Part shown: positions 1-54,736 of the stretch, piece by piece
Position numbering within the stretch: the first letter of the stretch is position 1
Layout: every line of letters begins with the position of its first letter
Origin: Candidatus Bathyarchaeia archaeon
GTDB taxonomy: Archaea; Thermoproteota; Bathyarchaeia; TCS64
Reading direction: 5' to 3'
DNA: 54,736 nt
NCBI GenBank assembly: GCA_050014495.1
Contig: JBEKDF010000018.1
Span: forward strand, 1-54,736
Position numbers and translations under genes: made by a program
The notes under the pieces: model-generated
What the model saw: only the letters and a program-made list of their open reading frames with translations
Told to the model about the DNA's origin: nothing
Database searches by the model: none

Positions 1-208
1 CTAACATTCATGAGCGCGTGCATAGATTTAGGGATAGTTGTCTCTTCCTATAATGTACTACGCAAAAAATTCCTTTCTTTGTCCCAGCAAATTAAACATC
101 ATGCCAACGAGCACACAACACGCTCGCGTGCGATTAATTATTGATGTATTTTTTTAAGAAATCTATATATGGGCTACAGGGAGCTTTAGGTAAAGTCATT
201 CCGTAAAT

Positions 209-529
209 TTGAGTCTCGAGGAGGAGAGGACCATCGATAAAACTGATTTAGCTCTAAGGAAGAATACGTTGCCTCAACCCGTTAAAAAGGACGGGACCAT
301 GAAGATCGCACTGGAAACATTCTATGCCAGTGTCGGCGAGGAACACGAGCAATTAGGTAGGACATATCTGCGGATACGGGAGATTGGTACTTTCACATCA
401 AACACCCCATACCCGTTTATTCGTGAAAAAATAAATGAAGCTGTCAAAGAAGAACAACTCAGAGATAAGAAGATGCTGGACCTTATAGAAAATTATGGAG
501 AACATCGGAGACAACTTCTTCAAAGGTAA
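209..529 (+). CDS. hypothetical protein
   Basis: 106-aa ORF with TTG start and upstream TATA-like CTATATAT; no recognisable motif. Confidence 0.55.
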   Translation: MSLEEERTIDKTDLALRKNTLPQPVKKDGTMKIALETFYASVGEEHEQLGRTYLRIREIGTFTSNTPYPFIREKINEAVKEEQLRDKKMLDLIENYGEHRRQLLQR

Positions 530-637
530 CAAGGATAGACTGGGTAGCGCGCTGATTCCTTAGTAGACATCTACCTAGTCGACCTTATTCAATATTTAAT
601 AACCTAACAAGCATGAAAGATCACGAAGCGAGCGTGA

Positions 638-1144
638 ATGATTCACGAAGAAGAGGAAACCCAAATCAAGGACATATCAGAAGAATACTTTGATAGCTTC
701 TACAACTGCCTCGACTCGGTGGCCAGAGAAAGGCTGTACCTAGCACTCGTTAGAGCACCACCGTTGGAGGAGACAAGGAAATTTCTAAGTTCAGGACTTG
801 ATGAAGGTGTAATAAGAAAGATCTCGGTGAAGCAAGGGAATGTAATAGGCTGGTGCGATATCTCCCCAGGGAATAACGAGGGCTTCACTCACTCCGGTAG
901 ACTAGCTATGGGTGTAATTAAAAAATATCGAGGAAGGGGAATAGGGAAAAGACTCTTAATAAATGCAATAGCGGAGGTGAAGAAGAAGGGAATTGAAAGG
1001 ATCGAGTTGGAGGTTTACTCATCAAATATCCCAGCGTTAACTCTCTACGAAAAACATGGGTTTGTACGCGAAGGAGTCAAGGTGAAGGCACGAAAACTCG
1101 ATGGAGTATATGAGGATATCATAGAAATGGCCCTCATTCTATAG
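638..1144 (+). CDS. GNAT family N-acetyltransferase
   Basis: Acetyl-CoA motif A 'YRGRGIGKRL' and 'N.PAL.LYEKHGF'. Confidence 0.9.
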   Translation: MIHEEEETQIKDISEEYFDSFYNCLDSVARERLYLALVRAPPLEETRKFLSSGLDEGVIRKISVKQGNVIGWCDISPGNNEGFTHSGRLAMGVIKKYRGRGIGKRLLINAIAEVKKKGIERIELEVYSSNIPALTLYEKHGFVREGVKVKARKLDGVYEDIIEMALIL

Positions 1145-1201
1145 TGAGGGCGCGCGCATCCTTCTACATAATTTGTTATATCCAGCTTGGCCTTTTGATA
1201 C

Positions 1202-2095
1202 ATGTCCAAAATGACGGATCCAGTGATAGTTATACACGGTGGTGCATGGGCTATACCAGATAGACTGGTCGAGGTAAACATCCATGGAGTGGAGGAAGCT
1301 ACAGGAAAGGGGTGGAGCGTCCTAGGGAGAGGCGGATTAGCGCTGGACGCCGTCATGGTGGCCGTGAATTGCCTCGAGGACAACCCGGTGTTTGACGCAG
1401 GTGTAGGCTCAGTACTCACGGAGGAGGGCACGGTCGAGATGGACGCCATGATAATGGACGGCGCTACACTCGGGGCGGGGGCAGTAGCTGGACTATACGA
1501 CATCAGACACCCAATAGAGCTGGCACGCGTAGTCATGGAGAAGACGCCTCACGTTCTAATGATAGGAGAAGGCGCTCGACGACTCGCAGAAAAATATGGG
1601 GTCGAGAAACTGGCACAGAGCAAGCTGGTGACCGATGAGGCCCGCCAAGAGCTCATCGAATGGCTCGAGAAGAAGCGACTCGGTGCCTCCTTTGGACACG
1701 AAACTGTGGGAGCCGTGGCACTCGATGAGAAGGGAAACATCGCAGCGGCCACATCGACTGGTGGCGTAACGGGGAAGCTCGTGGGAAGGGTTGGCGACGT
1801 ACCCATAGTGGGCAGCGGAGGGTATGCCGATAACAAGATCGGGGGAGTCTCATCAACGGGCCACGGGGAGTCCATAATGAAGGTAAACCTCTCGAGACTT
1901 GTCCTCACATACATGGAGGCTGGGAATCCCATACAGGAAGCTGCAGACAAGGCCCTAGCTTATATGAGTCAGCGCGTAGGCGGAAGCGGTGGAGTCGTAG
2001 CCTTAGACACTAATGGAAATGTTGGGCATAGCTACACAACGAAGCGAATGGTCTGGGCTAGCGCGAGAAACGGGAAAATAGAATCAGGCATATAA
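1202..2095 (+). CDS. iaaA: isoaspartyl peptidase/L-asparaginase (type 2, Ntn hydrolase)
   Basis: IHGGAW N-terminus, autocleavage 'ETVGAVALD', 'ATSTGG', 'GRVGDVP', 'STGHGE'. Confidence 0.9.
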   Translation: MSKMTDPVIVIHGGAWAIPDRLVEVNIHGVEEATGKGWSVLGRGGLALDAVMVAVNCLEDNPVFDAGVGSVLTEEGTVEMDAMIMDGATLGAGAVAGLYDIRHPIELARVVMEKTPHVLMIGEGARRLAEKYGVEKLAQSKLVTDEARQELIEWLEKKRLGASFGHETVGAVALDEKGNIAAATSTGGVTGKLVGRVGDVPIVGSGGYADNKIGGVSSTGHGESIMKVNLSRLVLTYMEAGNPIQEAADKALAYMSQRVGGSGGVVALDTNGNVGHSYTTKRMVWASARNGKIESGI

Positions 2096-2284
2096 TCTCA
2101 CTAGAACTAGTCGTCAGTTAAATAATTGACTAAGTGTTCTGATTATCTATTTCAAATCCACAATAATTTGCACGCGCGCAATCGAGGATAATGTGTTTAC
2201 ACTGCGAATTCGAGCGCTTATTCAATAGGATCAGCTATGATATCACTTACAACTTCATAATCTAGGAGAAATAATTATAATGAG

Positions 2285-3715
2285 ATGTCGGATAAGGGAG
2301 ACCCAAAATTAACACTCTTCGACGTCACCAACCTAGTCGTAGGAGCCATAATCGGAGCCGACATATACGTCGCCTCAAGCTTTGGAGCCGCCTACCTCGG
2401 ACCCTCATCGCTACTCGTATGGGCGGCCGCCGGAGTTGTAGCTATAATAATCGCTCTTTGCTTCGCCCAATGTGCGGCCTACTTACCCCGAGTCGGTGGA
2501 CCATACGCTTACGCAAAGGAGGCCTGGGGAATATTTCCGGGATTCATAGTTGGCTGGTCACTCTGGCTAGCAGAATGGATCAGCCTCGCAGTCTTCCCAG
2601 TAGCCTTCCTCAGATACCTATCATTCTTCCAACCAAATATAGACCCCGTTTTCCAGGTCCTCATCAAGACCCTCTTCGTAACCTTCCTAATATTGACTAA
2701 CATCCTAGGCGTGAAAGCCGCCGGTAGAACAAATGACGCCCTCACCATAATCAAACTCGCTCCACTGATTCTCTTCGTAGTGGCTGGCGTGGGATACATA
2801 CTCCTCAACCCCACTACCGCAGTGGAGAACCTCACCCCCTTCGCACCCTTCGGCTACACAAGCTTCGGCTTCACGCTCGTACTAGTCTTCTGGGCTTACG
2901 CTGGTTTCGAGATATCAACAATACCCGCAGATGTCGTGGAGAACCCTGGTCGCGTAATACCCAGAGCAATAGTCCTTGGGATGACCATCGTAACAGTCTT
3001 CTACTTAGCCACAAACTTCGTTCTCTTCGCAGTCAGAACCTCGCCCCAATTAGCAACAGACCTAGCACCACTTGCCTCCGCAACATCCAGCATCCTCGGC
3101 ACAAACTCCCTCCTAGCCATCCTGGGAGGACTAGTCGTTAGCGTTGGCGCACTGATATCAGTCGCTGGATCCGATGAATCGGGAATGATCGGGACATCAA
3201 GACTTGGCTACGCACTCGCAGTAGACGGCTTATTCCCTAAAATCTTCGCCAAGATACACCCAAAGTACAAGACACCATACCTCGCCATAATCATACAGGC
3301 TGCAACCGCCCTCATTGCATCACTCATAGGCAACCTCGGAACCCTTGTGGCCGTCTCCGTCTTTTTCCTAGCCATAGCATATGCTGCTACATGTGCATCA
3401 ATCCTATACTTCCGCAGACGAGATCCGGAACCCGCTTTCCGCCTCAAAGGCGGAATCCTCATACCTATTCTCGGAGTAATCTTCTCAATCTACCTCATTA
3501 CACAGTGCACAACGTCCCAGATCGCCATCGGGCTAATACTACTCGGCCTCGGGGTGCCGATGTATATAGTCTTCACTCCGAAGAAGGAACTAACAATCCT
3601 AAAGGAGGAACTTATAGCCCCTGGTGCTTTAAAGGAAGAAACGATGAAACTGAAGGAGAGATTCCTAGCCCACGCGATCTCGCATTTAAAGGAACTCTTT
3701 GGACACAAAGAATGA
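2285..3715 (+). CDS. APC-family amino acid permease
   Basis: About 12 hydrophobic segments; 'GAIIGADI', 'GGPYAYA', 'WAYAGFE'. Confidence 0.9.
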   Translation: MSDKGDPKLTLFDVTNLVVGAIIGADIYVASSFGAAYLGPSSLLVWAAAGVVAIIIALCFAQCAAYLPRVGGPYAYAKEAWGIFPGFIVGWSLWLAEWISLAVFPVAFLRYLSFFQPNIDPVFQVLIKTLFVTFLILTNILGVKAAGRTNDALTIIKLAPLILFVVAGVGYILLNPTTAVENLTPFAPFGYTSFGFTLVLVFWAYAGFEISTIPADVVENPGRVIPRAIVLGMTIVTVFYLATNFVLFAVRTSPQLATDLAPLASATSSILGTNSLLAILGGLVVSVGALISVAGSDESGMIGTSRLGYALAVDGLFPKIFAKIHPKYKTPYLAIIIQAATALIASLIGNLGTLVAVSVFFLAIAYAATCASILYFRRRDPEPAFRLKGGILIPILGVIFSIYLITQCTTSQIAIGLILLGLGVPMYIVFTPKKELTILKEELIAPGALKEETMKLKERFLAHAISHLKELFGHKE

Positions 3716-3807
3716 TCGAAACGCGGCTCATCAACATCCTTGAAAGAAACCCTGCACACGTCAAATTTTATAAAACCACTCACATAAGAGAATCTGGGAC
3801 ATGGCGA

Positions 3808-3963
3808 ATGATTCTCACACACACGTGTATCATAACAGACGACGTGAAGGGATTGAGCCTATTCTACCAAACCGTCCTAGGGATTAATCCAGTGTTATAC
3901 AGAGAAGATTACTCTGAATTCAACACAGAACGAGGTAACCTCTCAATATGCGCGCGCATATGA
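3808..3963 (+). pseudogene. truncated VOC/glyoxalase-family gene (N-terminal half)
   Basis: MILTHTCIITDDVKGLSLFYQTVLG... is a typical VOC N-terminus; the frame ends at about 51 aa inside the palindrome ATATGCGCGCGCATAT. Confidence 0.65.
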
Positions 3964-3981
3964 AACTAGATTATCTCTTTC

Positions 3982-4383
3982 TCAGATATCTAGACCCATT
4001 CTACTCAGAGACTCGTTGAACCTCTGATACTCTGCTAGAAAATCTTCCCCCTTTTCCGTCACAGAGAAGCAGGAGCCGAGGCGCTCGCAGAAGCCTATAC
4101 GAGTTAGAAAACTTAGGACCCCCATAAGCCGATCATAGGGCATATTGACATGAGCGGCTATACGTGTCAGGCTTGGCCTCCTGTGCTCGGTGAGCTCCTG
4201 ATTGAGTGCGGTGAGTATGTCGTAGTAGATCTCAAACCTATTACGCTTCCTCTGCTTGGTTATAGGCTCAGGACCGTTATCAGTTGACAGTAGATCTAGC
4301 TTAGCCACTCTTGAGTCACGCGTTGAAAATAATCGGATATATTTATTTATAGAAAACGGATTGGCAATTCGTATCAAATACAC
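3982..4383 (-). CDS. archaeal winged-helix transcriptional regulator (true start probably downstream of the ORF start)
   Basis: 'RNRFEIYYDIL...TRIAAHVNMPY...VTEKG' wHTH pattern. Confidence 0.75.
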   Translation of the reverse strand: MYLIRIANPFSINKYIRLFSTRDSRVAKLDLLSTDNGPEPITKQRKRNRFEIYYDILTALNQELTEHRRPSLTRIAAHVNMPYDRLMGVLSFLTRIGFCERLGSCFSVTEKGEDFLAEYQRFNESLSRMGLDI

Positions 4384-4512
4384 GGTTTAGGGCGTCTTTT
4401 GCGCGTAAGTTTAATCGTAAATGTAGTCACGCGTTCGAAAATGCAGGTATAATTTTGTTTAATCGCACACAAGCCATAAAGGAATATTACTCTGCATTCC
4501 AAAACGCTACAC

Positions 4513-4878
4513 ATGACAGCAAAGAAGATACTCTATGTGCAAACAAGTGGGACGGACACCCCGGAGAGATTATATGCCCCCTTCATTCTCGGAGCAACCG
4601 CAGCAGCTATGGGCATAGAAGCCACCATCTACTTCGTAATAAAGGGGATAACCGTCGTCAAGTCGGGAGAAGCTGAGAAGATAAAGATCGGTGCATTCCC
4701 GAGCCTGAAGGAAGTAATGGATCAGGCGATCAAGGCGGGGGTGAAGCTGATGGTCTGTGAACAGAGCTGTATGCTATTCAACCTACCAAGGGGTAGTTTC
4801 GTGGGAGAGGCTGGCATCGTCGGTGCGGCGACCCTGAATGATCTGCTCTTAGATGCTGATGCCGTGATAAGCTTCTAA
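4513..4878 (+). CDS. DsrE/DsrF-like family protein
   Basis: 'AAAMGIEATIYF', 'GVKLMVCEQSC', 'GAATL' signature. Confidence 0.85.
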   Translation: MTAKKILYVQTSGTDTPERLYAPFILGATAAAMGIEATIYFVIKGITVVKSGEAEKIKIGAFPSLKEVMDQAIKAGVKLMVCEQSCMLFNLPRGSFVGEAGIVGAATLNDLLLDADAVISF

Positions 4879-4981
4879 CTCTCTTTACCTTCTTTTAATA
4901 AAAATTAAATTTGATATTTCAGTGCACACACGACTCTTTATCTTCTAATATTAGTTTCACCAAAAACAATGTGGGGTAAAC

Positions 4982-5908
4982 ATGTCCGCTGCATTCAATG
5001 GAGCGAAGTACTGCTGGATGGATGGGAGGGTTGTAGAAACCGAGAAGGCGCTCGTATCAGCCATGGAGCCTATATACCTCGGGATATTTGAGGGAATAAA
5101 GGCTTACACTAAGGATGACATAGGAGGAGAGGGACGGCTCTTCGTATTCTCCTGGGATCAGCACATGGACAGGCTGTGGAGAAGCGCTGCGATTGACGGG
5201 TTGAAGATGCCATACAGCAGGGAAGAGCTGTTGGAGGGACTCAAAGTCGTTGTTGAAGCGAACAAATTCAAGTCCAACATCTACATACAACCCAGGATCT
5301 GGCCGAAGGCAGGTGAACCAGAAGAGGTCCACGTCGTGATCCCGGTTTGGAAGTTCAACACTCTCCTACCAGCGAGCAATCCAGAGTTCTCGAAGAGCAG
5401 AAGATTCATGGTGAGCAGCTGGAGGAGGATTTCGAGCGATGCCCTGCCACCCCAAGCTAAGAGCTGGGCGAACTATGCTAACAGCAACCTAGCCGTTAGG
5501 GAGGCGAAGAGGTGCGGCTACGACTCCGCAATATTTCTAGACAGCAGGGGCTTCGTATCGGAGGGCACGGGAGCATGCGTGATGAGTGTCCGCGACGATA
5601 AACTGATCACCCCACCTGTGACCGCCAGCATACTCGAGTCCGTCACACGGAACCTCTTCCTGGAGTTCGTCCCCTACGATCTCGGGATTACAACTGAGGT
5701 AAGAGATCTAACCCGCGCCGAGTTATACGCGTCCGATGAGGCCTTCCTATGCGGAACTGGTGGGGAGGTCACTCCCATAACCAGTGTCGACGATATCCAA
5801 CTGGGTGGTGAGTACCCTGGACCAGTTACGAAGAGAATAGCTGACTACTACTCGGAGATCATTGCAGGTAAGGTGGAAAAGTATAGTAGCAGATTAACCC
5901 CACTTTAG
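4982..5908 (+). CDS. ilvE: class IV PLP aminotransferase (branched-chain aminotransferase-like)
   Basis: 'FEGIKAY', 'H.DRL.RSA', catalytic Lys in 'QAKSWANY', 'SEGTGA', 'ILESVTR', 'DEAFLCGT'. Confidence 0.8.
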   Translation: MSAAFNGAKYCWMDGRVVETEKALVSAMEPIYLGIFEGIKAYTKDDIGGEGRLFVFSWDQHMDRLWRSAAIDGLKMPYSREELLEGLKVVVEANKFKSNIYIQPRIWPKAGEPEEVHVVIPVWKFNTLLPASNPEFSKSRRFMVSSWRRISSDALPPQAKSWANYANSNLAVREAKRCGYDSAIFLDSRGFVSEGTGACVMSVRDDKLITPPVTASILESVTRNLFLEFVPYDLGITTEVRDLTRAELYASDEAFLCGTGGEVTPITSVDDIQLGGEYPGPVTKRIADYYSEIIAGKVEKYSSRLTPL

Positions 5909-6026
5909 CTTCACGTAAGCTCTTAGACGTGCGCTAGGTGTGTGTGGAGTTTTTGAGCGTACGGATAGCCACCTATTTGAGTAATAGCAATGAATGGAAA
6001 TGCATGAACACTTAACGTTGATCTAA

Positions 6027-6707
6027 ATGCCTTCCGTGGATGCTAACAATCACGACAGCGGCAGAGACCTGCTGAAATGGTTGGCACTGGCCACCATGAC
6101 AATAGATCATATAGGACTCGTACTCTACCCCCAATTCTTGATCTTAAGGATCATAGGGAGGTTGGCTTTCCCAATATTCTCCTATTTACTCGTACTCGGG
6201 ATGGAAAGCACACATGATCCTAGGAGATACTTTTATAGAATGCTCGGCTTCGCATTCCTCTCCCAGATCCCATTCGCTATAGCAAATGAAATCCCCATCT
6301 GGCAACACCTAAATATCTTCTTCACCCTCTCCCTTGGCATCATCCTCATATACTCTCTTGAGAAAAACAATATACTCTTTATCATACCATTCGTTGCATC
6401 AATTATCATTCCCGTCGACTATGGCATCTATGGCTTAGCAACAATTCTATTTCTCCACGAAATGAGGAGCTTTAAGTGGACTGGAGTGGCTTTTCTCGTC
6501 TCGATGAATTTATTATTGATACCATTCGCATCATATCAACCCTTAGCGTTACTCGCCTTACCCATAATTTTACTCCATATAAACGGGAAGCTAAATTTCA
6601 CTCTATTGAAAAAAGAAACAAAATATCCCAAAATAACAAGATACTTTTTTTATGCATACTATCCCATCCATCTACTTGTCTTATCATTAATCAGAATCAT
6701 TGGATGA
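6027..6707 (+). CDS. TraX-family membrane protein
   Basis: 'LKWLALATMTIDHIG...IGRLAFPIF', 'NIFFTL', 'DYG.YG', 'FYAYYPIHL'. Confidence 0.85.
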   Translation: MPSVDANNHDSGRDLLKWLALATMTIDHIGLVLYPQFLILRIIGRLAFPIFSYLLVLGMESTHDPRRYFYRMLGFAFLSQIPFAIANEIPIWQHLNIFFTLSLGIILIYSLEKNNILFIIPFVASIIIPVDYGIYGLATILFLHEMRSFKWTGVAFLVSMNLLLIPFASYQPLALLALPIILLHINGKLNFTLLKKETKYPKITRYFFYAYYPIHLLVLSLIRIIG

Positions 6708-6768
6708 CAATTAGATTATACAAGTGCGCGACGACGAATCGATTATCTACCACTAAGACTATGAATAT

Positions 6769-7293
6769 TTGATGACTCGATTAAAACTCGGCGACACCGC
6801 CCCCGACTTCACCATCGATTCAATTAACAAAGGAATGGTAACACTAAACGAATTTAGAGGCCACAAAACACTACTTATTTTCAGCAGATACTTCGGACGC
6901 CCCGTATGCCAACAAGAATTCGATGAGTTGAGGGAATTCCTGAAAAACCACCCCTCCTTGAAAGTGATTTATGTAAATCAGTCTCTACCAGATTACGCCA
7001 AGAAATTCATCGAGGACAAAGACGTCGATTTCCCCGTGATAACTTCCCCAAAAGTCAGCGGAAAATATGAATTATATGAGTTATACGGAGTTGGGGGCTT
7101 GGGCCCAGTTAAAATTCTTAACCTATTAGTAAAGAGTCGCGAAGCCCAGAGGCTCGGGAAAAAACACGGGCCCTATGAAGGAGTCGAGATACAGAGCCCC
7201 GCCCAGTTCCTGATCGATGAGGAGTGCAAGATCATTTCCGCGGAGTATGGAGTATTTAATCCTGAGAAGCTGAAGAGATCATTAAAAATCTAA
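6769..7293 (+). CDS. AhpC/TSA (peroxiredoxin-like) redoxin
   Basis: 'LKLGDTAPDF', thioredoxin-fold 'RYFGRPVC', 'PAQFLIDE'. Confidence 0.75.
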   Translation: MMTRLKLGDTAPDFTIDSINKGMVTLNEFRGHKTLLIFSRYFGRPVCQQEFDELREFLKNHPSLKVIYVNQSLPDYAKKFIEDKDVDFPVITSPKVSGKYELYELYGVGGLGPVKILNLLVKSREAQRLGKKHGPYEGVEIQSPAQFLIDEECKIISAEYGVFNPEKLKRSLKI

Positions 7294-7361
7294 AAGTCAT
7301 ATTCGCAAATCATTTTAGTAGTATTCCCATGCCCATTTAAGGTAACATTCGTGTATTACTT

Positions 7362-7568
7362 TTACTTAGATTCGCGCGTTCGTCCCTTCCTAAGTGTATA
7401 GAGTAACAGTCTGTCGAACTCATCAAGGTCTAGCTCCATGTTCGAAAAACCCCTGAGGTCGAATACTTCCCCACACTTCTTGCATCTATAGCTATCAGAG
7501 CCCTCAATGCGTCTCAAGGGACTACCGCATGATAGGCATTGAAGTGTTTCTACTTGGGCAGTCTTCAT
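7362..7568 (-). CDS. small Zn-ribbon protein
   Basis: CxxC...CxxC (CLSC, CKKC). Confidence 0.6.
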   Translation of the reverse strand: MKTAQVETLQCLSCGSPLRRIEGSDSYRCKKCGEVFDLRGFSNMELDLDEFDRLLLYTLRKGRTRESK

Positions 7569-7662
7569 GTTTTCTCAAACTGAAAATATATTTAATGATA
7601 ATAAACAATTACGGAGTTTAAAACGATATAATAAATCCATTACGCGCACCAGCACGCGAAAC

Positions 7663-8601
7663 TCAGAATAGCTTCGCCTTCCCCTCACAGCCTAAGATCC
7701 TTATCTTACCCAATACAACTTCCCTAACCAGAGCTCTACCGGGGCCGATGAACTTTCGCGGGTCAAACTCCCCAGCATTCTCGAACAGGGCCTTTCTAAC
7801 TCCTGCGGTCATTGCGATCCTGAGGTCGGTGTCTATATTCACCTTCTGCACCCCGATGCCGACAGCTTCCATAATTTGCTCTTCAGGTACACCGCTGGAA
7901 CCCTTGATGCTGGCACCATACCTATTACATAAATCAACATACTTTGGCAGAACAGATGAGGCTCCATGAAGGACAAGAGGTACCCCGACGAGTCTTCGTA
8001 TCTGTCGGAGCCTCTCAAAGTCGAGCTTGGGTTCACCCTTGAACTTGTAAGCGCCATGTGAGGTGCCTATCGCAATCGCCAGAGAGTCACAGGAGGTTCT
8101 CTCCACGAACTCCTTCGCCTCCTCAGGGTCAGTGTAAGCGGCTTCCCTCGATATCAAACTCCCCTCGCCAGCATCGTGCTGCTCTCCGACGAGCCTACCG
8201 AGTTCGGCTTCAACCGAGACGTCTCTATCATGAGCGTAGTCAACAACCCTCTTTGTGATCTCAACATTTCTCTCGAATGGCTCATGGCTACCATCGATCA
8301 TCACAGAGGTGAAGCCATCATCGATCACTGATTTACAAAGTTCGAAGCTGTCCCCGTGGTCGAGGTGAACTGCAATGGGGAGACCCGATTCACTCTCCGC
8401 AGCCTCAGCAAGCTTCATGATGTAACCCCTCCCAGCATACTCACGAGCACCTCGGCTAACCTGAAGAATGAGTGGAGACTCAAGTTCCTTAGCGGCAGAG
8501 ACTATACCCTGCACAAGCTCCATATTGTTGATGTTGAAAGCACCAACAGCGAATCTCCCCCTAATCGCCTCGTCCAGTAGACGTTTAGTCGTCACAAACA
8601 T
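7663..8601 (-). CDS. fba: class II fructose-1,6-bisphosphate aldolase
   Basis: 'AVGAFNINN', 'HLDHG', 'SVMIDGS', 'VEAELG', 'GTSHGAYK', 'VLHGASS', 'KVNIDTD'. Confidence 0.95.
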   Translation of the reverse strand: MFVTTKRLLDEAIRGRFAVGAFNINNMELVQGIVSAAKELESPLILQVSRGAREYAGRGYIMKLAEAAESESGLPIAVHLDHGDSFELCKSVIDDGFTSVMIDGSHEPFERNVEITKRVVDYAHDRDVSVEAELGRLVGEQHDAGEGSLISREAAYTDPEEAKEFVERTSCDSLAIAIGTSHGAYKFKGEPKLDFERLRQIRRLVGVPLVLHGASSVLPKYVDLCNRYGASIKGSSGVPEEQIMEAVGIGVQKVNIDTDLRIAMTAGVRKALFENAGEFDPRKFIGPGRALVREVVLGKIRILGCEGKAKLF

Positions 8602-8615
8602 CGATCCATCTCTCC

Positions 8616-9677
8616 CTATTCATTCATCCCAAGGTATCTGTCAGCATCATCTATCATATTTTTGGGGACAGTTTTGAGGCTGGCTAACGCTTCATCTAAA
8701 CCGACGGTGACGATTTCTGTGCCATTTACGGCGACCATCCTGCCGAATTCTCCCCTCTCAACTGCCTCAACCACAGAAAAACCAAATCTGGTCCCCAAAA
8801 CCCTGTCGAAAGCGGATGGAGGTCCTGACCTCTGGAGGTAACCAAGCACAACGCTTTTGCATTCTATTCCTGTCTTCTCCTCGATCAGCGGGGCGAGTTG
8901 TTCAGTTATTCCCCCCAGCTGCACGTGGTTAAATTCATCCACCTTTTCACTCCTCAGAACAAATTCACCACCTATGGAGGTTGCCCCCTCACTGCATGCT
9001 ATTATTGTGTGCTCGAGCCCCAGAGCCCTTCTCTTGCTGACGACACTGCAAACCTCCTCGAGATTAAATGGCCGCTCAGGAACAAGAATTACATGAGCCC
9101 CACCTGCGATGCCTGCCTGGAGAGCTAACCAGCCAGCGTGCCTCCCCATAACCTCCACGATCAGAGTTCTCCCGTGACTGCTAGCAGTTGTGTGGAGTCT
9201 AGTAATTGCTTCAGAAGCTGTGTTGAGCGCAGAGTCGAACCCAACTGTATAATCTGTGCAATTTACATCGTTATCTATAGTCTTAGGTACACCAACAACA
9301 TTTACATCATCTAAACGCAGGTTCTTGGCAACACCAAGCGTGTCCTCTCCACCAATCGCGACTAGGTAATCAATCTTATTTTTTATCAGATTGTGCTTCA
9401 ATTCACTTATCCCATTAGGATGTTTGTAGGGGTTAGTTCTAGAAGTCCCGAGGATTGTCCCACCCAACATGTGAATCCCCTCGACATCACGCGGAATAAT
9501 TGAACGAACATCCCCCACACCTAGGAGACCAGCCCAACCATTCCGGATCCCGACTACCTCGTAATTGAGTGAATGTGCTCCGAGAGTTACTCCTCGAATT
9601 ACTGCGTTTAGACCCGGGGCATCTCCCCCGCCAGTTAAGACACCTATGACTTCCCCATGTACATCAGTTTTAGACAT
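8616..9677 (-). CDS. pfp: PfkA-family 6-phosphofructokinase, probably PPi-dependent
   Basis: 'TGGGDAPGLN', 'GGTILGTSR', 'GGEDT', 'PKTIDND', 'EVMGRHAGW'. Confidence 0.85.
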   Translation of the reverse strand: MSKTDVHGEVIGVLTGGGDAPGLNAVIRGVTLGAHSLNYEVVGIRNGWAGLLGVGDVRSIIPRDVEGIHMLGGTILGTSRTNPYKHPNGISELKHNLIKNKIDYLVAIGGEDTLGVAKNLRLDDVNVVGVPKTIDNDVNCTDYTVGFDSALNTASEAITRLHTTASSHGRTLIVEVMGRHAGWLALQAGIAGGAHVILVPERPFNLEEVCSVVSKRRALGLEHTIIACSEGATSIGGEFVLRSEKVDEFNHVQLGGITEQLAPLIEEKTGIECKSVVLGYLQRSGPPSAFDRVLGTRFGFSVVEAVERGEFGRMVAVNGTEIVTVGLDEALASLKTVPKNMIDDADRYLGMNE

Positions 9678-9858
9678 CTTTGCACCTCGTTCACAGCGCT
9701 GTGAACACGTATACTACGAAATAGTCGCGCCGAAACGCTTGAAGAAAATAAATATGGCGCTAATAGATAAACTTAGAGATACTCCGCGAGATACACGTAT
9801 GAACACCAATAAAATTATGAAGATAAATATTTGATTGTTTAAGTTACAGCGCGTACTA

Positions 9859-9891
9859 ATGTAACAAGTTTATATGTAACAATGTTACATA
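9859..9891. promoter_or_regulatory. probable PadR operator overlapping the TATA box
   Basis: Perfect inverted repeat TATGTAACA-A-TGTTACATA (9873-9891) plus an extra half-site ATGTAACA (9859-9866) around TTTATA, just upstream of the padR gene. Confidence 0.7.
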
Positions 9892-9901
9892 CTGCTCTGC
9901 C

Positions 9902-10306
9902 ATGTGTGACTCTGGAAACGACTGCCAACCACAGCAATGCAGACACCACATGATACGCCACAACCCCGAGAGAGGCTGGACAACGTTCCTTTTCCTACGC
10001 CTCATCCATGAGAGGCCCATGCATGGGTACCAGATAATGGAGGAACTAAGCACCAGAGGCTTCCTAAACAAGGAAAGGCTCGAAGCAGGAACCGTCTACA
10101 CGATCCTCCGCAGAATGGAACACCACGGACTCATAACCAGCCAATGGGAGGAGAACACCGAGGGGCCCGACCGCCGAGTCTACACAGCCACAACAGAAGG
10201 AACAATGATACTCAAAGAAGGTCTAGAGACGATGCTCCAACGCAAAGCCCTCCTAGACGACCTCGCAGCCTACTACAAGCAGCGATTCCAGAGCACCAAG
10301 GAGTGA
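9902..10306 (+). CDS. PadR-family transcriptional regulator
   Basis: 'PMHGYQIMEEL', 'GTVYTILRRME..GLI', 'RRVY..T.EG'. Confidence 0.92.
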   Translation: MCDSGNDCQPQQCRHHMIRHNPERGWTTFLFLRLIHERPMHGYQIMEELSTRGFLNKERLEAGTVYTILRRMEHHGLITSQWEENTEGPDRRVYTATTEGTMILKEGLETMLQRKALLDDLAAYYKQRFQSTKE

Positions 10307-10312
10307 AAGAAA

Positions 10313-10582
10313 ATGAGTGAAGAAAAGAAGCCAGAAGTCGAAGAAACATCAGAAGAGCAGACCCAAGAATGCTGTCAAGGCCACGAAGAGCAACATAACG
10401 AAGGATGCGGACACCACGGTCCATGGGGCTACAACGGTGGCCACTGGATGCGCAGGCGCATGATGATGCATTTCGCCTCCATGACTGTCGAGGAAGAAGT
10501 AGAGTTCCTCGAATCAGTGAAGGAACGCCTCGAAGACAGGCTCAGCGTCGTGAACCAGAAACTCGCGAAGCTCAAAGCCTAA
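10313..10582 (+). CDS. small His/Gly-rich protein with C-terminal coiled coil (DUF5320-like)
   Basis: 'EEEVEFLESVKERLEDRL' coiled coil; in an operon with padR. Confidence 0.6.
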   Translation: MSEEKKPEVEETSEEQTQECCQGHEEQHNEGCGHHGPWGYNGGHWMRRRMMMHFASMTVEEEVEFLESVKERLEDRLSVVNQKLAKLKA

Positions 10583-10721
10583 AACCACACAGTAGCTCAG
10601 ACAGCTATTTTTTTAATTTTATCTTCAAAGCGAAGATGAAGAGCGTGAGTATGCTAGACATGAACTCACACTTTATAACCAAGATAGACTAAAACCAAAA
10701 CGACATAGGAACGTCCACCCA

Positions 10722-11048
10722 GTGACATTTAAAAACGAGACTCAACCAACAAACTGCCCACTATGTGGCAAAAACATGATGATGGTCCATGACCTCAAAG
10801 ATTTCAGCATCCAAATCTGCAACACCCATGGAGTCTTCGTCGTGGATAAACCAACGAACGATACATGGGCCTTGGAGGGATTCGACGACAAGATGGGGCC
10901 AATTAAACGCAAATGGTACGCGATAGATAACTACCGGCCCTTAACACTTAATCAATATAGGGATATGGTGAAGAAGGCTAACCTTAAAAGACTGGAAGAA
11001 AAATCGCGCGCAGCTCAACTGAAAAACAATATGGAAAAAGGAGAGTAG
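10722..11048 (+). CDS. hypothetical protein with putative Zn-binding motif
   Basis: CPLC...CNTH. Confidence 0.5.
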   Translation: MTFKNETQPTNCPLCGKNMMMVHDLKDFSIQICNTHGVFVVDKPTNDTWALEGFDDKMGPIKRKWYAIDNYRPLTLNQYRDMVKKANLKRLEEKSRAAQLKNNMEKGE

Positions 11049-11121
11049 ATCATGCGCGTGCTTAAGATCTACGAAAATAGTTTTTATCGAACATCTCCTA
11101 AAAAAGCTTGAGGACCATGGC

Positions 11122-11322
11122 ATGGGTGCGATCTATAAACCGGAGGATGTGAAGAGGCGTAGAATTAGAGACAAGGCTCTAGAGGATCTTGATCCAAACG
11201 TAAGGGAGGCGGCAAAGAGACTAATGGAAGGTTATAAGGGTGAGGAACTCGAGAGAAAGCTCAGTGAGCTCATTGGTTATAAGAAGTTGAAGGATATAAC
11301 AGAAAAAAAAGATGTAAAGTAG
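11122..11322 (+). CDS. small hypothetical protein
   Basis: 66-aa charged ORF with coding-like composition. Confidence 0.5.
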   Translation: MGAIYKPEDVKRRRIRDKALEDLDPNVREAAKRLMEGYKGEELERKLSELIGYKKLKDITEKKDVK

Positions 11323-11490
11323 CCTTTGCTATGCGTTTGATATTTATATGAACTCTCGTGTGCTTATCTCTTTTAATGACCTGCAAAGAAGGAAAAGGGA
11401 TAGCCAATCACACGCGTTTAACAAATCATTTGATTGGGACTAGATTAAACATTAATAATAGGGTAAGTGAATGATGTATGTGGTAAAAAA

Positions 11491-11886
11491 ATGTCAGACA
11501 TTTTTGGTAAGATAAAAAGTGGCGCGGGAAAAGTCGCTAAGGACGCAGACAGAGCGGCACATGTAAAGCGCATAGAGTTAGACATTGGTTCCGTCAGGAA
11601 ACAGATAGAAGATCAATACAAGAAACTAGGTGAGACGACGTACAAGAGCAATGTCAATAATGAGCCTGGTAATCCTGACGCGACAGCCATAATCGCCAAG
11701 ATCACGGAACTGAATAACCAGATTAAGGCTAAGGAGGATGAAATTAAGAAGCTAAATCAAGTTGAAAGTGTACCGCAAACGCCACCGGCAACCCCAGCAC
11801 CGGGTAAAAAAATCTGTACTAGCTGTGGCAAGGAGAACGATGCCTCCGTAAAGTTCTGCTCCGAATGCGGCGCAAAGATGGAGTAA
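11491..11886 (+). CDS. coiled-coil plus C-terminal zinc-ribbon protein
   Basis: 'CTSCG.EN....KFCSECG'; ATG at 11491 preferred over GTG at 11467. Confidence 0.8.
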   Translation: MSDIFGKIKSGAGKVAKDADRAAHVKRIELDIGSVRKQIEDQYKKLGETTYKSNVNNEPGNPDATAIIAKITELNNQIKAKEDEIKKLNQVESVPQTPPATPAPGKKICTSCGKENDASVKFCSECGAKME

Positions 11887-11962
11887 AACAAGAAAATCGT
11901 GTACTCTGAATTACGTGTGTCGCGCACGAAATGTTATTTCTAGCTGGATGTAAGATTAATCC

Positions 11963-12490
11963 ATGTCAGAACAGGTCATCGGGGTAATCCCACACCTTAT
12001 TGAGGCGACGGGAAAAGCAGCAACCAAGGGTTGGATACTAGTCTCGACTAATCAAAAGATCGTGCTAGCCCAGTTCTCAGGTCCGCAGATGCAGGAGGCG
12101 TTAGCCCTGTCAAAGGCCAGGGCTAAGGGGTTCATGGCTAAAATGTTGGCTGGAAAGGTCCTGACGCCTACGGATGTCGTCGAGTACTGTCGTAAGTACT
12201 TCAAGATGACCCCCGAGCAGATCATAGCCGAGACGCCGGGCAACTTCGCCTTAGATCTACCAGGGATAACGAGGGCCTACATCGATTACGAGCAAGAATC
12301 ACGTAGACAAGCACTTGATGAGGGCTCTCACATCCAGTCGGATAGGTACTTGCTAACAATGGAGTCTAACCAGGGGGATTACAAGTACGTCTTCGACGCG
12401 GACCCGCAGGATATGAGTGTCCTTAAGGCGGCTCTAGGGGACAGGGTTCACGGCGATGGCCGCGCAAAGGCCCTGAAACCCAATTTTTAG
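11963..12490 (+). CDS. hypothetical protein
   Basis: 175-aa ORF with coding-like composition. Confidence 0.6.
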   Translation: MSEQVIGVIPHLIEATGKAATKGWILVSTNQKIVLAQFSGPQMQEALALSKARAKGFMAKMLAGKVLTPTDVVEYCRKYFKMTPEQIIAETPGNFALDLPGITRAYIDYEQESRRQALDEGSHIQSDRYLLTMESNQGDYKYVFDADPQDMSVLKAALGDRVHGDGRAKALKPNF

Positions 12491-12562
12491 GCGATTCCAT
12501 CGCCAAAAAGATCCAACTCAAATCTTAACTTTAGGTTAGGGCAACATGTAAACAGGGTTCTT

Positions 12563-14026
12563 ATGAACACAAAAAAGTTCACAATTCTTCACTCAAACGA
12601 CATGCATGGAGACTTCCTCGCCGAGAGTGCGGCAGGGGAGACCAAGCTCATCGGGGGCCTCGCACTTCTCAGCGGGTATATAAACAAAGTGAGGAGGGAG
12701 GAGGAGAACGTCCTCTATGTCATTGCGGGAGATATGCTTCAGGGCTCACTCATCGACTCCGAATACAAGGGAGTCTCAACAATGGGGCTCATGAACTACC
12801 TCGCGCCCGATGTCGTCGCCCTTGGGAACCACGAGTTCGACTACGGCCTCTCCCATCTACTGTTCCTCGAGAAGGTCGCCAACTTCCCCATCGTAAACGC
12901 AAACCTCTACATCAAGCCATACAGCAAGAGGCTGATGAGACCCTATCTCATCCTAACAAAAGCAGGCTTCGACATCCTGTTTACCGGAATAATAACCGAG
13001 AAGGTCATGGACACGATAAAGATGGACCCCCTGATCAGCAGCTTTATCACACTCCAAGATGCGAGCAACGAGATCGGAAAGATATGCAACGCCTACAAGA
13101 ACGACGACATCGACCTCACTATTCTCCTCACACATATCGGCTTCGACTCAGACGTGGAGTTGGCTAAGCTTCTCCACCCAGACTGGGGGGTCGACATCAT
13201 CGTTGGTGGACACAGCCACACAATCCTTGAGAAACCAGCGTTCGAGAACGGCGTCATAATCGTGCAAGCGGGAGTAGGCACGACCCATATCGGTAGGCTG
13301 GACGTGGTTGTAGATGATGACACAAACAGCGTGGTTGAGTACAAGTGGCAGCTAATACCTATAGATGAGGACATTGCGGAACCCGACAAGGAGCTGTCAA
13401 AGTACATTGACACATATCAGCAGGAGGTAGACCAGAAGTATAATGCAATCATCTGCAAACTGGCAGTTGAGCACACTCATCCGCAGCGTGAAGTAGAGAC
13501 CTCACTCGGGAACCTCTTCGCAGATGCCTTCGCGGATAACGCTGAGTGCCACGTCATGTTCGTCGCAAGTGGCTCAATAAGGAGCCAGAAACTGGGGCCA
13601 CTAGTGACCATGCGGGATCTCCTCACCTGCTTCCCCTACAACGATGTCATAACGAGGTACACTTTGACCGGGGAGCAGCTCACCCGCGTGTTTAAACACA
13701 TCATGCGTAAGGAAAACCGGAACAGTGAAGGAGAGTGCTACCAAGTGAACGGCCGAGTCAGGGCAACCTACAGCGACGGCGAGAAGAGACTAGTCTCGCT
13801 AAAGATAGATGATGAGGACATCGACCCCACTAAGCAATACACGATCTGCCTGCAGGATTACCACGCTAAAAACTCGCAGGCGTACCTCGACGTATCCCAG
13901 GAGGAACTCAACGCCATCAAGACCAAGGTGGTTTCCACATCATCCTTCGAGGTCCTCGAGGAGTATCTCAAGAATAACCAGAACACGAGTAGACGTGTCG
14001 AAGGCAGACTCGTCTTCCAACCATAA
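12563..14026 (+). CDS. bifunctional metallophosphatase/5'-nucleotidase
   Basis: 'HSNDMHG', 'AGD', 'LGNHEFDYG', 'LTHIG', 'GGHSHT' plus C-terminal 5'-nucleotidase domain. Confidence 0.92.
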   Translation: MNTKKFTILHSNDMHGDFLAESAAGETKLIGGLALLSGYINKVRREEENVLYVIAGDMLQGSLIDSEYKGVSTMGLMNYLAPDVVALGNHEFDYGLSHLLFLEKVANFPIVNANLYIKPYSKRLMRPYLILTKAGFDILFTGIITEKVMDTIKMDPLISSFITLQDASNEIGKICNAYKNDDIDLTILLTHIGFDSDVELAKLLHPDWGVDIIVGGHSHTILEKPAFENGVIIVQAGVGTTHIGRLDVVVDDDTNSVVEYKWQLIPIDEDIAEPDKELSKYIDTYQQEVDQKYNAIICKLAVEHTHPQREVETSLGNLFADAFADNAECHVMFVASGSIRSQKLGPLVTMRDLLTCFPYNDVITRYTLTGEQLTRVFKHIMRKENRNSEGECYQVNGRVRATYSDGEKRLVSLKIDDEDIDPTKQYTICLQDYHAKNSQAYLDVSQEELNAIKTKVVSTSSFEVLEEYLKNNQNTSRRVEGRLVFQP

Positions 14027-14480
14027 TAGAAAGATAAGTTAAAAATTCACATCACACGTGCGCATAATCTTAATGGTTTTGTAACTGGTGTGTGTGAATA
14101 GAAATGCTATTAAGTATATTAGTAGCTACTATTATACTAGGGAGTGGGGGATCTGCCAAGGTTTACACTTCTTCTAAACCCCCAATCCCACTCTTTAAAA
14201 ACTAGACAGCTTAAACATGCTCTATTTAAGTTATTAAACTGACTAATTGGTAGAATGAAGTCTGGGACATAGATCTGAGCTTAACATCCCTCATAATTTA
14301 GTCTCCGACCCGGTTCCCACCCATTTTTAGATATTGAATTTTAATTAGCAAGAGTATTCTTCAGCGCACAAATTAAGTTTAAACCACAAATTCTATCAGG
14401 TCTTAGACTCGCATAATAAGAATCTAAAGACTCAACGTCTCACAACACTTTTTAGAAAGGCTTACTGATAGACCTGAATC

Positions 14481-15005
14481 ATGAAAACACTAACCGCCTA
14501 CTACTCGAGATCCGGAAACACGAAGAAGGTAGCTGAGGCGATCTCGAAGGCCATCGGCAGCGACCTAGAGGAGATAACTGAACCCAGAGGCAGAGGAGGC
14601 CTCCTAGGTTTCTTACGATCAGGCAGTGAGGCACGAGGGGAGAAGACGTCGAATATTAATCCGCCTAAAAACGATCCAGCTAACTACGACTTGCTCATCG
14701 TAGGAACACCAATCTGGGCCGGAAATCTCTCCAGTCCAGTACGAGCCTATCTAGCAAGGGTAGCCGGTAAAACGAAGAGAGTAGCATACTTCGTGACACT
14801 CGCAGGAGATGACTACACTAAAACAATAGTCGACATGGAAAAGATCGCGGGTCACCCCGAGGCAACCTTAACCATTCGCCAAACTGAGCTGAAGAACCCC
14901 TCTTACATAGAGAAAGTTAACAAGTTTGTTGACAGCATAAAAAGAATAAAAAACTGTGCACATTCTGTTTCCGTTAATTATCAGTTAGTATGCGCGACCC
15001 AATAG
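14481..15005 (+). CDS. flavodoxin family protein
   Basis: 'YYSRSGNTKKVA', 'YDLLIVGTPIW'. Confidence 0.9.
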   Translation: MKTLTAYYSRSGNTKKVAEAISKAIGSDLEEITEPRGRGGLLGFLRSGSEARGEKTSNINPPKNDPANYDLLIVGTPIWAGNLSSPVRAYLARVAGKTKRVAYFVTLAGDDYTKTIVDMEKIAGHPEATLTIRQTELKNPSYIEKVNKFVDSIKRIKNCAHSVSVNYQLVCATQ

Positions 15006-15047
15006 CTACGCTTACACACTAAATATCGCCGGACCATTATTTCAGAC

Positions 15048-16781
15048 ATGGAGTTCACTACTCGACCAGTGGTTATGGGCACAAATGGGATGGTGACATC
15101 TAGTCACTATCTCGCCACAGAAGTTGGGCATCATGCCCTCAAACGGGGAGGAAACGTCGTAGACGCTGCCGTGAGCATGTGGTTCACCCTAACCCTCACG
15201 AAACCAGACCTCGTCGGCATCGCTGGAGAGGTCCCGGTGTTGCTGTACCTCTCCGAAGAAGAAAAGGTTCTTACAATCAACGGTTCAGGCCCAGCCCCCA
15301 AGAAGGCAACCATTAAATGGTTCAAAGACAACGACTACGACCTCATACCAGAGGACGGCTTCACACCCGCCATAGTCCCAGGCGCCTTCGACGCCTGGCT
15401 CATGACACTGGACATGTATGGTACATTCAGTCTCGCAGACTGCCTCGCACCGAGTCTAAGAATAGCATCGGAAGGCTACCCAGTGCAGTCATCCATGGTA
15501 CATAGCCTAGAGCTCTCAGAGGAGCGCTTCAAGAGAGAGTGGCCAGCATCCACCAAGATCTACCTACCAGAAGGAAAACCACCGCACATTGGACAAGTAG
15601 TCACCAATCACGACTGGGCTCGGACCTTCGGGAAGATTACTGAGCTTGAGAAAAGTGAGAGTAGGGTCAGCAGAACCTCAGCAATAACCGCATGCCGAGA
15701 TTACTTCTACAGAGGCCCCATAGCTGAGAAGGTAATAAACTTCATGGACACCTTCAGATGCCACGACGTCTACGGTCAGGAGCACACAGGCCTACTAACC
15801 CTCGAGGACCTAGAGAGTTATCACGCAAAGATTGAGGAACCTATCTCGAGTAATTATCGTGGCCTCGACATCTACAAGTGTGGCCCATGGACCCAAGGCC
15901 CCGTCCAACTGGAGCTATACAACCTCCTCGAGGGATTCGATCTCAAAAATATGGGTCACAACAGCGTGGACTACATACACACTTGGACCGAATGCGCCAA
16001 GCTAGTCTACGCAGACCGAGAATACTACTATGGGGACCCGGACTTCACAGATGTTCCGCTTAAGATGCTACTATCGAAGGACTATGCTGATGAGAGACGT
16101 GAGTTAGTGAATTCAGAGGAGGCATCGATGCGTCTTAGGCCAGGACGCGCGGACCCAATAACACTCGAGGCAACGACCCGACAAGGCTTCCTAGAGGGAG
16201 ACACCGTTCACTGCGAGGCAATAGACTCTTCAGGAAATATGATTTCAGCCACACCCAGTGGAGGCTGGATCAGGACGAGCCCACTCGTACCTGGTCTAGG
16301 ATTTCCCATGGGAACCCGTGCTCAGCAATTTGATTTAAAGCCGGGAAGCCCTAACTGCCTCGCACCGGGGAAGAAGCCTCGGATCACACTCACGCCGAGT
16401 CTGGTCATGAGGGATGGTGAGCCCTATATGGTCTATGGGACGCCTGGTGGAGACGGGCAGGACCAGTGGACGAGTCAATTCTTCCTCAACTATGTCGAAT
16501 TTGGCATGGATGTCCAGTTGGCCCTCGACATGCCAACTGTACACACCAACCACTTCACCGGAAGCTTCTGGCCCAAAATGGTTCGTCCAGGTGAGCTCCG
16601 CATTGAATCCCCGATACCCGAGGCAGTGATTGAGGGTTTGACTAAAAAGGGTCACAAGGTCGTTATTGACAAGCCCTGGAGTCATGGAAGGTGTCTAGCC
16701 ATAAGGTTTGACCCCAAAACCGGTGTAAAGTACGGTGGGGCCAGCCCCCGCACAGGCGACAGTTACGCCCTCGGTTGGTAA
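15048..16781 (+). CDS. gamma-glutamyltransferase family (Ntn hydrolase)
   Basis: 'GGNVVDAAV', 'VPG', 'ADR..YYGDP', autocleavage 'DTVH', 'PGKKPRITLTP', 'GTPGGD'. Confidence 0.9.
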   Translation: MEFTTRPVVMGTNGMVTSSHYLATEVGHHALKRGGNVVDAAVSMWFTLTLTKPDLVGIAGEVPVLLYLSEEEKVLTINGSGPAPKKATIKWFKDNDYDLIPEDGFTPAIVPGAFDAWLMTLDMYGTFSLADCLAPSLRIASEGYPVQSSMVHSLELSEERFKREWPASTKIYLPEGKPPHIGQVVTNHDWARTFGKITELEKSESRVSRTSAITACRDYFYRGPIAEKVINFMDTFRCHDVYGQEHTGLLTLEDLESYHAKIEEPISSNYRGLDIYKCGPWTQGPVQLELYNLLEGFDLKNMGHNSVDYIHTWTECAKLVYADREYYYGDPDFTDVPLKMLLSKDYADERRELVNSEEASMRLRPGRADPITLEATTRQGFLEGDTVHCEAIDSSGNMISATPSGGWIRTSPLVPGLGFPMGTRAQQFDLKPGSPNCLAPGKKPRITLTPSLVMRDGEPYMVYGTPGGDGQDQWTSQFFLNYVEFGMDVQLALDMPTVHTNHFTGSFWPKMVRPGELRIESPIPEAVIEGLTKKGHKVVIDKPWSHGRCLAIRFDPKTGVKYGGASPRTGDSYALGW

Positions 16782-16851
16782 AGAGCCTACTAGGTATCAC
16801 GATATTGGGAAGAAACGCATCTATTATCTGATCTGCTTGCGCGCTTTTCTC

Positions 16852-18075
16852 TCAGATCTTGCTGAGGTAAAAGAGGATTAACGCGACTAGGAAGAGGGCT
16901 CCCGAGAGGATGAAGAGTGTCTCGAAGCCATAGAGAGTTGGGATGAGGCCACCTGTGTAGTTGCCCACAGCTCCGCCCAAACTCGCAAACGCGTCATAGA
17001 GGCCAAGGGTTCCAGGCTGGGCATAGAGGAGGGTAACTAGACCATACCCAACCGAGTAAATCGACCAAGAGACCGCGATGAGTGAGAGCACTATCGCCGC
17101 GAGAACGATTGAGTAGGGCATCGGCAACAGCAAAATAAAGGGAATCATAAGTACGAGAGCGACCCTCATCAAAGTGCCAAGTTTGACGCTGGCCCCACCA
17201 TTGGAGCCGAAGACTTGATTGACGAAGAGGTAACTGAGGGCCCCGAAAACGCTTCTGACGAGGAAGACGACGAATATTAGAGAGCTAGTGAAGTTAGCTC
17301 TAGTCAAAAGGAAAATGGACAAAGTCGTGAAGGCATTAGAGGCAGCAAATGCGAAAACGGCTCTCCCAAGCCCGAATAACCTCATGTTCGCTGATTGACT
17401 AAACCTCCAGTCGCCCCCGAAATCAGGGATAACTGATCCATCCGCTGCTAAGTGGTAAGAGAAGTCCTCCATTTTATCAACCACACCTTCGAACCTGTCG
17501 AGACTACGTTCGATATAGAGGGGGGAGTCACGCAGACTCAACAACGCTACAACGAAGGATATCAGAATGAGCGGGCACGCTATGAAGAGCAGGACCTTGT
17601 ACCCTACAACACCAACTAACAGTGCACATAATACTAGGCCCATCACGGTTCCAAGACCCTCAAAGAAGCCCTCCCTACCGATCACTTTGCTTCTATTCTT
17701 TCTATCAAAGGTCTCCGCAATCAGGACATTGGTTGAGGGACCCCTCAGATAGTTCGCTAACTCGAGGGCAACATAGAGTAGCTGGAAGATGATAATGCTC
17801 GTGGTGTTTGTCATCAAGTAGACCAAAACAGAAGCCGCGAGGAAAGAGAGTATTATGAATGGCTTCGAGACTCTGCTCCGATCAGGCAAAGACCCGATGA
17901 AGATGGAGGCTGGTATCAGCAGAGCAGAGGCAGCGAATGTCATTAAACCAAGGTCGATTAGGCTTCCACCTAGACTCTGTATGAGGTAGAGTGGAATAAG
18001 TGTCCCGAGGATACCCTCGGCTATCCCGTTTGGGAAGAAGGTAAGATACAGTGGAAGTTGGTTGTCCCTCTCCAA
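16852..18075 (-). CDS. MFS transporter
   Basis: About 12 TM segments in two halves; 'GSLPDR' motif-A-like loop. Confidence 0.8.
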   Translation of the reverse strand: MERDNQLPLYLTFFPNGIAEGILGTLIPLYLIQSLGGSLIDLGLMTFAASALLIPASIFIGSLPDRSRVSKPFIILSFLAASVLVYLMTNTTSIIIFQLLYVALELANYLRGPSTNVLIAETFDRKNRSKVIGREGFFEGLGTVMGLVLCALLVGVVGYKVLLFIACPLILISFVVALLSLRDSPLYIERSLDRFEGVVDKMEDFSYHLAADGSVIPDFGGDWRFSQSANMRLFGLGRAVFAFAASNAFTTLSIFLLTRANFTSSLIFVVFLVRSVFGALSYLFVNQVFGSNGGASVKLGTLMRVALVLMIPFILLLPMPYSIVLAAIVLSLIAVSWSIYSVGYGLVTLLYAQPGTLGLYDAFASLGGAVGNYTGGLIPTLYGFETLFILSGALFLVALILFYLSKI

Positions 18076-18380
18076 GAAACATAGCTCCCTAGCATAGTCC
18101 TAGTAAAGATCCCTATCTTCATGCAATTGTATGATTCAGTCATTTAATTCTTGCCTGAGGATAGCGATAATTTCCCGCGATTTAGGTTCGTGCGCGCAAT
18201 CAGAGTTATCGTGAGTCGAAATAACACAAAACCTGGATCCGTGTGCAGTTGGTATAGGGACCTATCTGATTACCATTTAGGGAAACCAAAGAAATACCTT
18301 GTTTTCAGACCCAAGAATGACGACAATCATATAAGATAACTTTTCTCTCCCACGCACTGAGCTTAATTTTAACTTCTAGC

Positions 18381-18896
18381 CTATTTTTCTGGGTGTTTGA
18401 TCACTACATATTTTTCTATCTCATTGCATTTAACTGCCAAATTCCCACCCTTTTTTGGATTAGGATGAAACGTGTATACGCAGCTCCCCGCCTCATCCAA
18501 CTGTAGTTCAGAGGAGGCCGTGACCCTAATTGGAACTTCTGAGGCCCATTCCATAGCTGTTCCATGAAGTTTGACGCTGTAGGTCCCCTTCGGCACATCT
18601 CTTAGAGTATATTGCGCCACACCATTCACGACATTAACTTTCTTTGAGATCCAAAGTAGAAATTTGGCTGCCACATTCAGGGTTGCCACGTTTTTCGCCT
18701 CGATGAGTAGTCTGTTTTTTGGCCAAGGCACCTTAACCTTATTGATCTGCGCCGAGAACTTCTTGTCTATTATGGGTAAGGATTCCTCATAATTGATCTC
18801 GATGGGAACCCTCTCATCACATGATCCCTTTATCATGATATTGATCATGTCCCCTGGTTTTGGGTTCGGGGGTGTGATTTCTATGTCTTTAACCAA
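18381..18896 (-). CDS. hypothetical beta-rich protein
   Basis: 171-aa ORF; 'ITPPNPKPGD' N-terminus. Confidence 0.55.
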   Translation of the reverse strand: MVKDIEITPPNPKPGDMINIMIKGSCDERVPIEINYEESLPIIDKKFSAQINKVKVPWPKNRLLIEAKNVATLNVAAKFLLWISKKVNVVNGVAQYTLRDVPKGTYSVKLHGTAMEWASEVPIRVTASSELQLDEAGSCVYTFHPNPKKGGNLAVKCNEIEKYVVIKHPEK

Positions 18897-19110
18897 AGGC
18901 GTATTATTAAATAGCGTCGCGACTTTTAACTGAGTCCCCCTTTTTAAAAGGAATAATGCATTTATCCTACTCTTCTAAAAGGCTTATACAGAGTTAAGGA
19001 AATAGATTCAATCCATTAATCAATCTACTAGCCACAAGGAAAAGATCCATCTGAATGCCTAGCCTACGAGAGCACTTGATTTAAACACTGGGACTACAAT
19101 CTGACAATTA

Positions 19111-20739
19111 CTGGCTCCTCCGATAAAAAGGCTAAAAGAAATCGCCTCAATACTTACAAGATACGGCTTCGAGATCACGGTACGCGACCTGATCCCAACG
19201 AAAATAGAGGAGAGACTTCATAAACAAAATCCGAAGATAGCGAACCTCAACGTCTACAGACGTTTCCGCCTCGCCATCCAAGATCTGGGCCCAGTATTCG
19301 TCAAATTTGGTCAGATAATGAGCACACGCCCGGAACTCATGCCACCCGAATTGATAAACGAGTTAAAGATGCTCAACGACAAAGTCGAACCCGTACCCTT
19401 TGGAGAAATCAGGTCACTAATAGAGGAACACACCGGCCCGATTGAGAACCGCTTCATATATCTAAATGAGCGCCCCTTCGCAGCAGCCAGTCTCAGCCAG
19501 GCACATCAAGGGAAGCTGAAAGACGGATCAGTCGTCGTCCTGAAGGTTCAACGCCCAGGAATAAGGGAGAAAGTTGCTATCGATCTAGGCATACTCAAGT
19601 TCTTAGCTGATAAGGTCGACTCGACGTTTATTGATCTAAAGATATACAATTTCCCCGGAATAGTTGAGGACTTCTCGAGGCAGATTAATGCGGAGCTCGA
19701 CTTCATTCGAGACGGAAAAAACGCAGATCTTCTGGCTAAAAACATGAGTACCCTAAAAGGTATTCGGGTGCCCAAAATCTACTGGGAATACAGCGGGCAA
19801 AGCATACTGGTTATGGAGTACATACGCGGGGTTCGCATAGACTACATATTTGGGCTAAAAAAGATGGGTGTGGACACCCATGTGATCGCCATTAACGGTT
19901 TACACGCTTATTTGAAACAGATATTCCAAGACGGATTCTTCCACGGTGATCCACACCCCGGTAACCTTCTGGTCACTCCTAAGGGGGACATCGCCTTCCT
20001 AGATTTTGGTCTAGTAGGCATACTCCGACCCGAGAAAAGGGATCTACTGCTAAGATTGCTACTCGGAGTCATAAACTCGGATGTTAACGAAATTGTTCGA
20101 GTCTTTAATCAACTAGGCGTGAGGATCAATGATCGATGGGTAGAATCCTTCAAGGACGACCTTTACCTAGGCTTGCTTGAGAGTCAGAGTTCTAGCTCAG
20201 GAAAACCCAACACGGAAGCCTTCGTGGGTGTGACAGCCACTATGCGGAAGTACCATCTTCAGGTCCCAACGGTGGCCGTGCTCATGATCAAGGTGATCAT
20301 GATGTTGGGCGATGACATCTCGAAGCTCTACCCAGAGTTCAACTTTTTAGAAGAGGTTCGCCCATATCTAGGTGAGATCGTTAAGGAAAGGATAATTGAC
20401 CAAGCGAAAAAGACGATCAGAAACATATCAGATTTGCAACAGGGAATTTTCGAGATTCCACAAAACTTCAATGAAGCAACCAGAAGGATCTCAAGTGGTA
20501 ATTTCGGGCTTAGATTAGCACATGATGACATTGAGAGACTAAGCAGAAGAATCGACAGAGCTACCTACAGGGTTCTGCTTGGCATGGTTCTCGCCTCTAT
20601 TGTAATAGGACTTAGCAGTATTGTTCTTGTTTTAAAGAACAGTTTATCACAAGAGTATTTTGGTGTAATTATTGGGGTTTATATTGTATCGATCATCATC
20701 GGTATTATTTCAGGATACTATATAATGAAGAATAGATAA
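19111..20739 (+). CDS. ABC1/UbiB (AarF) family atypical kinase; probable CTG start
   Basis: Frame is open upstream of ATG 19318 with conserved 'RLKEIASILTRYGF...FRLAIQDLGPVFVKFGQIMSTRP'; also 'AAASLSQAH', 'KVQRP', 'FFHGDPHPGN', 'DFG'. Confidence 0.85.
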   Translation: MAPPIKRLKEIASILTRYGFEITVRDLIPTKIEERLHKQNPKIANLNVYRRFRLAIQDLGPVFVKFGQIMSTRPELMPPELINELKMLNDKVEPVPFGEIRSLIEEHTGPIENRFIYLNERPFAAASLSQAHQGKLKDGSVVVLKVQRPGIREKVAIDLGILKFLADKVDSTFIDLKIYNFPGIVEDFSRQINAELDFIRDGKNADLLAKNMSTLKGIRVPKIYWEYSGQSILVMEYIRGVRIDYIFGLKKMGVDTHVIAINGLHAYLKQIFQDGFFHGDPHPGNLLVTPKGDIAFLDFGLVGILRPEKRDLLLRLLLGVINSDVNEIVRVFNQLGVRINDRWVESFKDDLYLGLLESQSSSSGKPNTEAFVGVTATMRKYHLQVPTVAVLMIKVIMMLGDDISKLYPEFNFLEEVRPYLGEIVKERIIDQAKKTIRNISDLQQGIFEIPQNFNEATRRISSGNFGLRLAHDDIERLSRRIDRATYRVLLGMVLASIVIGLSSIVLVLKNSLSQEYFGVIIGVYIVSIIIGIISGYYIMKNR

Positions 20740-20778
20740 GTCATATTTTCTATTTGTGGTTTTTAGTTGAGATAAACT

Positions 20779-21309
20779 TCATCTCGAAAACTCACTTACA
20801 GCCAAGACCTTCTCAGCGAGCCTAGAAGCCTCTCTAATGTAGTCCTCCTCCTTGAGGTCGGTCCAATCACGACCGGGTAGCACCCCCCTGAGGTATATGG
20901 TCTCAATGAAATTACATCCTCGCTCCATAGCTTTACGTCGCAGCTTTTCGAGGGCATTGGGATTTGTTTTGTTCGCCCCAACTAACCCCAATACGACTCG
21001 TTTACCCTTGAGATCGATCTTATCTAGAAACTCAATCATAGAAGAAGTGGGTTTTCCCTTCCAAACGGGCGTCAGCAATATAATAGGATCAAATCCATCA
21101 ATGAACGAGTAAGGATTTACAACAGCATCGACTTTTCGAGAAAAGCTTCTGAGATTGAGTCTACCCCTCCAACCTTTTGGTTCACCAAGTCTTCTACTTT
21201 CAGCCTTGATTTTCGGTAGGACGATCTCCACGATTTTAGCCGTTGTTCCTGTCTTACTGTAATAGACGATTAGGGGTCTTGAGATCATATTCAAGATCAG
21301 CAGACGCAC
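20779..21309 (-). CDS. flavodoxin-like protein
   Basis: 'VYYSKTGTT', 'LLTPVW'. Confidence 0.75.
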   Translation of the reverse strand: MRLLILNMISRPLIVYYSKTGTTAKIVEIVLPKIKAESRRLGEPKGWRGRLNLRSFSRKVDAVVNPYSFIDGFDPIILLTPVWKGKPTSSMIEFLDKIDLKGKRVVLGLVGANKTNPNALEKLRRKAMERGCNFIETIYLRGVLPGRDWTDLKEEDYIREASRLAEKVLAVSEFSR

Positions 21310-21493
21310 AATGGTAAAAATATGTTTACCCTAAATTCGCTTGAACTACATCGAGTGCGAACAAACTAAAGCAGAAACTAAGACAGAGTTTAATAAACAA
21401 TGATTAGAACGTTATGCACACTATACTTAAATATTAATTAATATCAGAAAAATTTGAAGGGAAGGACCTTCACAATTAAGGAGACTGAAATTA

Positions 21494-21691
21494 ATGGGAG
21501 TAAAGACAGGGGCTAGACCCCCTATCTATCTGAAACCCGATTACCCACAGGAACTACTTCAGCGCAGATACGCCGTCACAAGAGATGAGATGCTGTGGAG
21601 ACAATATGACACAAGCAAGACTCTCAGTGATCCTAATGCATTGAGGTATGCTCTCAACATACTTCGAGTGATCAGGGAAGCACCAGACTAG
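21494..21691 (+). CDS. small hypothetical protein
   Basis: 65-aa ORF with upstream GGGAG. Confidence 0.4.
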   Translation: MGVKTGARPPIYLKPDYPQELLQRRYAVTRDEMLWRQYDTSKTLSDPNALRYALNILRVIREAPD

Positions 21692-21927
21692 CCACTGCCT
21701 CCTTTACTTAGCGCGAGCATGCGCACTCAGTATCCCCCGATTTTGTTAAAGAGTTCTGCCGAGGGAATGATCCGACTTAATTGAGTTACGCGCATACGAA
21801 ACACACTATAAAACAAAATCAAATCTAGATTTTAGTAGAGTATGTATGTGTTTACATTATAAGCCGTCTCGACCCCTGGCTAAACGAAGAATAAGAATTC
21901 AAATTCTCATACTAACCATTAACATCT

Positions 21928-22710
21928 ATGACGAAATTCGATTTCACCGGCAAGGTTGCACTCGTCACAGGTTCAGGGAGAGGAATCGGGCTCGCGACGT
22001 CCAGAAAGCTTCTAGAATCTGGAGCACGGGTTATGCTAAACGAAATCAACCCTAAGAGACTCGACATGGCTATGGCTAGTCTAGGCCAATTGAGCAAAGG
22101 CGCGGTGGCTCACCGAGGGGACGTGACTAAGGGCAATGAGGTTGAGGAGATATTTGAGGATCTGATAAGTAAGTGGGGCCACATCGATATCCTCGTCAAC
22201 AACGCAGCTGACCGTCCAATCGCTAAGGTTGTAGACATGACGGAGGAGGTCTGGGACCGAAACCTCAACAGCATCCTCAAGGGTGCTTTCCTCTGTAGCA
22301 AAGCTGCATCACGCAGGATGATCAGCCGTGGAGTCGGGGGAAAGATCGTTAACGTCTCATCGGGCAGCTACAAGGTCGCCCGAGTTGGGGCCTCGGCTTA
22401 CTGTGCGGCAAAGGCGGGCCTCGTGATGTTCACAGCTTGCCTCGCCCAGGAGCTCGGACCTAACAAGATCAATGTGAACTCTGTGGCACCTGGTCTAATT
22501 GAAGTAGGGGACGAGTCGACTCCAGAGAAGCTTTCCTACGATAAAGCAACAGTGCAGGCGACACCATGGGCAGGAATAGGTGCGCCAGAGGATATCGCGA
22601 ACGCAATACTCATGCTCTGTAGCCCCGAAGCAGAGTTCATAACCGGAACGGTTCTGAGCGTGGATGGAGGATTGAGTGTGGGACGATATGGAATCCCTGT
22701 GAGTCCCTAG
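21928..22710 (+). CDS. short-chain dehydrogenase/reductase (SDR)
   Basis: 'TGSGRGIG', 'NNA', YxxxK 'YCAAK', 'VNSVAPG', 'VDGG'. Confidence 0.95.
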   Translation: MTKFDFTGKVALVTGSGRGIGLATSRKLLESGARVMLNEINPKRLDMAMASLGQLSKGAVAHRGDVTKGNEVEEIFEDLISKWGHIDILVNNAADRPIAKVVDMTEEVWDRNLNSILKGAFLCSKAASRRMISRGVGGKIVNVSSGSYKVARVGASAYCAAKAGLVMFTACLAQELGPNKINVNSVAPGLIEVGDESTPEKLSYDKATVQATPWAGIGAPEDIANAILMLCSPEAEFITGTVLSVDGGLSVGRYGIPVSP

Positions 22711-22921
22711 TCAAAGTTAATGCTGGAAAAGTTACATCCAACATTTCTAGCACACATCTCGACAGCCATCTGCATACTCAACTGCTAAAAATTAGCAATG
22801 CGCGCGCTAAGCGGTACTTATTGATCTTAAATGTGATAAGTTTATGATTCCCATCTATATTTTATGGGTTAAACTTTTAACTCTCTGAAATCTGGATAAC
22901 CTGCATGAGCGAGATCTTTTA

Positions 22922-23434
22922 ATGATTCAAATTCGACCCGAAAATCCTGATGATATAGAAGCCATACGTCAGGTGCATCTGTCAGCATTCCCGAGGCCCA
23001 ACGAAGCAAAATTAGTTGACCTCCTACGACAAGCTGGCAAAGCATCTGTCTCTTTAGTAGCACTAGAAGAAGGAAGGGTCATCGGCCATGTACTATTCTC
23101 ACCAATTGATCTTGTCCCAAACTCGATGAACTTGCATGGTCTCGGAATGGGGCCAGTCGGAGTCCTCCCTAAATTTCAGAGGCAGGGTATTGGCTCGAGA
23201 CTAATAATCGAAGGCCTAGAGATTTGTCGGCGGAAAGGCTTTGACTTCATAGTAGAACTAGGCGAACCTAAATATTACTCTCGATTCGGGTTCCTACGGG
23301 CAAGCGACTACAATTTAAAGAATGAATATGATGCTGATGATGCATTCAGGGTGATTGAAATGCATATAGGAATCTTGCAAAAAATCAGTGGTTTAGTTAA
23401 ATATCAACCCGAATTCTCAGAGACGGACTGTTGA
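22922..23434 (+). CDS. GNAT N-acetyltransferase (YhbS-like)
   Basis: 'IRPE', 'EAKLVD.LR', 'QRQGIGSRLI', 'LGEPKYYSRFGF'. Confidence 0.9.
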   Translation: MIQIRPENPDDIEAIRQVHLSAFPRPNEAKLVDLLRQAGKASVSLVALEEGRVIGHVLFSPIDLVPNSMNLHGLGMGPVGVLPKFQRQGIGSRLIIEGLEICRRKGFDFIVELGEPKYYSRFGFLRASDYNLKNEYDADDAFRVIEMHIGILQKISGLVKYQPEFSETDC

Positions 23435-23540
23435 AAGAAAATTTCAGTCTCACAGACTACTAGACCGCACTACACAAGTACTTCTCAACTAATGCTGCAA
23501 TTAGAGAAAACAAGCAGCACGATGCGCAGAATGAGGATTC

Positions 23541-23729
23541 TTACTTCATAAAAGCGCCGTCAAGCATGACGGCTTCTAGGCTTTGTCTTATTGATGAAAT
23601 ATCTTCTAAGGGGTTTTTCCCAAGCACAAGTAAATCGGCATGTTTTCAGGGCTCCAGGGTACCTATCATTTTGTCGGCTCCAACATTCTTAGCGGCGTTT
23701 ATGGTACCCGCAGCTAATGCTTGCGCGCG
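23541..23729 (-). pseudogene. C-terminal remnant of an amidohydrolase gene
   Basis: Reverse strand reads QALAAGTINAAKNVGADKMIGTLEP*KHADLLVLGKNPLEDISSIRQSLEAVMLDGAFMK; internal TGA at the conserved Gly; 5' end cut at GCGCGCGC. Confidence 0.8.
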
Positions 23730-23733
23730 CGAC

Positions 23734-25215
23734 TCAAATTAATTCACCCTCCCAGCTTTTCAGTGATGGCGGGGAGATCTCGTCGGCACTTTTCTTGAAG
23801 GGGTGGTTATCGGGTAACCTTCTATAGATGTATTCGCTTACTCTTTGTACATCTTTAGCGAGTCTCCGCTCATCATCCTTAACCAACTTCCCATTCTCCA
23901 CGAGCACCTCGCCGTCGACCATCACGATTCTGACATCGCTGCGTTGTGTAGAGTTGACTATGTTTCTTATCGGATCTCGACATGGTACATTGTTTATTGT
24001 TGTCATATCTACAACGGTAATGTCAGCAAGGGCACCCTTAGCGAGTCTGCCAATATCTATTTTTCCGAGAGCCTTAGCCCCCCTGATGGTTGCGCTATCG
24101 AATATCTCGCGACTCGTTCCAGACGAGTAGTCCCAGTCAGCCAATTTACTTACATAGCTCGCAATCCTCATCTCGTTTAGCATATCCTGCGGAGCCGTGT
24201 CTGTGCCGATACTGACGTTAACTCCCTCTCGGAGGAAGGCACTGTGGCTGTGGAGCCGATTCCCTCTCTTTACAAAGACGACGGGGTCATGACTTACGGT
24301 AGCTCCACTGGCAGCTAGTTTAGGAAGGTCGCCACCATCCCTGGCTGGGTAGCCAAGTAGTGGATGCCCAGCGATCGCCCATCCATGACCGATTATCAGG
24401 CGTTTAGAGAGGAGCCCAGATTCCTCAATCACCTCGACGGGGGTCTTACCATACATTCTAATCATATTTTGGAACTCTAGAACCCACTCACCCGCATGCA
24501 TCGAAACGGGACAATTCAACTTACCCGCAGCTTCCTTAATCTTCGCCATAAGCCCGAGACTAGTGTTAAGGGGGCTCCCCGCATAGATCGCGCCCTTAAT
24601 TCGTCCTCCATACGCGCCATCAAATCTTTCGACGAATGAAATGGCTTTAGCAAGTCTCTCAACCCCCACCTCTGGCTTCAGCCACCTTGTTTTGAAGTCG
24701 AAACGATCGACCCGCTCAATTTCACCATCCCCTATTACGTGGCCTTCATATCCCCTGATCCCGACGTCACCCATTATCTTAAGAGTCAATTCTTCACCGA
24801 GGTTAGGTATCATACCGATCTCTACGACCGTTGTGTTCCCGCTGAGAAGACACTCATTGAGACTATAATGCGCGTAGACCTCAAGGTCCTCCTTTGTGGC
24901 GCTCGCGTTGAGCACTGTGAGGTTTTCGCCAAGATTGCTGCCGTAGAGTTGACGTATTCCAATGTCTTCTAGGAAACTTTTGTCCCTAGGAGCAGTCGAT
25001 GCGTGGAGATGTGTGTTGATAAGTCCGGGCATGATTAGGCAGCCGTCAGCATCAATCCACCGGTAAACTGGACCATCGTAGCTCTTACCCACATGCTTTA
25101 TTCTCTTTCCTTCTATGATGACGACACCATCTCGGATTAATCGGTGCTCGGATCCATCGAACCCTACAACATAGCTGCCTCGTAAGCCAACAGACAAACA
25201 GACCACCGACGTCAC
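23734..25215 (-). CDS. amidohydrolase (TRZ/ATZ chlorohydrolase/deaminase family)
   Basis: 'MPGLINTHLH', 'HAGE', 'GH', 'IGTD', 'G.L..GALADI'. Confidence 0.9.
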   Translation of the reverse strand: MTSVVCLSVGLRGSYVVGFDGSEHRLIRDGVVIIEGKRIKHVGKSYDGPVYRWIDADGCLIMPGLINTHLHASTAPRDKSFLEDIGIRQLYGSNLGENLTVLNASATKEDLEVYAHYSLNECLLSGNTTVVEIGMIPNLGEELTLKIMGDVGIRGYEGHVIGDGEIERVDRFDFKTRWLKPEVGVERLAKAISFVERFDGAYGGRIKGAIYAGSPLNTSLGLMAKIKEAAGKLNCPVSMHAGEWVLEFQNMIRMYGKTPVEVIEESGLLSKRLIIGHGWAIAGHPLLGYPARDGGDLPKLAASGATVSHDPVVFVKRGNRLHSHSAFLREGVNVSIGTDTAPQDMLNEMRIASYVSKLADWDYSSGTSREIFDSATIRGAKALGKIDIGRLAKGALADITVVDMTTINNVPCRDPIRNIVNSTQRSDVRIVMVDGEVLVENGKLVKDDERRLAKDVQRVSEYIYRRLPDNHPFKKSADEISPPSLKSWEGELI

Positions 25216-25362
25216 TTACCCATGCAGGCTTTTACAATTTACTCCATTGATCTTCGAAGGTTACAATTACCGCGTGCAGCGCGCGTCTTGGACTTCAGCT
25301 AAAAAGATTCAAGTCTAAAAGCTCTACATAAAAAAGGGAAACAAAAATAGCCAAATTAAGTG

Positions 25363-26301
25363 CTATATTAAACCGAGATTCATTGAGCTGATAATCAAGA
25401 CAATCTGAGCAATTAGAAGATAGATTGTTACTAATTTTCTGGTTCTCAGGACAGTTAATGTGGTGTAGTTCGTATTCATAGTTGGAAATATCACCCACCT
25501 GAGCAGAACCAAACTGCTAACAACTAAAAAAATAGGCAACAGCACACTCAAACCAAGACGGGAGTAAGTGAGTGGCAGCACAGTCATCATTAACAGGACA
25601 CCTATGCCCATGAGCTGGACTTTGCGCCTCCAGCTCAGTACTCTCGCAAGGGTCTTAACCTTGAATAATTCGTCCTCCTTCTGATCCAGTGTGTCAGCGA
25701 ACGCTGGAAGGCCCAAGAATGTAAAAAGCCAGAAAATCAACCCCGCGAAAACTACAGTTATGTTTAGAGTGTTTGTGATAGCGTAACTACCAATCAACGC
25801 ATTGAATATTTGACCAGAAGAGGTCGTAATTTCCTTGACTAGAAATTTTTTTTTGAGTCTTATAGGGGGGTAACTATATAGGAAGAATAGAATCCACCAA
25901 CTCAAACTGATCAGAAATGTGTTTAGGTTGATCAGGTATGCAAGTCCGAGGCCCAGTAATCCCGTTAGACAAATGAAGATGTACGCTAGTGAAGTGGAAA
26001 CGCTTCCATTTACTAATGGTCGGCTTATCTTTGTTACGTTCAATTTATCCATATCAGCGTCGACAACGTCATTATATATGTAAACAGAAGCTGTGACCAA
26101 TATAGTTGAAGTAAGGGTCATTAACATGATATTGAGTGGGGGAAATCCCCTACCAGCAACCATACATGCAATCGCTGCACTCCAAGTCCACAGGAAGATA
26201 GGTTCAATTCTTGAACGGAACAACAAAGGAAAACTTTTGATAAAGGAAAGGACATTACGTCCATAATCCTTATATCCGCTCATGGAGCTCCAAATTAACA
26301 A
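25363..26301 (-). CDS. UbiA-family prenyltransferase
   Basis: 'YIYNDVVDADMD...RPLV.G', 'YSYPP', second acidic motif 'DTLDQKED'; multiple TM segments. Confidence 0.9.
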   Translation of the reverse strand: MLIWSSMSGYKDYGRNVLSFIKSFPLLFRSRIEPIFLWTWSAAIACMVAGRGFPPLNIMLMTLTSTILVTASVYIYNDVVDADMDKLNVTKISRPLVNGSVSTSLAYIFICLTGLLGLGLAYLINLNTFLISLSWWILFFLYSYPPIRLKKKFLVKEITTSSGQIFNALIGSYAITNTLNITVVFAGLIFWLFTFLGLPAFADTLDQKEDELFKVKTLARVLSWRRKVQLMGIGVLLMMTVLPLTYSRLGLSVLLPIFLVVSSLVLLRWVIFPTMNTNYTTLTVLRTRKLVTIYLLIAQIVLIISSMNLGLI

Positions 26302-26375
26302 ACCGCGCTAAATAAGTATTTAAAGTATGTTATTAATATTAGCAATAATTCGTTAATATTTAAAGGAAAATTCAA

Positions 26376-28265
26376 TCATTTTCTTAATTTCGTTGACGAG
26401 GAAAAGGCTACTTCACTGCGCGGGACTTTATTTAAGAAGACACTGAAAGTAGTGCCTACACCTACCTCAGATTTCACAGATATAGTACCCCCATGCGCAT
26501 CTACAGTCTTCTTACAGAAGCTCAGGCCCAAACCTGTCCCATTTTCCTTAGTAGTCATGAATGGTTTGAAGAGATTACGCATCACGTTGTCAGGTATACC
26601 TGTGCCCTCGTCGGTGAAATCTATTGTGACATCCTCTCTTTTCTCCTTAATTGATATAGATATTTCTCCCCCATTAGGCATGGCTTCATAAGCATTCCTA
26701 AGAAGGTTCTCAAAAACCCTCTTCATTTTTCCTCGATCAACATTTACTACTGCTGTGCTATCTAGGTTTGTATTAAGTCTAATTTTTGGTGGTACAAGGT
26801 TCTCACATTGAACCTCATGGATTAATTCGGCTATTTCAACATCCTCTTTTTCTAGTACGAATTCTTTAGTTCTATCTCTAAGCTCGTCGAGAAGTTTAAT
26901 AGAAGTATTCACCGAATTGTCAATTATCTTCAACATATTATCTGTCTGCTCGGGTCGGATCTGCATAAGGTATACTGCATTCCTGATTGTATTGAATGGC
27001 CCCCTAAGATCGTGCCCAAGGGAGGATGCTATCGTGCCAGTCACAATTAGCTGTTCTGACGCTAGTAACTTCTGACTCTTCTCGTCAGCGAGCTGCTCCA
27101 GTTGCTTTGAGTACACACGTAGGTCTTCCTCAAGCGTCTTCCTTTCTGTAATATCCCTGACAATACATAGGATCTCTTTTCCGCTTGCCCCAAGGTTCAC
27201 CATCTTCGCGTGTCCTTCAGCCCAACCCTTACTCCCATTTTTCCGTTGCCATCTGAACTCGAGGGGAGTCTCCAGTGAGCCATCACCCATTAGAAACTCA
27301 GCAAACATCTTTGTATATTTCGGGATATCAACGATCCGAAGCGTCTTTAACTTTAAGAAGGAGATGCCAGTTACCTCTTCCTCCTCAAACCCACTGAGTT
27401 TCAGAAAGGAAGGGTTAACATATTTTACCTTGCCCCTCATATCCATCGTTACGATGCCATCGGGGGCCAAGTTCATTAGCGAACGGAACCTCTCTTCGGA
27501 TTTCTCGAGGCTATTCTCAATCTGCTTTCTCTCTGTTACGTCTCTTGTAAATGTGAGTAGAGCCTTTTGACCATTATGATTGATGAGTGAAGAAGAGGTC
27601 TCTATAGTAATAATAGACCCATTCTTTTTCCTGACATTAAATTCGAATATTGGGGGAAGATCACTCTTAAATCTATTAATTACTCTTTCATTCATACTCT
27701 TTCTATTATCAATCGGGACAAGTTCAAGTATATTCTTCCCAATCAATTCTTTTGAACTATCATAACCTATTATTTTTGACAAAGCATTATTTGCATATAT
27801 AATTTTGGAATCAACTACTATTGATACTCCATCTTTTGCTTCTTCAATAACTTTTAAATAAAGCTGTTCAGCATTCCTCCTTTCAACAATATTTCTAATA
27901 CGCTTCGCTAGAAGCTGATAGTGACCGATATTAATTTCCTTCCGTATGTAATCGTCAATACCTACTAAGAATGCATTTTCAGCAACTTCCTCTCCTCCTT
28001 GTCCCGTATAGAGAATGATCGGTATTTTACTACTTTTACGTATCTCTTTCGCGAAATCGAGTCCATTCATTCCCTCCATCTTGAAATCGGTTACGACGCA
28101 ATCGAAATCAGATTTTTTTAATAGCTCAAAAGCTTCCCTTGGAGATAAAACTAGAGTGAAGTTGATTGCGGGATCGATCTCCTTCAATAATGTTGTTACT
28201 GTTTTAAACTGGTATTCTTCGTCATCGACATGAAGAACCCTAATAGTCAAAAGGGGATCGTCCAT
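26376..28265 (-). CDS. hybrid sensor histidine kinase (REC-PAS-PAS-HisKA-HATPase)
   Basis: 'LHVDDE...DCVVTDFKM'; two PAS domains; H-box 'GHDLRGP'; N box 'NLLRNA', 'DEGTGI', 'GTGLGL'. Confidence 0.92.
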   Translation of the reverse strand: MDDPLLTIRVLHVDDEEYQFKTVTTLLKEIDPAINFTLVLSPREAFELLKKSDFDCVVTDFKMEGMNGLDFAKEIRKSSKIPIILYTGQGGEEVAENAFLVGIDDYIRKEINIGHYQLLAKRIRNIVERRNAEQLYLKVIEEAKDGVSIVVDSKIIYANNALSKIIGYDSSKELIGKNILELVPIDNRKSMNERVINRFKSDLPPIFEFNVRKKNGSIITIETSSSLINHNGQKALLTFTRDVTERKQIENSLEKSEERFRSLMNLAPDGIVTMDMRGKVKYVNPSFLKLSGFEEEEVTGISFLKLKTLRIVDIPKYTKMFAEFLMGDGSLETPLEFRWQRKNGSKGWAEGHAKMVNLGASGKEILCIVRDITERKTLEEDLRVYSKQLEQLADEKSQKLLASEQLIVTGTIASSLGHDLRGPFNTIRNAVYLMQIRPEQTDNMLKIIDNSVNTSIKLLDELRDRTKEFVLEKEDVEIAELIHEVQCENLVPPKIRLNTNLDSTAVVNVDRGKMKRVFENLLRNAYEAMPNGGEISISIKEKREDVTIDFTDEGTGIPDNVMRNLFKPFMTTKENGTGLGLSFCKKTVDAHGGTISVKSEVGVGTTFSVFLNKVPRSEVAFSSSTKLRK

Positions 28266-28395
28266 TTGCTTTACCTTTAATCCATTTACGTTAGTTTTTT
28301 TGTTTTAAGGGGTTTGTCGAGGTATAATATGTATTAAGAATCTATACCCTCAATTTTTCAGAAAAATTTTCAACCCTGAAAAACATAACTATTAT

Positions 28396-30291
28396 TCAGT
28401 GAGCAAACGGAATCGAAGTAAGAGCGACTTCCTCATTACGTGAAGCAATAAGTGGTAAATAGACAGAGATTGTTGTTCCTTTACCAAAGCTTGACCTAAC
28501 CTCTAATTTCCCCCTATGAGATTCTACTATACGTTTGGAATAGCTTAAACCAAGCCCCGTATGACCCGGTTTTGTGGTATAGAATGGCTTAAAAAGGTTC
28601 GCTATAACTTCATCATTCATTCCTGAACCATTATCTGTTATGGAGATCTTTAACATCCCATCTGTAATTTTGGTAGAAATCAAGATCTCACCTTTCTCAT
28701 TCATTGCATCCAAGGAGTTCTCGATAATATTCTGAATAACTCTGCTCATTTGATGAATGTCAAATTCTGCCTTCACATTTTCAATTTCAAAAATTAAATT
28801 AACCTTTGGTGGAATAGGTGTCTTGTCTATAACCTCGTTGATTAGATGTTGAATCTCTTTTTCCTCTATCTGCAGAGGAACATACCTAGTTTTGGTCCTC
28901 AATTCGTCAAGTATCTGGATCGATGCATTGATGGCCTCGTTTATCCTTTGCATCAAATTTTCTTTATTCTCAGAATTGTTTTGTATATCCTTGACTGCGT
29001 TTTTAATAGTTGCTAAGGGATCCCGAAGGTTTTGAGCTATTAAATTAGTCAATTTGCCTGCAGCTATCATTTTTTCAGAGTCAATGAGATTAGAAGTCTT
29101 TTGTTGGACAAGGTGTTCGAGTTCCTTAGAATAGATCTCCAATTCTTCTTTGATTTTGTTTCTCCTCGTCACATCTCGAGTGAAAACTAGAACTTCCTGA
29201 CTCTCATTTCCTAACTTTACTAGGCTGAGGTGAGCCTCCCCAAAACCTATTTTGCCATCTCTTCTCTTCCATTGGAATTCGAATGGTGGCACAGATTGCC
29301 CATTAGCAAGATCCTGGAAGATTCTAACGGTTACATAGTTTTGTGATGCCTTCATAGAACCGAACGATAGAAACGATTTACCAATTATCTCATCTTCAGG
29401 AAATCCAAGGATCTTTGTAAAAGAGGGATTAATCCAGGTAACCTCTCCAGTTAGATTCGTTATGGCTATACCATCTGGAGCTAGGTTAACCATATTACGG
29501 AACCTCTCCTCAGATTTTTTAATTTCATCTTCTAGTTTCTTACGCCCTGAGACATCGCGGACGAAGTTTAGAATTGCCTTATGTCCTCGGAAATTTATCA
29601 TAGAAACAGAGATTTCCGAAGAAATCTTATTCCCATCGCGTTTTTTTATAATCGTTTGATAGTACTGAGATATTTCTCCAGAGGTTTGAATATTCATAAT
29701 GCTATCTTTAATATGTTCTCTTTCTTGAGGGAGAATATATTCAAAGAAATTTTTACCAATTACATCACCTAATTTTTTTTCTCCAAGCAGCTCAACTAAG
29801 GCATTATTCGAATAAACTATCTTATCTAGGATAATAATGCCTATTGCTTCTCTGGCATCCTCAACCACGTTTATATATAAGTTATCTATCCGACTTTTCT
29901 CAACCAAATCTCTGATCCTTTTTGCTAGGATGTGGTAGTGATGAGGATCAATCTCCTTCTTAATATAATCATTTACACCCGCCAAGAAGGCGGCTTCCGC
30001 CACCTCCTCACTTCCCTGCCCGGTGTAAAGTATGATTGGTAGATTTTTCTTAGCCCTGACCTTCTTCGAGAATTCTATTCCATTAATATACGGCATCTTA
30101 AAGTCTGTGACCAAGCAGTCAAAGTACTCGTTTTCCAGTAGTTTTAAAGCTTCAATAGGAGAATTCATCGACCTCACGTCAATCAAAGGATCATATTCCT
30201 TAATCATTTCCCTAACGGCTTCCAGCTGTGACTCCTCATCATCTACATGAAGTAACTTTATCCTGCTAGGAGTACCCGCTGGCTCGCTCAT
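28396..30291 (-). CDS. hybrid sensor kinase paralog (REC-PAS-PAS-HisKA-HATPase) lacking the phosphoacceptor His
   Basis: Same architecture as its neighbour, but the H-box reads 'AQNLRDP'. Confidence 0.88.
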   Translation of the reverse strand: MSEPAGTPSRIKLLHVDDEESQLEAVREMIKEYDPLIDVRSMNSPIEALKLLENEYFDCLVTDFKMPYINGIEFSKKVRAKKNLPIILYTGQGSEEVAEAAFLAGVNDYIKKEIDPHHYHILAKRIRDLVEKSRIDNLYINVVEDAREAIGIIILDKIVYSNNALVELLGEKKLGDVIGKNFFEYILPQEREHIKDSIMNIQTSGEISQYYQTIIKKRDGNKISSEISVSMINFRGHKAILNFVRDVSGRKKLEDEIKKSEERFRNMVNLAPDGIAITNLTGEVTWINPSFTKILGFPEDEIIGKSFLSFGSMKASQNYVTVRIFQDLANGQSVPPFEFQWKRRDGKIGFGEAHLSLVKLGNESQEVLVFTRDVTRRNKIKEELEIYSKELEHLVQQKTSNLIDSEKMIAAGKLTNLIAQNLRDPLATIKNAVKDIQNNSENKENLMQRINEAINASIQILDELRTKTRYVPLQIEEKEIQHLINEVIDKTPIPPKVNLIFEIENVKAEFDIHQMSRVIQNIIENSLDAMNEKGEILISTKITDGMLKISITDNGSGMNDEVIANLFKPFYTTKPGHTGLGLSYSKRIVESHRGKLEVRSSFGKGTTISVYLPLIASRNEEVALTSIPFAH

Positions 30292-30425
30292 TTGAGTCTG
30301 AGGATGAGTGCTAAACTGGTAATAAGGACTTTATTGAGAATTAATATAGATTAGTAAACCTTCAACTCACATAGTAAAGTAGATGTGGATCGTCTCACGT
30401 GCTTGTCGATTATAGCTGCGTGCCT

Positions 30426-31403
30426 TTAAGCGCGCGACTCAAGGAGCTTACGCCATTTTTCTTCTGATTCCTTCGTGCGCTTGAGAAGCTCAATGCGGGT
30501 CATCGCTGATGAAATATGCTCAGAGAGGATCTCAACGATCCTCTTATCTTCGTTTGTGAAACCGTTCTCTTTCTCAACATGTAGATTTATTACAGCAACC
30601 ACTATCCCATCGATTTTCACAGGCACATCTAGCTCAGAGAGAAGTTCCTGCCCCTGAATTTCAACAAAGTCTGGGTCAAGGCGAGTGTTACTGATGAGCT
30701 GTGTTTCACCGGTCCTCACAGCTCTAACTGTTATCCCCCTCCCACTCAATGATAGACTGGGTATGATCTCAAGAGGGACATCCCGGGAGAATACGAACCT
30801 GATAACGTCACCATCAACGACCCCTATCGTACCCTTAATCAATCCAAGTAGTTCCTCTATTATGTCGAATGAATATTCAGCAACATTTTCAATTGAGTAT
30901 AATCGAGAGAGGTTCACGGCGTGCCTATGCAATGCTTCGAGCTTATCCCGTGCAGTATCCTCCTTCTCCTTCTGCTCGGTGAGATCTCTGCTAAAAGTTA
31001 GCACGGCTTCTTCACCCTTGAATTTAAGAAGCTTCGCTCTGACTTCAACAGGAATAAGCTCTCCAGAATCAGTAATGCTAACCGACTCAAATGACAGCTT
31101 ACCGTCTCTCTTAATCAGCTCAATATACTCGGGCATGGAACCAACGAGTGCGAGAGCCACTAATTCCTCCCGCTCCTTATTAACAAGTTCACCTCGAGTG
31201 TAGCCAAGCCTTCGACACGCCGTCTCATTAACTTCAATTAGCTTACCATCAAGCGTGTGAACGAAGATTGCATCAAAGGCATTATCTAAAATCTCTCGTT
31301 CAAACTGATACGAAGAGTAGTCGGAATTGTCAGGAAGGAGAGGCTTTGTCTCACTAAAATTATTGACTATCTTCTTCTTTGAGTCAGCTTCACCCAATCC
31401 CAA
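30426..31403 (-). CDS. PAS-GAF sensor protein, probably a C-terminally truncated kinase
   Basis: PAS ('DAIFVH...EVN..AC..LGY'), GAF ('SELDVP...F..ED'); ends at the inter-domain linker 'SEEKWRKLLES' on a GCGCGCG tract. Confidence 0.75.
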   Translation of the reverse strand: MGLGEADSKKKIVNNFSETKPLLPDNSDYSSYQFEREILDNAFDAIFVHTLDGKLIEVNETACRRLGYTRGELVNKEREELVALALVGSMPEYIELIKRDGKLSFESVSITDSGELIPVEVRAKLLKFKGEEAVLTFSRDLTEQKEKEDTARDKLEALHRHAVNLSRLYSIENVAEYSFDIIEELLGLIKGTIGVVDGDVIRFVFSRDVPLEIIPSLSLSGRGITVRAVRTGETQLISNTRLDPDFVEIQGQELLSELDVPVKIDGIVVAVINLHVEKENGFTNEDKRIVEILSEHISSAMTRIELLKRTKESEEKWRKLLESRA

Positions 31404-31751
31404 TCAAACACAAAAACATGGCTTGAGCATATATTGTAAATGGATCATAAAGACATATCACTGATACAAAGCGAATACAAGCAATCACTAATTATCAAGT
31501 ATACCTTTAATAACTAAAGAAACCTCTGATACCCAGTAATAATAGAGATTAGCAAATCTATCATGATTCTATTTAAAGCCAAGCAATCCAAAGTTCAAAA
31601 CAAGGTAGAAAAAACCAGAAGCCACGATTACGATTGCAAGTATTAAAACCTCGATCTCTTCTCTATTCAGACCCTTACGCATGTCTTGTATCATTATTAA
31701 CGCAGATCCTTTGCACTGAAACAACAGACAGGAACCTCAAGAATAAGCAAA

Positions 31752-31783
31752 TGTGTGTCAATCAAAGATACACACTTTTATAT
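31752..31783. promoter_or_regulatory. imperfect palindromic operator plus TATA box upstream of the trmB-like gene
   Basis: GTGTGTC-N7-GATACAC followed by TTTTATAT; a similar element lies at 33371-33404. Confidence 0.5.
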
Positions 31784-31880
31784 GAGGATTAAATTACACG
31801 CACCAAAACCATAGCTTTTTTTTGTAACGATAAAATTTAATGGATTTAAAATATAGATCTATTCTCCGCAACGGTCTTTT

Positions 31881-32828
31881 ATGTACAAGTACCCCTCGAA
31901 ACAGGGATACCTGATGCAGACAGCGCCACAGAGGCTTCAAAAACACGAGGAACAACCACAAAGCAATGAAGCAATAGAGCTCGATCCCGAAATCATAAAA
32001 CTCGCAAGCACAACAATGATCCTTCCACAATCAGAACAGGAAAATCAATACAATGCACTGAAGGAGATTAACACCGCTTTACTAAGGCTAAGACTCTCTA
32101 AAAACGAGGTCAAGATCTATCTTTTCCTTGCTAGACAAGGTGCTCAAAAAGCCCAAAGGATAGCTGAATCGCTGGGATTACCGAGAACAGAGGCCTATAA
32201 GGTTCTTCGTGAGCTCGAAAATAAGGGAATCATCTTCAGGATCCTGGAACGTCCCATGAAATTCATGGTTGTGCCCTTCGAGAAGATTCTTGAAGAGGAT
32301 ATAGAGGAGAGGCGGCAGAAGATCCTTAAGCTCGAGAAAAAGAAGGATGAGCTGCTTCACCTCTGGCAAACCCTACCGAAAGCATGTAACACAGAAGATG
32401 TGAAAGAGTCACTACAGATTATTGAGGGAAAGCGTCAAATCAGTGCAAGGATCGCACAAATCCTAGGGGAAACAAATAGAAAGATTAGGGTCGTTGTAAG
32501 TGACAGACATCTTGTTTGGCTGTTCAACTCAACCTTCTTCGAGGAACTAAACGAGAAGGGAGAGGTCGAGGCGAAAATCCTAACTGATTACTCCCAAACA
32601 AGCACATTTGTTATTGAGCAGGTGGTAATACCCTCATGCGATTTCGCCTTCCTTCGCACGAAGGGGCAGCCAAGCTTCGTCGTATCAGACATCGGAACCC
32701 TGATTCTTATCATGGAGGACAGCGATGAGAAATTCAGCGCGATGGAGACTAACTATGCTTCAATGCTGAGTTCTTACTCCTCACTCTTTGATCTGCTCTG
32801 GAAAAACCAAAGTCACGTTGAACACTGA
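31881..32828 (+). CDS. TrmB-family transcriptional regulator
   Basis: 'LSKNEVKIYLFL...IAESLGLPRTEAYKVLRELENKG...RP..F' TrmB HTH plus effector domain. Confidence 0.9.
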   Translation: MYKYPSKQGYLMQTAPQRLQKHEEQPQSNEAIELDPEIIKLASTTMILPQSEQENQYNALKEINTALLRLRLSKNEVKIYLFLARQGAQKAQRIAESLGLPRTEAYKVLRELENKGIIFRILERPMKFMVVPFEKILEEDIEERRQKILKLEKKKDELLHLWQTLPKACNTEDVKESLQIIEGKRQISARIAQILGETNRKIRVVVSDRHLVWLFNSTFFEELNEKGEVEAKILTDYSQTSTFVIEQVVIPSCDFAFLRTKGQPSFVVSDIGTLILIMEDSDEKFSAMETNYASMLSSYSSLFDLLWKNQSHVEH

Positions 32829-32833
32829 GTTCC

Positions 32834-33160
32834 CTAGATTAATAGGGAAACATTCCAGAATGTGACTGCTAACCTCACCAATCCAATTAAAAAGGGAAAA
32901 ATAAGGATTAATTTGGCTGAAGGATTTTTCACAATCCTGATCGACGTGAAAGTGACTGCGATGCTTATTAGGATTAGAAAAGCGTCGGTTTGAAGCCAGA
33001 GGCCTTTCTGCATTAGGCTTAACGCAAGTTGATTTGTCTCCATGAGATTCTGTCTACTTAACGCGATGCCTGTCGAGAGATGATCGCCAAAGACGCCTAG
33101 AACCATTGTAATGTAGGCTAAGACCTCGACCTTGGATGGAGGAACTCTCGAGAGCATCAT
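32834..33160 (-). CDS. small membrane protein (DUF5658-like)
   Basis: 'D.LST.IAL......ETN' with three TM segments. Confidence 0.6.
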   Translation of the reverse strand: MMLSRVPPSKVEVLAYITMVLGVFGDHLSTGIALSRQNLMETNQLALSLMQKGLWLQTDAFLILISIAVTFTSIRIVKNPSAKLILIFPFLIGLVRLAVTFWNVSLLI

Positions 33161-33370
33161 ACAATATAATATAGATCATTAATACCTATTTTAAATTCAT
33201 GCACGTTATGTGAGTTTAATTTTAGTTACCAAAAGTCGGATACCCTAAAATCGTGTTTTTGTAGCATCTTTCTGTGGTCTTAAATTAGAAGCCAACAAAA
33301 AGTTCCTCTATCTGTTTCAACTTCCCGATTACCTACTCAAATATACATCTGAAGTAAAAAAAGAACAATA

Positions 33371-33404
33371 TGTGTGTATCTGTGAAGACTCACAACTGCT
33401 TAAG
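33371..33404. promoter_or_regulatory. second copy of the operator/TATA element, upstream of a wHTH gene
   Basis: TGTGTATC-N6-GACTCACA followed by CTTAAG-TGAGGA (the first copy has TTATA-TGAGGA). Confidence 0.45.
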
Positions 33405-33492
33405 TGAGGATAGATGTGTCGATTCTGTCAGGTGAAAGTACGTGGAATCTGTATTAGGAATAGAAAAGTATGACAAGAGGAGAGAGAACTAG

Positions 33493-33795
33493 ATGACCAA
33501 CAGACGATCGAAACTCGAGATATATGTTGACATAATGGAGGAGATCAGAAGCGGTACTATTCTACCAACAAGGATCATGTACGCTGCAAATCTGTCCTGG
33601 AAACCTCTTCAGCAGATACTCAAATCACTTGTTACACAAGAACTCATCGAGGAATGCACCGCCGAAGAAGGCGATAAGAGAACCAAGAAGGCATATCGTC
33701 TCACAGAAAAAGGCAACAATGTCTTACACTACTTCAGAAAGGCTAAGGAACTCGTAGAAAAGGAGTCACCCGCCGAGATTAGGAACTGGCGTTAG
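33493..33795 (+). CDS. archaeal winged-helix transcriptional regulator
   Basis: 'RRSKLEIYVDIM...TRIMYAANLSW...YRLTEKG'. Confidence 0.9.
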   Translation: MTNRRSKLEIYVDIMEEIRSGTILPTRIMYAANLSWKPLQQILKSLVTQELIEECTAEEGDKRTKKAYRLTEKGNNVLHYFRKAKELVEKESPAEIRNWR

Positions 33796-34002
33796 GACTC
33801 TTTCTACAACTTTTTAATCTATTATGTCGTTTACAATTGACGTTTTTTCGGTTTTAAGTTCCTTGGACAACCACGGCGCGCGCTCATGTAGAAATCCTGT
33901 TGCCTTTAAGTGATTTTTAAAAATCATTGATGAAGATTGGTAGTGCTCATAAATGAGTGGGATATTACATTTATGAACTTCAAGCAGAGGTAAAAATAAG
34001 CC

Positions 34003-34761
34003 ATGGTCCAAATCGAATTAACAATTCTGAGGGTATTGATGACCGTGGCTATGCTTGCTTATGCAGGTTATGAGGACTTCAAATACCGTGAAGTGAGTGA
34101 TTGGATTTGGATTATCTTCGCCGCCTTGTGGCTACCGCTTGATGCCTATGAGATATGGATAGGAAACCTCTCCATCACGTCATTTGCACTTGCTATCGCC
34201 TTCTCAGCCGTTCTAGCTATTGGTGGCTATATATTCAGCTTGTTTGGGGAGGCTGATCTCCTCGCATTTTTGGTTATATCCGTACTCAACCCGATAACCC
34301 CTAACCTAGGTTTAACACCGGTCTTGTTTTCCCCAATCTTTTTTCCACTGAGTATAATCTCAAACACGGTCCTTATCGCGGCTTCAAGTGTCTTCTTAAT
34401 CCTTGGGTTGAATATTATAGGTGAAAAGGGGCGGTTTGAGGGTTATGAGGGTCTTAGTTTAGTCGGAAAATTGGGCCTTCTCATGACAGCAAGAAGGAAG
34501 GAAATCGAATCGGTCAGAGGCCCTCCATTTGAGTACCCATTGGAGTCTATAAAAGAAGATGGGAGTATTCAGTTGAGTCTATGGCCCGACATTTCTGATG
34601 ATTCAAAAGCTACCGAAACACTGAACCAGTTTAAAAATATGAATAAAAAACGCGTATGGGTAACCTATACTCAGCCATTCCTCTTCATTCTTCTACTAGG
34701 CTATATATCTACAATCCTATTAGGAGACATTATTCTCTGGCTTGTAACCAGATTTATTTAA
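34003..34761 (+). CDS. A24 prepilin/prearchaellin peptidase (FlaK/PibD-like)
   Basis: 'YEDFKYREV', 'FGEAD', C-terminal 'VWVTYTQPFL'. Confidence 0.85.
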   Translation: MVQIELTILRVLMTVAMLAYAGYEDFKYREVSDWIWIIFAALWLPLDAYEIWIGNLSITSFALAIAFSAVLAIGGYIFSLFGEADLLAFLVISVLNPITPNLGLTPVLFSPIFFPLSIISNTVLIAASSVFLILGLNIIGEKGRFEGYEGLSLVGKLGLLMTARRKEIESVRGPPFEYPLESIKEDGSIQLSLWPDISDDSKATETLNQFKNMNKKRVWVTYTQPFLFILLLGYISTILLGDIILWLVTRFI

Positions 34762-34855
34762 TATTAAAAATTCATTCGGATTAGTAGTATTTGAAAAATG
34801 GATTCAAAAACCATAAAATCTTTTTTTAAACATATCGGATGTAAGTCAGAATAGC

Positions 34856-35380
34856 ATGGATAGACCACAGAAAGAAATACCCATTAGCTGTCAGTGTTCT
34901 GTCGAAAGCGATTCAGAAGATTCTCATGATATCCTTTGGGTCAAAACAAAATACAAGTTTGACCAGATCAACATCAGAAAATCAAAGTCTATCCTTGTTG
35001 TCGATGAGAATTATCTAACGGATACTTTAAGTTCAATTTTGGAAAACTCAGATTTTCATGTCGACTCGGTTCAGAACGGTATACAGGCATTGAGAATGAT
35101 GGTAAACAAACACTATGACATCGTGGTGATGGAGGCCAATCTACCTGGCTTAAAGGGTGGTGAGTTGGCTCAGATCACCAAAAACATGTACCCGGACACC
35201 AAGGTCGTTCTTATGATACGTGATGAGTACTCTGATGATCTAAGTGACATATCAACAGACGTCGACGATGTGCTTCTCAAGCCTTTCGCTCCAGAGGAAC
35301 TCGTCAGAATTGCGAAAAGATTGCTTGAGCCAGGGGAGGAGACGAAGACTGAGCATAAACTTGGGCTCCCGTTCGCCTGA
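34856..35380 (+). CDS. response regulator receiver protein (atypical: Glu at the phosphoacceptor position)
   Basis: 'ILVVDE', 'YDIVVMEANLPG..G', 'LLKPF'. Confidence 0.8.
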   Translation: MDRPQKEIPISCQCSVESDSEDSHDILWVKTKYKFDQINIRKSKSILVVDENYLTDTLSSILENSDFHVDSVQNGIQALRMMVNKHYDIVVMEANLPGLKGGELAQITKNMYPDTKVVLMIRDEYSDDLSDISTDVDDVLLKPFAPEELVRIAKRLLEPGEETKTEHKLGLPFA

Positions 35381-35382
35381 GC

Positions 35383-36300
35383 TTAATCTGCGGTAAGATA
35401 AATTGGATTAGACCAAGCCGTCCTTCCTTTTTCATCAGTGGCCTCGATGCGTATGTATGTCTCCCCTTTCCGCGGTTTGTAGGCTGCCTCCATAATTGAA
35501 CCATTGATGGCCCAGTACTTCGTGCCACGGCTAGGAGTTGAGATGAAACCAATTGAGGCAGAGGGACTGGTTTTGGCTACTATTGTATCTCCCTCATAGG
35601 TTATGCCCCTAATCTCGGGACCATTACTAGCATAGAATTGGCCGGCCTTTATCGATGATAGGATGGATTCAGCGCTGTTGTCCTTCACCTTAACGCTTAT
35701 CCAGGAAACGGCTGCATCGGAGAGCTTCATGGGATCGGGTGTTCCGTGATGGTCGTCGGTGGCGAACAGTAGAAACTTTCTGCCTTTTGCCAGGGCGGAG
35801 TCTACGTGTGGTCTTGAGTCCCCGGCTCCGTTGTATATCTCGCAGTTCGAGTTGTAGATCTCGACTCCATCGTATCCTATGGGCCGAAGCATATCATTGC
35901 TGGTTAAACCGCTCCAGTAGGGGTGTGCGAGGATTGCGAGTCCACCATTCTTCTTTATTGTATCGATAGCGGCCTGCGGGTTACTCTTTGTATCGAAGTC
36001 ACGGAATGGTAGACTCTCACATATGCCGATAGCTACAATGTGAAAGGTTGTCCCCGCCTCGGATAAGCCGAGGCTTATTTCCTCACCCGATATGAGGGTT
36101 ATTCCTCTCGTGGAAAGTGTGGATGGGTCGGTCAACCGTCCATGGTCGGTTATGCTCAGGAAGTCGTATCCCTTGGATCTGTAGTTGTTCACGACTTCTT
36201 GTGGGGTATGAACACCATCAGAGTTGGTGGAGTGTGTATGCAGGTTGCCTTTAAGCCATCTGCCCTCCGAGTTGAACGGGTCGCTGTACTCCGTGAGCAT
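35383..36300 (-). CDS. PHP-domain metallohydrolase (CehA/McbA-like)
   Basis: 'KGNLHTHS..SDG', 'DFLSITDH', 'AHPYW', 'TDDHH'. Confidence 0.9.
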   Translation of the reverse strand: MLTEYSDPFNSEGRWLKGNLHTHSTNSDGVHTPQEVVNNYRSKGYDFLSITDHGRLTDPSTLSTRGITLISGEEISLGLSEAGTTFHIVAIGICESLPFRDFDTKSNPQAAIDTIKKNGGLAILAHPYWSGLTSNDMLRPIGYDGVEIYNSNCEIYNGAGDSRPHVDSALAKGRKFLLFATDDHHGTPDPMKLSDAAVSWISVKVKDNSAESILSSIKAGQFYASNGPEIRGITYEGDTIVAKTSPSASIGFISTPSRGTKYWAINGSIMEAAYKPRKGETYIRIEATDEKGRTAWSNPIYLTAD

Positions 36301-36337
36301 GTAGGTATGTTGTTTGAATTGGGTTTAAGCAGTTCTC

Positions 36338-37210
36338 CTAAGTGAGTGTTGCGATTATAAAGACGCCTATGAATATTGTGGCGGAGCCCAGGATGCGTGG
36401 TGCGCCATAGTTTTCTCCTAGAAGTACGACTCCGAGGAGGGCGCCGATGACTACGCTAATCTGTCTGAAGGCGAGGAGATAACCTACTGGGACTAAGGTC
36501 ATTGCGACTAGTACCAGGAGGTATCCCCCCCTCATAAGAGCCCCTGACAGTGTTATCCTCCTCCACGTGCCCCTCCACTCGGATACGAGGTTGCTCCAAC
36601 CCCTCCTCTGGAGTACAATCGGAGCGAGCGCGAGGGTTATGACTAACTCCAACCAAAAGTCGTAGAGTATAGGATCGACGTGTGTCACAGCTACCTTGTC
36701 GCAGAGGGAGTAGATCGTTGTGCCTATGGCGGCGATGACTGCGAAACCAAAGGCAGGACCCCAGAAGCTGTGAAGTGGTTCAAGCAGGCTAGTGAGTCGA
36801 AGCGACTTAAGGTGCAGTATGTAGACGCCTATGAGAATAAGGAGTATTCCAATCACACCGGCTGTTGTGAGTGTCTCTCCCAAGAACACAGCCCCAGCCA
36901 CAGCTACAAAGAGTGGTGCACTTCTAGCGACGGGGTAGACTATGCTGAGGTCCCCCGCATCGTAGGCGTGGCTGAGGGCTAGGAAGTAGATGACCTCCGC
37001 CAATGCGCTCGCCACTAGAAATGGGAGTATCCCAGTGTAGAGGGACCAGTCTTTGAGAATAAAGATGAAGACGGGTAGGAGTGTGATCTGGCTCGTTAGG
37101 TTCATTAAAAGCATGAAGGAGTCCTTGTCACGTGAACCCTTGGCGAGGTAGTTCCACGCCGCGTGGGATGCTGCACTGACTAGGATGAGGGCAACGGCGA
37201 GGGGCTCCAT
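36338..37210 (-). CDS. EamA/DMT family transporter
   Basis: Start MEPLAVAL at 37210; 'HAAWN', 'GDLSIVYPVARS', 'LLGE'. Confidence 0.9.
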   Translation of the reverse strand: MEPLAVALILVSAASHAAWNYLAKGSRDKDSFMLLMNLTSQITLLPVFIFILKDWSLYTGILPFLVASALAEVIYFLALSHAYDAGDLSIVYPVARSAPLFVAVAGAVFLGETLTTAGVIGILLILIGVYILHLKSLRLTSLLEPLHSFWGPAFGFAVIAAIGTTIYSLCDKVAVTHVDPILYDFWLELVITLALAPIVLQRRGWSNLVSEWRGTWRRITLSGALMRGGYLLVLVAMTLVPVGYLLAFRQISVVIGALLGVVLLGENYGAPRILGSATIFIGVFIIATLT

Positions 37211-37268
37211 GCAAGTTATGGCGTCACATGAGTTAAAATCATTAGCAGCCTGAATAACATCTATAATT

Positions 37269-37832
37269 ATGACCGACAGGTGTTTCGTGGCAGTCGACAT
37301 CAACGACCCACCACTCAAAGCAGCCCTCGTGCGAGCACAAGGCGTCATGTTAGCGACTGGAGCGGACGTCAAGGCGGTCGAGGAGGAGAACATCCACATC
37401 ACCCTAAAGTTTCTGGGTGAGATACCCGAGGTGAGGACCATCCAAGTCTCGGACTTGGTAATGGGCATAGCCTTTAGACCCTTCACACTCGATTTCCACG
37501 GCGTCGGCGTCTTCCCCTCACAAAGCAGGCCCAGCGTCATCTGGGCGGGGGTCTCTGGGGAGGCATCGGAGATGTTGGCGGTCTTCACCGATCTGGAGAA
37601 GGGACTGAAGTCCCTGGGCTTCGAGCCGGAGAGGAGGCCATTCCAACCACACGTTACGTTGTGCCGCATCAGGAGTGGGAGAAACAGGGCTCAACTAGTT
37701 GAGATGGTAAGGGTGATGGAGGACGAAGAGTTTGGCCCACTTAGGGTTGAGCATATCAGCCTAAAGAAGAGTGTGTTGACGAGGAGTGGTCCCATCTATT
37801 CAACTATTGCGGAGTCTAAAGCACTCGTGTAG
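37269..37832 (+). CDS. thpR: RNA 2',3'-cyclic phosphodiesterase (2'-5' RNA ligase)
   Basis: Two HxT motifs, 'HITLKFLG' and 'PHVTL'; 'S.L...GPIY'. Confidence 0.95.
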   Translation: MTDRCFVAVDINDPPLKAALVRAQGVMLATGADVKAVEEENIHITLKFLGEIPEVRTIQVSDLVMGIAFRPFTLDFHGVGVFPSQSRPSVIWAGVSGEASEMLAVFTDLEKGLKSLGFEPERRPFQPHVTLCRIRSGRNRAQLVEMVRVMEDEEFGPLRVEHISLKKSVLTRSGPIYSTIAESKALV

Positions 37833-37935
37833 ATTTCATCGGTAGAGTCCCACAATAGACACGTAACTAAGATGAAGTAACACCTAGCTGTTATGCGGTA
37901 GATATTTCAACATTACGAGTGTCTATTCTTCCATA

Positions 37936-39342
37936 GTGATGAGCTCTTTGCCATTACCCGAGCCATGGATCCAAATAAGAAGTGAAATACTCACAGTAGT
38001 CAAGCCAACAAAGCGTGAACATGACGAGATCAACGCTTTCATTGTTAAGTTAAAGAAAAGTTTAACGGAGGCGCTAAGCGAAAGCGGCATCGACGCCAAC
38101 GTCGAGGTACATGGCTCTGTCGCCCGAGATACTTGGTTAGCTGATCAAAGGGACATAGACACATTCATCATATTGAATCACGGCTCTGGGAGAAGGGATC
38201 TACTCAGGGTGAACGAGGTTGTAAAGGGCTACCTGGGTGAAGGGTGGGTAGAGGCTTACGCTGAGCACCCCTACGTTAAGAAGGAGATTGAGGGTTTCGA
38301 GGTAGAATTTATACCCTGCTTTAGGACCGAGGCAGGTAAAGGATTCGCCTCTTCTACTGATCGAACCCCACTTCACACAGGCTACCTTCTCCCACGCCTC
38401 ACCAGCCCACAGAGGGATGACATCAGGGTCCTGAAGGCGTTCATGAAAGGCATCGGTGTCTACGGTGCAGAGATTAAGGTAGGCGGCTTCTCTGGCTATC
38501 TGTGTGAGCTCCTCGTAGTTGCCTTCGGTTCATTCGAAGGAGTGATCGAGGAGGCTGGGAGCTGGGGAGACCCACCAGTGATTCACATTAATAATGAGGG
38601 TATTCCTCCGAATTTCAAGGAGCCTCTTATCGTAATCGATCCCGTAGACCCAAATAGGAACGTTGCCTCCGCAGTCACTGAGACGACTTTATGGACCTTC
38701 GTTGCCGCGGCCCGAGCATTCTCACTTAATCCAAGCAAGAAATATTTCCAACCCGAATCAAGGAAGGCCTCAAGTCGACAACTTGAGAGCCTCCTAAGGA
38801 GGGGTGTCGACTTTCTGTTCGTCGTCATCCCCGACAACGATCCCCCTGTGCCGGATACTCTCTGGGGGCAGTTATACAGGACCGAGAAGGCACTAGGGAG
38901 AATATTGAGGGAGGATGACTTCAGGGTCTTCAGGTCAGGTACCTGGAGCGACGAGAAGGAGAGGCATATTTTCGTCTACGAACTCGAGTCCATCACCCTC
39001 CCACCCACAGTCAAGAAGATGGGACCACCGGTGCGCCTAATCAAGGAGAGCGAGGACTTCTTGAACAGCTACATTGACTACCCTAACCTCATCAGTGGCC
39101 CCGGTATCGAAGGTGGAAAATGGTGGGTCGAGGTGAAAAGAAAGCACGAATTCACGAAGTCTTACCTCAGGAGGAACATATCCAGCGGTTGTGAGGAACT
39201 CGGGGTCCCGAAGAGGATGGCGGACCTTCTCAGAGAAGATGGGAGGGTGCTGATAAACGAAGAGATCATGCCCGAATACAATGGCGAGTTCTCCACTTTC
39301 CTGGATGGTTTCCTAAGGGGTAGGCCTGAGTGGCTTGGCTGA
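37936..39342 (+). CDS. cca: archaeal class I CCA-adding enzyme
   Basis: 'GSVARDTWL...DIDTF', 'YAEHPYV', 'DRTPLHT', 'GFSGYLCELL', 'DPVDPNRNVA'. Confidence 0.95.
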   Translation: MMSSLPLPEPWIQIRSEILTVVKPTKREHDEINAFIVKLKKSLTEALSESGIDANVEVHGSVARDTWLADQRDIDTFIILNHGSGRRDLLRVNEVVKGYLGEGWVEAYAEHPYVKKEIEGFEVEFIPCFRTEAGKGFASSTDRTPLHTGYLLPRLTSPQRDDIRVLKAFMKGIGVYGAEIKVGGFSGYLCELLVVAFGSFEGVIEEAGSWGDPPVIHINNEGIPPNFKEPLIVIDPVDPNRNVASAVTETTLWTFVAAARAFSLNPSKKYFQPESRKASSRQLESLLRRGVDFLFVVIPDNDPPVPDTLWGQLYRTEKALGRILREDDFRVFRSGTWSDEKERHIFVYELESITLPPTVKKMGPPVRLIKESEDFLNSYIDYPNLISGPGIEGGKWWVEVKRKHEFTKSYLRRNISSGCEELGVPKRMADLLREDGRVLINEEIMPEYNGEFSTFLDGFLRGRPEWLG

Positions 39343-40120
39343 CCGGATACCTCTACGCGATCTGCTCACGCACCCCAAGGGTGTTCTGATCTGCTGGCCT
39401 ATCTGGGACGCTGAAACAGCGGAGAGGCGCATCGAGGAGCTGGGGAGGCTCGGAGTAAGAGCGATCATATTCGAGGGTCCTCATGTGGTAGAGACTATCC
39501 CAGTAATCGGGAAGGGAAACACCTCAATCGTCTTGAAAGCGGTGACCAACGAGGGTTTATGCGCAGCGAAGATCAGGAGGACTGATGCCGACAGGGTCGA
39601 CTTCGAAGAGGAGGGAAGGCTCCTCGGCGTAGCTAACAGTATCGGCATTGGGCCTAAAGTATACCGTTGGGGGCGCTGGAGCCTACTGATGGAGCTTATC
39701 GAAGGACCATATCTAAGTGAGTGGGTGAGAGGACTCGGGTTAGGCGACGCTAAGATTCTCACATGTGTGATCAGGGAGCTCGTTAAGCAGGCTAGGAAGA
39801 TGGATGAGGCTGGGCTTGATCACGGGGAGCTTGTTAGGCTCCGTAGGCACACCATGATACGTGGCTTCGAACCGGTAATAATCGACTTCGAGTCAGCGAG
39901 CACAAGCAGGCGAGTCGCTAACGTGACAACCGTCATACAGTCACTTTTCCTCAACAACACGGCGAGCACCATTATCGGGAGCGTAATGGGACTCCCGAAT
40001 AGGGATGAACTGCTCGAAGCTCTACGTGCCTATAAAAGGGATATGAGTGAGGGCAACTTCTGCTCCCTCCTCCGGGTTGCTGGGCTGGGAAAGGATTTCA
40101 GGATACTCACGGAACCTTAG
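39335..40120 (+). CDS. atypical Ser/Thr kinase (RIO/Bud32-like) linked to cca
   Basis: 'IGKG.TS.V', 'AKIRR', 'LMELIEG', 'DHGEL', 'IIDFESAS'. Confidence 0.85.
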   Translation: MADRIPLRDLLTHPKGVLICWPIWDAETAERRIEELGRLGVRAIIFEGPHVVETIPVIGKGNTSIVLKAVTNEGLCAAKIRRTDADRVDFEEEGRLLGVANSIGIGPKVYRWGRWSLLMELIEGPYLSEWVRGLGLGDAKILTCVIRELVKQARKMDEAGLDHGELVRLRRHTMIRGFEPVIIDFESASTSRRVANVTTVIQSLFLNNTASTIIGSVMGLPNRDELLEALRAYKRDMSEGNFCSLLRVAGLGKDFRILTEP

Positions 40121-40304
40121 TACGATTAATGATCAAAGCGGCAAATGGTGTCGCCTTAGTGTGCGCTCGATCTACTGAAAATAGAGAGAATGGAGCACGC
40201 TCCTACTTACTAACCTCGAAAATCAGTCTTAATATTGTAAACTTGGGTGCTATGTCGGTGCTAGTAAGCTTTTTACTGTGGGTGTTGTGTCTAGTGTTGG
40301 ATTT

Positions 40305-40381
40305 GGGATCGTGGTCTAGCTTGGTAAGATTCGTGCCTGGGGCGTACGAGTTCGTGAGTTCAAATCTCACCGATCCCACCA
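40305..40381 (+). tRNA. tRNA-Pro (GGG), intronless, CCA encoded
   Basis: Acceptor stem GGGATCG/CGATCCC, D arm GTCT/AGAT, anticodon arm CGTGC-CTGGGGC-GTACG, T arm GTGAG-TTCAAAT-CTCAC, then ACCA. Confidence 0.95.
40354..40381 (+). repeat. attL (tRNA-Pro 3' end)
   Basis: GTGAGTTCAAATCTCACCGATCCCACCA, identical to 49468-49495. Confidence 0.92.
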
Positions 40382-40385
40382 TTTC

Positions 40386-41315
40386 ATGAACCCACTGCTG
40401 TTATCTGGGGTCTCGGAGCAGAGTTATAATCAGCAGGTTGTCCTGATCCTTGAGCACAGTTTTTGGCTGAAGAAGCAAGGATACAGGGAGTCAACGGTTT
40501 CAACCGCAACACACTCCCTGAAGGCTTTGGCTAAGGGCTGCGACCTGATGAACCCAGAGGATGTTAAGGAGAACATTGCTTTTAGGCAGGTCTCGGAAGC
40601 CCAGAAGGAGAAGCTATGCAGCGTTTATGACAGATACTGTAAACAGCACAGTTTGATCTGGTCCATCCCCAAATACCGAAGGGTTACGAGGCTTCCATAT
40701 GTCCCGAAACAGGACGATATCATTCTTCTGATAAACGCCCTATCCAGAAGGCAGGGCACATTCGTTCAACTCATAATGGAAACGGGAGCTAGGGCGGGAG
40801 AGGTATGGCAACTAAAATGGATCGACATCGATTCAGAGAACAATGCGATAACAATCAACAATCCTGAGAAGAACAGCAATCCCCGAAAACTAAGGGTGTC
40901 GAAAGCCCTGATCGCCAAGCTGAACGCCCTGACCAGAAAATGCCCATGTGTCTTCAAGGTTCAGGAGAAAAGCAACTTCCTGAGTTTCGCAAGGTGCTTC
41001 TATAAGGCTAGGCTTCGGATTGCGGAAGAACTGAAAAACCCCAATATTGACAGGATCAACCTCAAGAGCCTAAGACACTTCAGGGCTAGTCAGATATACG
41101 CCCAAACCAAAGACCTCCTATATACCCAAAGGCAGCTCGGGCATCGATCAATCTCATCAACGATGGTCTACGTGCACCTTACCGAGTTCGAGGAGGATGG
41201 ATTTTTTATTGTCAAGGTTGCAGGGGATTTGAACGAGTTCGTAGGACTGATTGAGAGCGGGTTTGAGTTCATTTCGGATTATGATGGTAAGAAAGTATGT
41301 AGGAAACGGAAGTGA
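40386..41315 (+). CDS. tyrosine recombinase/integrase
   Basis: 'ETGARAGE' (R), 'EKNS' (K), 'KSLRH', 'LGHRSISSTMVYVH' (H, Y); starts 5 bp after the tRNA. Confidence 0.93.
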   Translation: MNPLLLSGVSEQSYNQQVVLILEHSFWLKKQGYRESTVSTATHSLKALAKGCDLMNPEDVKENIAFRQVSEAQKEKLCSVYDRYCKQHSLIWSIPKYRRVTRLPYVPKQDDIILLINALSRRQGTFVQLIMETGARAGEVWQLKWIDIDSENNAITINNPEKNSNPRKLRVSKALIAKLNALTRKCPCVFKVQEKSNFLSFARCFYKARLRIAEELKNPNIDRINLKSLRHFRASQIYAQTKDLLYTQRQLGHRSISSTMVYVHLTEFEEDGFFIVKVAGDLNEFVGLIESGFEFISDYDGKKVCRKRK

Positions 41316-41321
41316 CTGGGC

Positions 41322-41441
41322 TTGAATGATGATTCAATCGTTCAAGGGTTTGTTGAAGGGGTAGGTTTCGCCCTAAAGGTGCTGAGTGTCCTATTCCTTG
41401 TTGGGTTGGCTGTTGTGATCTTCTTTATCATTTTTCATTAA
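41322..41441 (+). CDS. 39-aa single-TM microprotein
   Basis: TTG...TAA reading MNDDSIVQGFVEGVGFALKVLSVLFLVGLAVVIFFIIFH directly after the integrase; below the ORF-track cutoff. Confidence 0.45.
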   Translation: MNDDSIVQGFVEGVGFALKVLSVLFLVGLAVVIFFIIFH

Positions 41442-41489
41442 CTTGAAACGTCCAAATCTTTATAGGAACCTCCAGATAAAATATTCAGT

Positions 41490-42056
41490 ATGGACCCAAC
41501 AGCAATTATCGCTATAGCAATATCATTTCTAAGCATTGTATTCATATTGATAACTCAAGGACCAGATCAAATAACTAAGTTTAGAGAATCGGCAGATACT
41601 GTGAACAGACGTGAAAAAATAAATAGTTGCTTACAAAAAGAACTGATTGAAGAGTTACAAGAAAATAAAGAAAATGGTATCTTCGATTTAGAACCGGATG
41701 GAATAGAAAACAGAGAAAAAATAGATGATTTAGAATATTTCGGATTTACCATTTTTGTTGTGAATAATATCAGCGAAGATATACTAAATAAAATAATGCA
41801 AAACGCAAAAAACGCTCTCAAGAGATTTATTTATTTTAGTTTTGTTGTGACATTAACTTTGGTGATTTATATAAGCACAGATGTAACAAGTATTTTCAAT
41901 AATTTTATGTTAGCAGTTTACGCTGGGTTTGCTTTAGTTCTTGGATACATGATGTATGATAGTACCCGTAAATATTCGAATCTAAAAGAAGACTTCATTA
42001 AACTATACGAAGACCCAACTATCGAAAATGCTAGAGAAATATATTATAAGATATAA
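41490..42056 (+). CDS. hypothetical membrane protein (element cargo)
   Basis: Three TM segments; AT-rich. Confidence 0.65.
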   Translation: MDPTAIIAIAISFLSIVFILITQGPDQITKFRESADTVNRREKINSCLQKELIEELQENKENGIFDLEPDGIENREKIDDLEYFGFTIFVVNNISEDILNKIMQNAKNALKRFIYFSFVVTLTLVIYISTDVTSIFNNFMLAVYAGFALVLGYMMYDSTRKYSNLKEDFIKLYEDPTIENAREIYYKI

Positions 42057-42079
42057 GTATAAAAAGTGAGTATCCACAT

Positions 42080-42874
42080 TCACGCAATGGTTCTATTTTG
42101 AGATTCTCTGTGTCGGGATAATTCCCTTTCTATATCTTTTAATTCTTCAGCAATATCTTTGAGAGACCCTTCAGTTGTGTAGAGTATGTCTTTATATAAT
42201 TCTAAATTTAATATCATTGAATCCTCATATTTTATACCTTCATTATCTTCATAGTTAATTTTCGCATTAAATATTAATGGATATTTCTCGGGAGTTTTCT
42301 TATTTCCCTCATAATAATTTATTGAACCATCAAAAATCTGCTTAATTTCCTTTCCAGCAATCATTGTTTTTATGCCTTGTTCAAATAAATAACCTTTAGA
42401 TAGATTTCTATCGTTAGTATCTATTAATTCAGGTGTAACCTGAAATGTAATATTTTTAGCCAAACTTTTTCCTTCATTTCTTATTACTAGATTGATTATC
42501 GAATGTCCAAAGGGAATATCAAAATCAATAATAATTTCAGGTCGGGACTGAGCTATTCGAGATAATTTCATCTCATCAACAGTCTTGAATGTCAATAATG
42601 CTACCACAAGGGTAGCTAATATCCCAATATTTTGGATTTGATTGGGTATAAGTAACCAAATAAATGCAAATACTATCATATTTAATCCAAATAATAAGTT
42701 AAATAGATTTTCCGATTTTCTATTCTTAAAGTGTATTAATTCCATAACTAAAATGCCTAGCACTATTCCTAGTAGTGTATATATTGCGGACCAAGCAGCT
42801 ACGGGTAAAAGTGCAATTATTTGCTCTATATCAGTCAACTCATTAACCTCTAGCTTAACTTTTTGTCTGAACAA
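42080..42874 (-). CDS. hypothetical membrane protein with a soluble beta domain (element cargo)
   Basis: Three N-terminal TM segments, then 'RP.I.IDF...IRNEG...AKNI'. Confidence 0.65.
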   Translation of the reverse strand: MFRQKVKLEVNELTDIEQIIALLPVAAWSAIYTLLGIVLGILVMELIHFKNRKSENLFNLLFGLNMIVFAFIWLLIPNQIQNIGILATLVVALLTFKTVDEMKLSRIAQSRPEIIIDFDIPFGHSIINLVIRNEGKSLAKNITFQVTPELIDTNDRNLSKGYLFEQGIKTMIAGKEIKQIFDGSINYYEGNKKTPEKYPLIFNAKINYEDNEGIKYEDSMILNLELYKDILYTTEGSLKDIAEELKDIERELSRHRESQNRTIA

Positions 42875-44091
42875 TAAGTATAAAAATCAATCGTTCAACA
42901 TCCCGCCTTATCAAGCCACTTGCGATATCGTTAGTCAATATTGTATGTTCATGTTAATTCTGGGGTGATGCCGGAGGGTAAAATTGAGCCTTATATATTT
43001 TGAATGAATTGGCATAATAATGAGTATTCAAGAAACCATGGTCATAGGGATTAATCATATATGATGGATAGGTTGATATGTGCAGATAGGTTAATCAAGG
43101 AATTGTGCAGTTGATTTAAATTTAATTTATTTCTGATAGGGTGGGAGGTGAGCTAAGGTTTGTGTCCATAGTTTTGATACTTCATTCTTTAAGGTGTCGA
43201 TCTTAGTTCGTAGGGATTGACCAAATAAGCCCTTAAACGGCTCAGATAGGCATTTTTAAGCCCTATTAGACGAACCATTAAATCCCATGAATTGATCGTA
43301 TAAGCTGTATTATCGTATTAATTGGAGAATTAAGCAATATTAACGTCCTAAATCACCAATCCGTAAGAGCTGAGAAAATCAATTAGATAGACACTGATAA
43401 CGCCCAAGTCTAAAGGGTCAAAAATAGCGATGATTTATTTCTGTAACACACTCTTTTATTATATTGAAATCGTCTATCAAAAAATTTATATTTATTTAGT
43501 GTGCCATTATGTATGTGGTAAGTAGAGTGTGCAGGTTACTCTTGACAAATGAGAAAATCACTACTAAACAGCTTAGTAGAAAATAGATTGATAACCAAAA
43601 ACTGTACCTATACCCTTCCTCCAAATCATACATATGAGCCAAACCGGAAATGGTTTTCGGAAAGAAGTTGGCGACATACCGCCAAACACATACGAATTCC
43701 TAGGAAAATGATCATAAGAGGAACTTAGGAATTATCTGGAAAATCTCATACCATCAAATCATTATCTGGAATTAACTAAGCCTAAGTTCTATCCACCTTT
43801 CTGGTCTCAGAATAATATGCATTTCATTGGAAGGGGTAGGGGGGATATAATATACATATATATAATCTACATATATTAACTTCCCTACGCAGCCTTAGTG
43901 TCTGAGCGTTAAGGCTATAGGAATTAGCATCTTATCTTATTATTTTATAATTTTATATCCATTGTTTTTCACTATTCTCACCTTTCTAACTAACTCACGC
44001 TAAGACAACAAAGTTTGTCCACATCTAGAGGGAGAAGGGATAATGTTTCTTGTCGAGAAGCCTCATAAACGCTGAACATGACCCACTAACC

Positions 44092-44967
44092 ATGAGCGAA
44101 GAAGACGACACCTACTCAACGATTTTCACAGCCCTCAAACATCCTATCAGGAGGAACATTCTGAGGCGTCTCAGTATCTCATCAGCAACTTACACAGAGT
44201 TGCTTAACGAGCTAGGCATTGAGAACGGGCTGCTAAACTATCACATCGAAAGCTTACATGAACTCATACGCAAGAGGGAAGACGGGACATACACACTGTC
44301 AGAGTTTGGACTAGCAGGGTTGAACCTAATAAAAAGGATCGAAGATCCAGTCCCAACCCAAACCGATAGGTACCATAGAAACCGCTCTCTTCTACTTCAA
44401 GCTCTAAGTGTACTGCTAATAATCGCCCTTTCAGTAAGTAGTTGGTCATTTTATTCAAGTAATCAGGTTCTCAAATCCGAGCTGAGTAATCAGCAGAGTC
44501 AAATCGAGACGATACAAACTAACATTCAAGCTTACACATCGCTCTTCGACTCAAACATCACCCCGCCAGTATCAAAGATCGAAGCAATAGCCAAGGCTCT
44601 TTCAAGCGATGGATGGAACTCAACAACTCTCAGAGGGTTGGTGATTGAAGCTTCACTGACTTACGTAAGATTCTTTGTAGCAGATAATGGAGGTATAGGC
44701 TTCCAGTTCCTAAATAGCGTCACTAAACCTATGAATGATTACTCTCCCAAAGCCGAGTATAATGTCACAGAAACAGGAGTTTATCCACCGATCAAGGGGA
44801 CGGTTTGGCATAGGTATGTATGGACTGTCATCGTTCATGAGTCAGGTAATTTTAGGGGAATTCCACCTCCCGGTTTGTATTGGGTGGATGCCAGCACGGG
44901 AGAGCTGTTCAAGGATACCGGAATTGGGATACGGGCAGTTCCTCCTTTCAACCCGTTAACTCATTAG
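44092..44967 (+). CDS. ArsR-like wHTH plus TM plus extracellular domain protein
   Basis: 'IFTALKHPIRRNILRRL...LNYHIESL...YTLSEFG', then a TM segment; ATG at 44092 preferred. Confidence 0.8.
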   Translation: MSEEDDTYSTIFTALKHPIRRNILRRLSISSATYTELLNELGIENGLLNYHIESLHELIRKREDGTYTLSEFGLAGLNLIKRIEDPVPTQTDRYHRNRSLLLQALSVLLIIALSVSSWSFYSSNQVLKSELSNQQSQIETIQTNIQAYTSLFDSNITPPVSKIEAIAKALSSDGWNSTTLRGLVIEASLTYVRFFVADNGGIGFQFLNSVTKPMNDYSPKAEYNVTETGVYPPIKGTVWHRYVWTVIVHESGNFRGIPPPGLYWVDASTGELFKDTGIGIRAVPPFNPLTH

Positions 44968-45006
44968 CCCGTAGACAATTAGGAAATCTGATACAATGAG
45001 TCTACC

Positions 45007-45237
45007 TTACCAAATCCTCATGGGTTCGACCCTTTTCATAGCTTCATGGAGTGAATCGCCCTGAAGCTGGTCCCGCTTTTCACAAAACAATAGATAAATC
45101 GCCTTCAATTTTTCTAATGAATCGGTCTCGGCAAATTGCACATTGTATTTTTTGAGCTGCCTCTTATAGTAGCCAATAGCCACCCTTTCACGCTGCCTAA
45201 TCTTATTTTCTTCATCTGAATATTTTTTAGGTTTCAT
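45007..45237 (-). CDS. small basic hypothetical protein
   Basis: 76-aa ORF co-oriented with the upstream operon. Confidence 0.55.
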   Translation of the reverse strand: MKPKKYSDEENKIRQRERVAIGYYKRQLKKYNVQFAETDSLEKLKAIYLLFCEKRDQLQGDSLHEAMKRVEPMRIW

Positions 45238-45244
45238 GTTTTAA

Positions 45245-45967
45245 CTAATTTTTCCACACTAAGCCCCTACGATCAAATGGCTTATTTTCAATAGAATATC
45301 TAAAGTTGAATGGGGGACCATCAAAAACCCCATTATCAGTTAATCTATCTTTCAATCTATCATTCAATTCTATTCTATTATCATTTATTCTATCAATACT
45401 ATATATTCTATTAATCAATTTATCTATATATCTAATATTACAATTAACTAACGTACTACGATTATACTTATTATATTTAACTACCTTATTTTTTATGAGA
45501 AATAGTAAACATTTTATGTGCTTATGCAATTCCAATTTGATTAATTCCTGATTATCTATAGTGACCTGTTGTGATAGTTGCCATAATATTATACCTTTAG
45601 ACCTTAGATATTTTTTACACTCTTTAGAGACTTTGGCACTTGTTACCAATATGCGAATTTCCCCGCCCAGCTTATTATCAGTAAATGGGAGTTCGTGTTT
45701 AGACTCAAACCATTGAGGGGTCAGGTACCATCCATTAGGGTTAAAGTTTTTTACCTCTATGCATATAGGATAATTATATCCCTCAATTCTCAAGCGTATA
45801 TCTTCGCCTCTTCCCTTGTTTACTCTATAGGAATCTAGACCTTGATCACTATTATTTTTCATATATGTGATATTATCAAAGTTTTCTCTCAGTGCATTAA
45901 CTAACACACTTTCACCTAGAAACCCTTTAAGATTCCAATCTTGGTTTACACTTGATATTATCAACAT
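45245..45967 (-). CDS. PD-(D/E)xK nuclease-fold protein
   Basis: 'GFLGE', 'GEDI', 'IEVKN' catalytic pattern; low-complexity C-terminal tail. Confidence 0.65.
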   Translation of the reverse strand: MLIISSVNQDWNLKGFLGESVLVNALRENFDNITYMKNNSDQGLDSYRVNKGRGEDIRLRIEGYNYPICIEVKNFNPNGWYLTPQWFESKHELPFTDNKLGGEIRILVTSAKVSKECKKYLRSKGIILWQLSQQVTIDNQELIKLELHKHIKCLLFLIKNKVVKYNKYNRSTLVNCNIRYIDKLINRIYSIDRINDNRIELNDRLKDRLTDNGVFDGPPFNFRYSIENKPFDRRGLVWKN

Positions 45968-46026
45968 ATTTTATCTTCCTCCCCTATGCCTAATTTTCTT
46001 TTGGGCTTTTATTGACATATCTAAAC

Positions 46027-46656
46027 TTAACCGCTTACTCCGAGTTTTTCGGAGCAGTTAGGGCAGGTGCTGTGCTGCTGAACGTCAACCATCTGACCAC
46101 AGGAAACACATTGCACCATGTAGAATGGTTCGTTTCTTGCAGAACGGATTTTGAGATCGCCAATCGCCAACTCCTTCAATTCATCCAGCTTCTTCTTGGC
46201 TTCCACATCGCCCTTACGGACCCTCGCAAACAAGTCACTGATCCCTTCAGACATGGTATCGTAGACCATATCCTGTGGGCTTTTGCCGTAGTCGTTTAGC
46301 TTTGTGACACCTCCGCCACGCTTGCTGTCAGCCCCTGCATTCTTCTCAGCCCGACCCTGAAGGAATTCTGGGATATCCGACTGCTTCATTTCCCCACGTT
46401 TGATCTTCTCCTGTAATAGCCCCTCTGTAATGGTCTTTAGCTTGGTCGAATTCTCCTTTTCCTTATCAAGCTGATTCTGCAAGTCCTGCTCTATCTGAGT
46501 CCTATCGAGAACTATGTTGAGGTTTGAATTGCTTGTGCCCTCCCACTTATCGTTGATATACTTATAATCTATGGTTTTGCCGTCAACTAATAGGGATGTA
46601 ACGCTGCCGTCCTTTGGTGCGTTCTCTAGTTGCTTCATAATATCGTTAGTATTCAT
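46027..46656 (-). CDS. coiled-coil protein with C-terminal Zn ribbon
   Basis: Helical charged core; CVSC...CPNC. Confidence 0.65.
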   Translation of the reverse strand: MNTNDIMKQLENAPKDGSVTSLLVDGKTIDYKYINDKWEGTSNSNLNIVLDRTQIEQDLQNQLDKEKENSTKLKTITEGLLQEKIKRGEMKQSDIPEFLQGRAEKNAGADSKRGGGVTKLNDYGKSPQDMVYDTMSEGISDLFARVRKGDVEAKKKLDELKELAIGDLKIRSARNEPFYMVQCVSCGQMVDVQQHSTCPNCSEKLGVSG

Positions 46657-47015
46657 TGTTCATCTTTTTCCTCGTTCCAAATATTGATTCCTGCTTCACT
46701 CTTTGTAGCCTCTTCCTCTATCTCTTCCTTCGCTTTTTCTTCGATTATATCTGATTTGAGGTCTATGATGCCTTCTGTGGCGGTCCAGTACCAATCAGGT
46801 CTCGATAGAATTTCATTCAATGTCTCACCTGACCTCAACTTTTCCTGAAGTGCCTTTATCTCTTCAGCATGTTCATCTAAAAAGGCAGACTGCATAGCAG
46901 GAACATATGGGCTTATCAATCTCCATATAGGTTTCCTCGATGCAACTGATATCATCTTTAGCCTCTCGTAAAGCTGTTCAGGCATAGTGACTACTTTCCA
47001 TCCCGTTGGATTCAT
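46653..47015 (-). CDS. ribbon-helix-helix-like DNA-binding protein
   Basis: N-terminal 'WKVVTMPEQLYERLKMIS....PIWRLI' fits a beta-alpha-alpha RHH pattern. Confidence 0.55.
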   Translation of the reverse strand: MNPTGWKVVTMPEQLYERLKMISVASRKPIWRLISPYVPAMQSAFLDEHAEEIKALQEKLRSGETLNEILSRPDWYWTATEGIIDLKSDIIEEKAKEEIEEEATKSEAGINIWNEEKDEQ

Positions 47016-47138
47016 TTCTTAACTGGTATATATAGTAACTATACATCTATAAAAGTCTTATCAATAAATCATATGTTACAATCTTATGATAACGCTTTTA
47101 ACTAACATCAACTATATATCTATATAGTAAGTTAAGAT

Positions 47139-48041
47139 ATGACAAACTTTAATGTTAATGAGACTTTGCTCTCTTCGGCTTTACCTTCAGAACTCCTTCC
47201 ATTTTTACTTTGGAATGAAATATTAGTTGGAATTAAAGCTGCAAGGCAGGTCTTCGGTGAGGCTATAACCATGAGTTCCGTCCTAATCGGTGAGACTGGT
47301 TCAGAAATCTCGATGCCGGTATTGACCAGCGGATTCAGCGTTTCAAGCATCAGCGAATCTGACTTGGATACAAGCGGATACGTTGCTCAGACACCAACAA
47401 TGGACCACTTACAGGTTTTGGTCGGTGATCAGATTTATCTTGCATTTTCCATCTCGGATATCTTGAAAGAGAACAGTCCGAAATACGACTATGTCGCAAT
47501 CTTGCTCAGGGAAGCCGGAAGGACCATCGGTGAGTATACCGATTCCTCAATCCGTGACACCCTGTGGGCTGGTTACGGCAACTCGGTTGGTGCGACTGTT
47601 GCTGGTAAGCTCGCATTCGATGACATCGTGAACTTGCTCCAATTAGAGAAAGAGGACAAGTTCTACCCAGATGATAACACACCTTTCCTCTATATCTCAC
47701 CTGAAGGCGAAGCTGACCTATTGAAAGACAGTCGCTGGATCAACAGCCATAGATACGCAGTCGGCTCAGTGGGCAACATGGGAAGCGACACAGCGGGAGA
47801 ACAGGACATTTATTGCGATTGCCGTGTCCGTGTCACAGAGACCATGAAGGCGGGTTACGCAATGATTGTCTTCAAGAGTCCAGACGACACAGACCCATAC
47901 TCAATATTCGCTTGGAAGCGTCCACTAACCGTCAAGACTGAGAGATCAGAAATGTACGGAAGACAGGCTTGGTACATCTCCGAGAGATGGGGAACAAAGG
48001 TCATGCAGCCCAATTCTGTGGGCTTGATCTCAAATTGCTAA
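47139..48041 (+). CDS. HK97-fold major capsid-like protein
   Basis: 300 aa; E-loop-like 'G.EISMPV...ISES', spine helix '..AGRTIGEYTD..I', 'FDDIVNL', 'LYISPE..ADLLKD', C-terminal 'ERWGTKVMQPNSV'. Confidence 0.7.
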   Translation: MTNFNVNETLLSSALPSELLPFLLWNEILVGIKAARQVFGEAITMSSVLIGETGSEISMPVLTSGFSVSSISESDLDTSGYVAQTPTMDHLQVLVGDQIYLAFSISDILKENSPKYDYVAILLREAGRTIGEYTDSSIRDTLWAGYGNSVGATVAGKLAFDDIVNLLQLEKEDKFYPDDNTPFLYISPEGEADLLKDSRWINSHRYAVGSVGNMGSDTAGEQDIYCDCRVRVTETMKAGYAMIVFKSPDDTDPYSIFAWKRPLTVKTERSEMYGRQAWYISERWGTKVMQPNSVGLISNC

Positions 48042-48072
48042 ATTTTCCACCCACGTTTCCTAAACTGAAACA

Positions 48073-48227
48073 GGCATAAATCATAGGCAAGCAGGATGCC
48101 CGTCTGGTAACAGCGGGAGTGGGTTTCATTCCCCACCGACAGTCCCGCTTCACCAAACACTGGCTTCAGACATGTTACCGGTGAGCCGGGATAGGGTTCC
48201 TAACCTTCCCCTTACCCGGCACTTTTT
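48073..48227 (+). ncRNA. GC-rich multi-stem structured element downstream of the capsid gene, ending in a hairpin plus T-tract
   Basis: Nested stems CTGGTAACA/TGTTACCGG, AGCGGGA/TCCCGCT, GTGGG/CCCAC, and GCCGGG/CCCGGC followed by TTTTT. Confidence 0.45.
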
Positions 48228-48247
48228 ATATGTAATATTTTAGACAA

Positions 48248-49027
48248 TCATGGCGTGTTGAGTTGGGGTAGAGTCGGGGGTTTTATTTTAACTGATATAC
48301 AGCCATTACGTTTTATTGACCAAGCATTTAATGTTTGAGAAATTGCTAATAATTCAGTTGATTCTAAATATGTTCTTAGCGGGGATATATTAACGCCAAC
48401 ATTTTGTTTTTCATATATAAGAAATTGATTTTTTTCCATTTGAGGAACTCCATAAACGTCTAAACCCTTTAATGTTCCCATAAAAGTTATACCTTTTTCC
48501 TTTTTTATTTCAGGACCATATTTAGGAAAAATCATATATTCATCCATTGTTTTCAGGTCGGGATTAACAAAGCTAGTCAATATAGTATCTGCATTTACAC
48601 CATGACCGTTTAGAGATTCTATAGCCTTTTTTCCTTGATCGAATTCTTCTAATGTCCATTCCACTTCTCTAGATCTTGAAAGCAAATCTATAATTTTTAG
48701 AATCTCTTCCAAACTCCATTTATTAGATATATTATGTATTATATATTTTTGCATACGTTCATCTTTGTATGACTCCTCCCAATTACGAATTGCATATTTT
48801 TTTTGCATTTTTACTGATTCTTGGGTAAGCATTCTCGGAGGAGAAATACGATAAATAACCTCCTGACCTGTGCCTTCAATGCTATCATTTACAAGCTCAT
48901 ATATTTGATCAGTATTTTCTACATTAAAATTACACACTCCAAAATATTCATTAAATTTCCTAAATTCACCGATTTTTTTTACAAGTGATTCATTTATTTG
49001 ACTAACAAGTGTTTCCATCTTATTCAC
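48248..49027 (-). CDS. hypothetical protein, possibly a divergent HK97/encapsulin-like fold
   Basis: 'AIESL...GVNADTIL...GTLKGLDVYGVP....QFLIYEK' resembles an HK97 A-domain pattern. Confidence 0.5.
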   Translation of the reverse strand: MNKMETLVSQINESLVKKIGEFRKFNEYFGVCNFNVENTDQIYELVNDSIEGTGQEVIYRISPPRMLTQESVKMQKKYAIRNWEESYKDERMQKYIIHNISNKWSLEEILKIIDLLSRSREVEWTLEEFDQGKKAIESLNGHGVNADTILTSFVNPDLKTMDEYMIFPKYGPEIKKEKGITFMGTLKGLDVYGVPQMEKNQFLIYEKQNVGVNISPLRTYLESTELLAISQTLNAWSIKRNGCISVKIKPPTLPQLNTP

Positions 49028-49033
49028 CCATAA

Positions 49034-49315
49034 TCATTTTTTATTCCTTGTTTCAATATCTTGTATTTTAGTCATTATATCATTCATTAAAAATGCGATT
49101 CTAATTAGCAATTGATTTTGTATGAGCATATCAGCGTATATATCTCTATTATCAAAAGAGGATGAATCTAATTCGCCTTTTTTCACTTTAGACCAAAGAC
49201 CATTTAAATTTTCTAATTCGGGTATAATTTCATCGTTTAACGCTTTTTTCATCAAGGGAATTTGAGGGTTAGACATGTTTAAATGAAAACCGGGGAGGTT
49301 AAAGAACGTATTCAT
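49034..49315 (-). CDS. small helical hypothetical protein
   Basis: ORF ending 6 bp upstream of the 48248-49027 gene. Confidence 0.5.
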   Translation of the reverse strand: MNTFFNLPGFHLNMSNPQIPLMKKALNDEIIPELENLNGLWSKVKKGELDSSSFDNRDIYADMLIQNQLLIRIAFLMNDIMTKIQDIETRNKK

Positions 49316-49467
49316 TAGTTAATTGAAAAACGGAGTCTTCTGGAAAGTGAAATTTCTTCACCATTCTTATTTCAGAAAACCTTCTTATCTCAGATTGAGT
49401 TTCTTCTAAATGGTCATCATGTTACCGATTGACCGACACGAGGAAATCACTCCGAGTGGGGGTCACG

Positions 49468-49495
49468 GTGAGTTCAAATCTCACCGATCCCACCA
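49468..49495 (+). repeat. attR (duplicated tRNA-Pro 3' end)
   Basis: 28/28 identity to 40354-40381. Confidence 0.92.
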
Positions 49496-49503
49496 ACATA
49501 TTA

Positions 49504-49515
49504 ACCGATCCCACC
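49504..49515 (+). repeat. second partial att copy
   Basis: ACCGATCCCACC repeated 8 bp after attR. Confidence 0.65.
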
Positions 49516-49641
49516 TAGAGTTGATCGGGTTTTCTGAAGAGTCTGACACCATCAACCTCAGTGACATATTCGTAGCCCTTTGCGATGAGCTCCTTCGCCT
49601 GATCTACGGTTGATGCTTCTCGGCAGTCGAAGTGTGTCTGT
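49515..49641 (-). pseudogene. C-terminal stub of a second tyrosine integrase
   Basis: 'FDCREASTVDQAKELIAKGYEYVTEVDGVRLFRKP' aligns by eye with the tail of the intact integrase, 'FIVKVAGDLNEFVGLIESGFEFISDYDGKKVCRKR'. Confidence 0.7.
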
Positions 49642-50429
49642 GCGCGCGCCTCGATGATGACTCCTATGTTCAAACTAGGATTGCTCAGTATCAGGCGTCT
49701 CTCGATGAGAGAGCTTTCACAATAGCGAAGAGTTTCGTAACTGCGAAGATTGAGAGTCAAAACATTATTCTGCGTAAGTATGGGCTTGAGCCTCACCTCG
49801 ACGACTTCAGGGATGCAATCGATAGGAGTGAGGCGAAGAGCCTCGAATTATTAAGGCGGAGATTAACAGGAATCGAGGGGAAGCATACCCAGCGATATTA
49901 CAAGCAGATTTTCGGCCTCTTCCCTGAGAAGCTTAGACCTGAGAAGAGGGAGGGATTCATGACCTACGATGGCGTAAATAATCTGTTTAACTTATCCTAT
50001 GAGATTCTCGCGTGGAAGATTCACAAGGCCCTCGTTAGGGCGAAACTTGAGCCGTACCTCGGTTTCCTTCACAGTAACCAGATGGCTAAACTCAGCTTGG
50101 TCTGTGACTTTCAGGAGCTTTATCGCTATCTGATCGACGACTTCCTGATTCAATACAGCCAAAAAATAAGCAAGAAAGATTTCAAGATGAAGACCGAGTC
50201 TGCGAGTCACGGAAAGAAGGGCAAACGTGAATATCTGACAGACTCCGAAACTAAGACTCTGCTCGATGAGCTTAACATGTTCTTCGAGTCGATAGTTGAA
50301 GTGAAGCGGATTAGAAACGGTGAGCATCAGACACTTGAGACACTAATCAATGAGGAGGCCCTCTTATTCGCGAAGTATCTCAGAGGAGAATTTAGGAGAT
50401 GGGTTCCTAGAGTGCCAAGTGGGATCTAA
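49642..50429 (+). pseudogene. cas1: solo Cas1 (casposase-like), N-terminally truncated
   Basis: 'TRIAQY', 'AKIESQ', catalytic E in 'GIEG', 'DGVNNLFNLSY', H in 'PYLGFLH', 'SLVCDFQELYR'; the N-terminal beta domain is missing. Confidence 0.85.
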
Positions 50430-50493
50430 TATTTACTAAAAACACCAAACTTAATGGGCTTAGACCACAAATTTTTGAACCAATAAATAATAG

Positions 50494-51741
50494 ATGCTTA
50501 CTTGGTACTTTGTGCCGAATCGTTTCGCGTTTCTTCAAACAGTGCCTAGAGACGCGAAGATTCTAATATTCTCAAATGCCTTTCGGAGCTTTAGCTCCGC
50601 TATACTCGCCGTAGCATTTCCTATCTATCTCAGCAAGATAGGTGTCTCCTCAGTCCTCATCGGGCTAACCTTCATGGGGATCATTCTATTCTCCGCCGTC
50701 AGAAGTCTGATCGAGGGAGTCATCGCGGATCGGTTAGGAAGAAAACCCGTACTCATCTTTATCGCGGGCAGCCTCGTAATCGGAGGCGCAATCTTCGTGG
50801 CGACGACGAGTATCACAGTTCTACTCATCGCCGCTGTACTATTCACGGTAGGTGGATCAATCACCTATACCCCCGCCGAGATTGCCCTGTTAGGGGACAA
50901 GGTAAGTGACGAGAATCGGACGATGGCCTATAGCATCAACGCGACACTTGCGACGGCGGCCAGCATACTTGGCAGCTTCGCTGGAGCAATACCCGAAGCA
51001 CTTCAGAGACTCGGCTTTCCCGAGATTTTAGCTTACCAGCAAATTTTCGTTATCTTCGCAGCCGTTGGAGTTATTTGCATCGTGCTCTTCGCACTGATTA
51101 AGGAGGTCAAACCAGAGCACAAGCTAGTCGACTCCGCGCCTCCAACCGAGCAGGACATCAGTGAGAGGAAGTTCTTGCTGAGGTGGAGTAGCGTGGTCGC
51201 CTTAGATGAGATAGGTGGCTCCTTCAACAACCTCCTCAGCTACTGGTTCTACCTTCGATTCGGGGTGGGTCCCGCTGAAATAGGTCTAATCACGGGACTT
51301 GGCAACCTTATTTCGACGGTTAGCTACGCTCTCGGCTTGAAGATGGCGAAGCGTTACGGGACTATTAGAGCTACCGTAATGAGTCGGGTTCCTATCTTTC
51401 TCATAAACTTCCTTACACCTTTCATGCCGAGCTTCGCGATCGTAGCTGCCAGTCGCCTATTCATGAGCGTGTTCAGCAACATCGATGTGCCGCTGAGGCA
51501 CAGCTACATCATGGGCGTCACACAGAGTAAACAAAGGGCCTCGACTTATGGGGTTATTCAGGTGGTGAGCAGATTCACGTCTGCTGGTGCACCGGCTATT
51601 GCTGGGTATCTCTACGAATTCGTGAGCTTATCATTTCCCTTCTACGGGGCTGGCTTCTTCCAATTCGCGTCAGCGGCGACGATGTACTTATTCTTCAAAG
51701 ACATAAGGCCGCCAGAGGAGAAAACGAAGAATCCAACTTAG
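50494..51741 (+). CDS. MFS transporter
   Basis: Motif A 'GVIADRLGRK'; 12 TM segments. Confidence 0.92.
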   Translation: MLTWYFVPNRFAFLQTVPRDAKILIFSNAFRSFSSAILAVAFPIYLSKIGVSSVLIGLTFMGIILFSAVRSLIEGVIADRLGRKPVLIFIAGSLVIGGAIFVATTSITVLLIAAVLFTVGGSITYTPAEIALLGDKVSDENRTMAYSINATLATAASILGSFAGAIPEALQRLGFPEILAYQQIFVIFAAVGVICIVLFALIKEVKPEHKLVDSAPPTEQDISERKFLLRWSSVVALDEIGGSFNNLLSYWFYLRFGVGPAEIGLITGLGNLISTVSYALGLKMAKRYGTIRATVMSRVPIFLINFLTPFMPSFAIVAASRLFMSVFSNIDVPLRHSYIMGVTQSKQRASTYGVIQVVSRFTSAGAPAIAGYLYEFVSLSFPFYGAGFFQFASAATMYLFFKDIRPPEEKTKNPT

Positions 51742-51937
51742 ATAAATAATGAGTGAGCGCATTCTATCGAAAGCAATTCAAGCAATAATTGAAAGGTGAT
51801 GAAGATTCTCGCTAGAAGACTATCTTACATTTGTGTGTGTGTGTGGCCATAGACTTATCCCCCAAACCCAAACACAAAACATTTTATTTCGATTGAATGT
51901 GTAGTATTTACTGAGGAAATGGGGGGGAGGTGTCAAT

Positions 51938-52372
51938 ATGGTGAAGGTTGAGGAGAGTGTGATGATTGACCGCCCCGTCGAGGAGGTTTGGAAGTTCATA
52001 GCTGACCTGTCAAATGTCCCGAAGTGGGAACCAGGTGTCCTCGAAGCGAGGCTGACTTCCTCAGGGCCAATCGGGGTGGGTTCCACGTGCGAGATAATAC
52101 GAAAAGATATGACACTTCCGCAACGGTGCATTGAGTATGAGCCCAACCGAAAGCTCTCTTTCGTGGTCACCTCTGGGCCAGCGAAGGGAACCGTGGTTGG
52201 CTTCGGTGTGGAGGCCGTTGAGGGAAAGACCAGATTCACCTCGGCCGACGACGTGAAGTTTGATGGCTTCTACAGGCTGCTCGCGCCTTTTGTTACGGGG
52301 GGCTTGAGGAGAGAGGGTGTAGCCACCGTCGGCAACGTGAAGCGCGTACTGGAATCGGAAGCGAAGTCATAG
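51938..52372 (+). CDS. SRPBCC (START-like) family protein
   Basis: 'IDRPVEEVWKFIADLSNVPKW', 'EYEPNR'. Confidence 0.88.
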   Translation: MVKVEESVMIDRPVEEVWKFIADLSNVPKWEPGVLEARLTSSGPIGVGSTCEIIRKDMTLPQRCIEYEPNRKLSFVVTSGPAKGTVVGFGVEAVEGKTRFTSADDVKFDGFYRLLAPFVTGGLRREGVATVGNVKRVLESEAKS

Positions 52373-52400
52373 GATGAAAATCAAGCAACAATCTTCCTGA

Positions 52401-52433
52401 GTTAGAGTCAGGTTGAAGTTTAGATAAGGCTAT
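52401..52433 (-). repeat. conserved ~33-bp unit of the paralog array (minus-strand copy)
   Basis: Reverse complement ATAGCCTTATCTAAACTTCAACCTGACTCTAAC; similar to 53586-53618 and 54240-54272. Confidence 0.7.
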
Positions 52434-52936
52434 TAAGAAGAGGACCTGAGTTCTGGGTGCTGCCTCTCCGCTATTCGCTTCACAACACCGTACAGATACT
52501 CAAAATGCTCATTCAGCTGCGGGGTATGATGACGAACCCTCCACTGCACTATCACGGGCCTCAACTTCTCCCACATCCCAATAACCCCACTCGAAATCAG
52601 GTCGTCGATGAACCCTGGGCCTATCAGCCTCGTCTTCACGAGTACACCGATACCCTCGAAGTAGTTTGACATGGACCAGAACTTGGCTCTATTGTCTCTA
52701 TCATCCAGGTATTTCCTCTCGAAGTCTTCGTAGTCGGTCCACTTCCACTCATACAGTATCTCCATCCCGTCTCTCATGAAGTCTCCATCATTCATCTTCG
52801 AGTAGATTGGCATGAAGAGCTGTGCCTGCCTAGTCTCAAGCGTGGTCTCCATCACCCTGCTCGAGTTCCTCAGGTTAATTATGTAGTAGGTCGCCGCGAC
52901 CATTACACCTGTAGCTGTGGCTATAGCCGGTAACAT
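52433..52936 (-). CDS. DUF4760-like single-TM protein (paralog)
   Basis: TM, then 'ETRQAQLFM', 'WTDYEDFERKY', 'YFEGIGVLV', 'WEK..P', 'FEYLY'. Confidence 0.75.
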   Translation of the reverse strand: MLPAIATATGVMVAATYYIINLRNSSRVMETTLETRQAQLFMPIYSKMNDGDFMRDGMEILYEWKWTDYEDFERKYLDDRDNRAKFWSMSNYFEGIGVLVKTRLIGPGFIDDLISSGVIGMWEKLRPVIVQWRVRHHTPQLNEHFEYLYGVVKRIAERQHPELRSSS

Positions 52937-52948
52937 GGGGACTAAATT

Positions 52949-53128
52949 ATGAAGTATGAGCCGATCATCCTGGAGTATAGGGGGAGGTACGAGGCGCCTA
53001 CTAAGAGTGGGCTTCACGAAGACTTTGAGGATCTTTACTACTCTATGCTTGAGGAATCTGTGAAGTGGAGGAAGGACTTCGTTGAGAGGAAGGCACTCGG
53101 ATTGAAGCCGATCCCACCCTATCCATAG
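52949..53128 (+). pseudogene. C-terminal fragment of another DUF4760-like paralog
   Basis: Reads MKYEPIILEYRGRYEAPTKSGLHEDFEDLYYSM..., matching the family's 'K..P.I...R......E.FE.LY' tail. Confidence 0.6.
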
Positions 53129-53166
53129 CCTTACCCTCATCATGTGAAAAAAAAGGTATGAGGTTT

Positions 53167-53454
53167 TTATTGTGTTACTATTAGAGTTTTTGCATAATCG
53201 ACAAACGCAGGATCAATATGGTAAAGTTCCATCGCTACCTTGCCGAAATCTTCTAGGGATGCATCTGTTTCAACGCCAATAACTATTTGCTCGACCGTAT
53301 AGTAGGGAGTTCCCCATACCACGATTTTCATCTTATACTTGTTGATGATCTCTTTTGCCTTTGTTGTCCAATTCGGGAAATATTTAACGTCGACTAAATA
53401 CTTTTTGGTTGCCTCTTCTGTCATCTTCACAAACCAAAGATATACATACTTCAT
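53167..53454 (-). CDS. small hypothetical protein (ferredoxin-like/GYD-type fold possible)
   Basis: 95-aa AT-rich ORF flanked by 16-bp direct repeats. Confidence 0.6.
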   Translation of the reverse strand: MKYVYLWFVKMTEEATKKYLVDVKYFPNWTTKAKEIINKYKMKIVVWGTPYYTVEQIVIGVETDASLEDFGKVAMELYHIDPAFVDYAKTLIVTQ

Positions 53455-53585
53455 CTATTTTTCACCATTTTTTTCGAATATTTTAAGATTCATTATTATT
53501 CTATAATAAAAGAATCTCGAATTTATAACAAACAACTAAGTATATAACATTTTCATTAATATTCGTAAATATTTGTATATGGAAC

Positions 53586-53618
53586 ATAGCCTTATCCTCA
53601 CTTCCACCTGAGTGTAAT
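53586..53618 (+). repeat. conserved ~33-bp unit upstream of a paralog
   Basis: ATAGCCTTATCCTCACTTCCACCTGAGTGTAAT; CTTATC lies 41 bp before the TTG start. Confidence 0.7.
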
Positions 53619-53631
53619 CCAGTGACTTGTA

Positions 53632-54243
53632 TTGGTCGATCTAGTTACGCTTCAGTCAATGGCGTATATCGCTCAAGTAGTCGGAGTAGCTGGAACACTC
53701 ATAGCCGCGTTCATCGCGGTGAGAAGCTATACCAACGTGAACAAGCGAACCGAAGAATCCAAGAAGAAGGAGCAGGAGACACGCGACAGGGAACTCGAGA
53801 CCAGAAGGCTACAGCTACTCACAAGCTATAGTGAGCGCCTCTTCAACACGGAGGGCAGCCTCGATTTTTAGGAGCTCATGAACATGCAGTGGAGTGATTG
53901 GGACGACTTCGAGAAGAAGTATGGAAGCGACTTCAACCTCCACAACGGGGCGATTAGGCTCAAGGTCTTCTTCACGTGGGACCTTCTCGGGAGCCTGCTA
54001 CGCGAGAAGGCTGTGGATGCTGAGACCCTGTACAAGCTGAGCTTCCACATGGTCATCTTCCTCTGGATGAAGTTCAAGGGGTATCTGGATTATGAGCGGG
54101 AGCATTACTTCGGGAAGGACTTTCTTGTCGACTTCGAGTACCTTGCTCAGGAGATGCTCAGGATCAAGATGAGGAATGATCCCACCTACAAGGTTCCTGA
54201 GAACTTCATTAGCTATCTTCAGAATAATCAAGCCGTTCAATAA
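53632..54243 (+). pseudogene. DUF4760-like paralog interrupted by one in-frame TAG (53869-53871)
   Basis: ORFs 53632-53871 and 53878-54243 are in the same frame: ...SLDF*ELMNMQWSDWDDFEKKYG... Confidence 0.8.
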
Positions 54244-54272
54244 TCTTATCCTCACTTCTAGCTGACTCTAAT
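54240..54272 (+). repeat. conserved ~33-bp unit upstream of a paralog
   Basis: ATAATCTTATCCTCACTTCTAGCTGACTCTAAT; overlaps the previous stop codon; CTTATC lies 40 bp before the ATG. Confidence 0.7.
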
Positions 54273-54284
54273 TAGTGATGATTA

Positions 54285-54668
54285 ATGGTTGATGCGCAGA
54301 CGATTGGAGTATTGGTGACGGTGGCAAGCGTGACGGTAGCAGCGGTGTACTACATGTTCACCCTACGCACAAACCCGAGAAACTACAAGGCCACACTCGA
54401 CACACGCCAGGCACAGCTCTTCATGCAGCTATTCGACCGATTCAGCGGATCAGAGTTCGCCCTCAACTACGGCAAGATCCGCTACGAGATACTACCCAAG
54501 CTGAACAACAGCCCAGAGGAGCTGAACAAGTTCATCTACCAGAACACAAATGAGAAGTTCAACCCCGAGGTGTTCCTACCCTTCCACCAGCTGACGATGT
54601 TCTTCGACGGCGTCGCGCGCGCTGCCTTGTCCCGAAATTACCCCGATATTGGTTTTAAATGGTCTTAA
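54285..54668 (+). pseudogene. DUF4760-like paralog, C-terminally truncated
   Basis: 'DTRQAQLFMQ...FFDGV', after which similarity to the paralogs stops at CGCGCGCGC (54614-54622). Confidence 0.7.
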
Positions 54669-54736
54669 TTCCCCTCACAGGATTTAATGGCAAATACGGG
54701 CATATCCTAAACACCTCACCTCCTCGTAGAAGCGAT

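Follow-up and report, generated by a model that had tools for sequence, protein, structure and literature searches.

Short runs of alternating G and C mark the sites at which DNA has been deleted or fused in an uncultured peat archaeon, Candidatus Bathyarchaeia, and in many of its relatives. These self-complementary (GC)n tracts lie at observed deletion and fusion junctions, are mostly non-parental, plateau in length at 7-10 nt and show the same profile in a genome that lacks the insertion sequence (IS) associated with them elsewhere. They are likely fillers written by host end-joining, into which a family of IS5/IS1182-like elements likely then inserts. The interpretation in a preliminary description of this DNA is partly supported. 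Its core, namely that (GC)n is either written or used for joining by some process and that the tracts are breakpoints, holds; among the options listed there, non-templated filling during end-joining fits best.

Within the window, by which we mean the whole stretch analysed (54,736 nt; JBEKDF010000018.1:1-54736), the octamer GCGCGCGC occurs exactly where first described, at 1150, 3950, 22800, 23723, 33876, 49642 and 54615, in maximal runs of 8, 8, 8, 9, 8, 8 and 9 nt, the last site belonging to the run 54614-54622. The shorter runs described at 2173, 11005, 25279 and 30430 (7 nt each) and at 16839 and 18192 (6 nt each) are likewise present, together with further 6-mers at 547, 7373 and 16146 absent from that list. 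The original estimate was of about 0.3 octamers by chance; Markov simulations (100 each at order 1 and order 3) give means of 0.23 and 0.47 runs of at least 8 nt, with a maximum of 2, against the seven seen. Runs of at least 6 nt number 16, compared with 6.1 (order 1) and 9.9 (order 3) expected, but since the simulated maxima are 14 and 19 single 6-mers are not significant; that at 16146 sits within an intact gene whose ortholog spans the site. No run of at least 6 nt was found in the 9.1-kb element (40354-49506), as had been noted, an absence which is weak because only about 2.7 would be expected at window density. Counted across the genome, GCGCGCGC is the most over-represented 8-mer; run lengths fall sharply at 11 nt, while phase and length vary. 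An Rfam search of the window matched a tRNA and nothing else. The features are as follows.

1150-1157: (GC)4 tract between GNAT and asparaginase genes; homology to relatives starts at 1157-1168
2173-2179: 7-nt intergenic tract; no parent traced at base level
3808-3949, + strand: 5' end of a VOC/glyoxalase-like gene (family assigned by eye), with 47 codons left of the 123 in G002
3950-3957: (GC)4 tract at the VOC cut, with 0 parental letters and no G/C run at this point of the intact gene
11005-11011: 7-nt tract in place of the 3' end of ORF 10722-11048; G005 and G011 orthologs match only to 11004
16839-16844: 6-nt tract at a synteny boundary; spanned by run X18
18192-18197: 6-nt intergenic tract, could be background; spanned by run X18
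22800-22807: (GC)4 tract, left edge of a 7.6-kb block; spanned by run X9
23541-23722, - strand: amidohydrolase-like remnant (C-terminal), which begins at the tract; identified by eye from the translation
23723-23731: 9-nt tract; an X18 contig matches to 23727, then has other sequence
25279-25285: 7-nt tract between amidohydrolase and UbiA genes; spanned by run X13
30430-30436: 7-nt tract at the PAS-GAF gene cut, 1 parental letter; spanned by run X11
30437-31403, - strand: 5' part of the PAS-GAF sensor; in G002 the gene runs on to encode a full histidine kinase
33876-33883: (GC)4 tract at a deletion that leaves 67 nt where G002 has ~660 nt
49515-49641, - strand: C-terminal remnant of a tyrosine integrase; homologs ~35-53% identical
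49642-49649: (GC)4 tract that joins what is left of the integrase to what is left of cas1; cas1 supplies at most 2 of its letters
49650-50429, + strand: cas1, 5'-truncated
54285-54613, + strand: 5' part of a DUF4760-like gene; G002 continues
54614-54622: 9-nt tract, 2 parental letters; an element end directly adjoins
54623-54736, + strand: terminal 114 nt of an IS5/IS1182-like element, probably non-autonomous; the contig breaks here

Five genes had been thought to be cut at tracts. Four of them trace to intact homologs, the match ending at the tract edge for the VOC (3950), PAS-GAF (30430) and DUF4760-like (54614) genes and on the cas1 side of 49642, and the amidohydrolase-like remnant begins at its tract; a sixth altered gene lies at 11005. 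In alignments to intact homologs the tract is mostly absent, 0-2 letters within it being parental at the four traced genes. The missing halves of the cut genes were not found elsewhere in the assembly, where only distant paralogs occur. To the right of 22800, G002 has, instead of the 7.6-kb block, about 1.6 kb comprising the rest of a sensor kinase gene, and X18 contigs diverge at 22793 and 22854, around this tract; at 33876 the X18 tract carries two extra letters at its centre.

The non-parental character of the filler extends beyond the window. When 77 edges of runs of at least 8 nt were traced in G000, the parent was found to supply 0-2 letters at 64 of them, so that plain microhomology joining, another of the options first listed, does not fit; six of the seven runs traced on both sides hold 6-8 non-parental letters. 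Eight of the 77 edges share at least five letters, and some junctions can therefore be read as reuse of an old tract; the deleted parts hold tracts in three cases. Edges sharing no letter at all make up 26 of 77 in G000 against a null of 57%, a mild excess of 1-2-letter matches, and 23 of the 36 non-collinear edges in the IS-free genome G079 against a null of 64%, with no excess. Strain-level joints in other sequencing runs have GC letters between the arms, and 455 bp of the transposase ORF have been swapped for a 10-nt run. In G079 a pure 15-nt run takes the place of 20 ordinary letters, its flanks being 99% alike, and runs of 11 and 10 nt stand for 24 and 946 letters; no third copy polarises the direction of the short replacements. 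In one case the G079 filler is built of GC and TA units, and over the 4-5 letters that immediately adjoin a run the mismatch to the parent, otherwise about 9%, climbs to 22-38%; both observations imply a filler longer than the pure run.

Because the 54614 tract adjoins an IS end and the IS clade flanks GCGCGC, the reading considered first was that the tracts are scars of this element. Excision would have left behind either its target duplication or GC ends that it carries, and the junctions would stem from deletions alongside. The transposase is a single ORF of 332 aa carrying DUF772 and DDE_Tnp_1 in a profile search, which scores below all NCBIfam cut-offs (94.9 bits against 270 for the IS1182 model NF033551, whose family protein has ~490 aa; 93.6 bits against 140 for the best IS5 model, NF033581, covering residues 16-303), and its profile matched no solved structure. 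The element shares the IS5 traits of a single ORF, short terminal inverted repeats and a short fixed target duplication. By title, 73 of 78 loci of the clade belong to Bathyarchaeia, across which nearly all element ends consist of GCGCGC plus the inverted repeat. The preliminary description did not mention such a tract-targeting clade. In G000, 64 element ends adjoin runs of at least 5 nt, and it is at ends of this kind that 33 of the 184 contig termini fall; ends identical to that at 54623-54736 occur on contigs C12, C24, C27, C33 and C40, and the G016 ortholog of the MFS gene likewise ends beside a tract and an IS end (cf. 16839). IS-bearing genomes are mostly tract-rich (all five in one comparison), and IS movement at deletions without duplication is described in the accessible part of PMC11708052.

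The details of insertion can be read in more than one way. An exact 4-nt direct repeat flanks 63 of 69 complete copies, a count firm only where a variant letter repeats (L243) because GCGC is palindromic; one copy has the non-consensus ACGC on both sides. Assuming a 4-bp target duplication, which we favour, 53 of the 69 copies reconstruct to tracts of 7-10 nt, and the alternative of a terminal GC with a 2-bp duplication fits 64 of 69 equally well. A fixed 6-bp duplication fails in 19 of 69. The G002 element in L028 lies within an imperfect repeat of ~200 bp, 134 nt of it exact, which may or may not be a long target duplication. The letter preceding IS-flanking tracts is the one that also precedes tracts free of the IS in the same host, namely T in G000 and A in both G109 and G185, G016 departing from this in a small sample; two G109 copies have a common variant right flank, so flank letters could travel with the element.

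That the tracts originate as IS scars is nevertheless improbable. The single-contig genome G079 has the same profile (130, 168, 106, 114 and 19 runs of 7, 8, 9, 10 and 11 nt) and yielded no match to the transposase profile and no repeated ends at tract edges, its four TIR-like flanks being at the chance level of 2.7. Six further tract-rich genomes of other families lack a transposase match (tract-rich genomes without one include G098, G099, G128, G089 and G122), although collapsed repeats may be missing from the MAGs without the IS, of which G079 (86% complete) and G021 alone are single contigs; conversely, G069 has eight transposase matches but three nine-mers. The mostly CG-phase tracts of G007 cannot arise from duplication of GCGC, parents lack GCGC at the junction, and 27 collinear pairs contain no deletion-free footprint. 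No empty-site joint for the C43 element was seen in the patchy contigs of four runs, which carries no weight, and a TSD-GC-TSD pattern shows no general excess for other purine-pyrimidine 4-mers. Excision footprints are thus rejected, since tracts occur without the element and do not contain the parental target; the transposon option first listed applies to the element end at 54623 and not to the tracts themselves. The IS likely inserts into tracts afterwards.

Z-DNA is a hot spot for deletion, and the tracts might arise otherwise, by slippage or oligonucleotide capture, and then serve as fragile Z-DNA or hairpin sites at which successive deletions stop. Old tracts are indeed reused as breakpoints (X18 at 23727 and at position 6442 of C43; the G079 pairs L315/L311 and L318/L286), so a component of fragility or IS cutting remains, and runs longer than 10 nt may be unstable, which could account for their scarcity. 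As an account of the tracts, however, we regard this reading as distinctly unlikely: in two G079 replacements the lost segment has no G/C run of at least 5, GC-type repeats are enriched 6.9-fold as against 1.2-1.7-fold for AT- and AC-type repeats, and the palindromic extension of flanks expected from hairpin opening does not exceed the shuffled expectation for 8- and 10-nt runs, so that hairpin-opening (P-nucleotide) scars were rejected.

A site-specific recombinase had also been proposed. Such an enzyme, or a cassette system, shuffling gene modules with the tracts as crossover cores could draw on the existence of tract-bounded blocks, such as 22800-30430 in the window and, on C51, a second TBP gene with a 9-nt run on either side, and on the tyrosine integrases and cas1 copies common in these genomes. 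This reading is very unlikely, being largely refuted by the non-parental origin on both sides: the site is absent from parents, no conserved arms or flanks were found at tracts beyond IS ends, junctions fall at arbitrary positions within genes, and length and phase vary. An HIP1-like mutational ratchet, turning near-matches into perfect GC runs in place, scarcely deserves credence, for although several paralog pairs differ by 1-3 substitutions within an equal-length run (one has three changes in 9 nt), decay explains them equally well, about 80% of runs lie outside ORFs and only 13 of 143 traced edges run on collinearly.

The tracts are not an assembly artefact. Mapping across junctions was carried out with contigs from four other sequencing runs (best 32 of 196 pieces), which span 16839, 18192, 22800, 25279, 30430 and 33876; 23723 is spanned by none listed, and the test covered neither 1150, 3950, 49642 nor 54614. 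Assembly does break near many tracts, but the breaks are collapsed IS copies, and with six tracts spanned in independent runs and a trait that is lineage-specific across 171 genomes, including single-contig ones, assembly or amplification chimeras have practically no chance of being the explanation.

If the runs are end-joining fillers, an identical short tail would be added to both broken ends, consisting of (GC)n preceded by AT or TA as is typical of the lineage. Because (GC)n is self-complementary, any two tailed ends could pair and be sealed although their native sequences have 0-2 letters in common, the limited tail length setting the cap near 10. The IS would then cut the tract centre with a probable 4-bp duplication, sparing intact genes, and its activity, or the tract's own instability, would turn old tracts into recurrent breakpoints and so produce the mosaic gene order of the window.

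The search for the writing enzyme rejected several candidates. Ku is present in 10 of 25 genomes searched, including the tract-poor G001, G010, G066, G113 and G156, and was not found among these 25 in the tract-rich G079, G098, G099, G128, G021, G089 and G122, so Ku/LigD non-homologous end-joining does not track the tracts. The PolX thumb domain occurs in 60 of 171 genomes, tract-poor ones included, and was not found in that search in G098, G103, G128, G122 and G089, while RVT_1 occurs in two of 30 genomes, both tract-poor; neither PolX nor reverse transcriptase tracks the trait, nor do extra primase-family genes. PriS-family matches are present in all five genomes examined, tract-rich and tract-poor. 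A motif screen of the 972 proteins common to G079 and G000 retained 23 as possible polymerases, ligases or nucleotidyltransferases, nine of which were scanned with Pfam; this brought no conspicuous shared operon to light. Within the end-joining model the host primase PriSL, acting by terminal addition and slippage, is a tentative candidate; as PriSL is universal, a lineage-specific change must be assumed. It is also possible, if somewhat doubtful, that several Bathyarchaeia lineages possess a dedicated repair activity which adds one and the same palindrome, (GC)n with an AT or TA cap and with a protein or small RNA as template, to any end and so makes ends mutually sticky. Such universal sequence-programmed joining would also capture foreign DNA, and the transposon clade, together with an IS110 hyperparasite, would have evolved to live in the scars.

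How broken DNA is rejoined without Ku in most archaea is an open question, and a stereotyped scar provides a countable, lineage-resolved record of end-joining in one of the most abundant groups of uncultured archaea. Copy numbers are 40-512 in 15 of the genus's 17 genomes, among them the present one, and since the range overall is from 0 to more than 500 per genome, gene-by-trait profiling could reveal the enzyme. Self-complementary tailing of arbitrary ends, if true, would be new enzymology and a possible cloning tool, and a transposon clade targeting repair scars a new kind of safe-harbour targeting. We found no literature on these tracts or this IS clade in a search with subscription journals mostly outside it.

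Among known systems, the fillers and N-nucleotides of TdT, Pol theta and LigD also place non-parental letters between resected ends with little homology, but theirs are random or copied from nearby DNA, whereas here the pattern is fixed and self-complementary with lineage-typical caps. Integrons and other site-specific systems have a conserved site in both parents, which the tracts lack. Cyanobacterial HIP1 is similarly a hyper-abundant 8-bp GC-rich palindrome of patchy distribution, as far as the available text of PMC4390886 and PMC5861425 describes it, but is a fixed octamer spread through coding DNA, while our runs, found at junctions and mostly outside ORFs, have neither a fixed length nor a fixed phase. 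The element resembles IS1182 (e.g. IS1272, PMC5678879) and IS5 in its single DUF772 and DDE_Tnp_1 ORF, terminal inverted repeats, non-autonomous derivatives and preference for palindromic targets; IS1272, however, replaces 22-30-bp inverted repeats without duplication (PMC5678879), as against a (GC)n target and probable 4-bp duplication here. A further parallel is primase-promoted microhomology end joining (pp-MMEJ) by Saccharolobus PriSL, which favours G:C pairs and which in the accessible portions of PMC12019639 and PMC3333859 resembles the route proposed here in being archaeal and Ku-independent, with terminal addition, annealing via 2-4 G:C pairs and small G/C-biased insertions. Its insertions are there mostly of 1-2 bp and the in-vitro products of PriSL are G/A, G-rich runs (PMC3333859), in contrast to the stereotyped alternating 7-10 nt found here at natural deletions of 20 bp to kilobases, in which the primase is a candidate participant.

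The alternating G/C tracts of the window are a real phenomenon. Runs of at least 8 nt occur there seven times, as compared with 0.23-0.47 in Markov simulations, and every tract position listed in the preliminary description is correct. The genome-wide background check that it proposed bears out the enrichment: under an order-4 model GCGCGCGC, the octamer counted at seven window positions, is present in 512 copies against ~74 expected and is the most over-represented 8-mer of the genome, the enrichment of ATATATAT and ACACACAC being only 1.3-fold and 1.7-fold. Two genomes are referred to throughout.

C18 (the window): one contig of the 3.1 Mb, 92-contig genome G000
G079: a relative in the same class, one contig of 1.98 Mb, ~40% GC, examined whole

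The genes of the window are archaeal in appearance and the sequencing runs containing it are mostly from peat; on these grounds, and from the titles of loci with a related transposase (below), we take G000 to belong to Bathyarchaeia. Maximal alternating G/C runs in G000 number 1901 at 5 nt, 481 at 6, 186 at 7, 192 at 8, 144 at 9, 111 at 10, 5 at 11, 4 at 12 and three longer, a profile with a plateau and then a cliff past 10 nt; the drop beyond 10 nt recurs in relatives. The tracts are also largely intergenic, as had been suggested, since 78-88% of 7-10-nt runs fall outside ORFs vs 15% of 4-nt runs (simple ORF caller, at least 100 aa, 82% cover). Within the genus the copies of GCGCGCGC per genome range from 1 to 512, and the trait is unevenly spread over 171 genomes of the class, being high in parts of the family of G000 and in three other families. 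Both phase and flank letters depend on lineage: T(GC)nA in G000, T(CG)5A in G007 and A(GC)5T in G098, G099 and G079. A tract-poor member of the genus, G001 (L348-L353), has a much lower GC content (33% over 116 kb), and its sole copy of GCGCGCGC adjoins the remnant of an insertion sequence (IS).

The proposal that tracts coincide with points at which genes are cut is upheld for four of the five genes named. Homology of the VOC gene ends at 3947, the intact gene in the relative G002 having 123 codons and no G/C run at the site; the PAS-GAF match ends at 30436, beyond which G002 encodes a full histidine kinase (1 letter shared); the cas1 boundary lies at 49648-49650 in three loci (0-2 letters shared); and the match of the DUF4760-like gene ends at 54615 (2 letters shared). 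On the integrase side of 49642 the tract codes Ala-Arg-Ala, and four homologs (35-53% identity) carry different residues there. For the amidohydrolase, the remnant (23541-23722) was identified only by visual inspection; contigs of an independent sequencing run, X18, agree 5 letters into the tract and then differ, as expected if the gene there is intact and happens to match over 5 letters, or if the partner is a different one. Additionally, the match of ORF 10722 to intact homologs ends at a tract edge (11004), and at 33876 the window retains 67 nt vs ~660 nt in G002. Contigs from other runs cross six window tracts.

Several neighbouring features deserve mention. Truncated cas1 genes are numerous (49650-50429 in the window, besides many loci of G000, G002, G011 and G016), several being cut at tracts or IS ends. 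A second TATA-binding-protein gene (C51 7545-8462, labelled by eye) is exactly flanked by two 9-nt runs and is 87% alike to C10 46736-47643; it is a captured gene, sealed on either end. A 9.1-kb element (40354-49506) is integrated at tRNA-Pro (40305-40381). It has direct repeats of 39 nt, encodes a tyrosine integrase and gives a weak capsid-family match at 47139-48041, its right end being followed by a second integrase remnant. A second dispersed repeat (52397-52433, 53586-53618 and 54240-54272), unmatched in an Rfam search, stands beside DUF4760-like genes; its 21-nt core is matched 154 times genome-wide with at most 3 mismatches.

How, then, do the tracts arise? We favour the view that they would be written as filler rather than left as scars by the IS5/IS1182-like elements whose ends adjoin them, because the parents are without the run, deletions gain runs, and the trait and the IS are separable. 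Scarring was our initial reading, and the five IS-bearing genomes compared are all tract-rich, which both models predict; three tests nevertheless favour writing. Firstly, 103 of 130 free edges (without an adjoining IS end) with a traceable homolog share 0-2 letters with the parent, only 13 further edges being collinear; under stricter criteria the figure is 64 of 77, and among runs traced from both sides six of seven contain 6-8 non-parental letters. Secondly, deletions in transposase ORFs replace 455 bp by a 10-nt run and 316 bp by a 9-nt run. In G079 a paralog pair with flanks 99% alike carries a pure 15-nt run in place of 20 ordinary letters, others exchange 24 letters for an 11-nt run and 946 for 10, and one filler consists of GC and TA units. 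Strain joints in the runs X11 and X4 likewise have GC letters between the arms, albeit both involve repeats, such that a paralog may have been the real parent, and three old tracts lie in the X11 gap. Thirdly, a transposase profile matched 11 of 25 genomes, with no match in G079, G099, G128, G098, G089, G122 and G148 despite their 40-508 nine-mer windows, while G069 has 8 matches but 3 such windows; most IS-free genomes are fragmented, which weakens a clean split. G079, searched whole, has 130 runs of 7 nt, 168 of 8, 106 of 9, 114 of 10, 19 of 11 and 16 of 12, and the 784 tract flanks of its first 920 kb revealed no repeated ends.

An IS end that recurs on five further contigs comes directly after the tract at 54614, and in G000 64 such ends adjoin runs of at least 5 nt (the final 8 positions having the consensus RYGCGCGC), a count which requires a run and to which ~8 real-looking ends with shorter runs or an intervening IS110 could be added. 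Of 184 contig ends, 33 break at IS ends. Complete copies span ~1.0-1.5 kb, with a single ORF of ~330 aa containing DUF772 and DDE_Tnp_1; GCGCGC plus inverted repeat forms the ends even across lineages only 30-40% identical, and 73 of 78 related-transposase loci are titled Bathyarchaeia or Bathyarchaeota. Targets were reconstructed for 69 complete copies, nine loci being set aside by hand (IS110 interrupts two, four run off their contig, two lack clear ends and one carries a long repeat). Exact direct repeats flank 63 copies at a length of 4 nt and 50 at 6 nt; in G109, ACGC stands on either side of one copy, and its sister has GCGC and ACGC. Rebuilt with a 4-bp duplication, the targets measure 7 nt (6 copies), 8 (23), 9 (13), 10 (11), 11-14 (9) and at most 6 (7), a distribution of the same shape as that of free tracts; alternatively, 64 of the 69 fit an element that ends in GC and duplicates 2 bp. 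The letter preceding IS-flanking runs agrees with the one before free runs of the same genome, mostly T in G000 (34/46 and 344/552, respectively) and mostly A in G109 (11/12 and 17/22) and G185 (8/8 and 12/16); in G016 the two disagree (12 and 12 cases).

IS110-family copies lie exactly between the GC run and the IS5-like inverted repeat (C17 57461-58774, C48 5777-7090; also L012 and L154), and four further IS110 left ends in G000 are preceded by GCGC; IS110 looks to be targeting the end of the IS5-like element. At C79 7080-7543, C34 18636-19053 and C76 5878-7242 there are non-autonomous derivatives, of which one contains a helix-turn-helix-like ORF, as well as a copy bearing a pRiA4b ORF-3-like passenger gene. 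A G002 copy (L028 1249-2680) sits inside a ~200-bp imperfect direct repeat, with a tract at one end only.

Some breakpoints, by sequence comparison, are old tracts: at 8 of 77 edges the homolog has at least 5 letters in common with the run, two deletions in G079 end at runs within the lost segment, and X18 diverges from G000 at 23727 and at C43 6442. Probably, tracts are created by writing, and renewed breakage proceeds via IS cutting or instability.

Mechanistically, one activity may put an identical tail on both DNA ends. Identically tailed ends could pair only if the tail were self-complementary, and (GC)n pairing would be strongest. A tail (AT or TA)(GC)n of variable starting register would account for the partly non-parental cap letters and the 0-2-letter homology, and its bounded length for the cliff past 10 nt; mismatch to the parent rises from ~9% to 22-38% over the 4-5 flank positions next to the run. 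A hairpin-opening signature, looked for at tracts, is absent. Ku, PolX, reverse transcriptase and extra primase-family genes have distributions without match to the trait. By analogy, PriSL would be the strongest remaining named candidate for the writer. In Saccharolobus it repairs breaks independently of Ku, using terminal transfer and then annealing over 2-4 G:C pairs (PMC12019639, PMC3333859), and synthesis by archaeo-eukaryotic primases ends at unit lengths, e.g. 7 or 8 nt (PMC8076596); the available text of these three papers reports no alternating products. In G000, Ku, LigD-type polymerase and ligase genes are clustered at C3 64209-67463, so that this genus has what looks like a full NHEJ operon, and a second ATP-dependent DNA ligase (C22 12670-14295) is common to G000 and G079 (L301 8775-10379; 52% identical).

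Our literature search found no paper on these tracts, and the word Bathyarchaeia is absent from the available part of an archaeal IS survey (PMC13343696). The present analysis adds an IS-free control at whole-genome scale, a target reconstruction from 69 copies and negative profiles for three candidate enzyme families. In its working, tract formation would resemble filler-type end joining. The IS is similar to elements of the IS1182 and IS5 families, its transposase scoring below the cut-offs of both, and is distinct from IS1272, whose insertion replaces inverted repeats and makes no duplication (PMC5678879); IS movement has been linked to pre-existing breaks (PMC11708052).

Follow-up and report, generated by a model that had tools for sequence, protein, structure and literature searches.

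A repeated 26-bp unit as a candidate recombination site between gene cassettes in a family of Bathyarchaeia

One end of a 54,736-nt contig of a Candidatus Bathyarchaeia archaeon (the window; JBEKDF010000018.1) contains several divergent DUF4760-like paralogues joined by a short conserved unit. Is this unit a promoter of one gene family, or the site at which gene cassettes are joined? A first-pass annotation had offered both readings and placed the array beside an integrase/Cas1 hotspot. Its interpretation is partly supported by our analysis. The relevant features of the window are as follows.

49632..50429, plus strand: stand-alone Cas1, N-terminally truncated (PF01867), 1.4 kb from the G-type site
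51832..51879, plus strand: G-type site, mirror-symmetric, with a G/T-rich left arm, core ATAGACTTATCC and a C/A-rich right arm
51849-51860, plus strand: the 12-bp core ATAGACTTATCC of this G-type site
51938..52372, plus strand: START/polyketide-cyclase-like gene (PF10604, E=1.6e-18), cargo flanked by the G-type site and the minus-strand T-type site
52380..52400, minus strand: residual DUF4760 head, a leader with a TTG CTT GAT start at 52388 (from sequence and translation)
52408..52433, minus strand: T-type junction site of 26 bp (profile score 34 bits; inverted repeats I1 and I3)
52433..52936, minus strand: DUF4760 paralogue, N-terminally shortened and without its own 5' site (PF15956, E=3.4e-13)
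52949..53128, plus strand: C-terminal fragment of a DUF4760 paralogue with a degenerate site at its end (own profile 133-170, E=4.4e-5)
53125..53136, plus strand: degenerate core ATAGCCTTACCC, right arm lost (from sequence; under the profile threshold)
53167..53454, minus strand: reverse-oriented 95-aa cargo gene with homologues on contig C34 and in loci L016 and L019
53586..53611, plus strand: T-type junction site, consensus copy (48 bits; bridged by contigs of runs X1 and X6)
53632..54243, plus strand: DUF4760 cassette gene interrupted by a single in-frame TAG at 53869 (own profile)
54240..54265, plus strand: T-type junction site that provides the TAA stop of the upstream gene (37 bits; bridged in all four runs examined)
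54285..54614, plus strand: DUF4760 paralogue, its 3' part replaced by a multi-copy element at about 54615 (own profile, E=1.7e-30)
54615..54736, no strand assigned: end of the multi-copy element, opening with a (GC)n run and 100% identical at the ends of C12, C24, C27, C33 and C40

Full copies of the unit were confirmed at 52433 (minus strand), 53586 and 54240, and the copy at 53125 is degenerate. The sequence at 51849, previously taken for a partial copy, instead belongs to a second, mirror-symmetric site type. CTTATC lies 40, 41 and 40 bp ahead of TTG 52388, TTG 53632 and ATG 54285, and three units overlap the stop codon of the preceding ORF (TAA 52435-52433, TAG 53126-53128 and TAA 54241-54243), as had been described. 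All four ORFs assigned to the paralogue family are recognised by a profile built from this genome's paralogues, and Pfam DUF4760 also detects two of them. Each of the four is damaged: one is shortened, one is a fragment, one has an in-frame TAG, and one has a replaced 3' part. The shortened paralogue (52436-52936) lacks about 12 N-terminal residues, its own-profile match beginning at position 13, and the Pfam scan of the fragment at 52949..53128 gave no hit. The TAG at 53869 is also present in covering contigs from three of four runs, and contig C75 carries an intact cassette, 80% identical to 53632..54243, between different neighbours. The residual head at 52380..52400 extends into the START gene at its 3' end. 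The DNA upstream of the 95-aa gene recurs in other cassettes, being 76-82% like C34 and C24. The multi-copy element at the end of the window is likely an insertion sequence outside the cassette system.

A profile search of the assembly with a threshold of at least 18 bits found 196 copies of the 26-bp unit ATAGYCTTATCCTCACTTCCACCTGA on 50 contigs. Locally shuffled DNA gave one match at 10-12 bits and none above; therefore, a chance origin of the unit is excluded. Addition of the mirror-symmetric variant, which shares only a 12-bp core with ATAGYCTTATCCTCACTTCCACCTGA, raised the number to 241 sites in the genome. The core, ATAGYCTTATCC, carries interchangeable arms. All four combinations of T-type and G-type arms were found (183, 19, 19 and 12 sites), and double-armed G-type sites number 19 in this genome. 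G-type sites have inverted arms around the core, whereas the commoner T-type sites do not. Right-arm matches lie inside a called site in 115 of 116 cases. Positions 4-8 are mostly GCCTT, GTCTT or ATCTT, with ATTTT as a common variant. Rfam gave no match at E<=1 in 49000-54736, and viral contigs contained no exact match to the site. A search for ORB origin boxes found no cluster; this test is uninformative because a motif test for cdc6 found no such gene.

The cassettes between the sites mostly hold a single gene in the same direction (median 642 bp), and 143 of 156 neighbouring site pairs are in direct orientation. They form dozens of scattered arrays, often located in tRNA-flanking islands that also hold integrase genes or their remnants. 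An upstream cassette ends with the left part of the unit, from which it often takes its stop codon; the following cassette begins with the right part, 43-48 bp ahead of the start codon, a distance shared by 71 of the 96 long ORFs that come after a site. A repertoire of DUF4760 membrane proteins only, as first proposed, does not describe the cargo, which also includes unrelated enzymes: 54 of 77 scanned non-DUF cargo ORFs hit unrelated Pfam families. Among these products are GNAT, nitroreductase, SnoaL and hydrolase proteins, which are typical integron cargo. The DUF4760 expansion comprises about 100 divergent membrane-anchored proteins with a median identity of 29%, and the unit is indeed better conserved, at a median of 85% (n=67). 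The DUF4760 fold was predicted confidently (pLDDT 87.6) as a single long helix at the N terminus with a helical domain. Foldseek with this model returned no match at E<=0.001, and its best VIA-align Z of 7.4 is within the range of common helical arrangements.

The gene units delimited by the unit recur elsewhere with different neighbours; therefore, the unit is the likely swapping point. Among 21 homologous whole-cassette pairs, none kept either neighbour, including one within-genome pair in which the cassette body is 96% identical. Similarly, none of 98 pairs with common upstream DNA also had common downstream DNA, although the compared pairs are not independent of each other. Direct arrays whose homologous cassettes change neighbours agree with the earlier proposal of head-to-tail cassettes with breakpoints at the unit. 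On this evidence, we give an even chance to a reading in which the unit joins the gene cassettes of a family-wide system and acts as a recombination site recognised by a protein. Single-gene units would loop out and re-insert at the site, which would be bound by an enzyme acting in trans and encoded away from the arrays. Strand exchange may start in or just right of the core, and the exchange point could slide within shared sequence. Ordinary homologous recombination between DUF4760 heads would add shuffling. New cassettes might arise by fusion of a gene behind an existing head, because 7 of the 21 non-DUF forward ORFs listed begin with MVD, MVE or MADL. Such a system explains the DUF4760 expansion.

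Mobile cassettes could be mimicked by DUF4760 genes that duplicated in tandem and decayed, or by mixed strains in the assembly. In favour of this, all four window paralogues are damaged, contamination of the assembly amounts to 7.5%, and short contigs carry many of the arrays. However, unique stretches have even depth, contigs bridge the joints, and the same array layout is found in genomes of 1, 6 and 30 contigs. Moreover, unrelated genes are bounded exactly and no homologous pair keeps a neighbour. This explanation is already disfavoured, and we consider it very improbable.

A more serious competitor is that the unit is a portable promoter/operator, at first a DUF4760 start module, and that its cassettes move by general short-homology recombination with no dedicated enzyme (RadA, single-strand annealing or microhomology joining between unit copies). 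The geometry fits a BRE/TATA position: TTAT about 39 bp before the start coincides with the second peak of true TATA boxes in this genome, ATAGCC resembles the BRE of tRNA promoters, and most long ORFs after a site start at the distance given above. Microhomology joining is described for archaea (PMC12281630), and one archaeal integrase recombines identical 104-bp stretches (PMC8371274). However, before 959 housekeeping-like genes neither TTATCC (1.4-fold) nor CTTATC (0.9-fold) is enriched, compared with about 5-fold for TTTAAA. TTATCC is not the TATA box of this genome, which is A/T-only. The same 26-bp consensus precedes convergent gene ends (13), gene heads (105) and other contexts (78), and it ends at position 26; the site is also intact before non-coding units. 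The unit is therefore not a plain promoter. The BRE-like half follows the upstream cassette and not the gene that it would drive. The promoter idea of the first-pass annotation is thus kept only in part, for its geometry. Its counter-case, a mere BRE/TATA element in a stable gene order, is not what we found. G/T hybrid sites, in addition, have only 12 bp in common. Taken together, we regard the promoter explanation as unlikely. In the recombination-site reading, the joined halves may also make a weak BRE/TATA-like promoter for forward cassettes.

The position of the exchange was investigated with pairs of related cassettes. Same-upstream pairs keep unit positions 1-5 (0.90 vs 0.74 for random pairs, p<0.001) and do not keep positions 13-26 (0.75 vs 0.74; 27 pairs). 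About one third of the upstream-sharing pairs part only at positions 14-27, and several homologous cassettes have different heads. One cassette end is followed by either arm type (L061 vs L013), a pattern that requires exchange inside the 12 shared bases. A single cut in the core fitted worse, with a joint lnL of −1224, than exchange spread over positions 1-33, with −1179 (39 and 18 pairs). Of two likelihood tests, the first assumed flank-like mutation rates, whereas sharing was free to vary in the second; the outcome of each depends on which pairs are chosen. A nick placed either immediately ahead of position 1 or between positions 14 and 15, as suggested by relaxase and rolling-circle sites, also fitted worse. 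Duplication of the whole unit at insertion was also rejected, as 105 neighbour pairs were uncorrelated. A fixed recombinase cut at the unit is thus not demonstrable. This spread of exchange points, together with the lack of linkage between positions 13-20 and 21-33 in T-type sites, favours the promoter explanation. Only one empty/filled triad was found. No credible circles or alternative joints appeared in eight runs, a weak test confined to assembled contigs; the joints listed from the run layouts are short-sided and derive from paralogues.

None of the enzyme families tested tracks the sites, which also suits the promoter explanation. Tyrosine recombinases are patchily distributed and unrelated from one genome to the next: 14 of 61 genomes lack PF00589, and the PF00589 proteins compared are not related to each other. 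A search of the family found no conserved Xer-like protein, although a very divergent enzyme could be missed; a 330-aa Xer candidate occurs in 7 of 71 genomes. In five genomes, PF00239 did not exceed the cut-off, PF01797 was not found, and PF01548 was present in three; PF16795 exceeded the cut-off in 2 of 71. Resolvase, Y1, IS110, SSV-type and Cas1 families are each missing from some site-rich genomes. The hotspot link drawn earlier is weakened by the tRNA-Pro integrase of the window, which lies 10.5 kb from the nearest site. Its family was rejected as the enzyme: only 2 of its 30 loci have a site within 1.5-kb flanks, and the genus in which this family is commonest has no sites. Homologous integrases are divergent from an array in two places (G002 C34 and G000 C69).

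The type IB topoisomerase is the only tyrosine-recombinase-fold enzyme in nearly all family genomes (38 of 41, including those without an intact integrase). It might nick after YCTT in the core and swap one strand between direct sites, with replication completing the exchange. Poxvirus topoisomerases cleave at (C/T)CCTT (PMC2666729), to be compared with the GCCTT, GTCTT and ATCTT that predominate at positions 4-8. However, the enzyme is equally present in genomes without sites, its gene lies among housekeeping genes, ATTTT is a common variant, and a fixed cut is disfavoured. The only archaeal topoisomerase IB tested showed no consensus (PMC4824112). We consider this route very improbable.

Cas1 presents a different pattern. 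A stand-alone, casposase-like Cas1 without polymerase might insert units with G/T-rich inverted arms and duplicate the 12-bp core, giving CRISPR-like arrays of whole genes with T-type cassettes as non-autonomous descendants. Of four double-flanked Cas1 genes, three lie in units between direct G-type sites whose cores match (L081, L079/L080 and L077; the cores of L015 do not match), and the L081 unit has (CA)n/(TG)n inverted ends. In this genome, 5 of 10 Cas1 matches are within 2.3 kb of a G-arm site. Intact-looking Cas1 copies are on C80, L015, L081 and L082. Units ended by G arms have matching flanking cores in 9 of 20 cases (4.4 expected, p=0.004, one of four classes tested). Among the genomes of the genus, a non-CRISPR-type or fragmentary Cas1 match was found in 5 of the 7 that have G-type sites and in 2 of the 11 that lack them, a count that includes two fragments of unassessed subtype and related, non-independent genomes. 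The casposase of A. boonei duplicates 14-15 bp (PMC6614799). However, T-type neighbours do not show core duplication (50 of 184 matching vs 47.3 expected), and core variants follow the upstream cassette. Cas1 was not found in six site-rich genomes (G011, G005, G021, G079, G069 and G018), it occurs without sites in L078, L082 and C46, and the arms do not match at the last two bases. Cas1 and G-type sites may merely gather in islands. An origin of the arrays by Cas1 insertion is therefore improbable, and the window Cas1 is only a candidate enzyme family.

Multi-copy variants of the unit, each with its genus form, are present in five genera of one Bathyarchaeia family, and 6 of the 17 other genomes in the genus show the G-type pattern. 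In 248 other genomes of the class, the unit was not above background. The freely available papers searched held no description of this site system. About 466 kb of the 3.1-Mb assembly (15%) is within 3 kb of a site; thus, in this archaeal family, abundant in sediment and peat, much of the accessory genome is organised by the site.

The system can be compared with known ones. Like the tRNA-targeting integrative elements of archaea (PMC8371274), the arrays are often in tRNA islands with integrases; however, the homologous integrase here ends at a tRNA gene. Stand-alone Cas1 and the tandem use of a single site recall casposons and CRISPR adaptation (PMC6614799 and PMC6563490), as does the placement of this Cas1 in units whose ends are imperfectly inverted and whose 12-bp core is repeated. 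Unlike casposons, the site-bounded units L015, L077, L079/80 and L081 contain no family B DNA polymerase in their ORF lists (17 proteins scanned), and T-type arrays give no duplication signal. Unlike CRISPR, the "spacers" are whole genes. If stand-alone Cas1 is responsible, casposases would be linked to gene-sized repeat arrays. The pdif/dif modules of Acinetobacter and Xer/dif (PMC6449649 and PMC2958812) likewise have short sites, many per replicon, used in trans and flanking adaptive modules of one or two genes. The G-type site resembles dif in its inverted arms round an asymmetric centre. However, dif modules are flanked by inverted sites where ours are mostly direct, and the T-type site lacks the 11-6-11 symmetry of the 28-bp dif site.

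A close likeness is with integrons and CALINs, archaeal ones included (Ghaly et al. 2022, PMC9668308). In these, too, single-gene cassettes follow each other in tandem and mostly in one direction, each joint is marked by a site, stop codons overlap the site, arrays may lack an adjacent integrase, the cargo is similar, and sites resemble each other within a genome and lineage. In contrast, IntI (TIGR02249) was not over the cut-off in any of five genomes (best 58.8 of 265 bits), attC boxes (RYYYAAC ... GTTRRRY) occur at 3 of 201 sites vs 1 of 201 control windows, and the four window sites form no single-strand hairpin on either strand (z −0.93 to +0.81). The system is therefore not an integron. 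It also differs in its near-invariant 26-bp site, placed before the gene at promoter distance, and in its scattered arrays. Somewhat short of an even chance, it may be an analogue of the integron built from unrelated parts, in which a double-stranded 12-bp core serves as recombination site, stop codon and promoter for an enzyme acting in trans. This would be stand-alone Cas1, the eukaryote-like topoisomerase IB or an unrecognised recombinase, in each case an enzyme not known to shuffle host genes. In a lineage in which neither IntI nor a conserved Xer protein was found here, the site offers a short, testable substrate for finding the cassette-shuffling enzyme. If the integron analogy is true, hundreds of whole genes are stacked like CRISPR spacers.

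Re-examination of the window, which is the whole of contig C18 in a 3.1-Mb assembly, bore out the first-pass annotation of a DUF4760-like paralogue array joined by a ~33-bp unit. Three full units (52433-52401, minus strand; 53586; 54240) and two partial ones (53125 and 51849) are present, CTTATC lies 40-41 bp before the start codon in the full copies, three units begin at the preceding stop codon, and domain and profile searches placed the four ORFs in a single family. All four are damaged: one has lost its N-terminus, another is only the C-terminal part, and a third contains an in-frame TAG at 53869, which three runs also show in their covering contigs; the last is interrupted at 54615 by a multi-copy element. 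In the present population, the joints of the window are bridged by contigs at even depth, and the cassette order looks stable; no credible circular cassette was found in eight of the 21 runs listed, all of them assembled contigs. It is very unlikely that the array is an assembly artefact or mere decay. Other features of the window are as follows:

40305-49400: tRNA-Pro, a tyrosine integrase behind it, and weak similarity to a phage capsid at 47139-48041 (PF25209, E=6e-4); the whole is probably a virus-like element that has integrated
49632-50429 (+): truncated Cas1
49515-49796 (-): ORF overlapping Cas1, its end similar to the C-terminal tail found in the integrase family of the window; the arrangement looks like a fusion scar
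54615-54736: end of the multi-copy element, (GC)n run first; identical copies at five other contig ends

A profile iterated from three window copies (cut-off 18 bits) detected 196 sites on 50 contigs of the assembly, and shuffled DNA yielded one match of 10-12 bits. The conserved stretch spans positions -2 to 26 (ATAGYCTTATCCTCACTTCCACCTGA), with positions 6-12 fixed at 96-100%. A second site type (G-type), exemplified at 51849, shares the 12-bp core with the common T-type and has inverted G/T-rich and C/A-rich arms. Both types together amount to 241 sites, with none in shuffles.

Sides of the 241 sites
Plain left, T right: 183
G left, T right: 19
G left, G right: 19
Plain left, G right: 12
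G left, other right sides: 8

A non-coding unit of ~80 nt, conserved and containing degenerate cores, often lies 5' of a site, in many cases immediately before it, in this genome and three others (G012, G016 and G002). It is laid out as AAAATCTTAWCCCAAA...TTTGG...TAAGCCTCATCT plus a short inverted repeat, and might serve as a favoured insertion point resembling attI or as an accessory binding array. Copies are located at:

C7:91904-91984, C85:3620-3538 and C75:3910-3814 (contigs of this genome)
L001 7196-7278 and L004 10812-10731 (further loci)

Neighbouring sites (pairs at most 3 kb apart) are directly oriented in 143 of 156 cases, with a median spacing of 642 bp. The ORF content of the intervals, called mechanically and counted from 80 aa, is that of mostly single-gene cassettes.

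Site intervals by content
One forward DUF4760-like ORF: 55
One other forward ORF: 29
One reverse ORF: 17
No ORF of 80 aa: 11
Several ORFs: 31

A site lies upstream of 80 and downstream of 68 of the 105 DUF4760-like ORFs. The start codon lies 43-48 bp in, counted from the site, in 71 of 96 long ORFs 3' of sites; among 73 ORFs, 50 end within 23 bp of the next site and 16 take their TAG or TAA stop from inside it. The DUF4760 proteins are 29% identical, compared with 85% for their sites, and 64 of 67 have a single N-terminal hydrophobic helix. Foldseek and VIA-align searches with a predicted model (L093:5668-6264) gave no clear match to known structures; its soluble part aligned weakly with EDS1/PAD4/SAG101 chains of plants (VIA-align Z 7.4 and 7.2; Foldseek E=2.6), a likeness that is not significant for a helical bundle. 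Among 112 non-DUF ORFs, 77 were scanned with Pfam: 54 had matches, including GNAT, nitroreductase, SnoaL, PNPOx, hydrolases, methyltransferases and transporters, and none was a recombinase. A DUF4760-like beginning was found in 7 of 21 non-DUF forward ORFs.

Cassettes have moved singly. The comparison covered 581 distinct sites, drawn from this genome, relatives and metagenome loci; 98 pairs had common upstream DNA, and downstream DNA was common in none. There were 22 whole-cassette homologous pairs, several from one cassette family and hence not independent; one was the same contig twice, and neither neighbour was kept in the other 21. In the 14 pairs inspected, including the window cassette 53586-54239 and its C75 homologue, the flanks were present and unrelated and the bodies 80-96% identical. 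One empty/filled triad was found.

The breakpoints are within the unit. Positions 1-5 remain common in 27 upstream-sharing pairs (0.90 vs 0.74), positions 13-26 are at background, and 12 downstream-sharing pairs show significant sharing only at positions 27-33. This retention, and the absence of linkage between the left and right blocks, initially suggested a cut in the core; T/G hybrids after one and the same cassette end also require exchange inside the 12 common bases. However, a mixture fit to 39 pairs assigned ~65% of partings to positions up to and including 13 and 30% to positions 14-27, a spread over positions 1-33 was a better fit than the core by itself (lnL -1179 vs -1224), and the heads of homologous cassettes were often swapped as well. 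Therefore, a single fixed cut in the core is disfavoured. Core variants of T-type neighbours matched no more than by chance. Where both ends of a unit carried G arms, its cores matched in 9 of 20 cases vs 4.4 expected (within-genome comparison, one of four classes tested, p=0.004), which is consistent either with duplication of the target or with a requirement that overlaps match.

The position of the unit is promoter-like, and the BRE-like hexamers of tRNA promoters are similar. A promoter combined with short-homology exchange is a possible, though rather unlikely, explanation. The genome's own TATA boxes resemble TTTAAA, and 959 genes remote from sites showed no enrichment of TTATCC in front of them; the consensus stops at position 26 in every context group. 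Since the 78 sites that lack a gene head and the 13 that precede convergent gene ends have the same consensus, the unit is more than a DUF4760 start module. It may well be a recombination site recognised by a protein; cassettes would then pass through circular intermediates, and the site could double as a promoter.

Family-by-family profile searches, a loose first look that could miss a divergent enzyme, did not find an enzyme that would act on the site. Tyrosine recombinases number 13 in this genome and one in the six-contig G012, and Pfam detected none in G021, G015, G011 and G018; a separate alignment search added a single partial gene (G021) and remnants (G012). Those that were compared across genomes are mostly unrelated. 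A homologous integrase diverges from the array in a classic integron layout in G002 (C34) and this genome (C69), ending at a tRNA gene in the former and broken in the latter; of the 30 loci in its family, 28 had no site in their 1.5-kb flanks. C69 carries a chimeric ORF (668-1846), which joins in frame a zinc-ribbon tyrosine integrase (N-terminal half) to a ketopantoate-reductase-like gene (C-terminal half); the intact reductase-like gene is a cassette on C29. The IntI, resolvase, Y1, IS110 and SSV-type families failed as general candidates, and no conserved XerA-like recombinase was found family-wide. Among DNA-joining families, only stand-alone Cas1 recurs beside G-type sites, but it is absent from six site-rich genomes and is an improbable agent. 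Units of 3-7 kb that carry stand-alone Cas1 and lack a polymerase have as their boundaries direct G-type sites whose cores match:

L081 6294-10973, with (CA)n/(TG)n inverted ends
L077 7433-14319, with a weak Shedu SduA-like match (E=8e-4)
L079 18465 to L080 1839

Topoisomerase IB, present in 38 of 41 family genomes whether or not they have sites, is a most improbable agent. A second copy lies on a short contig of G027 (L240).

The exact 21-mer (two mismatches allowed) is present in 13 of the 17 other genus members and in none of 43 genomes outside the genus. Genus variants of the site precede DUF4760 and unrelated genes in other parts of the family, among them the one-contig genome G021. A degenerate pattern occurs 4-98 times in 20 of 52 other family genomes and no more than three times, the reversed-control level, in 248 other genomes of the class. 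The G/G type was detected only in the genus (6 of 17 other genomes).

Our literature search found no published description of this system. Integrons, pdif modules and casposons (PMC6614799, PMC6563490) each fail at least one defining test here. The site use in trans recalls pdif modules (PMC6449649), and the layout is the same as that of integron arrays (PMC9668308).
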